Source: an uncultured Actinomycetes bacterium (GTDB taxonomy: Bacteria > Actinomycetota > Thermoleophilia > RBG-16-64-13). Taken from it: a DNA stretch of 64,000 nt. Under the pieces are notes generated by a model. It saw only the letters and a list, made by a program, of their open reading frames with translations. It was not told the DNA's origin and did not search any database. Shown here one piece after another: positions 1 through 64,000 of the stretch (position 1 is its first letter; every line of letters begins with the position of its first letter). The DNA lies in NCBI GenBank assembly GCA_963841735.1, contig CAWJDT010000001.1:128001-192000 (forward strand), in the 5' to 3' direction. A program made the translations under genes and the position numbers.

Positions 1-571
1 CGCCGTAGTTGGCCACCAGCTGCTCGGCGGCAAAGGACTTCTTGCCCACGATCAGGTGGATGACGCCGAACTTGTCGGTGCGGTACTCGACCTTGCCGGC
101 TTTCATGTCGACTACGGCCTTGCCGATCTCGAAGGTCACGGTGCCGGCCTTGGGATTAGGCATGAGACCCCGCGGGCCCAGCACCCGGCCGAGCTTGCCG
201 ACCACGCCCATCATGTCCGGGGTGGCGATGGCGGCGTCGAAGTCGAGCATGCCACCCTCGATCAGGGCGGCCAGGTCTTCGGCGCCCACGATGTCGGCGC
301 CGGCGGCTTCGGCCTCAGTAGCCTTCTCGCCCTTGGCGAACACCGCCACCCGCACCGTCTTGCCGGTGCCGTGAGGCAGCATGCACGTGCCGCGCACCTG
401 CTGGTCGGCGTGCCGTGGGTTGACGCCGAGTTTGATGTGCACTTCGACGGTCTCGTCGAAGTTGGCCGTGGTGACGCTCTTGAGAAGAGTGGCGGCCTCG
501 AGCGGTGTGTAGATCCGGCCCGGCTCGACGGCCTTCTTGGCTTCTTTGAAGCGCTTGGAATCCTTGCTCAT
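1..571 (-). CDS. rplA: 50S ribosomal protein L1 (3' end runs off window)
   Basis: Manual translation [11 protein letters not shown]...[24 protein letters not shown]...[16 protein letters not shown]; GGAGG RBS; follows rplK. Confidence 0.97.
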
Positions 572-585
572 CGTGATACCTCCTG

Positions 586-615
586 GTGGTCAGACGGGCC
601 CCTCGACCCTCCCAC
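586..615 (-). promoter_or_regulatory. L1 autoregulatory binding site (rplA leader)
   Basis: Minus strand GTGGGAGG...TGACCAC immediately upstream of the rplA RBS, matching the known L1-binding stem/internal loop. Confidence 0.65.
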
Positions 616-662
616 CTTCCGGCCCGCTCGCGCGGGCATGTCGGCCGCTTCGCGGCGACCGC

Positions 663-1088
663 TTACTCGACTATGGTCACTCCCATGCTACGCGCCGTGC
701 CGGCCAGGATGCTCATGGCCGCGTCGATGTCGTTAGCGTTGAGGTCGGGCATCTTCACTTCGGCGATCTGCCGAAGCTGGTCCTTCGTGATCTTGCCCAC
801 CTTCTCCTTGCGCGGGCTGCCGCTACCCTTGGCGATGCCGGCCGCATTGCGGATGAGCACCGCGGCGGGTGCCGTCTTGAGGACGAACGTGAAGGAGCGG
901 TCTTCGAAGACCGTCAGCTCCACAGGCACCACCTGATCGATGCGGTCCTGGGTGGCCGCGTTGTAGGCCTTACAGAACTCCATGATGTTCACACCGTGCT
1001 GACCCAGCGCTGGGCCCACCGGCGGCGCGGGGGTCGCTTTGCCCCCCACGATCTGCAACTTGACTATAGCCCGTACCTTCTTAGCCAC
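663..1088 (-). CDS. rplK: 50S ribosomal protein L11
   Basis: [35 protein letters not shown]...GTARSMG. Confidence 0.98.
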
Positions 1089-1141
1089 CTTGAATCTCCG
1101 TCTCTATCTGTAGCCGTCTGCGCTCAGGGAGTCCGACCGAC

Positions 1142-1705
1142 CTAGATCTTTTTGACCTGCTCGAAGCCCAACTCGGTGGGTGTATCCCGCCCGAAGATGG
1201 ACACCATTACCTTGAGCTTGCTCTGCTCTATGTTGACCTCGGCCACTTCACCGGTGAAATCGGTGAGCGGCCCGCTGATCACCCGCACCTGGTCGCCCAC
1301 AACGAACTCGGCCTTAGCCTTGGGCTTCTCGACTGTGGAGGTGTGCAGGATGCGATCGACCTCCGCGGGCATGAGCGGGGTGGGCTTGTTCTCCGACCCG
1401 ACGAAACCCGTGACACCAGGGGTGTTCTTGACCAGCGACCAAGAGTCGTCGGTGAGGATCATCTTCACCAATAGGTAGCCGGGGAAGATACGCTTCTCGA
1501 TCTGTATCTTCTCGCCGCCCTTGGTCTCTACCACCTGCTCGGTGGGAACCACTATCTCTTCGAAGTACTGCGCTTGGTTCATCGACTGGATGCGGTGCTC
1601 CAGATTGGTGCGGGCCTTGTTCTCGTGCCCCGAGTACGTGTTTATGACGTACCATTTTGAGTCCATCGAAGTGACCGCCTCAGGTGTGGTTGTGTGCTCA
1701 GCCAT
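1142..1705 (-). CDS. nusG: Transcription termination/antitermination factor NusG
   Basis: WYVINTYSGHENK, FPGYLLV, TPGVTGFVG, KOW domain, SIFGRDTP. Confidence 0.98.
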   Translation of the reverse strand: MAEHTTTPEAVTSMDSKWYVINTYSGHENKARTNLEHRIQSMNQAQYFEEIVVPTEQVVETKGGEKIQIEKRIFPGYLLVKMILTDDSWSLVKNTPGVTGFVGSENKPTPLMPAEVDRILHTSTVEKPKAKAEFVVGDQVRVISGPLTDFTGEVAEVNIEQSKLKVMVSIFGRDTPTELGFEQVKKI

Positions 1706-1708
1706 CGC

Positions 1709-2083
1709 TCAGCCCAGCCCCACGGCGCTGACTATGAGATTCCAGATGAAGTCGAACACTCCGATGAACACCCCGGCGATGGCGACCGCGACGATCACTA
1801 CCCCGGTGGACTTGACGAGCTCCTTGCGCGGCGGCCAAGTGACCTTGCCCATCTCGATGCGAACTTCGCGGAAGAACGTCCGCACCCGGCCACGAGGCTT
1901 AGTGCTAACGGATCCCCGGGGACCCGTGGACGAACTCGAACGCGACACCGAGGCTCGGGCGGAGGTACGACCGACCGCGCCCGCAATCCGCCCGACCGGT
2001 TTGGCCTGGGGCTTCTGGGCGTTTGTGGATTTCGGGACTTTCCCCGTTTGACCCGCCGCTCTATCGCTCTCTATCTTTGCCAT
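1709..2083 (-). CDS. secE: Preprotein translocase subunit SecE (long basic N-terminus)
   Basis: FFREVRIEMGKVTWP plus one TM helix; between tRNA-Trp and nusG. Confidence 0.95.
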   Translation of the reverse strand: MAKIESDRAAGQTGKVPKSTNAQKPQAKPVGRIAGAVGRTSARASVSRSSSSTGPRGSVSTKPRGRVRTFFREVRIEMGKVTWPPRKELVKSTGVVIVAVAIAGVFIGVFDFIWNLIVSAVGLG

Positions 2084-2110
2084 CGCCTCGACTCTGCCGT
2101 TGAAGAAAAC

Positions 2111-2186
2111 TGGCAGGGCAGGAGGGATTCGAACCCCCGGCCACCGGTTTTGGAGACCGGTGCTCTACCAGCTGAGCTACTGCCCT
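2111..2186 (-). tRNA. tRNA-Trp (CCA)
   Basis: AGGGCAGTAGCTCAGCTGGTAGAGC...CTCCAAA...GGTTCGAATCC...TGCCA cloverleaf. Confidence 0.97.
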
Positions 2187-2213
2187 ACGCTATACGCTCG
2201 TTCCGCTACGGGA

Positions 2214-2363
2214 TTACTTGGTCTCTTTGTGGACCGTGACCTCACTACACCACTTGCAGTACTTACGCAGTTCGATCCGTTCTGGATCGTTGCGCTTGTT
2301 CTTCATAGTGTTGTAGTTACGGCGCTTGCACTCTTGGCAAGCCATCGTCACCCGAACCCGCAT
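2214..2363 (-). CDS. rpmG: 50S ribosomal protein L33, Zn-ribbon type (49 aa; absent from ORF track)
   Basis: Manual translation [49 protein letters not shown]. Confidence 0.97.
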
Positions 2364-2418
2364 TACTTCACCGCTTCCTAGTCATTGAAACGCCCGTGAA
2401 TGCTACCACAAACGGAGG

Positions 2419-2492
2419 TAGCGGCGAGAGGACTCGAACCTCTGACACGCGGATTATGATTCCGCTGCTCTGACCAGCTGAGCTACGCCGCC
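2419..2492 (-). tRNA. tRNA-Met (CAT), elongator type; CCA not encoded
   Basis: GGCGGCGTAGCTCAGCTGGTCAGAGC...AATCATAAT...GGTTCGAGTCC. Confidence 0.92.
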
Positions 2493-2665
2493 CCGTTCTG
2501 CAACCCGCTTCGGAGCGAAGTTTCGGCCGCCGAGTGCGCACTGGACGGCACGATGTGTCGTCCTCAGTCGCATCCGTAGCGCTACTACGCCTGCTCCCTG
2601 CGTCCTCGCCTCGTGCATGTCCACCGCGTCCCTGTCGGCGAAACCCCGCTCCGAAGCGGGTTGTA

Positions 2666-2740
<75 letters not shown>

Positions 2741-2791
2741 CCACTTAGCCAGCCTGCCGCTGACCACCTCGCCGGCCGCCTATAGGTCATA

Positions 2792-2876
<85 letters not shown>

Positions 2877-2997
2877 ACGCGCAAAACCAGCCGCTGAGGC
2901 GAACACGCATGATACCCAAAGGCCAGGGTCGTTTCAAGAATGGCGGGAACCGATGAGTCACGCTTCTGGGCACCCAGCAAATCGAGGGCTTGCGCGC

Positions 2998-3957
2998 CTA
3001 GCTCAGCGCGTTGCGGCGCTTCATAATCGCAACCGTCACCGCGGTAGTAGCCACTATCAGCCCTCCTAGAAACAGCCCCGCCCTAGCCTGACTGACCTGG
3101 CCGCTGCTCTCCATCCAAATGAAGTAGGAGAATAAGGGCCTTGGCCGGAATTGCATCCACTCGGCAATCCATACCGCCGGCGAGTATTTGGTGATCTGCT
3201 CCACTACCCCGGCGACGATGGCTGCAAAAAGCACCACCACAGCCGATGCTGAGAGAGCCGAGAGCGCGTTGCGCAAGAGAACCCCGGTGGACACTCCCAG
3301 CGTGGCCACGGCCATGATGACCAATGGCGCCCTGGCCAGAAGCGAGAGACTCCAGCCTACAGCCTCCGGAGCGGCATCCACCTGCAGAGGAAAAGCATGC
3401 ACTGAGATGAGGCCCCACAGCATCAACGCCACCCAGGAGGCGAACATCAGCCACAGCCCCGCGATCCAAGTAGAAACCACTTTGGCGACCACCAGTCTCG
3501 CCCTGCCGCTGTGCTGCACCAGGACCTCTTTGATGGAATTGCGGCTCCACTCTCCGGCCACGTGAAAAGCGGCAAAGATGAGTAGCGCGAACACACCCAA
3601 TGCCGAAGTCGAAACCGCCGCCGCCAACCCGGCCGCGCCCAAGGGTTGCTGGGTAGCGCGCGCCAGGTTCACGCTTGACTTGACCTCTTCCACCCACCTG
3701 GCGTTTTCGGCCTCCATCTGTGCCTGCATCTGAGCCAGAGCCTCGTCGTACTCCGGCCCTGCCGTCAGCCCCATATCTTCAGGAGTGGGGACGTAGTTCA
3801 TGGTCTCCAGATTGTTCAGTGCAGCCTCAAGCTGACCGCTTGCCCCTCCCTGCAACCCTATTCCATAGAAAACCGAGATGAGCATGACGACGATCGTGGT
3901 GGTGACGAACATGGGGCCGCGAAACTTCCTGAGTTCTGCCCGCACGCCCCGGATCAT
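2998..3957 (-). CDS. ABC-2 type exporter permease
   Basis: AELRK N-terminus, extracellular loop, AGEW...K motif, ~6 TM; ATGA overlap with the ATPase gene. Confidence 0.85.
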   Translation of the reverse strand: MIRGVRAELRKFRGPMFVTTTIVVMLISVFYGIGLQGGASGQLEAALNNLETMNYVPTPEDMGLTAGPEYDEALAQMQAQMEAENARWVEEVKSSVNLARATQQPLGAAGLAAAVSTSALGVFALLIFAAFHVAGEWSRNSIKEVLVQHSGRARLVVAKVVSTWIAGLWLMFASWVALMLWGLISVHAFPLQVDAAPEAVGWSLSLLARAPLVIMAVATLGVSTGVLLRNALSALSASAVVVLFAAIVAGVVEQITKYSPAVWIAEWMQFRPRPLFSYFIWMESSGQVSQARAGLFLGGLIVATTAVTVAIMKRRNALS

Positions 3958-4847
3958 TGCCGTGCCCCCGTCAACTCAAGAAAGCGCTGTTCCAGCGAGG
4001 TGTTCTCGCGCACCAACGTGTCTGGAGGTATGCCGGCTGCCAGAAGCGCGGTCGCTACTTCCCTGTTCTTGGCTCCTTCGATGTAGAAGACGCCCGAGCC
4101 GGGACTGGTGGCTTGGAGGTGAGACAGAGCTCTCGCCGCGGCTTGGTGATCTGCGGAGTCGACCACCAACCGTACGCGCTCGTTGGCGCCGCCCACCTGC
4201 AGAGGGCTCCCCACCTCGAGCAACCGGCCACTGCTGAGGATGCCCACCCGGTCGCACACCTTCTCTATCTCGCCCAACTGGTGGCTGGAGACAAGGACAG
4301 TGGTACCGGCCGCTGCCTCCTCCTTCATCAGGCGGCGCAGCCATTCGATGCCGGCGGGATCAAGACCGTTGGCGGGTTCATCGAGAACCAGCAGTTCGGG
4401 CTTGCCCATGAGTGCCTGCGCAAGGCCAAGCCTCTGCCTCATGCCTTGGGAGAACTTCTTTATTGGCTTCTTGCCAACATCTGCCAGCCCCACCCGCTCC
4501 AGAGTCTCGCGCCTGACCGACTTCGCGACGGGCACCTTGCGCGTATCGCTCATGGTGGCAAGGAACCTATCGGCAGTCATCCAGGGATAGAAGGCCGGCT
4601 CTTCGACCACCGCCCCCATGCGAGCCAGAGTGCCGGCTGAGATGGGGACCTCATCACCCAAGATGCGTGAACTGCCCCTGGTCGCGCTGGTCAAGCCCAG
4701 TAGGACTCGAAAGAGCGTGGTCTTGCCGGCGCCGTTGGGCCCAAGCAACCCGAAGATCTCGCCCTCGCGCACCTCGAGCGTGAAATCCTCGAGCGCCGCC
4801 AGAGCCCTATAGTGCTTAGTGAGCCCGGTGCAGTCTACCGTTGCCAA
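3954..4847 (-). CDS. ABC transporter ATP-binding protein
   Basis: GPNGAGKTT, FSQGMRQ, LLVLDEP, SSH. Confidence 0.95.
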   Translation of the reverse strand: MATVDCTGLTKHYRALAALEDFTLEVREGEIFGLLGPNGAGKTTLFRVLLGLTSATRGSSRILGDEVPISAGTLARMGAVVEEPAFYPWMTADRFLATMSDTRKVPVAKSVRRETLERVGLADVGKKPIKKFSQGMRQRLGLAQALMGKPELLVLDEPANGLDPAGIEWLRRLMKEEAAAGTTVLVSSHQLGEIEKVCDRVGILSSGRLLEVGSPLQVGGANERVRLVVDSADHQAAARALSHLQATSPGSGVFYIEGAKNREVATALLAAGIPPDTLVRENTSLEQRFLELTGARQ

Positions 4848-4943
4848 GTCCCCCCCAATCTTCCGCTGTCACAGCTTCCGACTCAGCCTCTGACCGTCCC
4901 CAATCTCCCGGCCAGGCGCCCACGATAGCATCCGCCTGGGCGG

Positions 4944-6252
4944 CTACACAATCGTCCGCATCCGCGGCACCGTGATGCTGGCCTCCTTCAAGAACAACAC
5001 CCGCGCATCCTCGCCCATCTTGGCCAGCGCGGCGTCCACGGCCTCCTGCGCGCTCGCGAAGGGAGTCATGAACATGGCCTCCACGTCCTCGGCTCTGAGA
5101 GAACTGACCATCCAGATGTCCGCCCGCTCCAGGATGGAGGCGATGCGGGCCGGCTGCTGCACGCCCAGCTTGTACTCCTCCAGATTGGCGCGCTCGAGCG
5201 CCTGGGCCGGCGAATCGGCGGCCGCCAGCATGTCGAAAAGGGTCTGGTTCTCTCCCAGACCGAAGGGGCACTCCGAGACCACGATGAGCACGCCTCCGTC
5301 TTCGACGGCCAAGGCCCCGCTCTGGATGGCCTTGTTGGTCTGATAGAGATTGCAGTCCATGGGATGAGGCGCCACCGCCACCACCACCTCGTAGGGCCGC
5401 TCGATCTCCAGCACGAACTGCTTGTCGGCCTGCGCGATAGCGCGGGGGAAGGCGTCGTCCAAGGCGCCCGCCGCCGCGAAGCCCACCTTGTGGTCTTTGT
5501 CCAGCACCAGTTGGATGGTGTAGATCTGCTTGCCGGCGACGCCTACGGCCATGGCCTCTTCAAGATCCTCGTGCACCGGGTTGCCTGTCAAGCACGAGCG
5601 TCTCGGAACCGGCCTCCATCGAAAGCTTGTGATTGGCCCAGACGGTCTGGTAGCCGGCCAATCCGGGAAACAGCGACTTGCGGCCACCCGTGTAGCCGGC
5701 GAAGTAGTGCGGCTCCACCGAGTTGATCAGAAGCACGCTATGGGCTTCGGCCAGCAGCCGGTTCACCTGGATGTCGGTGCCGCGCGAGGTGTGGCCCAGG
5801 TGGACCAGTTGCCCCTTGTCTTTGGCGTCGTGGCAGAAGATGCGACCGGCATGGGCTTTGGCCAGGTCGACCCCGAACAGATGCTCGATCTCGGCCGGAA
5901 GCGCCGCCCGATGCGTCCCGGTGGCGATGACGAAGGACAACTGCCGGCCGAGGCCGTCGCACACGCCGCTCCGGTCGGGGCCGCGCAGCCATTCCTCCAA
6001 TTGCGGCCGCAGCACACGCAGGACCTCAGCCGATGGGGTGGGCCGAGTGGAGTCGTTGACCACCACAAGCAGGGGCGACGGCGCCCCGGCCAGGAACTCG
6101 ATGAACTCGGCCCCCGGTACAGCTATGGCCGCCCGCAACACCGCATCGGGGTCGGCGGCCCGCTCCACGTTGGCGCCCAGCACGCCGGCCACCCGCTGGG
6201 GGTCTAACTCGACCGGGGTGGTCCCGGTGCCCCAAGGCACGTCTATGCGCAT
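4944..6252 (-). CDS. LarA-family nickel-pincer 2-hydroxy-acid racemase/epimerase; one frameshift near 5587
   Basis: NDSTRPTP, ATGTHR, CHD, TSRGT, EPHYFAGYTGGRKS, NH, GNPVHED, YQTNKA; the two ORFs join by removing one base. Confidence 0.85.
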
Positions 6253-6473
6253 ACTTGCTCCTCACCGCCACGCAACCCGACGTCGCGGGACTCCATGGTT
6301 TCTCCAGTGTGCTCGTTTCCGGCCCGTCAAGCCTAGCGCAGGCCTTGGCTCGGCCGCAAGACGACTGACGACCGCGAAGGTGCCGAGCGCAGCGGCGCCG
6401 GACGGCAGGCCCGACCGGTTTCACTGTAGAATCGCTGAAGCAAGCAGTCCTATCGCACGTGGGAGTCACAGCC

Positions 6474-7190
6474 ATGGAGCACTTCAGCTACAGCATCGCC
6501 CCAGAGGTATTCGAACGCTTCCCCGGCTACGTGCGCGGCGTCGTGATCGCCCACGGAGTCAAGAACGGCCCCTCCCCCGCTGAGCTGGTGCAGATGATGC
6601 GAGAAGCAGAAGCGTCGGTGCGGGCGCGAGTCAATATCGAGCAGATAGCCGAGGAACCCCGCATCAAATCGTGGCGCGAAGCCTATCGGGCTTTCGGGGC
6701 CAAACCGGCCGAGTTCCGTTCGTCGGTGGAGGCCATGGCCCGCCGGGCGTTGCGCGGCGACGAACTGCCCGCCATCAACGCCCTTGTCGATATCGGCAAC
6801 GTCATGTCGCTGCGCCATCTGATCCCGGCCGGCGGTCACGCCATCGACCTGTTGAACGGCGACATCGAACTCCGCTTCGCCACCGGCGAAGAGGAGTTCG
6901 TGGCCTTCGGCACTGAGCAGATGGAGCACCCCCTGCCGGGCGAGGTCATCTTTGCCGAGGGCAACACCGTCCTCACCCGCCGTTGGACCTGGCGACAGGG
7001 CAATCACACCTTGACCCTGCCCGAGACCACGGCCATCGAGTTCAACGTGGACGGGTTGCCCCCCGTCACCAAGTCAGACATCGAAGCCGCATGCGTCGAG
7101 GTGGCCGAGCTGATCGGGCGCTTTTGCGGCGGTACCAGCCGCATCGACTACCTGACGGCAGAGACGCCCCGCATCTCGCTGGCGCCATAG
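6474..7190 (+). CDS. Stand-alone B3/B4 (PheRS beta-like editing) domain protein
   Basis: WREAYRAFG...SSVEAM...INALVDIGNVMSL...GGHAID...RRWTWRQ. Confidence 0.88.
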   Translation: MEHFSYSIAPEVFERFPGYVRGVVIAHGVKNGPSPAELVQMMREAEASVRARVNIEQIAEEPRIKSWREAYRAFGAKPAEFRSSVEAMARRALRGDELPAINALVDIGNVMSLRHLIPAGGHAIDLLNGDIELRFATGEEEFVAFGTEQMEHPLPGEVIFAEGNTVLTRRWTWRQGNHTLTLPETTAIEFNVDGLPPVTKSDIEAACVEVAELIGRFCGGTSRIDYLTAETPRISLAP

Positions 7191-7193
7191 AAA

Positions 7194-7224
7194 GACCCCC
7201 GGGGCCTTGCGGCGCCCGGGGGTC
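7194..7224. terminator. Hairpin between convergent genes
   Basis: GACCCCCGGG...CCCGGGGGTC inverted repeat. Confidence 0.6.
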
Positions 7225-7291
7225 GTCAAATCGTTCTGAGAGGCGCCCGCCCGGCGGGCCGCGCGACTCTGTGGCTCGGTGGCTCCGCTGG

Positions 7292-8488
7292 CTAGACCGC
7301 CTCCACCACAGTGGCGATGCCCTGGCCGCCGGCGATGCAGAGCGTGGCCAAGCCGTAGCGAGTACCGCGCTTCTTCATCTCATGCAGCAAGGTCACGAAT
7401 ATCCTGGCTCCGGAGCAACCCAACGGATGCCCGAGAGCGATGGCTCCACCGTTGACGTTGATGTCGGCCAAGCGATGGCCGATGCCCAGGTCCTTGATAC
7501 ACGCCAACGCCTGAGCGGCGAAAGCTTCGTTGAGTTCGATGAGCCCCATGTCGTCGAAGGTGAGGCCGGCGTTGGCCAGCGCCTTGCGGCTGGCAGGGGC
7601 CGGCCCGATGCCCATGATCTCCGGAGAAACACCGGCGATGCCCATGCCCCTGATGACCGCCATGGGCTTGAGGCCTCTTCTGGTCGCCTCTTTGGCCGAC
7701 ATGACCAAAGTGCACGCGGCACCGTCGTTACGGCCCGAGGCGTTGCCGGCCGTCACCGTGCCGCCGTCTTTGAAGACGGGCGGTAGTCCAGCCAACCCTT
7801 CCAGCGTGCTCTTCCGCGGATGTTCATCGGTGTCGAAGACAACCGTGGCCTTGCGCTGCTTGATCTCCACCGGCACGATCTCGTCCTTGAAACGTCCGGA
7901 CTCTATGGCGGCGAAGGCTCTGTTCTGGCTCTCCAGCGAGAACGCGTCTTGCTCTTCCCGGCTGATGCCGTATTTGACCGCCAGGTTCTCGGCGGTGAGA
8001 CCCATGTTCAGGTTGGCGCCGTAGACCTCGATGGGCTGCGAGCGCGGCTGGCTCTCGGTATTGGAGTCGACCAACACGGCGTTGCCGGCCCCATATCCGT
8101 AGCGGGCACCACGCAGATAGTAGGGGGCCTTGCTCATGTTCTCCACCCCACCCGCGAGGATGATGTCGGCCTGACCGGCCATGATGGACATGGCGGCGTT
8201 GTGGATGGCCGTTAGACCCGAGCCACACTGCCGCATCACCGTGTAGGCCGGAATCTCGATGGGCATGCCCGCCTTGAGCATGGCCACCCGAGCCAGGTTG
8301 GCGGCGTCGGCGCTCTGCTTGGTCTGGCCGAGGATGACCTCGTCCACCGCCTCCGCCTCTACCCCCGCCTGCTTCAGGGCTTCCAGGATGACTATCTTGC
8401 CCAGATCCTCCGGCTCGACGTCCTTGAGTCCTCCGCCCAGCCTACCTACCGCCGTTCTCACGGCACTGACGATCACAACTTGTTCCAT
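7292..8488 (-). CDS. Thiolase (acetyl-CoA C-acyltransferase)
   Basis: QCGSG, NEAFAAQ, GGAIALGHPLGCSG, CIAGGQG. Confidence 0.96.
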   Translation of the reverse strand: MEQVVIVSAVRTAVGRLGGGLKDVEPEDLGKIVILEALKQAGVEAEAVDEVILGQTKQSADAANLARVAMLKAGMPIEIPAYTVMRQCGSGLTAIHNAAMSIMAGQADIILAGGVENMSKAPYYLRGARYGYGAGNAVLVDSNTESQPRSQPIEVYGANLNMGLTAENLAVKYGISREEQDAFSLESQNRAFAAIESGRFKDEIVPVEIKQRKATVVFDTDEHPRKSTLEGLAGLPPVFKDGGTVTAGNASGRNDGAACTLVMSAKEATRRGLKPMAVIRGMGIAGVSPEIMGIGPAPASRKALANAGLTFDDMGLIELNEAFAAQALACIKDLGIGHRLADINVNGGAIALGHPLGCSGARIFVTLLHEMKKRGTRYGLATLCIAGGQGIATVVEAV

Positions 8489-8546
8489 GAGACCTTTTCC
8501 GTTGTTTGTTGCGCTGCTATGTCTTCTGCTTCAAGCTTCTGCAAGT

Positions 8547-9386
8547 TTACTTGAACGGCTCCAATACGATCTCTCCTAGGTCGACGTCCGTCTGCGTGTA
8601 GACCTCGATGACCATGGAGGCATAGCCGTCCAAGTCGATGCCCACCCGATAGTCGGTGTTCTTCTCCAGCCCTTCGAACTCGAAGTCGCCGTAGCTGTCG
8701 GAGCGGGACTCGATTGTCTGACCCCCACCTTCCAGTGTGATCTTCACACCCTCGGCGCACTCGCCGGGGAAGTCACGCCGAACCACTTCACCCACCACAA
8801 ACTTCTTGGGCAGACCGAAGTACTTGACCGTCGGAGAAGTGCCGTATTCGGGATGGTAGACCTCAGGGCTGAGAGCAGCCGCGGCTTTGGCGATCTCACT
8901 GTTGGCGTCGTCCAGGTCGCCGAAGATGAGTGCTCCGGTGGGGCAGGCCTCCACGCAACGGGGCAGCGCCTCGCCTTCGTCCAGCCGGTGGGCGCACATG
9001 GTGCACTTCTGCGGAATATCGAGCTCGGCGTTCCAGAACACCACTCGGTAAGGACAAGAGCTGACAATGGCCTTCTGTCCCTTGGCCTTGGTGGGGTCGA
9101 TGATGACGATGCCGTCCTCGCGCCGGTACACGGCCTCATCGGCGGCCACCTCGATGCAGGGCGCCTTCTCGCAGTGCATGCACGGCGTGGGGATGTAGTC
9201 GAGCTTGGGCTTGGGAAAACTGCCCCGCTCGACCTCTTTGATCTGCATCCAGAACTGCCCGTCAAGCGGCTGAGGGGCCGAGTACGGGCTGTAGTCGTTC
9301 TCGAAGTACTCGTCGCGGCAGGCTAGAAAACAGTTGTAGCAACCGCTGCACTTGGTCACATCAAAAAGCATGCTCAGGCGTGCCAT
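8547..9386 (-). CDS. Transhydroxylase-type beta subunit (FeS protein with C-terminal beta-sandwich)
   Basis: CSGCYNCFLAC, CMHCEKAPC, CTMCAH...CVEACP; third motif reduced to CPY; C-terminal SDSYGDFEF domain. Confidence 0.88.
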   Translation of the reverse strand: MARLSMLFDVTKCSGCYNCFLACRDEYFENDYSPYSAPQPLDGQFWMQIKEVERGSFPKPKLDYIPTPCMHCEKAPCIEVAADEAVYRREDGIVIIDPTKAKGQKAIVSSCPYRVVFWNAELDIPQKCTMCAHRLDEGEALPRCVEACPTGALIFGDLDDANSEIAKAAAALSPEVYHPEYGTSPTVKYFGLPKKFVVGEVVRRDFPGECAEGVKITLEGGGQTIESRSDSYGDFEFEGLEKNTDYRVGIDLDGYASMVIEVYTQTDVDLGEIVLEPFK

Positions 9387-9390
9387 CTGA

Positions 9391-11919
9391 CTAGCCCTCC
9401 CATTTCTCGATCTCGATGAGGCAGGAATTGGGCGTCATGCCCGGCACGTTCTTGGACATCATGCGTGAGGGGGTGAGCATGGCCACGCACCCACCCCGGT
9501 CCATGGAGTCTGCTTCGCCCGGCTGCAGCGGATCGTACAGGGCCGAGGATGCGTAGCTGTGGATAGTGCCGGGGCGGATGCGCCCGGTGATGACCGCCAT
9601 GCAAAGCACCGAGGCGCGGTCGTTGTAGAGCCGCACGATATCGTGGTTGTTGATGCCGCGCTCAGCCGCGTCCTCGGGGTTGACGCGCACCGGCCACCAC
9701 GGATGCCCGTCCTTCTTGATGCGGTGGGTCTCGATGTCGTTGAGCCAGTCGGTGTGCTTGTCGTAGTGACAATGGAACGAGAACCGCGGATGCGGGGAGA
9801 TAAGCTGAAGTGGGTACTTATCGTACAGCCCGGGTGTCCTGTAGCCCTCGAAGCTCTGGATGTACCGCGGCACCACCGGACGCTCGTCGTCGTCGGGGAA
9901 GTACTGCTTGAGGCTCTCCGACGCGAACTCGATCTTGCCGCTGAAAGTGCCCAACTCGCCGCCCTTATCGGTGAGGCGCTTGTTGTTACCCGGGTCGGGG
10001 GTGTCGCAATCCCTACCCTCGTAGAACCAACGCAGCCCAGGGGTGGCCTTGTAGTCGTCCTTGATGTTGATGATGTGGTAGCCCTTGCGGTTGAACTCTT
10101 CCCAGCTCACCTCGTTCGGCAGGTCGGAGATCTCGAAGAACTTCTTGACCCAGTCGGCCTCGGTCTTGCCACCATCGGTGTACTCGTTACGCAGGTCCAT
10201 CTTCTCGAAGATAAGCGCGAAGATCTCGTAGTCGGACTTGGACTCCCAAAGAGGCTCGATGCACTTCTGCTCGCGCACGACCACGCGGTAGTTGCAGCCA
10301 CTGCTGGCGTGCCAGGTGTAGCCGTTGACGGCCGCCCATTCGCCGATGTCGTCGCGCTCGAAGTTGGTGCAGGCCGGCAGGATGACGTCGGCCATGCGGG
10401 TCTCGCTGTTGAACCAGACGTCCTGATTGACCACGAACTCCAGCTTGGGGCTCTGGTACATGCGCACCCACTTGGTGGTGTCGGCCATGGTGCCCATGAA
10501 GGACCCACCGTAGCGGTACCACAGCTTGATCTCGGAGCAACCTTCGGCCGGGTAGTTGAAGTGAGTGAACTGCTGCTCCAGCGACTTGCCGCAGAAGCCC
10601 TCGCCGTGCCACTCGACGTGTCCTTCGAGGATGGCTTCCGGCACCGTGAGCCGCCACAGACGCTGCGGGTTGTTGTTCACGGGGATGTAGTCGCAGGCCA
10701 TGGGTGGACATCGACACACGCCCGGCGGGCTCACCGTAGGCTGGGAACCAAACAGTGGTGTCGTTGGGCGCGCCCATAGTGGTGCCCCAGATGCCGCGGC
10801 CCGGAGCGCCCAGACCCTGCATGGCCTGCAGCAGCACCATCATGCGGGCCCACTCGGTGGCGAACGCCTGCCGGCAGGCCCCGCCTTCGCCGCCGCGCGA
10901 TCCGCCGGAAAGAATGGTGCGCTTGGCGGTCCACTCGCGCGCCAGCGTGCGGATGACCCGGGCTTCGACGCCGGATTCCTCGGCAGCCCACTCGGGAGTC
11001 TTAGGCACCCCGTCGGTCTCACCCAGGATGTACTCCTTGAACTCCTCGAAGCCGAGGGTGCGATCGCGGACGTAGTCCTTGTTGTAAGTGTCTTCGGTGA
11101 TCCACACGTACGCTACGGCCATAGCCAGGGCCGCGTCGGTGCCCGGCCGCGGGGCGATCCACTTGCCCCCCATGACGGCGTTGGTGTAGTTGTGGAAGGG
11201 ATCTATGAAGACCATCTTGACGCCCTTCTCCTTGAGCCACTGCCGCCAAAGGGCGGAGTCCTGGCCGGAGTAGGTGCCCCGAGTGGTATCCGGGTCGTTG
11301 GACCAGTAGACGATCATCTCTGCGTTCTGCAGGGCGTCGCTCAGCATGTCGTAGGGCTCGGGCATACCCAGCCGCCACTGGAAGCCGTAGGTGTGAGTCG
11401 CCCCCCAGTGCCACCCCTCCCAGCTGTCAGGGTTGTCGAGCACCGGGGTGCCTTCCACCATGTTGAGGAAGCGGGCGAACGGGCCCCATCTTGTAGCCGA
11501 CGATGCCCCAGTTGTGATGCGAGGAGGTCAGGCCGCTGATGGCCGAACCACCGTATGTCTCTTTGACGCGCGTGAGCTCGGAAGCCACCAGCGTGGCCGC
11601 TTCGTCCCAGGAGATGCGTACATAGCGCGACTTGCCGCGGTTCTGCGGGTTGCGCTCGCCGTTGGGATCGAAATCCACCCGCTTCATGGGGTACTTGATG
11701 CGCTCGTCGGAGTAGATGCGACGACGCTCCGCATGTACGCAGGGTGAGAGTGTGACCTTCTTGGGCGGGGAGTACTCCTTGCCGTCGGCCTCGATGACCC
11801 AAGGCTTCGTAGTCGTCCGGGTCGACCACCAGCGGCCTGATCCTGACGATCTTTCCGTCTTTGACGTATACGGACACCGGCCCGCTATTGGTGCAGTTCG
11901 CGAAGACCTTTTCAGCCAT
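9391..11919 (-). CDS. Mo-bisPGD oxidoreductase, pyrogallol transhydroxylase family alpha subunit (copy 1); about 3 frameshifts
   Basis: [31 protein letters not shown] (Ser ligand), PRPGTD, GGACR, SPHPRFSFH; no Tat signal or N-terminal FeS motif. Confidence 0.85.
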
Positions 11920-11966
11920 CAAACATCAGCTCCCGGACTAGTGGGGATCGAAACTCGAGGGGCTAA

Positions 11967-12031
11967 ACGATATCTCGATATTATTGGATAATACTGTTAA
12001 TATCGTAGAGTAGGTTGCGTCGATTTGCAAG
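11967..12031 (-). promoter_or_regulatory. sigma70-type promoter (TTGCAA-N17-TACGAT) plus operator, homologous to 21697-21761
   Basis: -35 at 12025-12030, -10 at 12002-12007; downstream TATTATCCAATAATATCGAGATATCGT. Confidence 0.7.
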
Positions 12032-12074
12032 GAGTGCGGACGCTCTGCGACCCGCAAACCGCGTCGGGGGAGCC

Positions 12075-12880
12075 ATGGCGACGACGACAGTATCGCGAGA
12101 CACCGACGCCTTCCAGGTGAGAGCGCTGACCCGGGGCCTCTCTATCTTATGCCTGTTCGACGTCGACAACCGGGAATGGACCATAGACGAGATGGCCGAG
12201 CAGACCGGCTTGGTTCGTATGACGGTCTATCGGATGGCCCGCACTCTCGAGTCCATGGCGTTTCTGGTACGAATCCTTCGACCAACCACTACAGGTTGGG
12301 GCCGGCCATCATCGCCATGCGATACGTCTCCGACGACCAGTCGGGTTTTGTGAATGCAGCGCGCCCCTTTCTGGAAGTCGCTTGCGCGTGAGACGGGTGA
12401 GTCCGTCACGCTCGCCGTCGAGGTCGATGGCTATCCGGTTTGCGTGGACATCATCAACACCACTCGCCCCTTCAAGCGCCGCACCGCTCCCGGACGAATC
12501 TTGGGCAACGTGGCCACGGTGCACGGCAAGCTATTCAATGCGTTCGAAGCCCCGCGGAGAGACAGGCGATGCTGGCCAAACCCGTGCTGCAGAGAATGAC
12601 CGACACTGTCGTCGATCGCGAGGCCATCTTGGCGGAACTGGATCAGGTCGCCCACGATGGGAGTGGCCTACGACATCGAGGGCACCTACAGCGGGCCTCT
12701 GCGCGGTGGGGGCCCCTGTGCGCGATCAGTTCGGCGCTGTAGCCGCGGCGATGTCGGTGGTCATGCCGGCCGGGCGCTTCGGGCCGGCCGAGAGGGCGCT
12801 ATGCACCGAGGCGGTCAAGAAGGCTGCCACTGTCGTTCTCGGCCTACCTAGGTTGGACTCCTGGACGGTCTTCCACCTAG
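12075..12880 (+). CDS. IclR-family transcriptional regulator; several frameshifts
   Basis: VRALTRGLSIL HTH, ETGESVTL, ATVHGK, CAVGAPVRD; fragments co-linear with the paralog at 17953-18771. Confidence 0.8.
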
Positions 12881-12909
12881 TTTGGCTCAACCGTGTTCCA
12901 GAGACACCA

Positions 12910-12937
12910 TTGACTACAAGCTCACGAAAGGTATAGT
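12910..12937 (+). promoter_or_regulatory. Putative promoter TTGACT-N16-TATAGT
   Basis: Near-consensus boxes upstream of the Mo-enzyme start at 13012. Confidence 0.45.
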
Positions 12938-13011
12938 CCCTAGGCCAAGACTCCTTGAAGACCCTTGTGAAGTCGCCGTTGACACCCCTCCTTCGAAAGG
13001 ACCCGATTGCG

Positions 13012-15648
13012 ATGGCAGACGAGAAGCGCAAGAAGGTCGACGTTAGCGTCGACAAGGTAACGATCAAGAACTTGGCTATGGGGGGGCTACTGGGAGGCGG
13101 CGGAGAGTGCTTCGTCGACGTCAAGGACGGCAAGGCCGTAAGGATCAGGCCGTACAAGTACGACTGGAAGACAGGATTTCGAGAAGCTCAGACCCCTGGA
13201 CCATCGAGCGCAACGGCGAGACGCTGAGGCCCCTGGCCAAAGCCCTTCCGGCACCGTTCTCGCTCGCTTACAAGAAGAGGACGTTTTCGCCCAACCGGGT
13301 GAAGTTCCCCATGGTGCGGGTCGACTGGGACCCGAACGGCGAGCGTAATCCCCAGAACCGCGGCAAAAGCAAGTACAGGCGGATCTCCTGGGACGAAGCC
13401 GATCGACATCATCGCCGCCGAGATCAGACGGATCCACAAGGAATATGGCCCGCTCGCCATCCTCGCCCAAGGCGATGGCCACGGCGAGAACAAGACCATC
13501 CATACCCCCCACGGCCACCAGGCCCGGCTGCTCGACATGATGGGCGGGTTCACCCAGCAGGTCCGCAACCCGGACAGCTGGGAAGGCTGGTACTGGGGAG
13601 CCAAGCACGTGTGGGGCCAGGGCTTCCAAGGCATGATGTCGCCGGCGGCCAACCTCATCAAGGACATCTCCGAGAATTGCGACATGGTGCTCAAGTGGGG
13701 CTGCGACGAAGAGACCACCCCTTGGGGCTTCACCGGCCAGTACGCCAGCCGCATCTCCCAGTTCTGGACGCGCGCGGGCATCAAGCAGGTGTACATCTGC
13801 CCCGACCTCAACTACGCCGCCGCGGTCCACGGTGACAAGTGGATCCCGGTGCTTCCCAACACCGACGCCGCTCTGCAGCTGGCCATCATCTATGTGTGGC
13901 TGACTGAGGACACCTGGAACAAGGAGTACGTCAAGACCCACGCGGTCGGCATGGATGAGGTGGCCGAGTACGTTCTGGGCAACGACGAGGACGGCCACAG
14001 CCAAGACCCCCGAGTGGGCCTCGAAGATCTGCGGCGTGCCTGAGTGGACCATCAAGGCCCTAGCGCGGGAGTTTGCCAAGAACATCACTTCGATCATCCA
14101 CTACTTCGGCGGTTCGGCCTTCCGCGGCCCGTACTCGCACGAACCCGGCCGGCTGGAGTGCGTGCTGTTGGGCATGCAGGGGCTCGGCGGGCCCGGCGTG
14201 CACCAGTGCCAGATGACCTACTTCGGCATGCCTCGGGCCGAGGGTCTGGGAAGCGTCCGCTTCTTCAACCCCGATCTGCCCGAGCGACTCACCAAGCCCT
14301 GCTGGACCACGGTGCACGCTTGGGGCCCGCAGCTCATCCCCAAGACCCTCATCCAGGACGCCATCATGAAGGCCCCGTTGGTCTTCCACGGCAGCGGCGG
14401 CCAGGAGTGCCAGACCGAGGAGCAGTTCACCAAGCTACACCTACCCGATCGCGAAGGAAAAGGGCGGCGTCCGCATCCACATGATGTGGACCGACACGCC
14501 GTGCCGCATCACCTGCTGGAACCACGGCAACTGGACTATCGAGGCCATGAAGGACCAGAGCATCGAGTTCGTCTTGGCTCAGCACCCTTGGCTGGAGAAC
14601 GACTGCCTCTACGCCGACATGATCCTGCCGGCCAACACCACGCTCGAGGTCGAGGACATCGTCACCACCACCCGGCAGGGCCCACACTTCGCCAGCGTCT
14701 CCATCCAGGAGCAGTCGATCCTCCCGGTGGGCGAGTCGAAGAGCGACTACGAGATCGTGGCCGACCATCGCCGAGACGTTGGGCAAGGGCGACGAGTTCA
14801 GCGGCGGCCTCTCCACCCTGGACCTGCAGAAGCTGGTCTTCGACGCCATGAAGATGGACAAGCTCACCACGTGGGAAGACTTCTACGAAAAGAAGACCTA
14901 CGTGTACGCCACCGCCCACGACTGGGAAGCATGACCCGCCAGGCTTCCGCAAGTTCTACGAGGACCCGAAGGCGAATCCGCTTCCGACCCCCACCGGCCT
15001 GCTTGGAGTTCTACTCCGAGGCGCTGGCAGTGCACTTTCCCGACGACAAAGAACGCCCACCGTTCCCGAAGTGGGTGCCGAAGGGCATCACGCACGACGA
15101 GGACCTCTCGAGCGAGCGCGCCGACATGTTCCCGCTGCTGCTGATGTCCAACCACCCGCGCTGGCGCACGCACGCCCAGGGCGACGACATCAGCTGGACC
15201 CGTGAGACCCCGACCGGCAAGGTACTGGGCTTCGACGGCTACCGGTACGAGCCCATCTGGATCAACCCGGCCGACGCTGCAGACACGCTGCATCAACGAC
15301 GGCGACGTGGTCAAGATCTTCAACGAGCGCGGCATCGTGCTCGTGGGCGCCCGCGTCTGGGAGCGCATCCGACCCGGCGTGGTCTACGTAGATCACGGTG
15401 CGCGGCACGACCCACTGGTGCCCGGCAAGGTGGACCGCGGTGGCGCCATCAACACCATCGCCCCCAACGGGCTTACGTCGAAGAACTGCTGCGGCCAGGC
15501 CACGAGCGGCTACCTGGTAGACGTTGCGAAGGTCAAGAACGAGGAATGGGAGAAATGGCGCAGGGAGCATCCTGAGGCTTTCGCCAGAAAGTACGACCAA
15601 GGTGCAGGCTTGCGCTTCGACGCCTGGATAGAGGGAGACGACAAATGA
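13012..15648 (+). CDS. Mo-bisPGD oxidoreductase, transhydroxylase-related alpha subunit (copy 2, divergent); many frameshifts
   Basis: [55 protein letters not shown] spread over about 7 ORF fragments. Confidence 0.8.
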
Positions 15649-16463
15649 AGGCTTTCGTCATCGACGTCGAGCTCTGCGTAGGCTGCTACGCCTGCCAGTT
15701 CGTCTGCAAAGACGAGCACGTCGGCAACGACTGGTCGCCCATCGCCAAACCCCAGCCCGACACCGGCCAGTTCTGGATGAGGCTGGACGAGCACATCCGC
15801 GGCACCGTGCCCAAGGTCGAGATGCACTACATCCCGAATCCGTGCATGCACTGCGCCGAACCCCCGTGCGTGCCGCCGTGCCCGATCGAGGGCGCCATCT
15901 ACAAGCGCGAAGACGGCCTGGTCATCATCGATTCAGAGAAGTGCACCGGTTGCGGGCGCTGCGTGGATGTCTGCCCGTACGCGGCCATCTACTTCAACGA
16001 CGACCTCCACCTGGCGCAGAAGTGCACCGGTTGCGCCCACCTGCTGGACGGCGGCGAGTGGACGGTGCCCAGATGCGTCGATGCCTGCCCTACCGAGGCG
16101 ATCAAGTTCGGCGAGGAGAGCGAGTTCGCGGCCGAGATCGCCAAGGCTGAGGTGCTGAGGCCCGAGTTGGGCCACAAGCCCCGCGTCTACTACCTGAACA
16201 TCCCCAAGAAGTTCATCGGCGGCACGGTCTACGATCCGGCGGACAAGGAAGTCATAGTGGGTGCCAGCTGCACGCTGGCCGGTGCGGATGACAAGACGCT
16301 GACCGCGACGACGGATGGCTTCGGCGACTTCTGGTTCCGCGGCCTGGCCGACGGCGCCAGCTACAAACTGACCATCGCGGCGAAGGGCTTCAAAGACAAG
16401 ACCTTCGATGCCGTGGTCACCGAGAAGGACGTCAACCTGGGAGATATCGCGCTGACGAAGTAG
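15645..16463 (+). CDS. FeS beta subunit (4x[4Fe-4S] with C-terminal beta-sandwich)
   Basis: Four complete Cys motifs including CTGCGRCVDVCPY; TDGFGDFWF domain; ATGA overlap. Confidence 0.9.
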   Translation: MKAFVIDVELCVGCYACQFVCKDEHVGNDWSPIAKPQPDTGQFWMRLDEHIRGTVPKVEMHYIPNPCMHCAEPPCVPPCPIEGAIYKREDGLVIIDSEKCTGCGRCVDVCPYAAIYFNDDLHLAQKCTGCAHLLDGGEWTVPRCVDACPTEAIKFGEESEFAAEIAKAEVLRPELGHKPRVYYLNIPKKFIGGTVYDPADKEVIVGASCTLAGADDKTLTATTDGFGDFWFRGLADGASYKLTIAAKGFKDKTFDAVVTEKDVNLGDIALTK

Positions 16464-16515
16464 CCGGCCAGGTAGCGGGGCGAAGCCCCGACGCATTGAA
16501 GCTCGGAACGCAGTT

Positions 16516-16547
16516 CGGGGCCCCGTCGCGGAAGCGACGGGGCCCCG
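16516..16547 (+). terminator. Rho-independent terminator-like hairpin
   Basis: CGGGGCCCCGTCGC-GGAA-GCGACGGGGCCCCG followed by GTTT. Confidence 0.7.
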
Positions 16548-16798
16548 GTTTGTCTTGAGGCAAGCAAGACCCCGCGGGCTTCGGCGGCAAGCGATCCCAC
16601 CGCCGAATCTGCCCTATCCCAGATGCTCTTGGTTCGAAGGGCGTCCGGTACTGCCCGCCACCTCTGTTCCCGGGGTGAACCGCATGGCCCCGTGCGCGTG
16701 AAACGCCGCGTGTCTCACATCAACTTGTTCAAATCCAGTATCCCCCTGTAGCCCCACTCGTTTCTAGTGCCGGCATAGCCGCCTGCCCCCGCGCAATG

Positions 16799-17347
16799 TC
16801 ACATGTGGAGGCGCTCCATCGGGGGCATGCGCTGGTATTCAGGCTTGGACTCTATCATCTTCCGGAGCGTATCGAACCAGTTCTGCAAGGCCTTTGCCTC
16901 TGACGTCTCCGCGTCGTCGGCATTCGGCCAGGCAACGGTTTTCCACATGCCATCCGCCTGCATCTCCAGGGAGTAGCCTGTGGGTGTGCTGGCGGTCACA
17001 CGCGTCTTCGGCCGGAAGTCCGCGGGATAGTCGAGGATATGCATGGCGCGCAGATCCTGGTACAGACTGGCAAGTTCCTCGCTGGTGAGGCGCAGTTCGG
17101 CTGTGGGGTTCGACTTGGTCTCACTGTTGATGTTCTTGGTAAAGGTCCCCTCGAAGGTATCAACGCGGTCCCCCGTAAAGACCCCGTATGCGGCGATGAA
17201 GCCGAAGTCGGCCGGCATGACGGCCGGGAGCTGAACGGCCGACGTGGTCATTGGTGCCGAGGATTCGCAGCCAAATGCGAACGTTCCAACCGCAACGCAA
17301 CCGAGCAGGACACTGCGTATGAGCAGGGAGCGAATACGCATCGCCAT
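16799..17347 (-). CDS. Hypothetical lipoprotein
   Basis: Signal peptide with AFGC lipobox; YG...DTFEGTFTK motif. Confidence 0.7.
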   Translation of the reverse strand: MAMRIRSLLIRSVLLGCVAVGTFAFGCESSAPMTTSAVQLPAVMPADFGFIAAYGVFTGDRVDTFEGTFTKNINSETKSNPTAELRLTSEELASLYQDLRAMHILDYPADFRPKTRVTASTPTGYSLEMQADGMWKTVAWPNADDAETSEAKALQNWFDTLRKMIESKPEYQRMPPMERLHM

Positions 17348-17505
17348 GGCTACCCCCGAATGTCGATCTAGCCCATTCTACCTCTGGCCACTCGCCGCTT
17401 GTGTTCGAGGTCTGCACAGTATCGCCCGCTCAGCGGATAGCACAGCATATGGGGTGTCGCCCACAGAACCTCGGACGTAGCTCAGTAGGAGGCCCCATAG
17501 AACGT

Positions 17506-17727
17506 CTACCTCGAACCCCCGCGACCATGACTAGCATTCAGCGGCAGGATCTTCCGCCTGCCACATCTTTCACATTCCACCTCGACTGCATACTGCGTTG
17601 GCTGCGCCGCAGCCCGGTAGGAATGCAGGCCCACTCTGCACGGTAATGGCTTCTTCCATACTTGGTCTCTCACGATGCCCTCCGCCCGAAGCATTCGTCC
17701 GTCGCTCACCCCTGAGCAACGCATCAA
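17506..17727 (-). CDS. Small hypothetical Zn-ribbon-like protein (start uncertain)
   Basis: CRVGLH...CERCG pattern. Confidence 0.35.
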   Translation of the reverse strand: MMRCSGVSDGRMLRAEGIVRDQVWKKPLPCRVGLHSYRAAAQPTQYAVEVECERCGRRKILPLNASHGRGGSR

Positions 17728-17952
17728 CGTCGCCCCGCTGCCATGTCCGTACCTCGGCTTATTCTACTTGTATCTGTGGTCTTGGGGATCTCGCTCTCCT
17801 TCGCAGCCGCACCTGCCTGGTGCGGGCGCGCACCCAAAGCTGAGGAGACCTCGCGCACGCGCCGGCTACTAGTCTGAGAGGGTGGAGGAGGCCCCGTGCG
17901 CCCCTCGGCCACAGGGGCCTGTGAGTGAAGGGAGCCCGCGCGACCCCCGGGG

Positions 17953-18771
17953 TTACCGGTGTGAGTAGCCCAGGAACGCCGAGATCGTCGCCGCGGAGGC
18001 CTTGACGGCCTCGCCGTAGGCCCGCTTCTCCTTGGGACCAAAGCGCCCGGTGGGGACGATCAGAGAGACGGCCGCCACCACTACGCCGAGCTGGTCGCGC
18101 ACGGGTGCCGCCACCGCGCAGGTGCCGACGTTGCGCTCTTCCATGTCGAAAGCCACCCCGGCGCTTGCCACTCGGTCCAGCTCGGCGGCAAGCTCAGTGG
18201 GTTCGGTGATGGTGTTGGGAGTCAGCTGGGGATGAGGGCTGGCGAGGATGCCTTCCCTCTCAGCAACAGACTTGAAGGCCGAGAAGACCTTGCCATTGGC
18301 GCTGGCCGTGTCGCCGATGATGCGCCCCACGGCGACCTCACGACGGAAGGGGCGGGGGGTGTCGACCATGTCGACACTCACCGCCACCCCGTCGACTTCC
18401 ATAGCTAGGGTAGCCGCTTCACCCGTCTTCTCTGTGAGCTCCTGCAGATACGGGCGCGAGATGGCCGCGAGCTCGGCGTAGCCCTCCGACAGATAGGTGG
18501 AGGAGAGCAACGCCGGGCCCAGATGGTACCGATTGGTCACCGAATCGCGCACCAGGTACCAGGCCGACTCCATGGTCCGAATCATTCGATAGGCAGTCAT
18601 GCGGGGAAGACCGGCGCGTTCCGCGATCTCGTCCAGAGTCCATTCCCGGTTCTCGGCGTCGAACAGTGAGAGTATCGAAAGCCCCTTAGCCAGGGCACGC
18701 ACCATGAAGGCGCTGTCCCCACCGTTTGCAGACTTCGCACGTTGCTCTGTTCTAGCTTCCGTTCCGGCCAT
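17953..18771 (-). CDS. IclR-family transcriptional regulator
   Basis: VRALAKGLSIL HTH, TGEAATL, SANGK, TPNTIT, CAVAAPVRD. Confidence 0.93.
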   Translation of the reverse strand: MAGTEARTEQRAKSANGGDSAFMVRALAKGLSILSLFDAENREWTLDEIAERAGLPRMTAYRMIRTMESAWYLVRDSVTNRYHLGPALLSSTYLSEGYAELAAISRPYLQELTEKTGEAATLAMEVDGVAVSVDMVDTPRPFRREVAVGRIIGDTASANGKVFSAFKSVAEREGILASPHPQLTPNTITEPTELAAELDRVASAGVAFDMEERNVGTCAVAAPVRDQLGVVVAAVSLIVPTGRFGPKEKRAYGEAVKASAATISAFLGYSHR

Positions 18772-18802
18772 GCTGCTCTCTTCCCCCTGGTCCGCGCTCA
18801 AA

Positions 18803-19579
18803 TCACGCGAAGGCCATTGTCCCGCCGTCGGGATACAGGATAGTGCCCGTGACGAAATCGGACGCTGCCGAAGCCAAGAACACCGCCGGACCAATGAGGT
18901 CCTCGGGCTCGCCAAACCGTCCCATGGGGATGTTGTTCAGCGTCTTGGCGTAGCGCTCGGGATTGTTCTTGATGGTCTCTTTGGTCATGGGCGTAGCGGT
19001 GATGATGGGGCCCAAGGCGTTCACCAGAACGTTCTTGGACGCCAACTCCACAGCCAGAGTGCGGGTGATCATGTCCACGGCGCCCTTGGTGGCGCAGTAG
19101 CCCATGTTGCCACCACCGGCAGCACGCAGGCCACGGATAGATGACAGGTTGATGATCTTGCCGCCACCCTGCTCGACCATGTGAGCCGCGAAGTTCTTGC
19201 AACACAGCATGACGCCGCGCACGTTGACCGAGAACAGCTTGTCCCACGCCTCGGCGGGAAACTCAGTTGCGGCACCCTTGATGTTGAAGCCCTGGGCGTT
19301 CACCAACACGTGCACACGACCCATGTCGGCTACGGTGTTCTTGACCAACGCCTGGATGTTGTCTTCCTGGTCGGTGTTGACCGAGTAGGTTTTCACCTTT
19401 GCGCCGGTCTTGGCTTCGATCTCAGCGGCCGCGCTCTTCAGCCCGTCCTCGTTGATGTCGGCGATAGCTACCTGTGCTCCGTACTCCGCCAGGCCAGCCG
19501 CGAGCACTCGCCCGAGACCACCGGCGCCGCCGATGACCACCGCGTTCTTACCCTTCAGCGAAAAGAGATTATCTTTCAT
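18803..19579 (-). CDS. SDR family oxidoreductase (NAD(H)-type; phloroglucinol-reductase-like)
   Basis: GGAGGLG, IADIN (Asp), SSIR, YCATK, VNALGP, DGG. Confidence 0.85.
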   Translation of the reverse strand: MKDNLFSLKGKNAVVIGGAGGLGRVLAAGLAEYGAQVAIADINEDGLKSAAAEIEAKTGAKVKTYSVNTDQEDNIQALVKNTVADMGRVHVLVNAQGFNIKGAATEFPAEAWDKLFSVNVRGVMLCCKNFAAHMVEQGGGKIINLSSIRGLRAAGGGNMGYCATKGAVDMITRTLAVELASKNVLVNALGPIITATPMTKETIKNNPERYAKTLNNIPMGRFGEPEDLIGPAVFLASAASDFVTGTILYPDGGTMAFA

Positions 19580-19619
19580 CGTGTCTCCCTCTACTAGCAT
19601 TTAAGAATTACGGTCGCTC

Positions 19620-20459
19620 TCAGACCTTCTTGGTGAGGCCCAGGATCTCGCGCGTTTCTGCTGCATTGGCGATCTCGCGACCGGCAAGCTTGCCGAGCTC
19701 GACCGCACGGGCCACAAGCTGCGGGTTGGTGGCCAACACGCCCTTCTCAAAAAAGATGTTGTCTTCAAGACCCACTCTGAGACCATCGCAACCCTCGGCG
19801 AGGCCCATGAGCATGCAGGGCATGTGGTACTTGCCGATGCCCGAGATCGACCACGTGGAGCCGGCCGGGATCTTGGGTAGCAGGTAGGCAAGCGACTCCA
19901 CGGTGCCGGGCATGCCGCCGGCAACGCCCAGAACGAACTGGCAGTGCAGCGGGGCCTTGAGGAACCCCTTCTTGAGATAGAAGTCCGTGTTGCCGATCAT
20001 GCCGGCGTCGAAGATCTCGATCTCAGGCTTGACGCCCAGCTCCTGCGACAGTGTGCCCAGCTCTTCCAGAAACTTGGGTTCGTTGAGGAACACGTAGCTG
20101 TTGCCCCAGTTCATGGTGCCGGGGTCATACGAGCACATCTCGGGCTTGACCAGCGCGAGGTGGCTCATGCGCTGCTCGTAGCTGAACTTGGAACCGGAAG
20201 TGGTGACGTTGATGACCACGTCAAGCCCTGCGGCGGCCACCTTCTCGCGTATCTTGCCCACGACCTCTACGAAGATGTCCTTGTCCATCACGTTGACGCC
20301 CTTCGCGTCGCGCACATGGACATGGAGGATGGAGGCCCCTGCCTTCACGCACTCCAGGCCGTCGGCGGCTATCTCGTCGGGCGTGATGGGAACATTGGGA
20401 TTCTGTTCTTTGGTAGTACCTACTCCGCAAAGGGCGCAGGTGATGATCAGCTTGCTCAT
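19620..20459 (-). CDS. beta-keto acid cleavage enzyme (BKACE/DUF849, Kce family)
   Basis: IITCALCG, ILHVHVRD, TTSG, KPEIEIFD, RVGLEDN. Confidence 0.93.
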   Translation of the reverse strand: MSKLIITCALCGVGTTKEQNPNVPITPDEIAADGLECVKAGASILHVHVRDAKGVNVMDKDIFVEVVGKIREKVAAAGLDVVINVTTSGSKFSYEQRMSHLALVKPEMCSYDPGTMNWGNSYVFLNEPKFLEELGTLSQELGVKPEIEIFDAGMIGNTDFYLKKGFLKAPLHCQFVLGVAGGMPGTVESLAYLLPKIPAGSTWSISGIGKYHMPCMLMGLAEGCDGLRVGLEDNIFFEKGVLATNPQLVARAVELGKLAGREIANAAETREILGLTKKV

Positions 20460-20503
20460 ATCAGATCACTCTCCTAGTGAAGGGTCGGAATCGATCTCGT
20501 GGT

Positions 20504-21463
20504 TCAGATGCGTTTGTAGATAAGGTCTTTGACGTCCTCGAAAACCTTGATCATGGCCGCGTCGCGCTCTGCGAGGACCTGCTCGAGCGGACGGTCGCTA
20601 TAGTCGAAGAAGCCCTTGCCGCTCTTGACCCCCATGTCGCCCTGCTCCATGAGTTCCACCAGACTCTTGGGCTGGTTGTCGAGGGGAGCCTCGACGAAGT
20701 CCTTGTTCTGAAGATTGTTGTAGCTGAGATCGATGCCCGTGAAGTCGTAGCGCTGGACGAATCCGAGCACCATCGCGCGCGGGATGATGCTGGCCTTCAC
20801 AGCCAGGTCCAGCTGCTCGGCGGTCATGTAGCCGTTGTCGAGCAAGAAGAAGATCTCCCGCCCGATGATGCGCAGGAAGCGGTTGACGCAGAAGCCGGGC
20901 ACGAACTTCTCGAGCACTGTGGGGACTCTGTCCACCTTCTTGAGCATCTCCACCATGAAGTCAACGGTCGCCTGAGAAGTCTCGGGGCCCTTGACCACCT
21001 CGACCAACGGGACGATGTGCGGGGGAGCGAACCAGTGGGCTATGACGGTCTGGGGCAACCTGGCGGCCGGCATGGCCTCGAAGATGTTCAGGTAGGAGGT
21101 GTTGCTGGTGAAGACGGTCCGCTCGGGACACACGGCGTCCAGGGTTGCGTAGAGCTCCTTCTTGGCATCCATGTTCTCGGCGATGCTCTCGATGACCAGG
21201 TCAGCGTCCTTGCCGCACTCTTCCACCGACTGGGTGGTGGTCACCCTGGCGAGCACTCCCGGCACCGCGCTCTCGGCAATCAGGCCCTGCGCCACGAACG
21301 TGGCCAGGTTAGCTTCGACCACGCGCATGGCCTTCTCGAGCGTCTCGGCTTTGCGCGAGTACACGGCCACGTCGTACCCAGCGGCCGCGAACACCTGGAC
21401 CAATCCAGGGCCCATGGTGCCGGCCCCGAAGATGGCGACCTTCTTGACGTCTTCTACTTTCAC
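20504..21463 (-). CDS. 3-hydroxyacyl-CoA dehydrogenase family (carnitine/gulonate dehydrogenase-like)
   Basis: GAGTMG, ESIAE, SNTS, HWFAPPHIVPLVE, PGFCVNR. Confidence 0.92.
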   Translation of the reverse strand: MKVEDVKKVAIFGAGTMGPGLVQVFAAAGYDVAVYSRKAETLEKAMRVVEANLATFVAQGLIAESAVPGVLARVTTTQSVEECGKDADLVIESIAENMDAKKELYATLDAVCPERTVFTSNTSYLNIFEAMPAARLPQTVIAHWFAPPHIVPLVEVVKGPETSQATVDFMVEMLKKVDRVPTVLEKFVPGFCVNRFLRIIGREIFFLLDNGYMTAEQLDLAVKASIIPRAMVLGFVQRYDFTGIDLSYNNLQNKDFVEAPLDNQPKSLVELMEQGDMGVKSGKGFFDYSDRPLEQVLAERDAAMIKVFEDVKDLIYKRI

Positions 21464-21696
21464 GAGGATGCTCCCTTTAGCTCGTTCTTTCCTGGGAGAC
21501 GGTTGCCATCATGGTATGAGCATACCGCCTTATATATTTGACGATTTCGGTACTGTGACAATCGTAGTACACGAGCGGTGCTCATTCAAGCCAGAATGCG
21601 GCTTGCATGAGTGGCCAAGCGAAGGGATAGCCGCCATGGCTCGAAGCACACTGCGGGGCCGCGTCCCGTCTTCCGGAACTGCAGGCCGTGACCAAT

Positions 21697-21761
21697 CTTG
21701 CAAATCGGCATTGCATAATCTACGATATGGGCGATATTGTCCAGTAATATCGAGATATCGT
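21697..21761 (+). promoter_or_regulatory. sigma70-type promoter (TTGCAA-N17-TACGAT) plus operator, homologous to 11967-12031
   Basis: -35 at 21698-21703, -10 at 21721-21726; downstream TATTGTCCAGTAATATCGAGATATCGT. Confidence 0.7.
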
Positions 21762-21898
21762 AACCGTCTTTCTGTCCAAGCCGGCTTGTGCGCCGCGGGC
21801 TGTACGACGCGACGAGACGCCGGTCACCCTTCAAAACAAGGGGAAAGCATGATGGCTGTGTCGGAACGGTCGGGGCGCGAGGAAGGGAGAGCCGAGTT

Positions 21899-22672
21899 AT
21901 GAGATGGGGCATGGTCATCAACCTTGCCAAGTGCACTAGGTGCCACGCGTGTGTGGCCGCCTGCAGGATCGAACACTTCCTGCCTCTCCGAGTCACCTGG
22001 CCGCGGTTGATCGCTCTCGAGACCGATGACGGCGTCACCGTCGACGTGTCCACCTATCCGGTGCGGTGTAACCAGTGCAAAGAGGCGCCCTGCGTGGACG
22101 CCTGCCCCACCGAGGCCTCCCACAAGCGCGAGGACGGCATAGTAGCTGTCGACTCCAACAAGTGCTTCGGCTGCCGGTACTGCGTCATCGCCTGTCCTTA
22201 CCAGAACCGCACCTACCTCTCCAAGAAGAGAAACCCCAACTACTTCCCCGAGCACGCCAAAACGAGCTTCGAGAAGAAGGGCAAGGATCTCTACCCCCAC
22301 CAAGTGGGCACAACCGAGAAGTGCAACTTCTGCATGGAGCGCATCGACGCCGGTCTGCCCAAGGGGCTGAAGCCGGGCGTCGACCGCGACGCCACTCCCG
22401 CCTGTGTGAACACCTGCCAGGCCAGGGCCCTAACCTTCGGTGACCTGGACGACCCCAACAGCGAAGTCTCCAAGCTCATCAGAGACAAGAGTGGGTTCGT
22501 GCTCCACGCCGAGTACGGAACCGAGCCCTCCGTCTACTACATCGACTACAAGCTGGGCGGCGCTCCCTCCAACAAGGCTCCGGTGGAGGCGCAGACCGGC
22601 AGCCACATGCAGCACCTGAGCAGCGTCTATGCGCCGAGCAAGCCCAAACTCGCCAAGAAGAACGCGGACTAG
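21899..22672 (+). CDS. 4Fe-4S dicluster electron-transfer subunit (DmsB/NrfC/PadC-like)
   Basis: Four Cys motifs; KCNFCMERID...PGVDRDATPACVNTC...FGDLDDPNS. Confidence 0.92.
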   Translation: MRWGMVINLAKCTRCHACVAACRIEHFLPLRVTWPRLIALETDDGVTVDVSTYPVRCNQCKEAPCVDACPTEASHKREDGIVAVDSNKCFGCRYCVIACPYQNRTYLSKKRNPNYFPEHAKTSFEKKGKDLYPHQVGTTEKCNFCMERIDAGLPKGLKPGVDRDATPACVNTCQARALTFGDLDDPNSEVSKLIRDKSGFVLHAEYGTEPSVYYIDYKLGGAPSNKAPVEAQTGSHMQHLSSVYAPSKPKLAKKNAD

Positions 22673-22688
22673 GTAGGGGAGTGGCCAC

Positions 22689-23648
22689 ATGAATGCAAAG
22701 ACAGCCCGGCAATGGATGGTCACCCACGAGTGGATGATCAAACCCATGGCCCAGACCGAATGGATCGAAGGCAAGGGACTGCTCGTCTGGCTGGCGGAGG
22801 TCTTCTCGGCTCTCGGCACCGGTCTCTACCTGGTCTCGCTCTTCTTCAGCCAATCGCATCCGCCGGCCGCCTTTTGGGGAGGCATCCTGGGCTGGGTCGG
22901 CATCGCGATCTTCAAGCTGCCCTTGCACTTGGCCTACCTTGGCAAGCCCTTGCGCTTCTGGAGAAGCTTTCCCCCCTTCAGCAGCGCTTGGAAGACTTCC
23001 TGGTTCGCCCGCGGCATCGTGTTCACCATGATCTTTCTCGCCTTCGCGGCCGTTCAACTGGTGCTGCAGGGTCTCATCGGTTATGACGTGGTCACCGGCG
23101 GGGCGATCGACGCCGCCAACTGGGCGCTGATGATCCTGGCCGGTGTCTTCTGCGTGCTGACCGCGGTCTACTGCGGATTCGCCATGAGCTTCTGCAAGAG
23201 CGTGCCCTTCTGGAACACGGGGCTTCTGCCCTTTGTGTTCCTCATAATGGGCATCGCGGACGGACTTGCTCTGATCATGGGCGTCGGACTGGCCACGGGC
23301 GAAGACGTGATACCCGCCGCCGAGTCGGTCACCCGCTGGCTGCTCATCGTCAACGCCCTCTTGGTCATCTTCTACCTGGTCAACGCCAACTACCAGTCGA
23401 CCACGGCCGAGTTGTCGGTGAAAGAGCTCGTGCGCGGGCACGTGGCCTGGGTCTTCTGGCTGGGCATCGTTCTCCTGGGCATCGTGGTGCCGTTTGTGAT
23501 CTCGATAGTCGGACTCTTCATCGCCGAAGCGACGGGGTTGCTGATAGCCGCGATCGTCTGCCACACGATAGGGGCCTTCTCCCTTAAGTACGGGGTGCTG
23601 AAGGTCGGCATCTACCGGCCGCTCCTGCCCAAAGCCCATGCTTACTAA
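22689..23648 (+). CDS. NrfD/PsrC-family membrane anchor
   Basis: About 8 TM helices; LGKPLRFW, SWFARG, PFWN motifs. Confidence 0.85.
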   Translation: MNAKTARQWMVTHEWMIKPMAQTEWIEGKGLLVWLAEVFSALGTGLYLVSLFFSQSHPPAAFWGGILGWVGIAIFKLPLHLAYLGKPLRFWRSFPPFSSAWKTSWFARGIVFTMIFLAFAAVQLVLQGLIGYDVVTGGAIDAANWALMILAGVFCVLTAVYCGFAMSFCKSVPFWNTGLLPFVFLIMGIADGLALIMGVGLATGEDVIPAAESVTRWLLIVNALLVIFYLVNANYQSTTAELSVKELVRGHVAWVFWLGIVLLGIVVPFVISIVGLFIAEATGLLIAAIVCHTIGAFSLKYGVLKVGIYRPLLPKAHAY

Positions 23649-23678
23649 CAGCGCAGCTCTCGTGTTGAGGAGACACTG

Positions 23679-25916
23679 ATGGCAAAGAGAGAAGTCGTTT
23701 ATTCAACGTGCAAGAGCTGCCACGGTGGCTGCGGGGTCAAGGTCACCAAGGAAGACGGGGTCATAGTCCACATCGAGGGCAACCCCGACTCCCTCACCGG
23801 GGGCACCATGTGCTCCAAAGGCCTCTCGAGCATCCAGCACATCGACAACCCCTACCGCCTCAAGTACCCCATGAAGCAGGTGGGCAAGAAGGGCTCCGGC
23901 AAATGGGAGCGCATCTCCTGGGACGAGGCGCTCGACACCATCGCCGACAAGATGAAGGCCGCGATCGCCGATCCAGGGCCGCAGAGCATCGCTATCTCCC
24001 AAGGGACCGGACGCGGCTATAACCGCTACACCATGCGGCTGGCGCGCTCCCTGGGCACCGGCAACGCGATCACTCCCGGCTACGTGTGCCACAGCCCCCG
24101 CCTGGGCCTGTACGCCTTGGTGACCGGGTATGGCCGGCTCTACTGCGACTACCACGGCTGGGGCGGCGAGTTTCCCAAGACCCAGATCATGTGGGCCAAG
24201 CAGCTGGAGATATCGAGCGCCGATTCCGAGATGTGCTACTGGTTCATGCGCTCGCTCGACTACTGCAAGAACCTCATCGTCATCGACCCACGGGCCAGCG
24301 CTTACGCGACGCGGGCCAGCCTCTGGATCCAACCCCGGCCCGGCACCGACTGCGCACTGGCTCTGGGCATGATGAACGTCATCATCGAGGAAGAGCTGTG
24401 GGACAAGGAGTTCGTCGACAACTGGACCTACGGTTTTGACGAACTGCGGGAACGGGTCAAGGAGTGGACGCCCGAGAAGGTATCGAACATCTGCTGGATA
24501 CCCAAGGAGCACGTGGAGACAGCAGCCCGCATGTGGGCCATCGACACACCGGGATGCATCCAGGTGGGCAGCTCGCTCGAGCGGCAGGCCAATTGCGGGC
24601 ACACTCTGCGGGCCATCACCTGTCTCATGGGCCTCGCCGGCAACATCGAAGCCCCGGGCAGCATGATCAGTTGGGTGCTCCCCGACACGGGTCTCATCGA
24701 GGACTTCAACCTCGAGCTCCCCATCACCGACGAGATGAAGAAGAACATCATTGGCGGCGACCGGTTCAAGATGGGCGCGACCCGGACGTGTAACCCCGAC
24801 ACGATGGTCAAGAAGCTCCTCGCCGGCGATGCGCCTATCAAGGTGTGGTTCAGCGTGGGCGGCCAGCAGATCGTCCACATGGCCAACACCAAAGAAGTGG
24901 TGGCGGCCATCGAGAAGGTCGAGTTCATGTCGCATACCGACCTTTTCATGGGCCCCATGGCCGAAGCGGCCGACATCGTGCTACCAGCCGCGCACTGGCT
25001 CGAGTTGGACGACCTCTACGACATGCACCCGCGCTTTATGGTGGAAGCTCACAACAGGGTGGTCGACCCGCCCGGAGAGGCCCAGTCCGACGCCTGGATC
25101 TTCAACGAGATCGGCAGGCGGGTGGTCCCCGACAAGTGGTGGCCCAACGTGGAAGCCATGCTCGACTACCAGGTTAGAAGAGGCGACGGCAAAGATGGCG
25201 GCCAGCTGAAGTGGAAAGAGTTCAGTGAGAAGCTCGTCAGCGGCTGCTGGGGTCCCGACCAGGTGTACTACAAGTACAAGACCGACTTCTGGAAAGAAGG
25301 AGGCGGCTTCCCCACCCCGTCGGGCAAATTCGAGTTCAAGTCGCAGCACTTGGAGTCGCTGGGATACGACGGCCTGCCGGTGTTCAACGAGCCAGGAGAA
25401 AGCCCTGTCTCCACTCCGGAGGTGTACAAGGAATACCCCATCGTGATGAGCAGCGGTTATCGCCAACCCTTCTACTTCTTGGGGCAGTACCGCAACATAC
25501 CGTGGCTGCGTAGCTTCATGGAGTTCCCCACCTGCCAGCTGCACCCCGAAACGGCCAAGCTCTACGGCGTGGAGGACGGCGACATCATCTGGATCGAGTC
25601 GCCCCGCGGCAGGATCCGCCAGAAGCTGCGCACGTTCCCCGGCATCAAGAAGGGCGTACTGATGGCGACTGCCAACTGCTTCTACCCGGAAGAACCGGCG
25701 AAGGGCTATCACGGGGTGTTCATCTCCAACCCCAATGTGCTCACCAGCAACGATCACCTCGACCCCATGTATGGGTCGCCCGACCTCACCTGTCTGCTCT
25801 GCAAGGTCTACAAGGCCAAGGACGAGGAGCTCACCGAGGAGGTCTTCCGCAACGAGGAATACGGGTTCGTACCCGAGAGCATCGGCTCGACCGAGCCGAA
25901 AGCAGCGAAGAAGTAG
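23679..25916 (+). CDS. Mo/W-bisPGD oxidoreductase, acetylene-hydratase-like clade
   Basis: N-terminal CKSCHGGC...CSKG FeS motif, GYVCHSPR (Cys ligand position), PRPGTD, ADIVLPAAHWLE; no twin-Arg signal. Confidence 0.88.
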   Translation: MAKREVVYSTCKSCHGGCGVKVTKEDGVIVHIEGNPDSLTGGTMCSKGLSSIQHIDNPYRLKYPMKQVGKKGSGKWERISWDEALDTIADKMKAAIADPGPQSIAISQGTGRGYNRYTMRLARSLGTGNAITPGYVCHSPRLGLYALVTGYGRLYCDYHGWGGEFPKTQIMWAKQLEISSADSEMCYWFMRSLDYCKNLIVIDPRASAYATRASLWIQPRPGTDCALALGMMNVIIEEELWDKEFVDNWTYGFDELRERVKEWTPEKVSNICWIPKEHVETAARMWAIDTPGCIQVGSSLERQANCGHTLRAITCLMGLAGNIEAPGSMISWVLPDTGLIEDFNLELPITDEMKKNIIGGDRFKMGATRTCNPDTMVKKLLAGDAPIKVWFSVGGQQIVHMANTKEVVAAIEKVEFMSHTDLFMGPMAEAADIVLPAAHWLELDDLYDMHPRFMVEAHNRVVDPPGEAQSDAWIFNEIGRRVVPDKWWPNVEAMLDYQVRRGDGKDGGQLKWKEFSEKLVSGCWGPDQVYYKYKTDFWKEGGGFPTPSGKFEFKSQHLESLGYDGLPVFNEPGESPVSTPEVYKEYPIVMSSGYRQPFYFLGQYRNIPWLRSFMEFPTCQLHPETAKLYGVEDGDIIWIESPRGRIRQKLRTFPGIKKGVLMATANCFYPEEPAKGYHGVFISNPNVLTSNDHLDPMYGSPDLTCLLCKVYKAKDEELTEEVFRNEEYGFVPESIGSTEPKAAKK

Positions 25917-25953
25917 CGGGCGCAGCCGTTCGGCGCTTGCGACCTGGGATGTC

Positions 25954-25990
25954 AACCCCCTGGGCCGGCTTCCACCGGCCCAGGGGGGTT
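25954..25990. terminator. Bidirectional terminator hairpin
   Basis: AACCCCCTGGGCCGG...CCGGCCCAGGGGGGTT then TCTCTT. Confidence 0.75.
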
Positions 25991-25998
25991 TCTCTTGC

Positions 25999-27459
25999 CT
26001 AGTCTCCCGCGGGCTTCTCCGGCTCGGTCGGGGCAGCGGGCACCCAGGCGTTTGACTGCGACGGAAGCACTTGGCCCTGGTTCATCTGCATCCGCTTCTT
26101 CTCTAGCTGTGGGGACGTGGTCCGAGATGAGCGGTTACGCTCCGCTGCCCATCCAGTCTCACGCAAGAAGATCGCGGCAACCGCTCCAACCAGAAAGACT
26201 CCGGCCGCCAGCACGTAGGCGTATTTCAGAGAGCCCAGGGCATCGGCCATGCGTCCGGCAAGGTAGGGGCCCAAGACCTGCCCTAATCCCAGGAAGATGG
26301 TCACGAACCCCAGCGAGACGGAGGCCAGTCTGGGGCCGTATTGATCGCCGCACCCGGCCCCCACGACGCCGGGAAATGCGATAGCCGAGAGGCCAAAGAC
26401 CAAGGCTGAGATGATGAGACCTATGGTACTGGGCCACCAGGCGAAAAGCGCGGCCGCGATCGCCTGGACGATGCTCATCAGCGCGAGCGCCCTGCCCCGG
26501 CCGATACGATCGGAGATCCCCCCCCACAGCACGCCGCACATCAGGCTGGCCACCCCGACTACCAAGAATAGGGCCCCCGCCTGACCGGCCGTGAAGCCCA
26601 AGTCGGCGGTCAGCCTCTTCTGAAAGAACGTGAAGTAGATGATGTAAGCGAAGCCGAAGGTCATGTACACGAAGCCCAGATGCCACGCGTACCGCGAGCG
26701 GACCACGCTTCCTAGGCTGAACGAAGAACGGACGGGTCGGGACGCCATGTTCGACCAGGCAGCCAGCGTCTTCGCGGTGGCCGCTTCGGCGCCCGTCTGG
26801 GAAGCCGTCAAGTCCGAGGCCGATACCGACAGCCAGGCGGCGTGGGTCGCGGCCTCGCTGAGGTCCTCTCGGAAGGGCCGGTCTCGCTGGACGATGAACA
26901 CTAGAATGCCCACAATCGCCGTCAGGATGGCAAAGAAGAACCAAGCGTATCTCCAACCACCGACCCCCCCGTATGCCATGATGGCCGGCACCACCGGTCC
27001 GGTGATCACCAGAGCGAGCGACGAACCAGAGCTGACGACCCCCGAGGCCATGCCCCGCTGGCGCACGTCGAACCAAGCCGACATCAGTGCCACGGACGGC
27101 ACAAGCGCCATCCCGCCGCCTATGCCGGTCAACAAACGGGCGGCCGCGGCACCGGCCAGGCCACCGGAGATGCCCGTGAGAAACATGCCTAGAGCGGCAA
27201 CGAGCGAACCGATGCCCACCACCTTGCGAGGCCCGAACCAGGAAGCCAGCGCCCCCCCTATGGCCGCCATGAGCACATACCCCCCCAAGTTCCAAGACGC
27301 CAGCGAACCGGCGGCGGCGTTGCTGATGCCGAGGTCCTTCTGCATGACCGGCAGGATGGCACTGTAGCCGAAACGTCCAAAGCCTAGGGCTCCGAACACG
27401 GCGAAGAAGCCCATGGTCAAGACGACCCAGCGGTATGAGGGCCTGTGGGAAAACTTCAT
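25999..27459 (-). CDS. MFS transporter (YbfB/YjiJ-like)
   Basis: GFGRFGYS, about 12 TM, GGISDRIGR. Confidence 0.9.
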   Translation of the reverse strand: MKFSHRPSYRWVVLTMGFFAVFGALGFGRFGYSAILPVMQKDLGISNAAAGSLASWNLGGYVLMAAIGGALASWFGPRKVVGIGSLVAALGMFLTGISGGLAGAAAARLLTGIGGGMALVPSVALMSAWFDVRQRGMASGVVSSGSSLALVITGPVVPAIMAYGGVGGWRYAWFFFAILTAIVGILVFIVQRDRPFREDLSEAATHAAWLSVSASDLTASQTGAEAATAKTLAAWSNMASRPVRSSFSLGSVVRSRYAWHLGFVYMTFGFAYIIYFTFFQKRLTADLGFTAGQAGALFLVVGVASLMCGVLWGGISDRIGRGRALALMSIVQAIAAALFAWWPSTIGLIISALVFGLSAIAFPGVVGAGCGDQYGPRLASVSLGFVTIFLGLGQVLGPYLAGRMADALGSLKYAYVLAAGVFLVGAVAAIFLRETGWAAERNRSSRTTSPQLEKKRMQMNQGQVLPSQSNAWVPAAPTEPEKPAGD

Positions 27460-27525
27460 GGTTTGCTCATTTGGGGGGTGCCCACTTCGCGGACACCCCC
27501 ATCATTATTGGATCGCTGGAACCGC

Positions 27526-28146
27526 TCACGCTCCGCCGGTCTCGCAATCGCCGGCAGGTGCGTTCGCGCTCTGAGCCCCCAGGCGAAAGGCCTGCAGGTT
27601 GACGTCGATAGTCTTGGGGGGCACCGCCCTACGGATTACCGCTTCCCAAGTGTCGGTGGCAAAAGGAAGCGCCGGCGAGATAGCACCCAGCATGGCCACG
27701 TTGGCCGCCTTGACTGTACCGGCCTTGGCGGCCAGCTCGTTGGCATTCACACACTTGGCGTTAGACCAAGTGGCCTTTATGAGGCCGTAGATGTCCTCGG
27801 GGTAGGTGGCCAATCCAGCAGAGACCGGGCTGGGATTGATGCGCAGGGCGTTGTAGACCAGCTCGCCGCCCGGTTTCAGCCAATTGAGGTAGCGCAGTGC
27901 TTCCAAGGCCTCGAAGGCCATAAGTAGGTCGGCAGTGCCCTGCACCACCAACGGTGACCACACCTTGTCGCCGAAGCGGAAGTGGCTGACCACACTGCCA
28001 CCGCGCTGAGCCATGCCGTGCACTTCACTCTGCTTGACATCGTAGCCCTCGCTCATGGCCACCTGGCTGAGCACGTAGCTGGCCAGCACCACACCCTGGC
28101 CCCCCACTCCGGCCAGAAGCACATTCATGGTAGGACGGGCGGTCAT
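27526..28146 (-). CDS. iorB: Indolepyruvate ferredoxin oxidoreductase beta subunit
   Basis: GVGGQG, SEVHGMAQRGGSV, NVAMLGA. Confidence 0.93.
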   Translation of the reverse strand: MTARPTMNVLLAGVGGQGVVLASYVLSQVAMSEGYDVKQSEVHGMAQRGGSVVSHFRFGDKVWSPLVVQGTADLLMAFEALEALRYLNWLKPGGELVYNALRINPSPVSAGLATYPEDIYGLIKATWSNAKCVNANELAAKAGTVKAANVAMLGAISPALPFATDTWEAVIRRAVPPKTIDVNLQAFRLGAQSANAPAGDCETGGA

Positions 28147-29992
28147 CGAGACCCCTTCCCTTCGGTCGCCGCGGGCCGGGCGATAGCGTTCTCTTTGCAC
28201 ATCTGCGAACAGATGCCGCAACCGGCGCAGTCGACGGCGCTGATCTCTACTTTGCGATCGCCGTTGGCATCAGTGTAGAGGTTGAGAGCCCCACACCCCG
28301 CCTTGAGACAGTGCTTGCAGCCGATACACGCCTCAGAGTCCACCTGGTAGACCGGCTTGCGCACTTTGAACTGCAAGAACGCACGGAGCTTTGGCTATCA
28401 CGACGAGACCCGTCGTTGGCCGCCAGCTCCTCGCGCAGCACCCGCTGGATGTCCTCGAGATCATAGGGATCCATGGTGGTCACACGCTTGATACCGATGG
28501 CCCTGCAGAGAGCAGGGATGTCCACCACAGCCGCGGGATCGCCAAGGAGGGTCTTTCCGGTACCTGGGTTCTCCTGGCCGCCGGTCATGGCCGTGGTGCT
28601 GTTGTCGAGGATGAGCGTGAGCGACGTACCATTGTTGTAGGCCACGTCCAGCAGAGACGTGATGCCCGAGTGGAAGAAGGTGCTGTCGCCGATGACCGAG
28701 ACCACTCTGTTGCGCAGATCGGGCTTGGCGCCCTCGACGGGCGGCTCCAGGACCTTGGTGATGCCGTGCGCCATGCTGATGCTGGCCCCCATACACGTCT
28801 GGCAGTGCTGTGCGCTATATGGAGGCAGAGCGCCCATCGTGTAGCAGCCGATGTCGCCACTAACGTACACGCGTAACTTGCTGAGCACCATGAAGACGCC
28901 CCGGTGTGAGCACCCCGGGCAGAATGTCGGCGGACGGTCGGGTAGGTCTGAAGCCACTGAATCCAGCTCGCGGAGCATGTCCTCGTTCACACCCGAGACC
29001 CCGGCTTTGGCCAGCGACTGGGCCACGGAGCGGGCGTCCAGCTCGCCGAGCAGCGTATTCAGCTCCTTGCCTCCGTCGATCTTGACGCCCATGAGCCGGA
29101 TAGCTTCCTCCATGAACGGGTCGGATTCCTCCACGATGTAGAGCTTGTCCACTTTGGAGCGGAAGTCGGCGATGAGCTTCTCGGGAAGGGGGAAGGGCAT
29201 GCCTATCTTAAGGAAGCTGGCTCCCGGAAGCACTTCCCGCGCGTAGCCATAGACGGCGCCGGAGGTGATGATGCCCACACGCGTGTCACCCATCTCCACC
29301 CGGTTGAACGGGCAGGTCTCGGCATACTCGGCCAGATCGAGCAGCCGCTGCTCCACAAAGCGGTGCCGGACCCTGGCATTCGCCGGCATCATGATGTACT
29401 TGGTCCAGTCGCGCTTGAGCTCCGTGATCGGTTTCGGCTGCCTGCGCTCCCCCATACTCACCAGGCTCTTCGAATGCGAGGTCCTGGTGGTCATGCGGAA
29501 TAAGACCGGCGTGTCAAAACGTTCGGAGAGCTCGAAGGCGGCAACCGTGAACTCCCTAGCTTCTGCACTGTCGGAGGGCTCCAGAATGGGGACACGGGTG
29601 AACTTGGCGTAGTTGCGGTTGTCCTGCTCGTTCTGAGAGCTATGCATGCCGGGATCATCGGCCGAAATGATCACAAGACCGGCTTCGCCCCCGATTTCGG
29701 CGGCAGAGAAGAAGGGGTCGGCGGCCACATTCAGACCTACGTGCTTCATGCACACCAGGGCCCTGCCGCCCGCTATCGCCGCGCCCACACCAACTTCCAT
29801 GGCCACCTTCTCGTTGGGTGACCATTCGCAGTAAACATCCTCGTATTCCGCGAGGGTCTCGAGGATCTCGGTGCTGGGCGTGCCAGGATAGGCAGCCGCT
29901 AGCTTAACGCCGGCTTCCCATGCGCCACGGGCAATCGCCTCGTTACCGGAGAGGATCTCCACTGCTTCGGGGGTTTCAACTTTGCTTGCCAT
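28143..29992 (-). CDS. iorA: Indolepyruvate ferredoxin oxidoreductase alpha subunit; frameshifts near 28390-28420
   Basis: GNEAIARG, YPGTPSTE, MKHVGLNVA, SSQNEQD, CPGCSH, GDSTFFHSG, C-terminal 2x[4Fe-4S]. Confidence 0.92.
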
Positions 29993-30003
29993 ATCTCCTC
30001 CAC

Positions 30004-32214
30004 CTAGGACAGGGGGTTGCGGTCGCGCCGGTGAGCCGCGTACCATTCCATTCTATCGAGAGCCCGAGCCGCTGCCTGCGGCGAAGATAACACTATCGGG
30101 CTGTAGAGCTTTCCGTAGTCGAACACCGAGCCGCGTATGGATGAATCGGGCACGTTGATGATGGGCTTGCCCGTCGATTCCATGAGTTCTGCCACAAACG
30201 CAAGGAGCGAGTCCTCCCAGGCGCTCAGGCCCAGGAACTCGCCGTCGGCGCTCACCTTGCGCTCCCCGGTGCCACTGGTGGGAACACCAAGTAGCGAGAG
30301 GGCGATGACGGCGTCCACCTCATCGCATTCCGCCACGGCTTTGAGCACCCGCGAAGCCACAGCGCCGCCGGCGGAGGCAACCAGATCCAGCGGATTCTGC
30401 CTGCTCCAGAACGGGGGAAGGATCTCATCAAAACTTGCGAAGAGCTCAGGCGGCAGCTCGGCCAGGGTAAGCCCGTTGCGAGCCACTTCGTCGGCCGCCA
30501 TCACGCCTGCTCCGCCACCTTGAGTGACCACCGCGATGCGTCTTCCTTTTGGCAAAGGCAGGTAGGCCAGGCTTGTGCCAAGATCGACCACGTCCTGCAG
30601 TGTCGTGCAGGCCACTACTCCCGCCTGCCGGGCCGCCGCCTCCCACACGGCGGCAGAACCGGCCATTGCGCCGGTGTGTGACGCCGCCGCCTTGCTGCCG
30701 TACTCGGTCAGGCCCGTACGCAGCACCACCACCGGCTTGACGGCCGTGGTGCGGCGGGCGACGTCGACGAAGCGCCGTCCGTCGTCGATGCCTTCGATGT
30801 ACATCATGACGCAGGTGGTGTGGGGGTCGTCACGCAGATAGTCAAGAACTTCCACCGCGCCTATCTGGGCCTCGTTGCCCACGCTGGCGAATTTGTCGAG
30901 GCCGATGCCGCGGCGCTGGCAGACAAGGGTGGTCATGACTCCGATGTTGCCCGACTGCGAGACGAAGCTGAGCTTGCCCTTGGGCGGATGGAGTCTCCAC
31001 AAAGCCGACGGCGTGCAGGCTCACCTCATTGGAGATCATGCCCATGCAGTTGGGCCCCATCAGGGTGACCCCGCCCTCGCTCGCGATGCGGGCAATCTCG
31101 CGCTGGGCTTCGGCGCCCGACTCCCCGGTCTCGGCAAAGCCGGCGGCTATGGCGATAGCGGCCCCGATGCCCTTGCGACCGCACTCTTCCAGCATGGGAG
31201 CCACCTGATGGCCGCCCACGGCCAGAAGAGCGAGATCTGGAGTCTCAGGCAAGTCGGTGATGCTCGGGTAGGACTGAAGCCCGAAGAACTCGCCGCCCTT
31301 GGGATTGACCGGATAGATGGTGCCGGCGTAGCCGCCGTCGAGGATGCTCTTGAGGGCCGACCCGCCCCATTTGCCGATGTCGCCCGACGCACCCACCACC
31401 GCCATAGACCGGGGCGCCAGCAGCGCTTTCAGGTTCGGCACAAACGAGCTCCGCTCCGGCAGCTTCGCGGGCTCAGCCGAAAGGATGATGAGCGCATCGG
31501 CGGCTACCGGCCGGTCGCCCTGCACCAGCACCGGGTTCACGTCGATCTCGACGATCTGGGGATTGTCGAGCGCCATCTGCCCGATTGTCTGGATCACCTT
31601 GGCGAGCGCGTCTCTGTCCACAGCGGGATAGCCTCGAAATGGGCCCAGTAGCTTATTGGCCCTGATCAGGCCTGGCAACTCAGCTGCGCCTCCCGATCGT
31701 CGATGGGAGCAAGAGCCAGAACCACGTCGCCCAAAGCCTCCGTCAGCACGCCGCCCAACCCAAACGCCACCACGGGCCCGAACACGGGGTCGCGCTTCAT
31801 GCCCACCATGAGTTCCCGGTTGCCCGCGATCATCTGCTCCACAAGCACGGCCTCGAGTGCGCCCCCCGCTCGCTGCTGTAGCAGGCCATAGGTCTCGGCC
31901 ACTGCTTCAGGCCCCTCCACCCCCAAGACCACCAGCCCTGCTTCGGTCTTGTGGTGGATCTCGGCGCCGATGCCCTTCATGACCACCTTGCCGCCGATGC
32001 GCGCTGCGACGGCGAGAGCCTCTTCCTCCGTCTTGGCGAGAGCGCCGGCGGGCACAGGGATGCCGTACGCGGCGAACAGGGCCTTCGCCTGCCACTCATC
32101 CAGAGCCGAGGCGCCGGAGGCTAAGGCGGAACTGATCAGCTCGGCTGCGACGGTGGTTTCGGGTCTCACACTCATGACTTGTTCCGATCCTTCAGATTCT
32201 TGCGGACGCGACAT
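30004..32214 (-). CDS. ADP-forming acyl-CoA synthetase (ACD), beta-alpha fusion; frameshifts near 31000 and 31680
   Basis: N-terminal ATP-grasp (HKTEAG, DPVFGP, DVNP), then GAS, GPNCMG, SQSG, ASHTG, NPLDL. Confidence 0.85.
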
Positions 32215-32353
32215 ACGAGCGCATCCGTCCGCGACATATGCCCGTTCGTTCTGCGGTCCATATGGTAACTGTTTAGACCTTTAAGGTCAAGGGCAGAGCT
32301 GCCCGGCGCGCGAGCCGCTCCCCCGTTATCCCGGTATCAGAACGCGAGCGTGG

Positions 32354-33709
32354 TCACACGGTGCAGCGGAGAACGTAGAGCCCGGCGTGCTGCGTGTCGA
32401 CGAAGATGTTGCCCCGATTGTCTACAAGGACATCCTCCGTGGTACCGAGGCGGGGTCCCGGAAAGTTGTCGCCGGCGGCGTTGTTGAACGTCCACTTCTG
32501 AGGATCGGGCGGGATGAAGTACGCGATCTCGCGCGGAACGTAGGCATCGTTGATGTCATAGACCCGCAGGCCGGCGTGGAAGTAGGCGCAGTAGAGGCGG
32601 TCGTTACGGTCTTCAAGGGCGGGGTGATAGTGCGGCTCGTGGATGTTGTGCGGCCCGAACGGCCCCACGCCCCAGCCGGGGATCTCGTTGAAGTTCTTGT
32701 ATGGGTAGCCCGCCGGGATCTCCGGATAGGGAAACACTGCGACGAGAGTGGGATCAGCAGGGTTGGAGATGTCGACCATGCCGATGAAGTTGAGAGGCTG
32801 CACCGACGCGTGCACCTGCTCACTGCTATAGACGTGGAACCGCTCGCCCTCGCTGGTCATGATGGCGTAGTCGCGCTTGGAGAGAGGCATCACTGTATGG
32901 CAGCGGGCGCCGCTGAGCTTGCCGGCGAACGGCGGCATGTGACGCAGTTGCCCAACCAGCTTCGGCAGAGAGATGTCGGCGATGTCGAGGATGACCATGC
33001 CGGCTCCGCCCCAGCTCACGTAGGCGAGTTCGCCCTTGGGATAGGCCGAGCCATGCATCATCGGACCGTCAAGCATGTTGAGTTGCGGGTCGTCGTGCGG
33101 TCCGGTGCTGGTCGCGGGCAGATACCCCGCCTCGAATTGCTCGGGCACCCACCAGCGGCCGGCTTCGACCGGGTTCTTCGGGTCGATGATGTCGAGAATG
33201 CGATAGATATAGCCGCGGAATCCCTTGCAGGAGGCGCTCAGGTGGACGTAGCGGCCCCCGTTGTAGAAGAACCGATGGACCCCGCCCCCGCCTTCACAGA
33301 ACCATTTGGACAGCAGCTTTGGCTCGGCCGGGTCCTTCACGTCCCAGATGTATACGCCCTCTTCGTAGGGGTCGCCCCATTCGGTGGCGTGAAGCATGGG
33401 CAACGTCCCCCCCAGTGCGGTGATCATGAGACCATCGGCCACCTGGATCTTGGGAGTGCCCTGTCCTTTGAGATCCGGACCGGGGATGAACTTGAGATAC
33501 TCCGGCTTGGTGGGGTCGGTCACCTCAACGACGGCCCAGCCCGAATGCTTGAAGTGGGCCCCATAAAGGTAGTACCTGCCATCGACTTCCTGCATCGCCA
33601 TCTGAAACCAAGGCATGTCATTCAAGTCGTGATAAGCGAGCACATCGATGTTCTTCGCGAATGCTTCTTTGCCGCCCATGAGGATCGTGCCTTCCCTCGT
33701 TATTGTCAA
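32354..33709 (-). CDS. LVIVD-repeat beta-propeller protein
   Basis: Repeated V(V/Y)D(V/I)xDPxxP units; GVH, MMH, CHT, GPHN motifs. Confidence 0.82.
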   Translation of the reverse strand: MTITREGTILMGGKEAFAKNIDVLAYHDLNDMPWFQMAMQEVDGRYYLYGAHFKHSGWAVVEVTDPTKPEYLKFIPGPDLKGQGTPKIQVADGLMITALGGTLPMLHATEWGDPYEEGVYIWDVKDPAEPKLLSKWFCEGGGGVHRFFYNGGRYVHLSASCKGFRGYIYRILDIIDPKNPVEAGRWWVPEQFEAGYLPATSTGPHDDPQLNMLDGPMMHGSAYPKGELAYVSWGGAGMVILDIADISLPKLVGQLRHMPPFAGKLSGARCHTVMPLSKRDYAIMTSEGERFHVYSSEQVHASVQPLNFIGMVDISNPADPTLVAVFPYPEIPAGYPYKNFNEIPGWGVGPFGPHNIHEPHYHPALEDRNDRLYCAYFHAGLRVYDINDAYVPREIAYFIPPDPQKWTFNNAAGDNFPGPRLGTTEDVLVDNRGNIFVDTQHAGLYVLRCTV

Positions 33710-33866
33710 TGTATGCCGGCAGACTGCATACTCCGGCGCGGTCGCCGCGCGGGAACACCCGCATTGGTCTACCTAGTGGCCAATTATACTAAAGGTGCGG
33801 GGCGCATTGTCAAGACATGTCACTTTGGTATAGTAAGTATGCCACAGGGCTGATCATGGAGGGGTA

Positions 33867-34616
33867 ATGTGCGCTGACAGCGCAGGGGCAAAGCCCATAG
33901 AGGACATCTCACTCGTTACAGAGACGGCCAGCGACAGCGCTGTCCGCTTTATTCGCGCCATGATATTCGCCGGAGAGATCGGCCCTGGTGACCGGCTCCC
34001 CCCCGAGAGAGACTTGGGCCTCCGCCTAGGCATCTCGCGGATGACCCTCCGTCTGGCCCTCAAGGCCCTCGAGAGCACAGGGTACATCGTCACCACCCGG
34101 GGCTCGCGCGGAGGCTCCCGGGTGACCGACCCCGAGTCGCTCACCCAATGCTGGAACCAGTGGATGCATCGCCACGCTGGGGAGCTGGAAGACATCTTCG
34201 AGTTCCGCATCACGGTGGAGACCAGGCTGGCCGCACTCGCGGCCGAACGTCGCACCGACGAAGACTTGCTGGCCATGGAGCGAGCGGCGGCCAGTGAGAA
34301 CAGCCCCAGGGAATGGGCAGCGATCCTACGCGCCGACATGGACATCCATCGCGCCATCGCCCGGGCGGCCCGCAGCCCCTGGTTGGAGCGGGCCATGATG
34401 GGCGCGCGGGGGGAACTGTTCATCCCTGTCGACCTGAACCGCCTCGACGAGGGAGATCCGCGCGTGCAACACACCCACCGCGCCATCCTCGACGCCATCC
34501 GCAAGCAGGACGGGAGCGCAGCCGCCAAACATATGCGGGTGCACATAGAGTTCGTCAAGGGCCTGACCTACCGGGTCCTTGAGGCCTCCGGGATACCACC
34601 CAACGGCGACCGCTAG
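33867..34616 (+). CDS. GntR/FadR-family regulator
   Basis: GDRLPPERDL...ISRMTLR, FCD domain (H...H...H). Confidence 0.92.
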   Translation: MCADSAGAKPIEDISLVTETASDSAVRFIRAMIFAGEIGPGDRLPPERDLGLRLGISRMTLRLALKALESTGYIVTTRGSRGGSRVTDPESLTQCWNQWMHRHAGELEDIFEFRITVETRLAALAAERRTDEDLLAMERAAASENSPREWAAILRADMDIHRAIARAARSPWLERAMMGARGELFIPVDLNRLDEGDPRVQHTHRAILDAIRKQDGSAAAKHMRVHIEFVKGLTYRVLEASGIPPNGDR

Positions 34617-35197
34617 TTCGCTCTGTCCTGATCTATCGCAGCGAAGATGGCCGTCGCCAGGCCTAGGCGACGGTCGAGTAGATTCGCTACATCCATACGG
34701 AAATTGAGGGCCAGCTCATAGCCCACCACGTTGCCTCTCTGGCGTAACTCCCCCACAATGGCGCTTCCCACCGTGATGTCCATAGCCTGCAACAGTGCGG
34801 CTCCCGGCATCGCGTTCGTGACCGGCCGGCCGGTCTCTCTCGCAAGAACCTTGCCCACCGGCGTGTCGTCGGCATCCGCTATCGACCAGACACCCTCGAT
34901 GTAGTCCCCACCAGCGTCGACAGCCAGTGCGATCCGGCCGACCCTCTGCCCGGTCTCGGCGTCGGTCACATCCAGCTCTGTCCCGGTCGACTCGATGTCG
35001 GCGAGCGCTAGGATCTCGCGCGTCCGCTGCTCATCTTCGTAGGCACGGATGACACTGGGCTCTGGGAACGCTCCTGTCGTCTCTTCGATGAACAAGAGCG
35101 GTTCGTCATGCCGCAGACCATAGAGACGGTACTTGCCGCCAGAGAGGCGCCCGTGCCGTTTAAGGACGAAAGCGCTGTCGCTAAGTGCCGCGTGCAT
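34613..35197 (-). CDS. Hypothetical protein (LURP-one/scramblase-like)
   Basis: beta-rich protein with C-terminal DRRLGLA helix typical of the family. Confidence 0.55.
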   Translation of the reverse strand: MHAALSDSAFVLKRHGRLSGGKYRLYGLRHDEPLLFIEETTGAFPEPSVIRAYEDEQRTREILALADIESTGTELDVTDAETGQRVGRIALAVDAGGDYIEGVWSIADADDTPVGKVLARETGRPVTNAMPGAALLQAMDITVGSAIVGELRQRGNVVGYELALNFRMDVANLLDRRLGLATAIFAAIDQDRAN

Positions 35198-35242
35198 CTT
35201 TCAGTCACCCCGCGTTGTTCTGATGGTTGGCGATGAAGAGGG

Positions 35243-36145
35243 CTACGGCAACAGCCCCTTAACCTGCCCGATTACCGGCTCGATCATGGCGACATAGCTG
35301 AAGCGCTTAACAGCCGCGCGGTTGGCGGTGATAAGGGCGACGATGGGCGGCGGCACAGAACCGTTGAGCGGGCTGAGCAGCAAGAGGCCGCGGTCCTTGG
35401 CCAGGAACGGCCCGGCGGCCAGGGCGTCGGGGAACTTGTCTCCGGTGGCGATGCCGGTGTGCGTATAGGTAAGTCCGGCATAGGCCTGGGCCCACTTGGC
35501 TACGTTGGCGTTGGTGTAGTAGCGATCGGCCCCGGAGAGGTTGTAGTACTTGATGTTGGCCGGCGTGGTGACATAGGTGCCCACCTTGATGACCTGGGTG
35601 ATGCCTAGCTCAGATAGAGCCTGGCCGGCTTTGGGGTTAAGTTTCGGCTCAGGTACAAGCTTGGTGATGGGTTCGGTCAACAGGATGGGCCATAGCTTGG
35701 CACAGGCCAGCGGAGAGACCCCCAGGGCATCGGGGAAGTTGGTGCCTATGGTGATGATGGCGGTGGCGCCGGTGAGGTCGCCCACCTTCTGCTGCAGGGC
35801 CTTGGCCACCCGGTAGCTCATGTCGTAGACGGTGGTCCCATTGATGGGGATGACCGTGATCCCGGGGAACGCTGACCGGATGGCGGTTATCACCGCGGTG
35901 GAGAAACCGATGCAGAACACGGTGCTGGGCGCCAGCCTCAGTATCTCGGTCCTCACTTCATTCCTGAGGCCGGCACTGGGGGTAAGCAGAACCGGGCCGC
36001 CGTAAGCGGCGGCCAGCGGAGCTCCGCACAGGGCTTCGGGGAAAGTCTCACCGGGAGCCAAGACCAGCCCGGAGCCGGCGGGCAGAGCCGCCGGGCAGAT
36101 GGCCTTGGAGAGGCGGACGGCGGTGTCGTAGCGGTCGACGCCGCG
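35243..36145 (-). repeat. CWB2 anchoring module, copy 1 (near-identical to 37601-38505)
   Basis: Long identical stretches such as CAGGCCAGCGGAGAGACCCCCAGGGCATCGGGGAAGTTGGTGCCTATGGTGATGAT in both copies. Confidence 0.85.
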
Positions 36146-37492
36146 GTAGGAGTTGTAGGTGAGGGTTGCCGGGTTCATTACGACGAAGGTATCCGATATA
36201 TCACCGTTGGAGTCAGGGGTGAGAAGGTTGGTCGCCTCCGACTCGAAAACAACGTAGCGACCGTCGGCGCTTATGAGTGGAGTCCCACTCCAGCCATCGC
36301 CTTGGCCTCCGGCCCCGGTCACGCTCAACCGCGTGGTGGTACGTCCAGCGCAGTCGCGCACATAGACGTCCCCCTGAGTATTGGTGGCTCCGGACACGAG
36401 ATCGGTAGCGAACGACTCGAATACCACGTAACGGCCGTCTCCGCTGATGGAGGGCCAACCGCTGTTCAGGTGGTCGCCCTGGATACCAGTGCCACTTACG
36501 CTCACCCAAGCGGTGGTGCCGCCCGTGCGGTCGCGGACGAAGACATCCCAGTCGTAGTTGTCGTCACCCGCGACAAGATTGCCAGCCAGGGTATCGAAGG
36601 CCACGTACCGGCCATCGGCGCTGATGGACGGGTAGTCACTCCAATCGTCACCCTCTGCCGCTCCGGACCCTACACTCACCCGTTCGGTGGTGGCCGCTGT
36701 GCGATCACGAACGAAGATGTCCGCGACACCGTTGTTGTCATCTGCCACCAGATTGGTCGCTTCGGAGCCAAAACATACATACCGCCCGTCGGCGCTCAAA
36801 CACGGCCAACGACTACTGTTGTTGGCCTCCGCGCCGGCGCTGTCAACGCTCACGCGCTCGACGGCCCCGGTGGCCCGCACCCAGACGAAGATATCCTGAC
36901 CGTAGCTGCCTAGCCCCAGATTCAAATTGGTGTCATTCGGCACGAGGTTGGTGGCAAACGACGAGAAGGCCACCACGCTGCCGTCGGCACACACGTAGGC
37001 GTAGCCGCTTTCGTCGTCTGCTTCGGTACCGTCGCTAGAAACGCTGATGCGGATGGTCGTCTTGGTAGCCATCTCGTAAAGAAAGATGTCGCGGTCGTCA
37101 TTGGTGTCGCCGGCGACCAGATTATCGGCCGCCGAGGTGAAGGCCACCCACGCCCCGTCGGCGCTGATTCTTGGAAAGGTGCTCGGCCCGTTGCCCTCGG
37201 TGCCGTCGGAAGCCACGCTCACCCGGAAGGTGATACTGGTCTTCCTGTCGCGGACGAAAACATCCTCCTCCGAATTCGTATCGTCGGCGACCAGATTGTC
37301 CGCATCGGACTGGAAGACCACATACCGGCCATCTCCGCTGACGCAGCCCTCGCTGTTCAGGTCGTTGGCTTGGACGCCCGCGCTGCTGACGCTCACCCGC
37401 TCGATTACCCGGGCCTGCGCGACGTTTGGCCAAGCCATCAGGGTCAGCGCCGCAATCGCTACCGCGAAGGATGCGGCCTTGGCTCTGGTCAT
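35243..37492 (-). CDS. Secreted PD40/TolB-like beta-propeller protein with C-terminal cell-wall-binding-2 repeats
   Basis: Signal peptide; SADGRYV(A/V)FxSxAxNLV repeats; GxDRYxT, FPDAL/FPEAL, PILLT. Confidence 0.88.
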   Translation of the reverse strand: MTRAKAASFAVAIAALTLMAWPNVAQARVIERVSVSSAGVQANDLNSEGCVSGDGRYVVFQSDADNLVADDTNSEEDVFVRDRKTSITFRVSVASDGTEGNGPSTFPRISADGAWVAFTSAADNLVAGDTNDDRDIFLYEMATKTTIRISVSSDGTEADDESGYAYVCADGSVVAFSSFATNLVPNDTNLNLGLGSYGQDIFVWVRATGAVERVSVDSAGAEANNSSRWPCLSADGRYVCFGSEATNLVADDNNGVADIFVRDRTAATTERVSVGSGAAEGDDWSDYPSISADGRYVAFDTLAGNLVAGDDNYDWDVFVRDRTGGTTAWVSVSGTGIQGDHLNSGWPSISGDGRYVVFESFATDLVSGATNTQGDVYVRDCAGRTTTRLSVTGAGGQGDGWSGTPLISADGRYVVFESEATNLLTPDSNGDISDTFVVMNPATLTYNSYRGVDRYDTAVRLSKAICPAALPAGSGLVLAPGETFPEALCGAPLAAAYGGPVLLTPSAGLRNEVRTEILRLAPSTVFCIGFSTAVITAIRSAFPGITVIPINGTTVYDMSYRVAKALQQKVGDLTGATAIITIGTNFPDALGVSPLACAKLWPILLTEPITKLVPEPKLNPKAGQALSELGITQVIKVGTYVTTPANIKYYNLSGADRYYTNANVAKWAQAYAGLTYTHTGIATGDKFPDALAAGPFLAKDRGLLLLSPLNGSVPPPIVALITANRAAVKRFSYVAMIEPVIGQVKGLLP

Positions 37493-37560
37493 GTGCCCTC
37501 CCGACATAGTTCGACTGCAGTTAAGTCTAGCCGTGAGAACGGTGGAGAACAAGCACATTC

Positions 37561-37587
37561 CGCCCGGCCCCTGGCCGGGGCCGGGCG
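37561..37587. terminator. GC hairpin between tandem surface-protein genes
   Basis: CGCCCGGCCCC...GGGGCCGGGCG. Confidence 0.55.
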
Positions 37588-37600
37588 GAATACCGGTGCC

Positions 37601-38505
37601 CTACGGCAGCAAGACCTTCACCTGGCTGATCACCGGCTCGATCATGGCGACGAAGGTGACAGTCTGCACATCGACTCGGTTGGCGGTGATGAGGGCGCTC
37701 GTGGCCCGCTGCAGGGGCCCGTTGAGCGGGCTGAGCAGCAAGAGGCCGCCGTCCTTGGCCAAGTACGGCCCGGCGGCTAGAGCATCGGGAAACTTCCCGC
37801 CGGTGGCGATACCGGTGTGGGTGAAGGTAAGCCCGGCATAGGCCTGGGCCCACTTAGCCACGTTGGCGTTGGTGTAGTAGCGATCGGCTCCGGAGAGGTT
37901 GTAGTACGTGATCTTGGCCGCTGTGGTGACGTAGGTGCCCACCTTGATGACCTGGGTGATGCCTAGCTCAGATAGAGCCTGGCCGGCTTTGGGGTTAAGG
38001 GACGGCACCGGCACACGCGCGGTGCCGGGTTCGGTCAAGAGTATGGGCCACAGCTTGGCACAGGCCAGCGGAGAGACCCCCAGGGCATCGGGGAAGTTGG
38101 TGCCTATGGTGATGATAGCGGTAGCACCGGTGAGGTCGCCCACTTTTTGCTGCAGGGCTTTAGCCACCTGGTAGCTCATGTCGTAGACATCGCTACCGTT
38201 GATGGTAATGACGTTTGTGCCAGGTAGAGCAGCCTTTACCGCGTTTACCGCCGTCGTGGAAAGACCTATGCAAAACACGTACTTGGGCGCCAGTCTCTGC
38301 AGTTCGGTCCCCACTTCCTTGCTGAGTCCAGCCTTGGGGGTAAGCAGTACCGGGCCGCCGTAGGCGGCGGCCAGCGGAGCACCGCAGAGGGCTTCGGGGA
38401 AAGTCTCACCCGGGAGCCAGCACCAGCCCGGAGCCGGCGGGCAGAGCCGCCGGGAAGGTTGCCATGGAGAGGCGGACGGCGGTGTCGTAACGGTCGACGC
38501 CGATA
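37601..38505 (-). repeat. CWB2 anchoring module, copy 2
   Basis: Near-identical to 35243-36145. Confidence 0.85.
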
Positions 38506-40236
38506 TAGCGTAGATAGGCTGGGAGATGCAGGATCCACTGTGACCACGACGGTGTCGGTCCCGCTGAGGCCCCCGCTGTCGTCAACCGTCACCCTCACAG
38601 TGTATTTGCCGACGGCGGAGTAGAGATGTGACAGCGAGAAAGCCTTGGCGCCGCTGAGACTCAGGGGCTTAGCCCCCGAGCCGTCTCCGTAGTCCACGGT
38701 AGCGGTCCAGGTCTCAGCATCGGGGTCGGTGAAGGAGCCGGTGCGGGTGAACGTGGAACCAACGGTTGTGGTGGCGTCGCTGCCCGCCGCAACCACGGGA
38801 GCAGACGGTCCAGAGGCTCCGTAGATCCAGATGATGCCCTCCCGGTCGCTGGACGAGAGTTCGCGCGACTGTGTGCCGACCGCCCGCATGCCGTACATCA
38901 CCTTGCCCGTATCGCTCGACCCGTATAGATCCCTCAGCTTCAACCAATGGCCCATTTCGTGCAGGGCGATGCTCTGCACGTCCATGGTCCCGCCGGTGCC
39001 GTCACCCCAGTAGAGATTGTCGTTAAAGCAGATGTCGACCTCAAGAAGCAGTTGATCCCAGGATGAGGCCCATGAGGTGGCGATGACCCCGGAGGGAAGC
39101 AGCGTGGAACTCCAAAACAAGTCGTTCCGCTCGTCTTCGCCGTTCCAGGTGGTAGTCGAGCAGGTTCCCGAGTCGACCAAGAGGAAGTCGGCCGCGCCGC
39201 TCCAGGTAGCAGCCGCGGCATCGATCATAGCCCGCTCTTGAGTGGTGTCGCCGGTGTTTGGGTTGACCCGGAAGTTGACGACCGGAGTGTTCCAGTAGAG
39301 CGAGCCGTAGCCGAACGTAACCTCGAAGTTATACCCGGCGCTGGCCTGGCCGCTGGAGTTGGTCACAATCACCGGCCCACTACTTGCCGAGGCAGGATAG
39401 CCGTAGACCTCTCCCACCGGCACCTCGACCACGATGGACGTGTCGCCCCATGACACGATCGGCGCGCTGATGGTCGGCTGCCCCAACTTATAGAAGAACC
39501 TCACCGATCCCTTAGCCGTTCCGAAACCGGTGCCCGTAATGGTCACCCTGTCGCCTGTGCCCGCCGGAGCAGACCCGGGGTTGATGCCGGTTATAGCGGG
39601 CACGGCCAAGGCGCCTACTCCACCCGCCAGGGCCGTGGATGATTCCACGGACGGTACGATGTCATAGACCGTAGCAGACGACGGGATGGGGGGCATTCCG
39701 GCTCCGGTCGCCGACAGGGCCCGTCCGATACTTGCGCGCACTGAGGTCAGCGACTGCGAGAGCGCTTTAACCATGCCGCCGGTTACGTCCAGCTTGCCCT
39801 GCATCCCCCCGATAACGCGGCCCTGCGCGTCCAAGAACAGCAGGCAGGTCTCTCCTGGAGTAAAGACCGGCATTCCATCGACTTCCACGCGGTAATCACC
39901 TATCTCGCCGCCCAGCACCGGCACGGTGATGTCGGCATGCGCGCTCCCCTTGAGGACATCAATCACCTGGAGGTCGAAGTAGGTCTGTGGCATAGCGGAT
40001 GAGCTCCCCACCGGTCCGACAAGGACCACGCGGTACGGGGCCTCCACGACCTCGGCAACGACCACCGTGCTGGCCCTTTGGGCCAATTGCTCAATCGTCA
40101 GGGTCTCCAGAACCGTCGCCTTCGCAACGGAGGGCATCAAGAAGAACACCATCGAGGCCAAGGAGAATAGAAGAAGCAGCAGTACCGCTGCGACAAACCT
40201 CGGAGTGGTTTTGACCGTATTCATCCCGGTCGCCAT
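37601..40236 (-). CDS. Surface metalloprotease: IPT/TIG + matrixin-like + PKD + CWB2 repeats; frameshifts near 38310-38510
   Basis: N-terminal TM, VTITGTGFG, HEMGHWLKLRD...VMY, WTATVDYGDG, CWB2 tail. Confidence 0.8.
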
Positions 40237-40431
40237 GCTACCACCGCCATTCCTATGCAGGCGCCCGGCAGTGACTAGAGTCACTCCGAGCCTCTTAACA
40301 AGACACTATGTACATCGGCACCTGAGGCCCTTCGCTTGAGCCGCCGCACGGCGCCGTCCACGGCAATGCGGCCCCCCGGGCGCCCCGTTTCGCGCGGGCG
40401 CCGGCGGGGGCCTTCATCGCCTACAGGATGT

Positions 40432-40932
40432 CTATTTGAAGTCGAGCGTTACGATATCGCTGACCCAGGCCTTGCCGTCCATGCCCGGCATCACGGCGTT
40501 CAGAGTGCCATCGTCGCCTATGGCGATCATGGCGTTGACGTCAAGCTCGGCGAGCGTGACTTGGCCCATGAAGCCGTCGGACGCGGCCATGTCCAGCAGC
40601 GTGGCGCCAGATTGGACCCCCACCGAGGTCATCAAGTCACTCAGCAAGACGCCCGTGTACTCGGTAGCCCCCTTCTTGGGATGCTCGGCGGTAATGGTGC
40701 TCATCTTCATCGACTGGAGATCGGCGACCAACAGGGTCCCCGGACTGTCCACCAGGCCTTTGACCACCACTGCGCCGCTTGTGACTTCCGTCGCCGCAGC
40801 CGTGGTAGAGGTAGCCGCAATCGCCGTCGTGGTGGTCTCGTCGGAACCGCCACAGGCGGCCGCGAAGGCCAAGATACCGAGCAAAGCCAGGCAGGACGCC
40901 AGAAGTAGCAGTGAGCGGGTGCGCGATCTCAT
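40432..40932 (-). CDS. Lipoprotein with Oxidored_molyb (sulfite-oxidase-fold)-like domain
   Basis: AAAC lipobox, Thr-rich linker, GLV, YTGVLLSDL, ASDGF, WV motifs. Confidence 0.7.
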   Translation of the reverse strand: MRSRTRSLLLLASCLALLGILAFAAACGGSDETTTTAIAATSTTAAATEVTSGAVVVKGLVDSPGTLLVADLQSMKMSTITAEHPKKGATEYTGVLLSDLMTSVGVQSGATLLDMAASDGFMGQVTLAELDVNAMIAIGDDGTLNAVMPGMDGKAWVSDIVTLDFK

Positions 40933-40967
40933 GTTCTCGATTCTCCTTTGTCGGGCTCCGCACAGTC

Positions 40968-41006
40968 GTTATACTGTGTCCAGGATAATACTCAGCGCAG
41001 TATAAC
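40968..41006. promoter_or_regulatory. Long inverted repeat, putative operator
   Basis: GTTATACTG-N21-CAGTATAAC upstream of the lipoprotein gene. Confidence 0.5.
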
Positions 41007-41182
41007 CGGCCCGTTGCGCATGTGGCAAGTCGGAATAAGCCGGCAAATCAGCCCAGCGGCCGCGGTCAGGCGGGCGGAAACTGCGCACCACGGCCACCGT
41101 CGTATCCGCCACTGCGCAGGTTTCGGTACCATGGGGATGAGCAATCCACACAGGTGGCGGAAGAACGAGGAAAGGCTGTGGC

Positions 41183-42115
41183 ATGAAGGTGCCGGCCATC
41201 GGCGCGATACATGAGCGCATCACTGCGATCACGGACGTCTCTTACCCTCTGTACGTGGTTCAGGGAGAAGAGAGCGCTCTGCTCATCGACTCCGGCGCGA
41301 ATCTGCTGGGCCCTCGCTACCTCGCTTCGCTCAACGCCATGTTCCCCCGTGGCGGGCACCCCGGCCAACTCTTCCTTACCCATTCGCACTGGGACCATGT
41401 GGGGTCGGCGGACTATCTAAGGCGGCACATCCCCAGACTGCAGATCGGCGGGCACCCACGACTCGCGACAGTGGTGCGTAAGCCCTCGGCTCTGAAGACG
41501 ATGAACCGTCTCAGCATGGACCAGGTCGAACTTCTCGATCGCAACCCCGCCGGTGAGGACTTGACGCTGCACCCGTTTGAGATCGACGTCCTGCTACAGC
41601 AGGGAGACGAATTCGACCTAGGTGGACTCACCTGCAGGGTATATGAAACCCCGGGCCACACCAGAGACTCCCTGGCCTACTACTTTCCGGAGATCAAGGT
41701 CCTCTTCCCGGGCGATGCGTCAGGGGTTCTGAGGGGCGAGAAGGGCACCTTGATACAGCCCGAATTCGTAGCTTCCTACCAGGGCTACGTGGACTCCCTG
41801 AAACTCATGACCGCCCTTGAGCCGGAGATCATCTGCCTGGCGCACAACTGGGTGCTGACCCAAGCGGACGCGATGCAGTTTCTCGCCGATTCCTTGGCCG
41901 AAACGTTCCGATACCGAGAGCGTATAGAAGGTTACCTAGAAGCTGCCCACGGCAGCGTCGAGGAGACGACTCGAGAGATGGCGCGCGCCGAATACGGTCC
42001 CGAAGGCAGGATGGGCCCGCCGAGCACAGCCCACTTGATGAATCTGTCAGCCCAGGTCAGGCACATCGCCGAGTGCCTTGGCCGCGGCGAAGGCTCGGCG
42101 GACTCGGGGGGCTAG
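41183..42115 (+). CDS. MBL-fold metallo-hydrolase
   Basis: THSHWDHVG, TPGHT, GD, AH. Confidence 0.92.
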   Translation: MKVPAIGAIHERITAITDVSYPLYVVQGEESALLIDSGANLLGPRYLASLNAMFPRGGHPGQLFLTHSHWDHVGSADYLRRHIPRLQIGGHPRLATVVRKPSALKTMNRLSMDQVELLDRNPAGEDLTLHPFEIDVLLQQGDEFDLGGLTCRVYETPGHTRDSLAYYFPEIKVLFPGDASGVLRGEKGTLIQPEFVASYQGYVDSLKLMTALEPEIICLAHNWVLTQADAMQFLADSLAETFRYRERIEGYLEAAHGSVEETTREMARAEYGPEGRMGPPSTAHLMNLSAQVRHIAECLGRGEGSADSGG

Positions 42116-42375
42116 CGCTTTTCTATGTACAGCTCTCCGGCACGCTGCACCAAACGGATGGAGCCCGGATAGTGCTTTGATATGGCATTTCGGAAGCTGG
42201 CAACGGCTGACTTGATCGCCACATCGCCAAGTTCGATTTTGACGGATCGCTGGTCGCTGTTATCCTGAAGATACTTATAAACAGCCTCAACGGTAGCAAC
42301 ATATTTGCTCGTTCTCAGCCCCCGTGATGCCTGTGGAACAGGAACCGGTTTGAAACCAAAAGTCTCAGCTGCCAT
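42112..42375 (-). CDS. Small basic hypothetical protein (87 aa)
   Basis: GGAGG RBS; visibly lower GC than flanks; RTSKY motif. Confidence 0.65.
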   Translation of the reverse strand: MAAETFGFKPVPVPQASRGLRTSKYVATVEAVYKYLQDNSDQRSVKIELGDVAIKSAVASFRNAISKHYPGSIRLVQRAGELYIEKR

Positions 42376-42471
42376 GATGCTTCCTCCCAATAAGATGTGC
42401 TGCTAATCTCACAAGTAGAGTCTAACCGCTAGAACCTAGTGAGATGGGGATATTACCACCATCACCGTAGA

Positions 42472-43314
42472 TCATGACATCATCACATCCCCCAGATTAA
42501 CGCTGCCGGTTTTCAGTGCTACGTCTATTCTTCTCTCACGGCCCAAGAACGAAACCAAAACCACATAGACGCCGCTTTCCCCTTCCAGATGGTCGAACTT
42601 GAAGTCTCCGTAGCAGTCCGTCAACGCGATCGCGATGATCCCCCCGTCCCGAGTCAGGGTCACTGTGGCGCCCTGTGCACATTCGCCCACGCCGTCCTTC
42701 TTGTGCGAGACGCTTCCACCGATAAAACAGTGGCTATAGAGGTACAGGTTCTTGTAGTACACCCGTGGCCTCGTCTCCATTTCGGGCTGGAGGGTATGAA
42801 GCTCTTCTGCCTCGGCTCGGGCCGCCATTTCGTTGTCTTCAACACAGACCGCCACCAAAGCGCCGGTGGGACAGGACTGCACGCAGCGGGGCTTATCCCA
42901 CTTACCGTCCAGTAGGTGAGCGCAGAGGGTGCACTTCTGGGGAACGTTCCTCTCCTCGTTCCAGAAGATAGCGCCGTATGGACAGGCCTTGACCAGGTCC
43001 TTCTGCCCAGCCGCCTTTTGGGGGTCGATGATCACGATGCCGTCGGCGCGCTTGTAGACGGCCTGGCGAAGGGCCTTCTCGATACAAGGAGCGTCGTCAC
43101 AGTGCATACATGGTGTCGGCCGGTAGGCCACGTCCATCATGGGTGCCGCTCCCCGCTCTTTGCGCATGATGTTCATCCAGCGATGCCCGTGCAGCGGTTG
43201 GGCCAGGGCGCAGCCGGGCCAGTCATTCCCCACGTGCTCGTCTTTACAGGCCAGGAAGCAGTTGTTGCAGTCCTCGCATCTGGCTACGTCGATGATCAGG
43301 TTCCATCTACGCAT
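42472..43314 (-). CDS. Transhydroxylase-type beta subunit
   Basis: CEDCNNCFLACKDEH, CMHC, reduced CPY motif, CTLCAH...CVQSCP, TDCYGDFKF. Confidence 0.9.
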   Translation of the reverse strand: MRRWNLIIDVARCEDCNNCFLACKDEHVGNDWPGCALAQPLHGHRWMNIMRKERGAAPMMDVAYRPTPCMHCDDAPCIEKALRQAVYKRADGIVIIDPQKAAGQKDLVKACPYGAIFWNEERNVPQKCTLCAHLLDGKWDKPRCVQSCPTGALVAVCVEDNEMAARAEAEELHTLQPEMETRPRVYYKNLYLYSHCFIGGSVSHKKDGVGECAQGATVTLTRDGGIIAIALTDCYGDFKFDHLEGESGVYVVLVSFLGRERRIDVALKTGSVNLGDVMMS

Positions 43315-46300
43315 TGACGGCTTCTTTCTCTTTCCATTTCTCGACTTCTATCAGGCAGCTGTTCACGGCGATTGAATGCGACCGCTTTATGATGGAGCGG
43401 TGAGGGGTCAGCAGGTTCACACTGCCGGCACGATCGGGGGAGCTGCCCGGTTCGCCGATCGGATCGTAGGAGGCCGACGCTTCGTAGGAGTGCACGGTGC
43501 CCTGCGATATCCGCTCGGTGACCTGAGCCGCGCAGATGACCGCGCCCCTATCGTTGTGCAGTCTCACCAGATCGTTGGTCTTGATGCCCCGCTTTTCGGC
43601 GTCGCTGGGGCTGATCCGAGCGATCCAGTAGTAGTAGCCGTCGATAAGGACGCGGTGGTCCTTGATGTCGTTGATGGTGCTGTCCTTGGCGTCCCCCATG
43701 GAGTGGAAGCTGTAGCGCGGATGAGGCGAGATCAGGCTCAGCGGATACTTCTCAAACAATCCCTCGGTGTGGATACCCTCCCAGGACGGCATGTAGGTGG
43801 GAATGGGGCGCCGCTCGGGATCATCGGGAGCGAAGCGCTTGAGGCTCGAGCACGAGAACTCGAATTTACCCGACTGTGTCTGCAGGCCGTGCAGGTACTC
43901 CTTGTAGTCGGCCGGAAGAGGGGCCAGCTTCAGGTGTGTCTTTGGGACGGCCCTCGGCGAACCACCGAAAAGAAACCGGGTCGCGCATCTCCTCCTTGGG
44001 CGCCCCCAGCACGTAGTAGCCCTTCTTCAGAAACCGCTTCCAGGAGATCTTCTTGGACAGGTCGCTCGCCTCAAAGAGCCGCCGCACCCAATCCAGTTCG
44101 GTGACGCCCTCCGAGTACATCATCCCCAGCCCCAGACGCTGCGCCAGTTCGTAGAAGATCTGGTAGTCCGATTTTGATTCACCCAATGGTTCGATGCACT
44201 TGTGCTGCAGGACGAAGATGCGGTGATTGCACTGGTTGAAGCTGTGCTGGATAAAGCCGGCGCAGTTGGCGGATTCGCTGATGTCCCATCGTTCGAAACT
44301 GGTGCAGGCCGGCAGGATGATGTCGGCGAACTTGGCTTCGCCCTCGAACCAGATGCCTTGGTTGACAACAAATTCGAGGTTCTCGGTGCGGTAGGCGTCG
44401 ACCCAGCGATTGGTATCGCTCATGGTGCCTATGAAGGCGCCGCCGTACCTGTAGTACATCCGGACGGGCGCGCACCCCTCCATGGGGTAGCTGACCTTGG
44501 CGAACTGGGATTCGATGGAAGTGGGGTCCAGCATATAGCCCTCAGCCCTGCCCTCCAGGATCGCTTCCGGCAGGCGCTGCTTGGGGACTCTCTGAGGCAC
44601 CGTGTTGATGGTGGGGAGTTGCGGCATGCGCTGGTACATACTGACGATGCTCGCGTTGCTCTTCACATCTCCGGACAGTCCCCCCTCACAGTAGCCGGGG
44701 AAGTAGAAGTGGGTGTCCACGGGGGTACCTTGCTGAGCGGAGCCCATGTTGACCCCGGGTTTGCCGATGCCCTGCATGGCCATCATGCAGACCATGATGC
44801 GCGCCCATTCGATGCCGGAGGCCGAGCGGCAGGCGCCGCCGAACCCAGTCAGGCCGCCGGCGGCCAGATAGGTGCGCTTGTTCCCCCACTCACGGGCTAA
44901 GGCGCGGACATCTTTCGCCGGAATGCCGGACTCCGGCTCCTGCCACTCGGGCGTCTTGGCTATGCCATCGCTCGTCCCGAGGATGTAGTCGTTCCACTCG
45001 TCGAATCCGGTGGTCCTTGCTTCGACGTATTCCTTGTCATACAGACCTTCGACGAGCCACGTGTGCACGATGGCCAGGGCCATGGCGTTTTCGGTGCCCG
45101 GCCTGGGCGCGAACCACTTGCCGCCGAACAGGGCCGCCGTACTGTTGTAGTAGGGGTCGACGTGGACGAACTTCACGCCCAGATCTTTAAGCCACTGCCG
45201 CCGGACGGTGCCTTCGAAAGCACCGTAGACCCCGCCTGTGGCTTCCGGGTCGCTCGACCAGAACACAACCATCTCGCAGTGTTTCAAGCAGTCTTCAACG
45301 GTGCCGTAGGACTCAGGCGCACCGAGCCGCATCGAATGGCCCCAGTGATGCGAGGCGCCCCAGTACCAACCCTCCCAAGAATCGGGGTTCATGACAGCCT
45401 GCGTGTGGCCGATGAGGTTCATGAAGCGGGCCCTGGCGCTGATGTGATAGCCCAGATAGCCAAAGGTGTGATGCGACGGGTGGGTATTGAGGATGGCGCC
45501 GGGACCGTGCTCCGTCTTCATCCGTCTTGATCTCTCCGGCGACTATTTCGAGAGCCTCGTCCCAGCCAATGCGTTCATATCCTGAGATGCCGCGATTACG
45601 GGGGTTGCGCTCGCCTTTGGGATCGAAGTCGACCCGCTTCATGGGATAGAGCATCCGCTCGGACGAATAGACCATCGATTTCCAGGCCTGGGCGTGAGGG
45701 GAGATCGTCGATCTGCGCGGCGGCGTGAAGCTTCTCCCTCGGGCCTCGATGGTCCACGGTTTTGGGTCGGTGTCGTCGAACTCGATGGGCGTGATGCGGA
45801 TGATCTTGCCGGCCTTCACATAGACGAAACACGGCCCTCCATTGGTGTTGCTGGTGTAGCGCTTGACACCATCTCCCGCGTCGGTTCCGTGCTTCCGGCA
45901 AGACATAAGGCTCAACATGACGGATAGTGTTTCGAAGAACCACGACCCCAGAAGATCCGAGCCCTCGTACGTGATCTGAAAGTTCTTGAGCGCGTTCTGC
46001 ATCTCCAACTGGGCCGTGTTGAGCCCCATCATCCTTGCCGGAAGGCCCTGCTCCCTAAGACCAAGGCGGGCGCAAAGAGAAGCCAATGCCTTCTTCACGA
46101 ACACACTGACGGCAACGTGCTGGTCGGAGAATCTTATGGTGTAGTCCGCACGCCGGTCGATGCCTCGCGCGGATCGCATCCGGCCATCCTTGAGATAGAA
46201 GCATCTGCCCACGGAGCCGTCTTGGAGCTCGATCTGAAAGTCCACGTCCTTTTGCCTCAACCGGGCGGCGAACTCGGGAAAGCGCCAAGCGGTGAAACGC

Positions 46301-46359
46301 ACCAACGGCGCCAGCGAGAACAGAACCAGCGAAAGCAGAGTCTTCTTGAACATGAGCAC
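43307..46359 (-). CDS. Mo-bisPGD oxidoreductase, pyrogallol transhydroxylase family alpha subunit (copy 3) with N-terminal extension; about 3 frameshifts
   Basis: [61 protein letters not shown]. Confidence 0.87.
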
Positions 46360-46400
46360 CGTGTCCTTCCGTGTTGAGCGTCCGCGCGATAAGCAGACTT

Positions 46401-46480
46401 TTCGTTAAGGCTTTAACCTTCTCGTTAATGCTTTAACCTTATAGTTAGCGCTTTAACCTTATAGTTGGTAGATCAACCAC
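46401..46480. repeat. Four tandem 20-bp units with GTTAA-N4-TTAAC palindrome (operator array)
   Basis: ttcGTTAAggctTTAACctt / ctcGTTAAtgctTTAACctt / ataGTTAGcgctTTAACctt / ataGTTGGtagaTCAACcac. Confidence 0.85.
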
Positions 46481-46494
46481 CATGTCAAGAATGA

Positions 46495-46959
46495 CTACCC
46501 CCCGGTACTGCTGATGATCCTGCGGACGACTTCCTTGGCCGTTTGTAGGTCGGCGTCGGAAATACCATCGAGCGCCCACGCCATGTTCTCCTCGGCGAGA
46601 GCGACTAGAGCCGGCAGTACTGCACGGCCTTCCGGAGTCAGATAGACCAAGTTGGAGCGTCCGTCTTCGGGATCCGGACGGCGGACGATGAGGCCCTGCT
46701 TCTCCAACTTGCCGATCAGGTGAAAGGCCGCCACCTTGCTCCGTTGGAAAGAGCTTGCCAGAGCCTGCTGAGATAAGCCGTCCTGCTTCCACAGACAGCC
46801 CAGAAAGGCCCATTGTTCGGGAGTGACGGCATAGCCAGCGTTGCTGAATCTAACCGCCAGGGTGTCACGCAGCCGGTTGGAGCAGGTCGCCATCAGCCAA
46901 GACAGCGGGTCCGTTGGAAAGCCGTCGGTAATGACCAACTGTTCGTCCTCTGACTTCAT
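46495..46959 (-). CDS. MarR-family regulator
   Basis: TPEQW, LSQQALA, LEKQGLIVR, DGRSNLVYLTPEG. Confidence 0.95.
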   Translation of the reverse strand: MKSEDEQLVITDGFPTDPLSWLMATCSNRLRDTLAVRFSNAGYAVTPEQWAFLGCLWKQDGLSQQALASSFQRSKVAAFHLIGKLEKQGLIVRRPDPEDGRSNLVYLTPEGRAVLPALVALAEENMAWALDGISDADLQTAKEVVRRIISSTGG

Positions 46960-46994
46960 TCTGCTGGCCTTCTCGCTAAACGTACCGGTTATTA

Positions 46995-47029
46995 GTTAAC
47001 AGCTTAACGGTCTCGCGATCTCTCGTCAA
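46995..47029 (-). promoter_or_regulatory. marR promoter (TTGACG-N17-TAAGCT) overlapped by operator GTTAACAGCTTAAC
   Basis: Fifth copy of the palindrome at 46995-47008 overlaps the -10 box. Confidence 0.7.
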
Positions 47030-47087
47030 CAAGAAGGCGGCGCCGACCGTGACCCAAAGGAATCACGTTCGGCGCCGCTGAAAACTC

Positions 47088-48443
47088 TTAGCCCCGCCAG
47101 TTGCGCCCAGTCTCGATCATGGCCTTAAGGTTCTCGGCCTTAGCATCGTCAAGCGCGGCCCCGTTGCGCAGGTAGAAGCCGCCGTCCTTGGCACACGTGT
47201 CGAGCAGGTCGGTAACGTACTCTTCGACCTCGGCCGCACCCGCCAGCGCCAGAAGCGCGGTGGGCACGTTGCCGGATATACAGGCGTAGCCCCCCAGGGC
47301 TCGCTTGGCAGCAGCCATGTCGGTCTGATCGAGCAGCCACATGGCGCTGCCGGCAGGCAGATCGTCGTCGGCGATGATGTCCAAACGCTTGCCGTAGCTG
47401 CCCTGAGCGAACATGGTCGGAACCAAGCCCTGGTCGATAAGACCCTTCATCACGGCCTTCAGTGTCGGCCAGTAGAAGGTGCGAAAATCCGCATCCGACA
47501 TGAAGTTGTCGGCGCCCTTGTGCAGCCAGAACATGACGAGGGGCGATTCGGCCCAGGCCCCCTGACGCACACACTGGTCGATCATCAGCGGGACGAACCG
47601 TTCAGCCGCCTCAAGGATCTTGTCCGGTTGACGGAAACGGTCGAGCATGATGCCTTTGGTGCCGCGCAGGGTGTCGGCCAAAACATCGTACGGGGCTTTG
47701 GCCGAGCCGGTCCACTCGGGCGGTATACCCAGACGACCCGCCGCCTCGGCATCAGCGGCCTTTGTCACCTTCATCCACGCGAAACACTCCCCGGCCACCG
47801 CGGCCAACTGCTGCATTCCTTCGACCAGTCCTGGAGAGGCAAAGCCGAGCATGTTGTAGGGCATGGCGGCCGCTTCCATGAAATCTGTGAATGGCGGCAT
47901 GGCTGCCAGGGGGCCGAAGGCCGAGCCGAAGCGGGGCAACAACGACCGCCGAAAGTAGCCTTCGGGGTCGGCGATAAGGGCGTCGTACTCATCCGCCTTC
48001 ATGTACTCGGCTTCCAGGTACTGCCAGGGGGTCTCGTCCGGTAGACCATGCCCAGGCCAGTCGACGAAGTTCAGCCCCAGCAGCTCAAACACCTTCGCGG
48101 GAGAGACAGTCTTCACCTGAAAGTCCGGGCGAAAATCCTCGTGGAACTTGACGAGTGCCGTGGCGGATCTCTGGTAGTCGTACATGGCCTCTTTCTTGGT
48201 GAGACCGCTGTACTTGCCCGAGTAGAAGCCCACGTTCGCCGAGACCGGCACGCGCTCCGGCTTCTTCAGTGTGATGGCGTCAACCAGGAGTTGGACGCGC
48301 TGCTTGTAGTCGTCTTGGACGGCATCGCTCGCGAACTCGACCCCACGCGCGCTCGACCACCGCTGGAAACGACGCTCGCGACGCTCTTTCCAGTCCAATT
48401 TATCCCAGCCGTCAAACATCGGGTCCGGTGCACCCCAGCTCAT
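47088..48443 (-). CDS. Uroporphyrinogen decarboxylase/MtaA-like family protein
   Basis: PERVPV, EYMKADEYD, DTLRG, LHKG, FYWPTL, GNVP, ENLKAM. Confidence 0.85.
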   Translation of the reverse strand: MSWGAPDPMFDGWDKLDWKERRERRFQRWSSARGVEFASDAVQDDYKQRVQLLVDAITLKKPERVPVSANVGFYSGKYSGLTKKEAMYDYQRSATALVKFHEDFRPDFQVKTVSPAKVFELLGLNFVDWPGHGLPDETPWQYLEAEYMKADEYDALIADPEGYFRRSLLPRFGSAFGPLAAMPPFTDFMEAAAMPYNMLGFASPGLVEGMQQLAAVAGECFAWMKVTKAADAEAAGRLGIPPEWTGSAKAPYDVLADTLRGTKGIMLDRFRQPDKILEAAERFVPLMIDQCVRQGAWAESPLVMFWLHKGADNFMSDADFRTFYWPTLKAVMKGLIDQGLVPTMFAQGSYGKRLDIIADDDLPAGSAMWLLDQTDMAAAKRALGGYACISGNVPTALLALAGAAEVEEYVTDLLDTCAKDGGFYLRNGAALDDAKAENLKAMIETGRNWRG

Positions 48444-49849
48444 ATTCGCTCCTTCATAGAACCTAGCGACTTCGTTACACAAGGAATGGTTGTTACATCG
48501 ACGTTCTCGTTGCGGTTCTCATTCAAGTAGGGGAACCGAGATACTGTGGCTCGGATCTCCTTCTGCCGGGTCCCTGGATCGCCCCAGAGCACGGTGACCT
48601 GGGTACCGAGTTCGCCGTGCCCCACATCGATGGAGCAAAGCGACAGCATCGCCCGATAGTAGTAGCTGTAGGCCCGGCCGGAACTCACTCCGACGATTCT
48701 ACCGTCTCGCAGTACCTGGTCGGCGTGCATGATGTGGCCCCCATGACGCTGGCCCAGATCGATCGGGTCCATCCACGCATAGGGCTCGCCGTCTCTGTAT
48801 TGCGACAAGTGCACGTCGAGCAGATCCTCGATGTCCCAGACCAGGGTGACCATCTTCCGCCGTGGTTGCTGCACTTCTTTCTCCAGGGCGACGCGTCCGA
48901 TGAAGTCGTGATCGAACTTGATGGTCTTCCCCCATCCGAGTTCCACCGGACTACGGTAGCGCAGCTTGATGTCCGCCCCCATGCTCCCGGCCAAGGTTGC
49001 CGGCAGCCCGTCCATCTCCGGGGGCATGCCGAGAAACGCCATGAAGCCTTTGTCGTCCCCCCAAGGCAGCGGGAAATGGACGAAAGACTGCGGAAAGCCG
49101 TTCTGGGTGTGGTTCATCTGATAGACACGCCAGCCGAGCTTGGTCAGCCCGAAGGGTTCTCCCGCCGCTACGATGGCGTCGTAGAGAAGTACCGCTTCGC
49201 TGGTAGAACCGTGGACCTCGTAGGCGAGAGTCCCTGCCATGCCCATGCGGGTGATCCGTACATCCATGCCCTGGATGCTGCTCATACGGTGATGGCCGAA
49301 CTTGATGTCATGCAGGCACTCGCCGGTAGCCACCTCAAGTATCTCGAGAGACCGCGGGCCGCCAAGCTGAAGCAGCAAGCGATCGTTCACCCATTCGCCC
49401 CGCGCGTCGTACCCACCCGTGTAGAACTTATAGGCTGCGTAAGGCGCCAGGAAGTAGGTGATGAAGTCGTCTTCCGCCACTCGTAGCAGCACACCGTGGG
49501 CTATGACCATCCCCTGCTCGTTGCACATGATGGCGTGCTTCAGGGTGCCGACGGCGAAGTTGGCGAAGCTGTTCACGCAGATATCGGAGAAGAACCTCAG
49601 CGCATCGGGCCCCTTTACCCGGAACGTGGGAGCAGGATTGAGGCCCGCGTGTAGGTAGCAGCCCGTCTTCCAGGACACCTCCTCCTCACGCCATCCGCTG
49701 TACTCAAGAGGGACGACGGAGTCGAGTCCCATACCGAACACCCTGCTATAGATGTAGAAATCCACATTGGGGTCGTACGCGGCATACGGGAGGTGGGAGA
49801 AGCTCCTCTCCGCTCCGTCGTGTGGCGCCGCTTCACCTATGCCGCCCAC
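48440..49849 (-). CDS. Aminomethyltransferase family (LigM/DesA-like THF-dependent demethylase)
   Basis: EYSGWREE..SWK, NSFANF, RMGMAG..YEVHG, SPVELGW, FDHDFIG, LWGDPG. Confidence 0.85.
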   Translation of the reverse strand: MGGIGEAAPHDGAERSFSHLPYAAYDPNVDFYIYSRVFGMGLDSVVPLEYSGWREEEVSWKTGCYLHAGLNPAPTFRVKGPDALRFFSDICVNSFANFAVGTLKHAIMCNEQGMVIAHGVLLRVAEDDFITYFLAPYAAYKFYTGGYDARGEWVNDRLLLQLGGPRSLEILEVATGECLHDIKFGHHRMSSIQGMDVRITRMGMAGTLAYEVHGSTSEAVLLYDAIVAAGEPFGLTKLGWRVYQMNHTQNGFPQSFVHFPLPWGDDKGFMAFLGMPPEMDGLPATLAGSMGADIKLRYRSPVELGWGKTIKFDHDFIGRVALEKEVQQPRRKMVTLVWDIEDLLDVHLSQYRDGEPYAWMDPIDLGQRHGGHIMHADQVLRDGRIVGVSSGRAYSYYYRAMLSLCSIDVGHGELGTQVTVLWGDPGTRQKEIRATVSRFPYLNENRNENVDVTTIPCVTKSLGSMKERI

Positions 49850-49856
49850 GCTCGCC

Positions 49857-50552
49857 TCACACTCCCAACCACTTGTGCTGTATTTCCTTGCTGCCGCGGA
49901 GTTCATCAGCCGTGCTTGTGTGAACAACCGTCCCATTGGCGATGATGTACACATAGTCCGCCACCGTGAGGGCCATGTTCAGGTTCTGCTCGGCCAAGAA
50001 CACGGTGAGCTTTCCCTTTAGGCGACAGATAACCTGGCCGATCTGCTTGATGACCATCGGCGCCAGCCCCTCGGACGGCTCATCCATGATCAGTAGCTCC
50101 GGATTGGCCATCAGTGCCCGGGCGACCACCAACATCTGCTGCTCACCCCCGCTCAGCAGATTACCGCTCAGCCCGGCGCGCTCCTTCAGAATGGGAAACA
50201 GCTCGTGGATCTTCTCAATGTCCCAGGCATCGTCCTCCTTGACCTTCCTCTCCGCGATGGTCAGGTTCTCTTGCACGCTGAGTGACGAGAAGACGCCACG
50301 CCCCTGGGGCACGAAGGCGATGCCCTTACGGGCGATCTGGTGAGGTTCAAGACCGCTGATGACCTCGTCCTTGAACAGTATCTGGCCATTCCGCGGGGGT
50401 GTCAGGCCCATGACCGAACGCATGAGCGTGCTCTTGCCCATACCGTTCCGGCCCAGGATCGCCACCACGCTGCCCGTCGGCACATCAAGGGAGAGGTCCC
50501 ACAGCACCTGCCGGTCCCAGTAGAAGGTGTCTATGTTCTTCACAGTCAGCAA
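49857..50552 (-). CDS. Liv-type ABC transporter ATP-binding protein (LivF-like)
   Basis: GRNGMGKS, LSGGEQQM, DEPSEGLAP. Confidence 0.93.
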   Translation of the reverse strand: MLTVKNIDTFYWDRQVLWDLSLDVPTGSVVAILGRNGMGKSTLMRSVMGLTPPRNGQILFKDEVISGLEPHQIARKGIAFVPQGRGVFSSLSVQENLTIAERKVKEDDAWDIEKIHELFPILKERAGLSGNLLSGGEQQMLVVARALMANPELLIMDEPSEGLAPMVIKQIGQVICRLKGKLTVFLAEQNLNMALTVADYVYIIANGTVVHTSTADELRGSKEIQHKWLGV

Positions 50553-51295
50553 GCCTCATCGCCTCCCAGATAGATCTCCCGCACCTTGGGATCGGCACTG
50601 ATCTCGTCCGGAAGACCCTTGGTGAGTATCTCGCCGTCGTATAGCACCATGATCATGTCCGCCAGGTTGAACACCAGATCCATGTCGTGAGCGCAGAAGA
50701 CCAGCGTCGTATCAACTGCCAGCTCGCGGATCACCTCGGCAAAGGCCGCCGCCTCCGCGGTCGGCAGGCCGGCGCTGGGCTCGTCCAGCAGAACCACCTG
50801 CGGCTTTGACGCAAAGGCGGCGAGCAGCTCTACCAAGCGTTGCTCCCCATATGACAGTGTGTGCAGAGGCTCAGACCGCTTGTCGCCAAGGCCCACCGTA
50901 TCGAGCAGCCGCTCGGCCTCATGCAGGCAATCCTTGCGCTTGTCCAGCGCACTCCACATTTGAAAATGCGACCCCCGCGCACCGTAGACAGCCAGCAACA
51001 CATTGTTCAACACCGACTGGTAGAAGAAGAGGTTGTTAACCTGATAAGACCGCCCCAGCCCCGCATGCAGACGTTTGTAGGGAGCCATGTTGGTTATCCG
51101 CTTCTCGCCCAGAAACACATCTCCACCGGACGCGGGGAGCTGTCCGCCGATAACGTTGAGCAGCGTACTCTTGCCCGCGCCGTTGGGCCCTATGAGGGCC
51201 AGCCTCTCCCCAGGCTCCACGCCGAAGGTGACACCGCTCAGGACACACAGCCCACCGAAGCTCTTCGACAGATTCTCCACCCTAAGCACCGTCAT
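50546..51295 (-). CDS. Liv-type ABC transporter ATP-binding protein (LivG-like)
   Basis: GPNGAGKS, LSYGEQR, LDEPSAG, HDM. Confidence 0.93.
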   Translation of the reverse strand: MTVLRVENLSKSFGGLCVLSGVTFGVEPGERLALIGPNGAGKSTLLNVIGGQLPASGGDVFLGEKRITNMAPYKRLHAGLGRSYQVNNLFFYQSVLNNVLLAVYGARGSHFQMWSALDKRKDCLHEAERLLDTVGLGDKRSEPLHTLSYGEQRLVELLAAFASKPQVVLLDEPSAGLPTAEAAAFAEVIRELAVDTTLVFCAHDMDLVFNLADMIMVLYDGEILTKGLPDEISADPKVREIYLGGDEAC

Positions 51296-53259
51296 GGCCG
51301 CGACCCGTCATCCGAGAGCTGGTCAAGACCGACCTTGCGCGCTCGTGTCGACCACAACTTGTCCCAGATTCTGGACAGGTACCGGGCTAGGCCGCCCTTG
51401 AGGAACATCACGCTCAAAACAAACAGGCCGCCCATGATCAGATACCAGCGCGCCCCTAGATAGAGACTGGAGTAGTACTCTGCAAGCACGATGACAGCAG
51501 CGCCCAGGCAAGGGCCCCAGAGAGTGCCACCCCCGCCGATGATCACCATCAGCATCGGCCACGCGGACCTCTCCAGCGCAAAGTCTGTGGGCACCATCGT
51601 GTTGTTCTGGTAGGCCCACAGAGCCCCCGCCGCGCCGGCGAAGACCGCGGCCAGGATGATGACCGCGTATTTGGCGCCCCAGGTATTGAAGCCCAGGCTC
51701 TTCATCCGCGATTCGTTGTCGCGTATGCCCACCAACGTCCTGCCAAAACCCGAATGCGTGATGCGGTACATCAAGAGGAACCCCAGCACGAAGATCACCA
51801 GCACTAAGAAGTAGAAACTGAGATTCGTCCACTGGTGCGAACCGAACCAAAGATCGGGCTTCCTGATGCCGGGCAGACCACTCTTGCCTCTCGTCAGCGA
51901 ATTCCACTTTTCGGCTACCACGAACAGCAACTGGCCGAAAGCCATGGTTACAAGGAGGAAGTAGACGCCGGAAACCCGGAGCGATAGGAACCCTATGAAG
52001 GAGGCCAGGGCGGCGCTAAAGAACAAGGCCAGGGGGAATACGATCCAGAACGACGTGATGTCGTAGTTCTTGGTGAGTATCGCAATGACATAGCCGCCCA
52101 TGCCAAAGAAGGCGGCGTGTCCAAACGAGATCAGCCCCGTATGGCCCATCAAGAGGTCGAGGCTCATGGCGAATAGCGCAAATATCAGCACCTTGGTCAT
52201 CAAGGTCTGCTGAAAGGAGCCCACCGAGAGCGGTACGGCTATGAGCGCAGCCAGTACGATAGCGTAGGGTAGATACTTCTTCAGAAGACGCCGCCACGTA
52301 GGCTGAGTTGCGATTGCTGCACCTATAGACGTCGCCTTCCTTGGGGCCTTGCTTTTGTGGGCGGACGCCCTCTCCAGGGCATCCGACGCGTGCTGCCCGC
52401 CCCCCATCCGCTTGCCAAGCAGGCCGGAGGGCCTGAACAGGAGAATGACCACCAGCGCCCCGTAGATGAGATAGGCGGCCGCCTTGGGCGAGTACTTCTC
52501 CCCGAAGGCTTCGAGCAGACCCAGAAACGTGCCTCCAAGCAAAGCCCCTTGAACTGAACCGGCCCCACCCACCACCACGACGATCAGCGAGGTAAGTAGG
52601 GTCGTCCACGCAAGACCGCTTTCTACGCTGTATGTCTGAGAGCCCAAGAGGCCACTTAATCCTGCCACAGCCGAGCCCAGCACGAAGACTCCGGTGAAGA
52701 GCACCTTCAGGTTGACCCCAAGCGCGCTCGCGACTTCCTTGCTGTCCATGCCGGCCCGCACCTTGGCACCGACTTTCGTCTTGTCTTGGAACAGCCAGAG
52801 GAGCAAAGCCATGACCAGGCCAAACGCGATGAGGAAGAAGCGCCACAGAGAGAGCGTGACGCTACCGACCTGTACCGAAGCGGAGAAGATCGAGGGCGAT
52901 ATGCCACTCTGTGGCAGCGTCCCCCATATCCAGGTCGCCGACCCTATGAGCACGTATATGAAGCCGATGGTGAGAAGCACCTGGTCGGCTTCCTGCTTGT
53001 AGAGCCGCCGAAGGAAGCCCGTCTCGATCAGCAGACCGAGCGCCGCGGCGCAAGCCGCGGCGGCCAGACCCCCTACCCAGAAGTTCCCAGTCTGCTTGGC
53101 CACGTACAGGCCTACAAAGGCACCCACCATGTAGAGGGCGCCGTGGGCCATGTTCACGATCCTCATCAGGCCCATGGTCAGGGATAGCCCGGTAGCCAGG
53201 AGGAAGAAGATGGACCCGCGAGAGAGTCCGATAACAAAGACGGACAGCACTTCACCCAT
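51292..53259 (-). CDS. Fused LivH-LivM type ABC permease
   Basis: NMAHG...RPSGLLG followed by SFGHAAF...GGGGTLWGP in one uninterrupted ORF. Confidence 0.9.
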   Translation of the reverse strand: MGEVLSVFVIGLSRGSIFFLLATGLSLTMGLMRIVNMAHGALYMVGAFVGLYVAKQTGNFWVGGLAAAACAAALGLLIETGFLRRLYKQEADQVLLTIGFIYVLIGSATWIWGTLPQSGISPSIFSASVQVGSVTLSLWRFFLIAFGLVMALLLWLFQDKTKVGAKVRAGMDSKEVASALGVNLKVLFTGVFVLGSAVAGLSGLLGSQTYSVESGLAWTTLLTSLIVVVVGGAGSVQGALLGGTFLGLLEAFGEKYSPKAAAYLIYGALVVILLFRPSGLLGKRMGGGQHASDALERASAHKSKAPRKATSIGAAIATQPTWRRLLKKYLPYAIVLAALIAVPLSVGSFQQTLMTKVLIFALFAMSLDLLMGHTGLISFGHAAFFGMGGYVIAILTKNYDITSFWIVFPLALFFSAALASFIGFLSLRVSGVYFLLVTMAFGQLLFVVAEKWNSLTRGKSGLPGIRKPDLWFGSHQWTNLSFYFLVLVIFVLGFLLMYRITHSGFGRTLVGIRDNESRMKSLGFNTWGAKYAVIILAAVFAGAAGALWAYQNNTMVPTDFALERSAWPMLMVIIGGGGTLWGPCLGAAVIVLAEYYSSLYLGARWYLIMGGLFVLSVMFLKGGLARYLSRIWDKLWSTRARKVGLDQLSDDGSRP

Positions 53260-53351
53260 TCGGAGCCTTGCCTTCTCTCGTCATCGCATGTCCTCCCGCG
53301 ACCATGTCGCCAGCCGCAATATGATGTCCGGTAGATTTCACTTCAGACCTA

Positions 53352-53394
53352 GACGGAGATGTGGGGGAACGGAATCAGTTCCCCCACATCCGTC
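53352..53394. terminator. Intra-operon hairpin after the SBP gene (mRNA stabiliser/attenuator)
   Basis: GATGTGGGGGAAC...GTTCCCCCACATC. Confidence 0.6.
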
Positions 53395-53430
53395 GCTATC
53401 TAGACTTCTGGCGATTCTTTCGTCAACCGT

Positions 53431-54729
53431 CTACTTGCTCAGGCCTTCCGGCGGAACGTCTTCATACGTCTTCACGAGAGCGTACTTGTATATGGGTCCC
53501 ACGTTGGGGATCTCCACCTTTATGACTTCCACGATGTAGAAGGGCTTTGTCGCGGCCTGGCTACCGGCGGCGAAGAACTCCCTGCCTTCGGGACCGACGA
53601 AGTCGGTTGCGAGCAAGGCATCGCGCAGGCTGGCCGGCGACAGGTCAGAAGCAACAGAGTTCGCCGCGGCCAAGAAGAGCTGGCCGCCCTGGACCGCACA
53701 CGCGTAGCCGTCGTCTCCGGGAGGACCATACTTGAGCGTCGGCGTGATCCCCGCGACGTAAGCCAGGTTCACGGGATCCGTAGAATCAGGGTTCCAGGCC
53801 ATAACGGTCTGGGTGCCTATCAGCTTCTCCGCGGTCGCCGGATCGGCCTGCGCTATGGAGTTCATGGCAAACGGGTCCAACATGCCTCCGTGGTACAGGC
53901 CCACGATGTCCATCTTCTTGTCGATACCCAATTCGACGTACTGCTTGAGCATCGAGATGCCCGCGCTGCCACCGTACCAAGTCACCAAGGCGTCCGCGGG
54001 CTCAAGGTTGGCCAGATAGACCGAGTAGTCCTCGCCGTAAGGAGTGTCTTGCCTCTGCACCACTGTGCCACCGAGCGCTTCGTAGTGCGCCACAAAAGGA
54101 TCGAAGAAGGATTTGGCGCCGGTGTCTTCGCCACCAATGACATCGATGGTCTTGTAGCCCAGATCGTTGTAGATGTGATCAGCGATCACAGTCATGGGCT
54201 CGAGAGTCGTACCACCAGAAGCTATGACCCACTCGTTGTCTAGGAGTTCAGAAGGAGTGGGATTGTAGAAGATGATGGGAATGCCAACCTCTTCACAATA
54301 GGCGGCCACGGCCTCTTTCTGAGCTACCTGAGTCGGGCCTATGATGGCGACGACTCCTTCGTTCTCAACCAGTCTTCTGGCCGCCTCGACAGCACCCGCC
54401 GTGTCCGACTTGGCGTCGGCCTCAACGATCTGAACCGGCCGGCCGCCCACCGTGGCGTTTGTCAGCGCGTAATCCAAACCCGCCTTCATGACGAAGCCGA
54501 CATTCTCTTGGTAGCCCGTGAGATCTACGATGTGTCCCACTTTGATGGGTTCGGTGCTTGCCACGGTCGTATCGGTCGAAGCCGCGGTCGTATCGGTCGA
54601 AGCCACAGTAGTGTCGGTGGCCGCACCAGAAGTTGTAGTAGTAGCTTCCTCGCCGCCACACGCAACGGCCGTCATGGCGACGACCAGCAGCAGTACGAGC
54701 AACCCAGCTGACACGTAACGTTTCTTCAT
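53431..54729 (-). CDS. Liv-type ABC substrate-binding lipoprotein
   Basis: AVAC lipobox, Thr-rich linker, PIKVG..DLTG, type I periplasmic-binding-protein motifs. Confidence 0.9.
   Translation of the reverse strand: MKKRYVSAGLLVLLLVVAMTAVACGGEEATTTTSGAATDTTVASTDTTAASTDTTVASTEPIKVGHIVDLTGYQENVGFVMKAGLDYALTNATVGGRPVQIVEADAKSDTAGAVEAARRLVENEGVVAIIGPTQVAQKEAVAAYCEEVGIPIIFYNPTPSELLDNEWVIASGGTTLEPMTVIADHIYNDLGYKTIDVIGGEDTGAKSFFDPFVAHYEALGGTVVQRQDTPYGEDYSVYLANLEPADALVTWYGGSAGISMLKQYVELGIDKKMDIVGLYHGGMLDPFAMNSIAQADPATAEKLIGTQTVMAWNPDSTDPVNLAYVAGITPTLKYGPPGDDGYACAVQGGQLFLAAANSVASDLSPASLRDALLATDFVGPEGREFFAAGSQAATKPFYIVEVIKVEIPNVGPIYKYALVKTYEDVPPEGLSK
54560..54622 (-). repeat. 3x21-bp coding tandem repeat (TDTT(V/A)AS linker)
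   Basis: GCC(A/G)CGGTCGTATCGGTCGAA units. Confidence 0.8.
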
Positions 54730-54995
54730 TGCTCCTCCGTCCCTCTTCTTAAGTAGACCCTATCGATGGAGTTCGGTCGACATGACTCGCTGTCTATTCC
54801 TCTCGGCCCCTCCTTCCGCGCTTCCTGGCCCGCCCTTTGCGTCATCATTGCGTCGCCCTCTTCAACTGGGACATGAATACGCCTATCATGACTGGGAGGC
54901 GCCCATCGTAGCGCGCTCTATAGCTATTTGCAAGGCTGTACTCTATAGTGCGGACTGGCTGGCTACACTAGTCTGCGGCCCGGACCGAGAAGGGG

Positions 54996-55748
54996 GTGAT
55001 GACGGCGAGTAACACAGCACCCGCGACAAGCAAGGAAGACGACCGCCTACCGCCCTATCAGCGGATAGCGGCCATCATCTCGGCACGCGTCGCCGACGGC
55101 ACATATGCTCCCGGAAGCAAGTTGCCGGCCGAACCTCAGTTCCGCACCGAATTCGGCGTGAGCTTGATGACGCTGCGCAAGGCCCTCGCTGTTCTGGCCG
55201 ACCAGGGGCTTGTCCATGCTGAGAAAGGTCGCGGCACTTACATCCGGACTATCGCTCTCACCGACAGCATCTTCAAATTGGAGCAACCCAACAACGGCTG
55301 GCTTGACGAATCCACGGAGAGCAGACTGTTGGGCGTTTCCACGGTGAAGGCCGATCCGCAAGTGGCCGAGAAGCTGGCCATCACTCCGGGCACGCGGGTG
55401 GTCTATCTGAGGCGCCTTATCTTGAAGTGCCAGATACCTGCCATGTACTACATCGAGTACGTGGTCTTTGATGCGCGCAAACCGCTTATCGAATCCCAGC
55501 TGCAACTGACCACGCTTGACGGCGTCCTGCAGGCGGCACGAGGCAGTGGCTTCTCACGGGGCAATGTGAAACTCACGGCGCGGTGTCTCGACGAGGAGGC
55601 CGCCCAGATTCTGCAGGTTCCCGCCTGCTCGGCGGCACTTTGTCTCGAGCATGTCTTTGAGGATGGCACTCGCAAACCGATGAGTTGGGGCCGGTTCCTC
55701 ATGCGCGCCGACTTGTTTCAGCTCTCCGCCCAGCTCGGGCCCGAATGA
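54996..55748 (+). CDS. GntR/HutC-family regulator (UTRA domain)
   Basis: PPYQRI, LPAEPQF, VSLMTLRKAL, KGRGTY. Confidence 0.9.
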   Translation: MMTASNTAPATSKEDDRLPPYQRIAAIISARVADGTYAPGSKLPAEPQFRTEFGVSLMTLRKALAVLADQGLVHAEKGRGTYIRTIALTDSIFKLEQPNNGWLDESTESRLLGVSTVKADPQVAEKLAITPGTRVVYLRRLILKCQIPAMYYIEYVVFDARKPLIESQLQLTTLDGVLQAARGSGFSRGNVKLTARCLDEEAAQILQVPACSAALCLEHVFEDGTRKPMSWGRFLMRADLFQLSAQLGPE

Positions 55749-55765
55749 CCAACCTAGGAGCAGGC

Positions 55766-56422
55766 ATGGCAGCGATCGATACTCTCGCAAACGCCCTGGT
55801 GGAACTCGACGAGGAAGGCACCCTAGGCATCGCCCGCGAGATCTTGGCGGAAGGAAACACCCCGACGCTCACCCTTATCAGCGCATGCCAACAGGCCATG
55901 CGCGTGGTGGGGGAGCGATACGAGCGCCAGGAATACTACCTAGCAGGCCTGATCCTAGCCGGAGAGCTGTTCAAGGAGGTCTTGGAGCTTGTAGAGCCGC
56001 AGGACGATGCGCCTCGCCACGTAGGCACCGCGGGCACGATCCTGCTGGCCACGGTCAAGGGCGATATCCATGATATTGGGAAGAATCTCTTCGCTTCCAC
56101 GCTTCGCGGATATGGCTTTGAGGTCGTCGACCTTGGCGTTGACGTGCCCAAAGAAGCCATAGCTGAGGCGGTCAACACATTCAGACCAGACGTCGTCTGC
56201 TTGTCGGGCCTCATCACCACGGCCTTCCAAAGTATGAAGGCCACTGTGGACTTGGTCCGGGCGCAGGTTCCCAAAGGCATGACTGCTCCCCCCGTGGTCT
56301 TGGGAGGAGGCACGGTGGACGATCAGATCTGCCGATACGCCGGAGCCGACTCCTGGAGCAGCGACGCTATCGAGGGCGTAAGGATATGTCTACGCCTGGT
56401 GGAGCAAGCGCGGCAGAGCTAG
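55766..56422 (+). CDS. Methyltransferase corrinoid (B12-binding) protein
   Basis: Four-helix cap plus GDIHDIGKN, DLGVDV, LSGL, GGG. Confidence 0.93.
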   Translation: MAAIDTLANALVELDEEGTLGIAREILAEGNTPTLTLISACQQAMRVVGERYERQEYYLAGLILAGELFKEVLELVEPQDDAPRHVGTAGTILLATVKGDIHDIGKNLFASTLRGYGFEVVDLGVDVPKEAIAEAVNTFRPDVVCLSGLITTAFQSMKATVDLVRAQVPKGMTAPPVVLGGGTVDDQICRYAGADSWSSDAIEGVRICLRLVEQARQS

Positions 56423-56459
56423 CAGGCTGCTGAACCCACGTGCTCTGGGCCCGCTTGCT

Positions 56460-57731
56460 TCAGAGGGAGCCGTACTCGTCTACGGCCTCGCGCAGAGCCA
56501 TCACGTTCTCGGGCAAGGCCTCATCGGGGATACCCAGGTTTGAGTCGATTATCAAGGCGCCCGTGTCTCCAAACATGTCGAGAAGTCTCTTCACATCGTC
56601 TTTGACCTGCTGGGGCGTCCCGGTGCACAAGAGGGAGGCGGGCACGTTGCCCCAAAAACACATCACATCCCCACACATCTCCTTGAACCGCTTGCGGTCT
56701 ATCTGGTCGAAGTGACCCGCTATCTTGCCCGCGGGAAGTTGGGCCAGATATTTGAGCCGAGAGGTGTAGTTGCCTTCGAACAGGAGAATCGGCGTCAGAC
56801 CGGCCGCAATCAGCGCGTCGACCAGTTGCACAAGGGTAGGCCAGTAGAACTTCTCAAACGCCTCTTCGCTCATGTAGTTGTCCGCACCCATATGCATGGG
56901 GACGAACACTCGAGGGTTGCCGCTCGTCCGAGCGACGGCGATAGCAGCGCCAACGGAAGAGGGGTGCATCATCTCGACGGCCGCAAGCAGTTTGTCGGGC
57001 CGCCGGTAGATGTCCAGACTGCTGCCCATCAGACCCCGAAGAAAAGCCGCTACCTGGTCGAAGGCTGCCGCGGACGACGCGTGGAAGGCGTACGGATAGC
57101 CAAGCGCCGCCATCTCTCCGATGTGTGCGCTCAAGGCCGCGTTATTCGCATCGGCCGCGTCGGCCAAACGCAGGAGCGCCTCAAGTGTGCGCCGCATGGC
57201 CGGCTCGGCCACGAGCGTGGCGCCCATATACAGCAGGCTGTAGGCATTCGAAAGCCAGTGAAGAGGTGGGAACTCCGTCTGCCCGAATCCGGAGAACGCA
57301 GTCGCGATGCGCGGCAGGAGCTTCGTCAATGTGAAATGGTCGGGATCCGCCAGGAACTCGTCGTATTCGTCCTCGGCCACCCAATCGTGCTCCACGAACT
57401 GGAAGGCAGCATCGTCGGGCAGATCGCCGCCCGGCCACCTGACCTGAAGAGTGCCCAAGGCCTCAAGGCCTTGAGACGACAGCAACCTGTTGGGCACGGC
57501 GAAGTCCCAGCCAAACGCCAGGTCGGCCTCTTTCGTCGCACTGTAACGCACGGCATCGCCATAACCGGCATCTCGATTGGAGATGCATTTGATCCTCGTA
57601 GGGAAGTAGTGGACCATGAGCGGGATGACCGGCACCCGGTCCGGCTTCTTCAGGGCAACGATGTCGTTGAAGCGCTGCTCGCGCTCGGCGTAGAGTCTAC
57701 CCGACTGGTCACTCAGACCCTTAATTTGCAC
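56460..57731 (-). CDS. Uroporphyrinogen decarboxylase/MtaA-like family protein
   Basis: PDRVPV, EDEYD, FLRG, MHMG, FYWPTL, GNVP, ENVMA. Confidence 0.85.
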   Translation of the reverse strand: MQIKGLSDQSGRLYAEREQRFNDIVALKKPDRVPVIPLMVHYFPTRIKCISNRDAGYGDAVRYSATKEADLAFGWDFAVPNRLLSSQGLEALGTLQVRWPGGDLPDDAAFQFVEHDWVAEDEYDEFLADPDHFTLTKLLPRIATAFSGFGQTEFPPLHWLSNAYSLLYMGATLVAEPAMRRTLEALLRLADAADANNAALSAHIGEMAALGYPYAFHASSAAAFDQVAAFLRGLMGSSLDIYRRPDKLLAAVEMMHPSSVGAAIAVARTSGNPRVFVPMHMGADNYMSEEAFEKFYWPTLVQLVDALIAAGLTPILLFEGNYTSRLKYLAQLPAGKIAGHFDQIDRKRFKEMCGDVMCFWGNVPASLLCTGTPQQVKDDVKRLLDMFGDTGALIIDSNLGIPDEALPENVMALREAVDEYGSL

Positions 57732-57854
57732 GCCCGCTTCCTTCCCCTATCCCACAGACTATGTGGCCGCACGACACGCACCCCGTGTCGCCAGAAGCGC
57801 AGTCTAGCAGCTGTTGGGCCCATGCCGTTACGGCCCAAGTGCCGAGCAGCCCCC

Positions 57855-59594
57855 TCAGCCCTTCTTTCGGAGCCTCTCGGTGGCGGAGCGGTCGATCGCA
57901 TAAGTCAGCGGGTCGATCACCACCTTGTACACGTCTCTGGCCATGCTCACGGAGACCAGCTCATCGACGACGTCAGCGCGCACCGCCTCGGGGTCGCGCT
58001 CCTCGGGCCGGCCCACCCCGGCTCCGCCCCCCGTAAGAGTCGTCAGGCGGTCGCCGTCCTTCAGGTACATGTCGCGGTGTGGTTCGGTGATGTCGATAGT
58101 CTCTGCGCCTCGCTGCACCGACGCCTGGTTCAGCGGGGTATCTCCGCCTCCATGCTGTCCTTTGGCCTGTGTGCTGAAGCCCGACCAAGAGCCGCAGAGC
58201 AGTTTGGAGTCTCCGCCTTCGTTCACCGCCTTCCAGACGACCCCGGGAGCCCCGCGCCAACGGCCGGGCCCGTGCGAGTCGGTGCGGTACTCGTACTGTT
58301 CGATGCGCCAGGGAAAGCGAGCCATCTCCTCCTCGGCGTCGGTCTTGCCCACCACCCCAAGAGTGCCCATGTCGCAGGTGCACTGATATCCGTCATATCC
58401 GGTGACCGCCCCACCACCAGCAGCCGAGCAGAACGAGCTGTACACGTACATACTGTCGGACTCCTGCTCCTTGCCAATGATCAGGGGAGCGATCAGCCGC
58501 GCGTACGGCGAGACGGCTTGTTTCGGCAGGGCTTGAGACATGACATCGAGCACGGTCTCAATGGCCACGCTCCCTGTTATCGCGGTAGCGCTGGCCACCA
58601 GAGCGCCGGGGTTACAGTCCACCACTGAGCCCTCGCGGGTAATCACATGTATGGGCCGCATACTGCCCTCGTTGTGGTAGGCAGCCAGCTCACTGCCCAA
58701 GAAGAGAAAGCTGGTGCAGAGCACGTCGCTCATTAGCGGCGGGTAGTAGCAGTTGATCATGCCGGCCACCTGATCATCCGAGCCGGAAAAGTCGAAGTAG
58801 ATCTCGCCGCCCTTGATAGTGAGCTCGCAGCGGATGGTGACCGGTCGCCCTAGGGCGAGCCCGTCGTCGTCGGTCTGAGCCTCGGCGGTCCACGTGCCTT
58901 CGGGCCACTGCGCGATCTTGGCCCGCACGGCCTTCTCGGTACGCTCGATCATCTCTCTCACGCACGCCGTCACCGTGGCCTTGCCATACTTGTCGAGCAG
59001 CTGCACCATCCGCTGCTCGGCCACGGTGGTGCTGCCCATGAGCGAGGCCATCTCGCGCCGCATCATGTCAGGCAACCGGTTGTTGGCCAGGATCAACTCC
59101 ACCACGTCTTCGCGTAGTACGTTGTCCTCGGCCACCTTGATCATGGGGATATGGAAGCCCTCCGCGATGGAGTCGTGGGCCAAGAAGTGGCTACCGGGCT
59201 GGGCACCGCCGTTATCGGCCACGTGCGTGCCCATGCAGGTGAAGAAGACCAGTTCGTCCTGGTAGAAGATCGGCTTGACGAACACCCAGTCAGGAAGGTG
59301 CACCGCACCTTCACGAGGCAGGTTGGTCAGATAGATGTCGCCCATCTTGATGCGATCGCCGAACTTCTCCTTCACACGGCGGATGGGGTAGGTGCTTGAG
59401 ATCAGGCGTGGCGGGAAACCCTCGGGTATGGCGATCGCCTGGCCTTCCGCGTCCCAGATGCCGTAAGCGAGATCGTGCAGCGTCACCACCAGCACGTTGG
59501 TGGCCGTGCGTTCCGCCGCATACCTCATCTCGCGGCAGACCCTCTGTATGTAGTGCCAGATGGTGGCTACTGCGATAGGGTCTATGGTCGTCAC
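57855..59594 (-). CDS. Hydantoinase B/oxoprolinase family protein
   Basis: DPI...EM, HD, HLPD, THVAD, DFSGS, G.WRG, GG.G.G.P..RD. Confidence 0.92.
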   Translation of the reverse strand: MTTIDPIAVATIWHYIQRVCREMRYAAERTATNVLVVTLHDLAYGIWDAEGQAIAIPEGFPPRLISSTYPIRRVKEKFGDRIKMGDIYLTNLPREGAVHLPDWVFVKPIFYQDELVFFTCMGTHVADNGGAQPGSHFLAHDSIAEGFHIPMIKVAEDNVLREDVVELILANNRLPDMMRREMASLMGSTTVAEQRMVQLLDKYGKATVTACVREMIERTEKAVRAKIAQWPEGTWTAEAQTDDDGLALGRPVTIRCELTIKGGEIYFDFSGSDDQVAGMINCYYPPLMSDVLCTSFLFLGSELAAYHNEGSMRPIHVITREGSVVDCNPGALVASATAITGSVAIETVLDVMSQALPKQAVSPYARLIAPLIIGKEQESDSMYVYSSFCSAAGGGAVTGYDGYQCTCDMGTLGVVGKTDAEEEMARFPWRIEQYEYRTDSHGPGRWRGAPGVVWKAVNEGGDSKLLCGSWSGFSTQAKGQHGGGDTPLNQASVQRGAETIDITEPHRDMYLKDGDRLTTLTGGGAGVGRPEERDPEAVRADVVDELVSVSMARDVYKVVIDPLTYAIDRSATERLRKKG

Positions 59595-59616
59595 GTTTCT
59601 CCCCCGACGTCACCGT

Positions 59617-61383
59617 TCAGGGCGTCGTCACGGTCGCAAGCATTCTCAGGTGCTCCGTAGCGACGCCATCTAGCTCGAGCGTGTCCGGATCGATAACGAC
59701 CCTGTAAACGTTCCTGGCCATGTCGACAGACACGAGCTCGTTTCTCACGTCGGCCACAACGGCCTCAGGATCTCGCTTGAACGGGTAGCCCAATCCAGCT
59801 CCGCCCGCGCCATGAACAACCACGTGGTCGCCCTTTATCACTTTGAGGGGCCGGTGCGGTTCGACGATATCTATCTTCTCGGAACCCCGAAGCACCCATC
59901 CTTTGTTGAGCGGGGTGGGAAGACCACCGTGTTGGCCCTCACTCGGTATTGTGAGGCCGGTCCAGGTGCCGCCGGTGAAGTTGGCGTCGCCGCCTTCATT
60001 CTCCGCTTCCCAATTGATCCCGGGCGCTCCGCGCCATTGCCCGGCGCCATGTGAATCGGTGCAGAACTCGTATTGATGGATGTGCCACGGGAACCGGGCC
60101 ATCTCCTCCTCGGCGTCCGACTTGCCGACCACCCCCAAGGTCCCCAAATCACACATGCATTGGTACCCGTCGTAGCCAGCCACAGCGCCCCCTCCGGCGA
60201 CGGCGCAGAATGAGGTGTACACATACAGGCCACTCCCATCAGGGTATTGCCCCATCACCGAAAGTGAATCCAAGGGACCGTAGGCGGCGATAGCCTTGTC
60301 GGGCAGGGCCTTAGAGAGCACAGACATGACCGACTCGATCACCAGTCCCCCGGTGATGGCCGGTCCCGCGGCGACCAACGCCCCGGGTTTGCAGTCCACC
60401 ACGGTCCCCTTGCGCGTCTTCACGTGGATCGGCTTCATGCTGCCTTCGTTGTGGTACGCGGCCAGGTCGCTACCCAAGAACAGAAAGGTCGTGCAAAGAG
60501 CGCAGCTGAGCGTTTGCTGATAGTAACTGTTGATCATTCCGGTGACTTGATCGTCACTCCTGGAGAAGTCCAAGAAGACGTCCCCGTCCTTGATAGTGAG
60601 GTCGCACCGAACGTGAACGGGTAGGTTCATGGTACAGCCGTCATCGTCGGTGGCCACATCCGTTGACCATTGTCCTTCCGGCCACTTGGCGATCTCGGCC
60701 CGTACCGCTCTTTCGGTGCGGTCGATCATCTCTCCCACGCTCGCAAGCACCGTTTCTTTGCCGTACTTGTCGAGTAGTTCGACCATCCGTTGCTCGGCAA
60801 CAGCCGTGCTGCCTAGCATCGAGGCGATCTCTCTGCGCATCATGTCGGGCAGCCGGTTGTTCTCCAGCACCAGATCCACCACGTCCTCGCGGAACTTGCC
60901 GTCCTCGAAGATCTTGATCATGGGGATGTTCAGCCCTTCGGCGATGGAGTCAAAAGCCAGAAAGTGGCTGCCGGGCCGCGCCCCGCCGGAGTCGGCGACG
61001 TGAGTGCCCATGCAGGTGAAGAACAGCAGCTCATCCTTGTAGAAGATCGGCCGGATGAAGCTCCAATCCGGCAGATGGATGGCCCCGTCCTTGGGGGAGT
61101 TGGTCAGATAGACGTCACCTGGCCTGATCTTGCCCGCAAACTTCTCCTTGACCCGCCTGATGGGGAAGCTCGAAGAGATCAACCGCGGCGGGAATCCTTC
61201 AGGTATCGCTATGGCCCTACCTTCGGCATCCCATATGCCGTACGCCATGTCGTGAAGCGTCACCACCAGCACGTTTGTCGCGGTGCGTTCGGCGGTGAAC
61301 CTCATCTCTCGACACACCCGCTGGATGTAGTGCCAGATTGTCGCGGTCGTGATCGGGTCGGTTTGAGCTGGCTGCGTCGACAC
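59617..61383 (-). CDS. Hydantoinase B/oxoprolinase family protein (paralog)
   Basis: Same motifs; highly similar to the adjacent gene. Confidence 0.92.
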   Translation of the reverse strand: MSTQPAQTDPITTATIWHYIQRVCREMRFTAERTATNVLVVTLHDMAYGIWDAEGRAIAIPEGFPPRLISSSFPIRRVKEKFAGKIRPGDVYLTNSPKDGAIHLPDWSFIRPIFYKDELLFFTCMGTHVADSGGARPGSHFLAFDSIAEGLNIPMIKIFEDGKFREDVVDLVLENNRLPDMMRREIASMLGSTAVAEQRMVELLDKYGKETVLASVGEMIDRTERAVRAEIAKWPEGQWSTDVATDDDGCTMNLPVHVRCDLTIKDGDVFLDFSRSDDQVTGMINSYYQQTLSCALCTTFLFLGSDLAAYHNEGSMKPIHVKTRKGTVVDCKPGALVAAGPAITGGLVIESVMSVLSKALPDKAIAAYGPLDSLSVMGQYPDGSGLYVYTSFCAVAGGGAVAGYDGYQCMCDLGTLGVVGKSDAEEEMARFPWHIHQYEFCTDSHGAGQWRGAPGINWEAENEGGDANFTGGTWTGLTIPSEGQHGGLPTPLNKGWVLRGSEKIDIVEPHRPLKVIKGDHVVVHGAGGAGLGYPFKRDPEAVVADVRNELVSVDMARNVYRVVIDPDTLELDGVATEHLRMLATVTTP

Positions 61384-61413
61384 TCTAGTTCTTCCCCTCG
61401 TCTAAAGCGAAGT

Positions 61414-63492
61414 TCACTCGCTGGGTGTGATTATGTAGTTGCCGAACGCATCGACCGCGCACACGCTGTGTGACGGGATGACAGTGGTCACGGTGGGCTC
61501 TTGGATTATCGCCGCGCCGTGGATCACGTTCCCTGACTCCAGCTTCTCCCCGTCATACACCGGGACCGGAGCGCACTCGCCCCCGAAGTAGCACTCTTTG
61601 GTCGCTATCAGCGCTTTGGAGGCGTCGACCGAGGCCATCTCCCGTCGTGGTATGGGCACCTTGACTGAAGCGATCTTCGCAGTCACACGCAGGTTGATCA
61701 TCTCCAGAGGCACCCAAGGAAGTGAGAAAGTGAAGAGCTCCTCGTGCAGGACGTGGAAGCGCTTCTCCATGTCCCTTATGTCGTCATCTGTGATCTCGTG
61801 GTCGGGGAGTTTGATCTCCAGCACGTGGTACTGCCCCTGATAGCGGACCTCGGCCGACTTCTCGACCACTAGGTCGTCGATCCCGACGTGGAACGCCTCG
61901 ACATCTCGGAGTGCCTCGTCGGCCATATCTCTGTAGAGTCTGTTGACCAGGGCCACGTCGGCCTTGTCCGTCCTGGCGAGGGAGGAGCGGACATAGTCTC
62001 GGCCTATGTCCAGGAAGAACATGCTCCAGGCGCAGAACGCCGAAGCATAGCGCGGCACTATGGTCCTGCGCACACCCAGGATCTGGGCCACAGAGGGTCC
62101 GCACAGAGGACCGCCGCCGCCGATAGCCAGCAGGCTGAAGTCGCGGACGTCGTAGCCCTTGTGGGTGGATATCTCCGCGGTCGCATCGGCCATCGTATGG
62201 TTGACCGTGGTGAAGACTGCCCCCGCAGCCTCCTCGATGTTCATGTGGAGGACGTCGGCGATCTTGCTCATGGCCTGGCGTGACAGTTCGGGCTGCAGTT
62301 TCAGCCTGCCGCCGTTGAAGTTGTCTGGGTCTATGTAACCCAGGATGACGGCGGCGTCGGTGACGGTGGGCTCCGTGCCGCCCCGCCCGAAACAGGCTGG
62401 CCCCGGCATGGCCGAGGCGCTCTGCGGACCGACCCGGAGCAGCCCCAAGGGGTCGATCCAGGCGATACTGCCACCCCCGGCCCCGACACTCATGACGTCG
62501 GCCACCTTGATGCCCAGGCGGTCGTCGTTAAGCCACTCGCCCACCTTGAGACTGACCTTGCGATCTTTCACCAAACTCGCATCCCACGTGGTGCCGCCCA
62601 TGTCCCCGATGATGAAGTTGTCTTCGCCGATAGTCTCGCCCAAATACGCCGCGCCCGCGGGGCCGGCGGCCGGCCCCGAACCGGTGAGATACACCGGCTT
62701 GGCGATCACGGCGTCAACAGACTGCACAAACTGGTTCGCCTGGACGACAAGCAACTGGTTGTCGAAACCGGCTTCTCTCAGCGAGGACTCGAGCTTCGTC
62801 AGGTACTTATTGACGATGGGACCCACGGCGGCGTTGATCACGCAAGTGCTTTCGCGCTCGTACTCACCCATCTTCGGAAGAAGCAGACTGGAACACGAGA
62901 TGAACACCCCGGGGAGTTCCTGAGCGCATATCTCCGCCGCTCGGATCTCGTTGGCGGAGTTGGCGTAGGAGTTGATGAAGCAGACCGCGAGAGCCTCGAT
63001 CTTCTGCTCCTTGATACGCTTTAGCACCGCGCGCAGCTCGTCCTCGTCAAGCGGGGTGACGATCTCTCCAGAAGCTTTCGTCATCTCGGACACGGTGAAA
63101 CGCAGCCGGCGCGGAACCAGTGGCTCGTACGGTGGGATGTAGGCCTCGTACATGGAGTGGGTCTCGATCTTGGCCGAGCGCCGCATCTCGATGATGTCCC
63201 TGAAACCCTTGGTGGTTATCAGGGCCGTCGGCGAGAGCTTCCTCTGCACCAAAGCATTCGTCGATACCGTCGTGCCGTGCACCAACCATTCCGTCTGTTG
63301 CAGGAGCTCTCGGGTGCTCAGCCCGAAGTATGCGGCGGCGTCCACTATCGTGTTCAGCACCCCTTCGGAGAAGTCCCCCGGAGTGGTGGGGGCTTTGAAC
63401 TGGTGCAGCTGGCCCTCTCCGTCGAGGACTACGCAGTCAGTGAAAGTCCCTCCAGTGTCAATGCATACTCTGTACATATGTATACGTCCCAT
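61414..63492 (-). CDS. Hydantoinase A/oxoprolinase family ATPase subunit
   Basis: DTGGTFTD, HGTT, SGPAAG, DMGGTT, GAGGGS, PTVTDA. Confidence 0.95.
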   Translation of the reverse strand: MGRIHMYRVCIDTGGTFTDCVVLDGEGQLHQFKAPTTPGDFSEGVLNTIVDAAAYFGLSTRELLQQTEWLVHGTTVSTNALVQRKLSPTALITTKGFRDIIEMRRSAKIETHSMYEAYIPPYEPLVPRRLRFTVSEMTKASGEIVTPLDEDELRAVLKRIKEQKIEALAVCFINSYANSANEIRAAEICAQELPGVFISCSSLLLPKMGEYERESTCVINAAVGPIVNKYLTKLESSLREAGFDNQLLVVQANQFVQSVDAVIAKPVYLTGSGPAAGPAGAAYLGETIGEDNFIIGDMGGTTWDASLVKDRKVSLKVGEWLNDDRLGIKVADVMSVGAGGGSIAWIDPLGLLRVGPQSASAMPGPACFGRGGTEPTVTDAAVILGYIDPDNFNGGRLKLQPELSRQAMSKIADVLHMNIEEAAGAVFTTVNHTMADATAEISTHKGYDVRDFSLLAIGGGGPLCGPSVAQILGVRRTIVPRYASAFCAWSMFFLDIGRDYVRSSLARTDKADVALVNRLYRDMADEALRDVEAFHVGIDDLVVEKSAEVRYQGQYHVLEIKLPDHEITDDDIRDMEKRFHVLHEELFTFSLPWVPLEMINLRVTAKIASVKVPIPRREMASVDASKALIATKECYFGGECAPVPVYDGEKLESGNVIHGAAIIQEPTVTTVIPSHSVCAVDAFGNYIITPSE

Positions 63493-63572
63493 GTCGCTTC
63501 GTTTGTGAGGGCCCGCGCCCTGCCTGACGGCAGAGCGCGGGCCCCGGTGTCGCCAAGAAGGGTGCTGTGACT

Positions 63573-64000
63573 CTAGAACTGCCTCGGCCAGGGCTCCACG
63601 CCCGGACGGCCGGGGTACTTGGCGGCCACAGCTGCAACGCCGGGGCTGTCCAAAGCCATGAGATGACCGTTGTCATACACCACCGTGTCGCCCATCTTGA
63701 GCGACGGGTTGCGGATGTCGCCGGTGACGTGCATGTAATACGGGTACTTCTCGTTCGACGGCGGCGCCCCGATGTGTACGTGCAGGTCGCAGCTGTGTGA
63801 GTGCTCTATGATGCGGCGGTGCAGGACGTTGGGGCACTGATGCGGCGCCACGCTGGCCTGCGGATGCACACCGAAGTGGAAGACGTTGAAGTCGTACACT
63901 CCTTCGCCCACCCGTGGCTTCATCTCCTCTAAGAAACGCTTCAGGGCCTGCGCTTCCCAGCCACCCTCGATCGCCTTGATCTTGGTGTCCTCGATGACCA
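63573..64000 (-). CDS. C-terminal part of an M29 aminopeptidase/NicX-like metalloprotein (5' end outside window)
   Basis: IKAIEGGWEA...FHFGVHP...HSHSCDLHVHIG...H.TG...DNGHL. Confidence 0.55.
   Translation of the reverse strand, partial: VIEDTKIKAIEGGWEAQALKRFLEEMKPRVGEGVYDFNVFHFGVHPQASVAPHQCPNVLHRRIIEHSHSCDLHVHIGAPPSNEKYPYYMHVTGDIRNPSLKMGDTVVYDNGHLMALDSPGVAAVAAKYPGRPGVEPWPRQF

Follow-up and report, generated by a model that had tools for sequence, protein, structure and literature searches.

A conserved gene island in an uncultured actinobacterium and its probable role in the anaerobic breakdown of plant polyphenol fragments

We propose that the 7.3-34.6 kb core of the 64-kb stretch of DNA analysed here (the window) breaks down hydroxylated aromatics anaerobically, most likely flavonoid-derived and in relatives also arylalkylamine-derived, a reading to which we give a probability of roughly 0.5. 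The core comprises the Mo enzyme, TH1, TH2, the SDR-BKACE-3-hydroxyacid dehydrogenase run, the thiolase and the LVIVD-ACD-IorAB-MFS run, and the clustering of its genes exceeds chance. Conserved in uncultured soil and sediment bacteria, this island probably degrades plant polyphenol fragments without oxygen, using relatives of known enzymes in place of the textbook gallate route; no description of the island itself was found in the literature searched. Pfam profiles were run on 67 chosen ORFs of the window and NCBIfam models on 49, and the features are:

7292..8488, minus: thiolase, downstream of TH1 and its AthB-type gene (Thiolase_N/C; TIGR01930 above cut-off)
8547..9386, minus: AthB-type Fe-S subunit of TH1 (Fer4_11 and C-terminal carboxypeptidase-regulatory-like domain)
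9391..11919, minus: TH1, transhydroxylase-family Mo subunit (3 frame breaks)
12015..12837, plus: IclR regulator between TH1 and TH2, broken (HTH_IclR and IclR_C in different frames)
13012..15648, plus: TH2, divergent transhydroxylase-family Mo subunit (at least 4 frame breaks)
15645..16463, plus: AthB-type Fe-S subunit of TH2 (Pfam)
17953..18771, minus: IclR regulator that closes the dehydrogenase-BKACE-SDR run (Pfam)
18803..19579, minus: NAD-type SDR whose clade is sister to phloroglucinol reductases (tree, 94/91)
19620..20459, minus: BKACE, beta-keto acid cleavage enzyme (Gly at the Kce Glu14/TAL Trp16 site)
20504..21463, minus: 3-hydroxyacyl-CoA-dehydrogenase-family enzyme, outside the TfD clade (Pfam, tree)
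21899..22672, plus: 4Fe-4S subunit of the Mo enzyme (Pfam; in 63 of 67 loci)
22689..23648, plus: NrfD-type membrane anchor of the Mo enzyme (PF03916)
23679..25916, plus: Mo subunit, intact, Cys-ligated, probably of the catechol-dehydroxylase/acetylene-hydratase clade (PDB match, N-terminus)
25999..27459, minus: MFS transporter (Pfam)
27526..28146, minus: IorB (NF005322 above cut-off)
28143..30046, minus: IorA with a single frame break close to its C-terminus (TIGR03336 606.5 against a cut-off of 650.9, truncated frame)
30004..32214, minus: ADP-forming acyl-CoA synthetase, ATP-grasp domain first (two frame breaks)
32354..33679, minus: LVIVD beta-propeller (structure model, Foldseek, invariant residues, context)
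33867..34616, plus: GntR/FCD regulator, divergent from LVIVD (Pfam; 8 of 45 Actinomycetota loci)
42472..46359, minus: TH3 and its AthB-type subunit (TH3 itself 43307-46359, 2-3 frame breaks)
47088..49849, minus: UroD/MtaA-like methyltransferase and LigM/DesA-like GcvT-family protein (Pfam, NCBIfam)

In our model, for which we infer every substrate, the directions of the Mo enzymes and the order of steps from the observed gene identities, residues, synteny and tree positions, the island would work like known flavonoid and phloroglucinol clusters on a related, probably side-chain-bearing substrate. In the side-chain arm, the LVIVD hydrolase would release a hydroxyphenylpyruvate, which IorAB would convert to an arylacetyl-CoA and the ADP-forming ligase in turn to hydroxyphenylacetate and ATP. 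TH1 and TH2 would then hydroxylate the ring and the membrane-anchored, catechol-dehydroxylase-like enzyme take one hydroxyl off, so that the three make up a split transhydroxylase whose product is a meta-hydroxylated, reducible ring. This ring would be reduced by the SDR, opened by a cyclase encoded elsewhere or by LVIVD, and the opened product cleaved to acyl-CoAs by the dehydrogenase, BKACE and thiolase. A more specific and rather doubtful version holds that hydroxyphenylacetates such as 3,4-dihydroxyphenylacetate are ring-cleaved via the split, membrane-linked transhydroxylase (two hydroxylases and a dehydroxylase) in at least four phyla, with LVIVD cleaving auronols such as alphitonin to phloroglucinol and an arylpyruvate; if true, compounds at which flavonoid and catecholamine metabolism is usually seen to stop would be ring-cleaved anaerobically.

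The first-pass annotation had described a 42 kb catabolic region with an anaerobic hydroxy-aromatic theme in an Actinomycetota host. Host and theme are supported, and Pfam and NCBIfam place every gene type it named where it had put them, among them the thiolase, the SDR/BKACE/3-hydroxyacyl dehydrogenase run at 18803-21463 and the ADP-forming synthetase, which groups with LVIVD, IorA, IorB and MFS. The 42 kb region, however, is not a single pathway, and the real island is its 7.3-34.6 kb core; neither TH3 nor the LigM-like gene lies near the Mo enzyme in any of 67 related loci (45 Actinomycetota, 8 Chloroflexota, 14 other; 10 kb visible on each side of the Mo enzyme).

The proposed synteny check, run across these loci with counts inflated by kinship of the genomes, showed five companion modules, of which 36 of the 37 Actinomycetota loci spanning at least 21 kb carry one or more, in several gene orders. 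SDR and dehydrogenase are linked in 28 of the 45 Actinomycetota loci (BKACE is missing from 7 of those 28), the IclR of their run recurs at 45% identity or more in 37 and a thiolase orthologue (69-76%) in 4. Of the 14 other loci (Desulfobacterota, SAR324, Acidobacteriota or unassigned by label), 13 have TH2 next to the Mo enzyme; all 8 Chloroflexota loci are without TH genes. IorAB occurs in 17 Actinomycetota loci, a Por-type set in L055 and a decarboxylase in 3 Chloroflexota loci. Twelve loci have an LVIVD gene or one resembling chalcone isomerase, phloretin hydrolase or EthD, and IorA/IorB accompany every one of them, against 24/67 loci overall. The chalcone-isomerase-like neighbours are just 23-29% identical, and chalcone isomerase, phloretin hydrolase, flavin reductase and cyclase of these types are absent from the window. 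The genes resembling chalcone isomerase and phloretin hydrolase, and those for amine oxidation, that occur additionally in relatives point to flavonoid- or amine-derived hydroxyphenylacetates. One cluster of Acetoanaerobium noterae (L075), the top plasmid-collection match for the window SDR (1 of 401 records) and BKACE (1 of 735), unites SDR, dehydrogenase, cyclase, BKACE, phloretin-hydrolase-like, chalcone isomerase and IorAB genes.

The LVIVD beta-propeller, as an auronol (alphitonin) hydrolase, is the best new lead among our candidates. Its predicted model (pLDDT 95) has a Sphingobium phosphotriesterase as best Foldseek match (E 1e-16) and its His/Glu residues are invariant, so that the modelled protein is probably a metallohydrolase; context makes it a candidate auronol or ring hydrolase. 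Its best match (46%) sits in a run with flavin reductase and chalcone isomerase, while Sinorhizobium homologues (39%) have unrelated context. Alphitonin cleavage is called hypothetical in PMC11170127 and bioRxiv 10.1101/2024.10.22.619724. Both Ior subunits are matched by NCBIfam models in adjacent genes, and the ADP-forming ligase belongs with them.

TH1, TH2 and TH3 are all AthL-family, each frameshifted and each with an AthB-type partner, in agreement with the three transhydroxylase-family Mo enzymes and the expanded hydroxyl-transfer toolkit first suggested. Against AthL the intact orthologues of TH1 (L019) and TH2 (L048) score 862 and 441 bits, and TH3 656 bits over 534 aa. Numbered by PDB alignment (4v4c), all three keep Ser175, which we take to be the Mo ligand, His144 and Asp174, which we assume to be functional, and Trp176. 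Arg153 and Trp354, presumably pyrogallol-pocket residues, are changed to Lys/Glu in TH1, Pro/Gly in TH2 and His/Phe in TH3; Tyr404, presumably also functional, is present in TH1 and TH3 and missing from TH2, as is Tyr152. A fourth paralogue, TH4, seen in relatives only (9/45 Actinomycetota loci), is the most AthL-like (1177 bits) and keeps Arg153 and Trp354. With its N-terminal extension of ~165 aa and homologues of 72-74% identity in other phyla, TH3 is probably, together with its AthB-type subunit, a separate unit from the island.

The ring-arm enzymes are likewise relatives of characterised ones, and the suggested comparisons with phloroglucinol reductase (PGR) and triacetate lyase (TAL) did not place them among these. 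The SDR clade is only sister to 4 predicted cluster PGRs, with the 10 controls elsewhere in the tree (94/91); the protein is 40.9% identical to the A. noterae PGR-like SDR, level with a Deinococcus control, its profile places the solved PGR 9th of 11, and its top PDB matches are sugar-acid dehydrogenases. Where the NADPH-specific PGR has its NADPH-binding TR(S/N) motif (PMC10470551), the window SDR and its Thermoleophilia orthologues have Asp, and L051, L057 and L067 Ser-Arg; the same SDR adjoins cyclase genes in L052 and L067. BKACE has Gly where TAL has Trp16 (the Kce Glu14 site; PMC10470551), 2 predicted cluster TALs likewise lack the Trp, and its tree placement has support of 23/48, with a Priestia control equally near TAL. 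The dehydrogenase keeps the catalytic Ser, His and Asn of TfD, which are family-wide and not specific, lies outside the TfD-like clade (96/95, in a tree of only 9 sequences) and is 38% identical to a Natrinema control against 32-34% to TfD-like proteins. Two cyclase (DPGC) queries gave no tblastn match in the window, and cyclase is present at 2 of the 67 loci; as the RBG_16_64_13 and Clostridium scatologenes cyclases share one UniRef50 cluster, the enzyme may be encoded elsewhere in this genome.

These observations make unlikely the route first put forward, in which O-demethylation of syringate or vanillate (or entry from gallate) leads via pyrogallol, phloroglucinol and triacetate to acetate, as in Pelobacter acidigallici and C. 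scatologenes. At the level of families, PGR, TfD, TAL, thiolase and AthLB indeed have counterparts here, the shared cyclase cluster favours it, and the predicted PG-cluster enzymes are themselves only 31-44% alike; but several tests failed, with no ring-opening cyclase in the window, pocket residues changed in TH1-3 yet kept in TH4 of relatives, relatives and not orthologues of PGR, TAL and TfD, a ligase that goes with IorAB, a LigM-like gene that is below cut-off and unlinked, and no UbiD-type decarboxylase among the 67 scanned ORFs. The accompanying remark that no characterisation of such a pathway was known in this group was too strong, since RBG_16_64_13 cyclase entries appear in the supplement of PMC10470551 (2023) and catechin-linked transcripts of the genus in a 2024 preprint (bioRxiv 10.1101/2024.10.22.619724).

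Assignment of the membrane-anchored enzyme to the acetylene-hydratase clade is probably right, the best PDB match being acetylene hydratase 2e7z (297 bits). It keeps Cys141 of that enzyme and has His in place of Asp13, which we take to be a functional residue in the first Fe-S motif, as do 115 of 120 near homologues (5 unmatched). The family is isolated, its next full-length representatives being 52% identical and those after at most 41%. Its N-terminus, matched by eye to the start of the published alignment rows that we compared, resembles the subgroup of Thauera 3,5-dihydroxybenzoate-cluster, CC-1065/yatakemycin and Archaeoglobus dehydroxylase homologues (PMC7028382). This match speaks against a PadBCD-like trio, which, as PadBCD does (PMC5109826), would oxidise the arylacetyl-CoA side chain to an arylglyoxylate, to be turned by IorAB into an aroyl-CoA in an island for aromatic amino acids or amines. 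Thiamine-dependent 2-oxoacid enzymes do recur beside the trio in varied forms, and aminotransferase (21), aldehyde oxidoreductase (15) and alanine dehydrogenase (14) genes are common neighbours; a flavonoid cluster, however, accounts for IorAB equally and the tight TH2 link goes unexplained, leaving this alternative improbable as well. Respiration without ring cleavage, in which catechols would accept the electrons, as they do in Eggerthella, while SDR, dehydrogenase and BKACE serve an unrelated acid, is a poor prospect: the Fe-S partner and anchor resemble those of dadh/cadh/hcdh (PMC7028382), hydrogenase and dehydroxylase expression are correlated in peat, and the SDR's sugar-acid matches and the missing cyclase would fit, yet the window enzyme and all 120 near homologues lack the TAT signal of the Eggerthella enzymes, and the SDR groups with PGRs, adjoins cyclases in the two loci above and is linked to the dehydrogenase.

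A weakness of our proposal is the frameshifting of TH1 and TH2 in the window. Unrelated genes (LarA, IclR and a CWB2 protein) are split too. It is very unlikely that the island is decaying, with the TH genes and ligase true pseudogenes, as the many breaks in TH1-3, the ligase and IorA beside intact central genes and the lack of enrichment of breaks at homopolymers (a run of 5 at 2 of 15) might suggest, given that no in-frame stop occurs in the eight TH fragments aligned and that 15 of the 67 loci have similar scattered breaks in genes intact here, as expected of assembly errors.

If and by what means polyphenols break down in anoxic peat and sediment matters for methane output as well as for carbon storage, and when peat is amended with catechin, uncultured Actinomycetota of this group count among its active members (bioRxiv 10.1101/2024.10.22.619724). 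Where annotation lumps such enzymes as 'pgthAB', 'CDH' or 'TMAO reductase', the island separates paralogues whose pocket signatures are fixed and whose intact orthologues are expressible, and supplies in LVIVD a testable candidate for alphitonin cleavage.

Among known systems, AthLB shares with TH1-3 the residues His144, Asp174, Ser175 and Trp176 and the adjoining AthB-type partner, and differs in the pocket (in TH2 also at Tyr152 and Tyr404), in the N-terminal extension of TH3 and in the confinement of TH4 to relatives. The demethylase first named at 48440-49849 is a GcvT-family protein whose best NCBIfam models are indeed DesA (220.7 against a cut-off of 800) and LigM (207.2 against 580), but these scores are about one third of the cut-off, its nearest plasmid relatives are unassigned aminomethyltransferase-family proteins and it is unlinked to the island. 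Acetylene hydratase is the best solved match of the Mo enzyme and shares Cys141, whereas the window enzyme has His at Asp13 and redox partners. Compared by sequence with the catechol dehydroxylases Dadh/Dodh, it has, like them, a Cys ligand, an Fe-S partner and an anchor (PMC7028382), probably falls in their acetylene-hydratase-related clade and, in the alignment rows compared, matches the N-terminal subgroup of the Thauera aromatica AR-1, Streptomyces and Archaeoglobus homologues; unlike them it is NrfD-anchored without a TAT signal, isolated as a family and tied to TH2 across phyla. Finally, the PGR-DPGC-TfD-TAL cluster of C. scatologenes (PMC10470551) and that of A. noterae resemble the island in uniting SDR, 3-hydroxyacyl-dehydrogenase-family, BKACE and thiolase genes with IorAB and an ATP-yielding step, and its relatives in their chalcone-isomerase-like and phloretin-hydrolase-like genes, while the window differs in lacking a cyclase, in its NAD-type sister-clade SDR, its dehydrogenase outside the TfD clade, its Gly at the TAL Trp site, an ADP-forming ligase in place of Ptb/Buk and three additional Mo enzymes.

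The island at 7.3-34.6 kb of the window is a real, conserved set of uncharacterised paralogues, and its most probable substrates are hydroxy-aromatics derived from flavonoids or amines, a reading to which we give a probability of about 0.5. Each gene type named by the first-pass annotation is present where it had been placed, as judged by ORF listing, translation and family scans (67 of the 192 listed ORFs were chosen for Pfam and 49 for NCBIfam). The landmarks are:

663-2876: left end of the window, with rplK, nusG, secE and tRNA-Trp, tRNA-Met, tRNA-Thr and tRNA-Tyr, some 4 kb to the left of the island
4944-6252 (-): LarA-family nickel-pincer 2-hydroxyacid racemase, in two frames
18803-21463: run of SDR, BKACE (19620-20459) and dehydrogenase
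23679-25916: Mo enzyme of the acetylene-hydratase/catechol-dehydroxylase clade
32354-33679: LVIVD beta-propeller, first in a run continued by an ADP-forming acyl-CoA synthetase (the ligase), IorA, IorB and MFS
35243-40284 (-): two secreted CWB2 cell-wall-binding-repeat proteins interrupting the region, one with PD40 repeats, the other with TIG, matrixin and PKD domains and split in two frames
45875-46359 (-): N-terminal extension, about 165 aa, of the transhydroxylase-family protein TH3, SCP2-like by eye
47088-63492: two UroD/MtaA-like methyltransferases, corrinoid protein, GcvT-family protein, ABC transporter, HyuA and two HyuB

GC content is 58-66% along the entire window, Rfam finds nothing but the four tRNAs, and no integrase is among the ORFs scanned. 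Bacillota are the better-known carriers of CWB2 repeats. For the intact Mo enzyme, homologues at 69-97% are among the 120 listed, the named ones being from Thermoleophilia, Dehalococcoidia and Desulfobacteraceae. A genome scan for it, reduced to the best 80 of 135 matches, gave 67 related loci; the matches at 83-94% are Actinomycetota-labelled MAGs, RBG_16_64_13 (93%) included, with the single exception of a 3.8 kb contig (L029). A protein of RBG_16_64_13, a group that we take to be an order of Thermoleophilia, shares 77% identity with the LVIVD protein. The LarA-family racemase, which could act on aryl-lactates or mandelates, occurs in 0 of the 67 loci.

Synteny in related MAGs, proposed as a check by the first-pass annotation, bears the island out, as its modules recur and at least one of five is carried by 36 of the 37 Actinomycetota loci of at least 21 kb (8 shorter loci excluded). 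The loci, which their titles assign to Actinomycetota (45), Chloroflexota (8) or other groups (14), were viewed over 10 kb on either side of the Mo enzyme and scored at 45% identity (60% for transhydroxylase genes), with counts that are inflated by kinship among the genomes. Fe-S and NrfD genes lie upstream of the Mo gene nearly everywhere. Among the Actinomycetota loci we count SDR and dehydrogenase in 29 each, IorA in 17, ligase in 13, LVIVD in 5 and thiolase in 4, together with the transhydroxylases TH2 (14), TH1 (12) and TH4 (9), the last a paralogue found in relatives only. BKACE is present in 22, 8 having the window type and 14 a 36% type, never together, and is missing from 7 of the 28 loci with both SDR and dehydrogenase; one gene slot is taken by either of two BKACEs that are about 36% alike and not orthologous (L009, L014, L047 and others). 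The 14 loci of other phyla have TH2 in 13, TH1 in 4 and SDR in 3, and the stronger synteny signal is this TH2 link across phyla together with varied gene orders. The 8 Chloroflexota loci are without TH1, TH2, TH4, SDR, dehydrogenase, BKACE, IorA, ligase, LVIVD and thiolase; in Chloroflexota (L022-L024, L030, L039, L040) the companions of the Mo enzyme are instead a carboxylesterase, a zinc alcohol dehydrogenase and a thiamine-dependent decarboxylase. A B12-binding radical SAM gene (TIGR04190-like, below cut-off) adjoins the Mo enzyme/TH2 unit in L051, L057, L066 and L067, and two tandem TH2-type enzymes, differing from each other in pocket residues, directly follow the Mo enzyme in Desulfatiglans and related deltaproteobacteria (L060, L061, L065).

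The three transhydroxylase-family genes reported earlier exist, but none is intact in the assembly, with 3 frame breaks in TH1, at least 4 in TH2 and 2-3 in TH3; the ligase, IorA and one IclR gene are likewise split. The eight transhydroxylase fragments examined hold no in-frame stops, and comparable scattered breaks in 15 of the 67 loci hit genes that are intact in the window. Assembly error is likelier than decay, an explanation that stops short of proof because the breaks show no enrichment at homopolymers.

The substrate classes favoured here are suggested by the neighbours of the Mo enzyme in relatives. Within the 45 Actinomycetota loci a class III aminotransferase occurs in 21, and aldehyde ferredoxin oxidoreductase (15), alanine dehydrogenase (14), a MoaF-like protein (13) and an ABC transporter are further neighbours; MoaF is linked to the Klebsiella monoamine regulon. 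This set, which recurs beside the Mo enzyme in L001-L052 and is missing from the window, would convert arylalkylamines to arylacetates. Chalcone-isomerase-like genes occur in 5 relatives (23-29%) and phloretin-hydrolase-like genes in 3 (40-46%), and IorA/IorB accompany these two gene types, EthD-like genes and LVIVD in every one of the 12 loci that have any of the four. The ligase is less likely to be the acetate-releasing step of triacetate cleavage than to be linked to IorAB.

A more specific alternative, ring cleavage of hydroxyphenylacetates joined to hydrolysis of an auronol by LVIVD, is possible and on balance doubtful. From gene context we infer LVIVD as a candidate alphitonin (auronol) hydrolase: its best plasmid match sits in a run with flavin reductase and chalcone isomerase, and matches at 39% in Sinorhizobium have a different context. 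The run LysR, LVIVD, flavin reductase, DUF1097 and chalcone isomerase of a Clostridioides difficile record (L073:6816-12015) looks like a partial flavonol-conversion operon. LVIVD has 2715 homologues out of 5784 candidates, with His135, His209, His261, Glu277, His344 and Glu415 invariant in 99 aligned sequences. Its structure model is a confident propeller, for which Foldseek returns a binuclear phosphotriesterase as best match (E 1e-16; next 5e-9); in a wide fold search generic propellers tie at Z 28-30, and the phosphotriesterase, ranked 30th, aligns over the greatest length (359 residues at 20% identity; Z 28.2, rmsd 3.1). The ESM Atlas returns 'LVIVD repeat' and nothing else. An excerpt of PMC11170127 treats the cleavage of alphitonin to 3,4-dihydroxyphenylpyruvate as hypothetical, that of PMC13515148 assigns the step to no named enzyme, and PMC11572103 leaves it unmentioned; the alphitonin/auronol literature, among the matches listed, does not mention LVIVD.

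The canonical gallate route, which the first-pass annotation had read from this cluster, is unlikely to be encoded there, as the window has no cyclase, the SDR is of NAD type and the dehydrogenase falls outside the TfD clade. The excerpted PMC10470551 recognises the reductase PGR by its NADPH motif and the lyase TAL by Trp16, with the cyclase as key ring-opening enzyme. In our tree four cluster PGRs form the sister group of the SDR clade, with ten controls standing apart (support 94/91); unlike PGR, the window SDR has an NAD-type cofactor site, and its profile places the solved PGR 9th of 11 matches. Within the clade the site is NADP-type in L051, L057 and L067 and NAD-type in Thermoleophilia. 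BKACE, unlike TAL, has Gly at the diagnostic site, and the tree leaves its position without resolution. Identification of BKACE as the lysine-fermentation Kce is ruled out by the missing Glu14 (291.5 against a cut-off of 382), and a vitamin B6 route, suggested by the FHMPC dehydrogenase model, is disfavoured by a score of 191 against 500 and a different top PDB match. A 2.6 Mb Acetoanaerobium noterae record filed as a plasmid (L075:10046-23755, NZ_CP154629.1) holds an unannotated, apparently complete flavonoid/phloroglucinol cluster, also with phloretin-hydrolase-like, flavin reductase, chalcone isomerase, Ptb, IorAB and kinase genes, named from Pfam and published residues. It is the top plasmid-collection match of the window SDR (40.9%, the same identity as a control) and BKACE (51.8%), and is absent from the top 15 of 175 matches of the dehydrogenase. 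Cyclases lie near the Mo enzyme in 2 of the 67 loci. The canonical route may be elsewhere in the lineage; the PMC10470551 supplement has four entries for RBG_16_64_13 cyclases, of which one shares a UniRef50 cluster with the C. scatologenes enzyme.

The Mo enzyme retains the Cys ligand, and a TAT motif is found in 0 of 120 near homologues. Acetylene hydratase function is rejected because His replaces Asp13 (in 115 of the 120) and redox partners are present. A PadBCD-like role is improbable in our estimate. The Thauera 3,5-dihydroxybenzoate operon presumably also contains the hydroxylase DbhL, and from the numbering we take AF1202-AF1203 to be the Archaeoglobus homologue of the Mo enzyme, near O29068. 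In excerpts, PMC7028382 sets catechol dehydroxylases beside acetylene hydratase and records a homologue in that Thauera operon, PMC3949148 calls AF1202-AF1203 an unknown formate dehydrogenase, and the PMC10470551 supplement predicts A. fulgidus O29068 as a pathway carrier. Compared over N-termini only, the Mo enzyme is nearly identical to the Archaeoglobus fulgidus row of the excerpted PMC7028382 alignment and shares a motif with the Thauera and Streptomyces rows.

The supposed LigM/DesA-like demethylase is a GcvT-family gene, but it scores about one third of the LigM/DesA cut-offs and is not linked to the island in relatives: none of the 67 loci shows the LigM-like gene, TH3, the corrinoid protein or the hydantoinase genes within the 10 kb viewed on either side; UroD-like genes at 36-45% occur in 4. 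Its nearest plasmid relatives (46-47%) are unassigned Deinococcus and Psychrobacter proteins, and its single-sequence fold (pLDDT 30) was discarded. The genes at 47088-63492 form a second, unexplained demethylation/hydrolysis cluster. Going by their families, the UroD-like neighbours may make up a corrinoid O-demethylase together with the corrinoid protein, but no result connects them with the island or with methoxy-aromatics.

No description of the island was found in the open-access literature searched, nor any paper there joining transhydroxylase and Thermoleophilia or matching the AthL residue names; RBG-16-64-13 is named in one paper among the matches listed. The supplements of the preprint bioRxiv 10.1101/2024.10.22.619724 may list these genes, and its excerpt describes transcripts of FCR, PHY or CHI that come from RBG-16-64-13, Chersky-299 and CAQPS01, with PGR, pgthAB and CDH widely expressed.

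The window's transhydroxylase fragments fall in three separate clades. Several transhydroxylases within one fermenter reportedly have a precedent in Pelobacter massiliensis. TH3-type proteins also lie on plasmids of aerobes, adjoining acyl-CoA synthetase, VOC and fumarylacetoacetate-hydrolase (FAH) genes, which suggests a separate role. For the TH3 extension the ESM Atlas gives a weak SCP2 lead (0.81, 18% of members), and similar fusions occur on aerobes' plasmids near acyl-CoA synthetase, VOC and FAH genes. Against AthL, TH3 scores 656 bits across 534 aa, an intact TH1 orthologue 862, a TH2 orthologue 441 and TH4 of relatives 1177. All four retain His144, Asp174, Ser175 and Trp176, among residues whose functional roles we take as assigned in AthL. 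Unlike AthL, TH1 orthologues have Lys at 153 and mostly Glu at 354 (8 of 9). In TH2 position 153 is Pro or Thr, 354 is Gly and Tyr404 is lacking, and in TH3 position 153 is His (with Trp in 8 homologues) and 354 is Phe. TH4 of the relatives retains Arg153, Trp354, Tyr404, Phe468 and Tyr560. The SDR-BKACE-dehydrogenase module is similar to the phloroglucinol pathway and is best not classed as a member of it.
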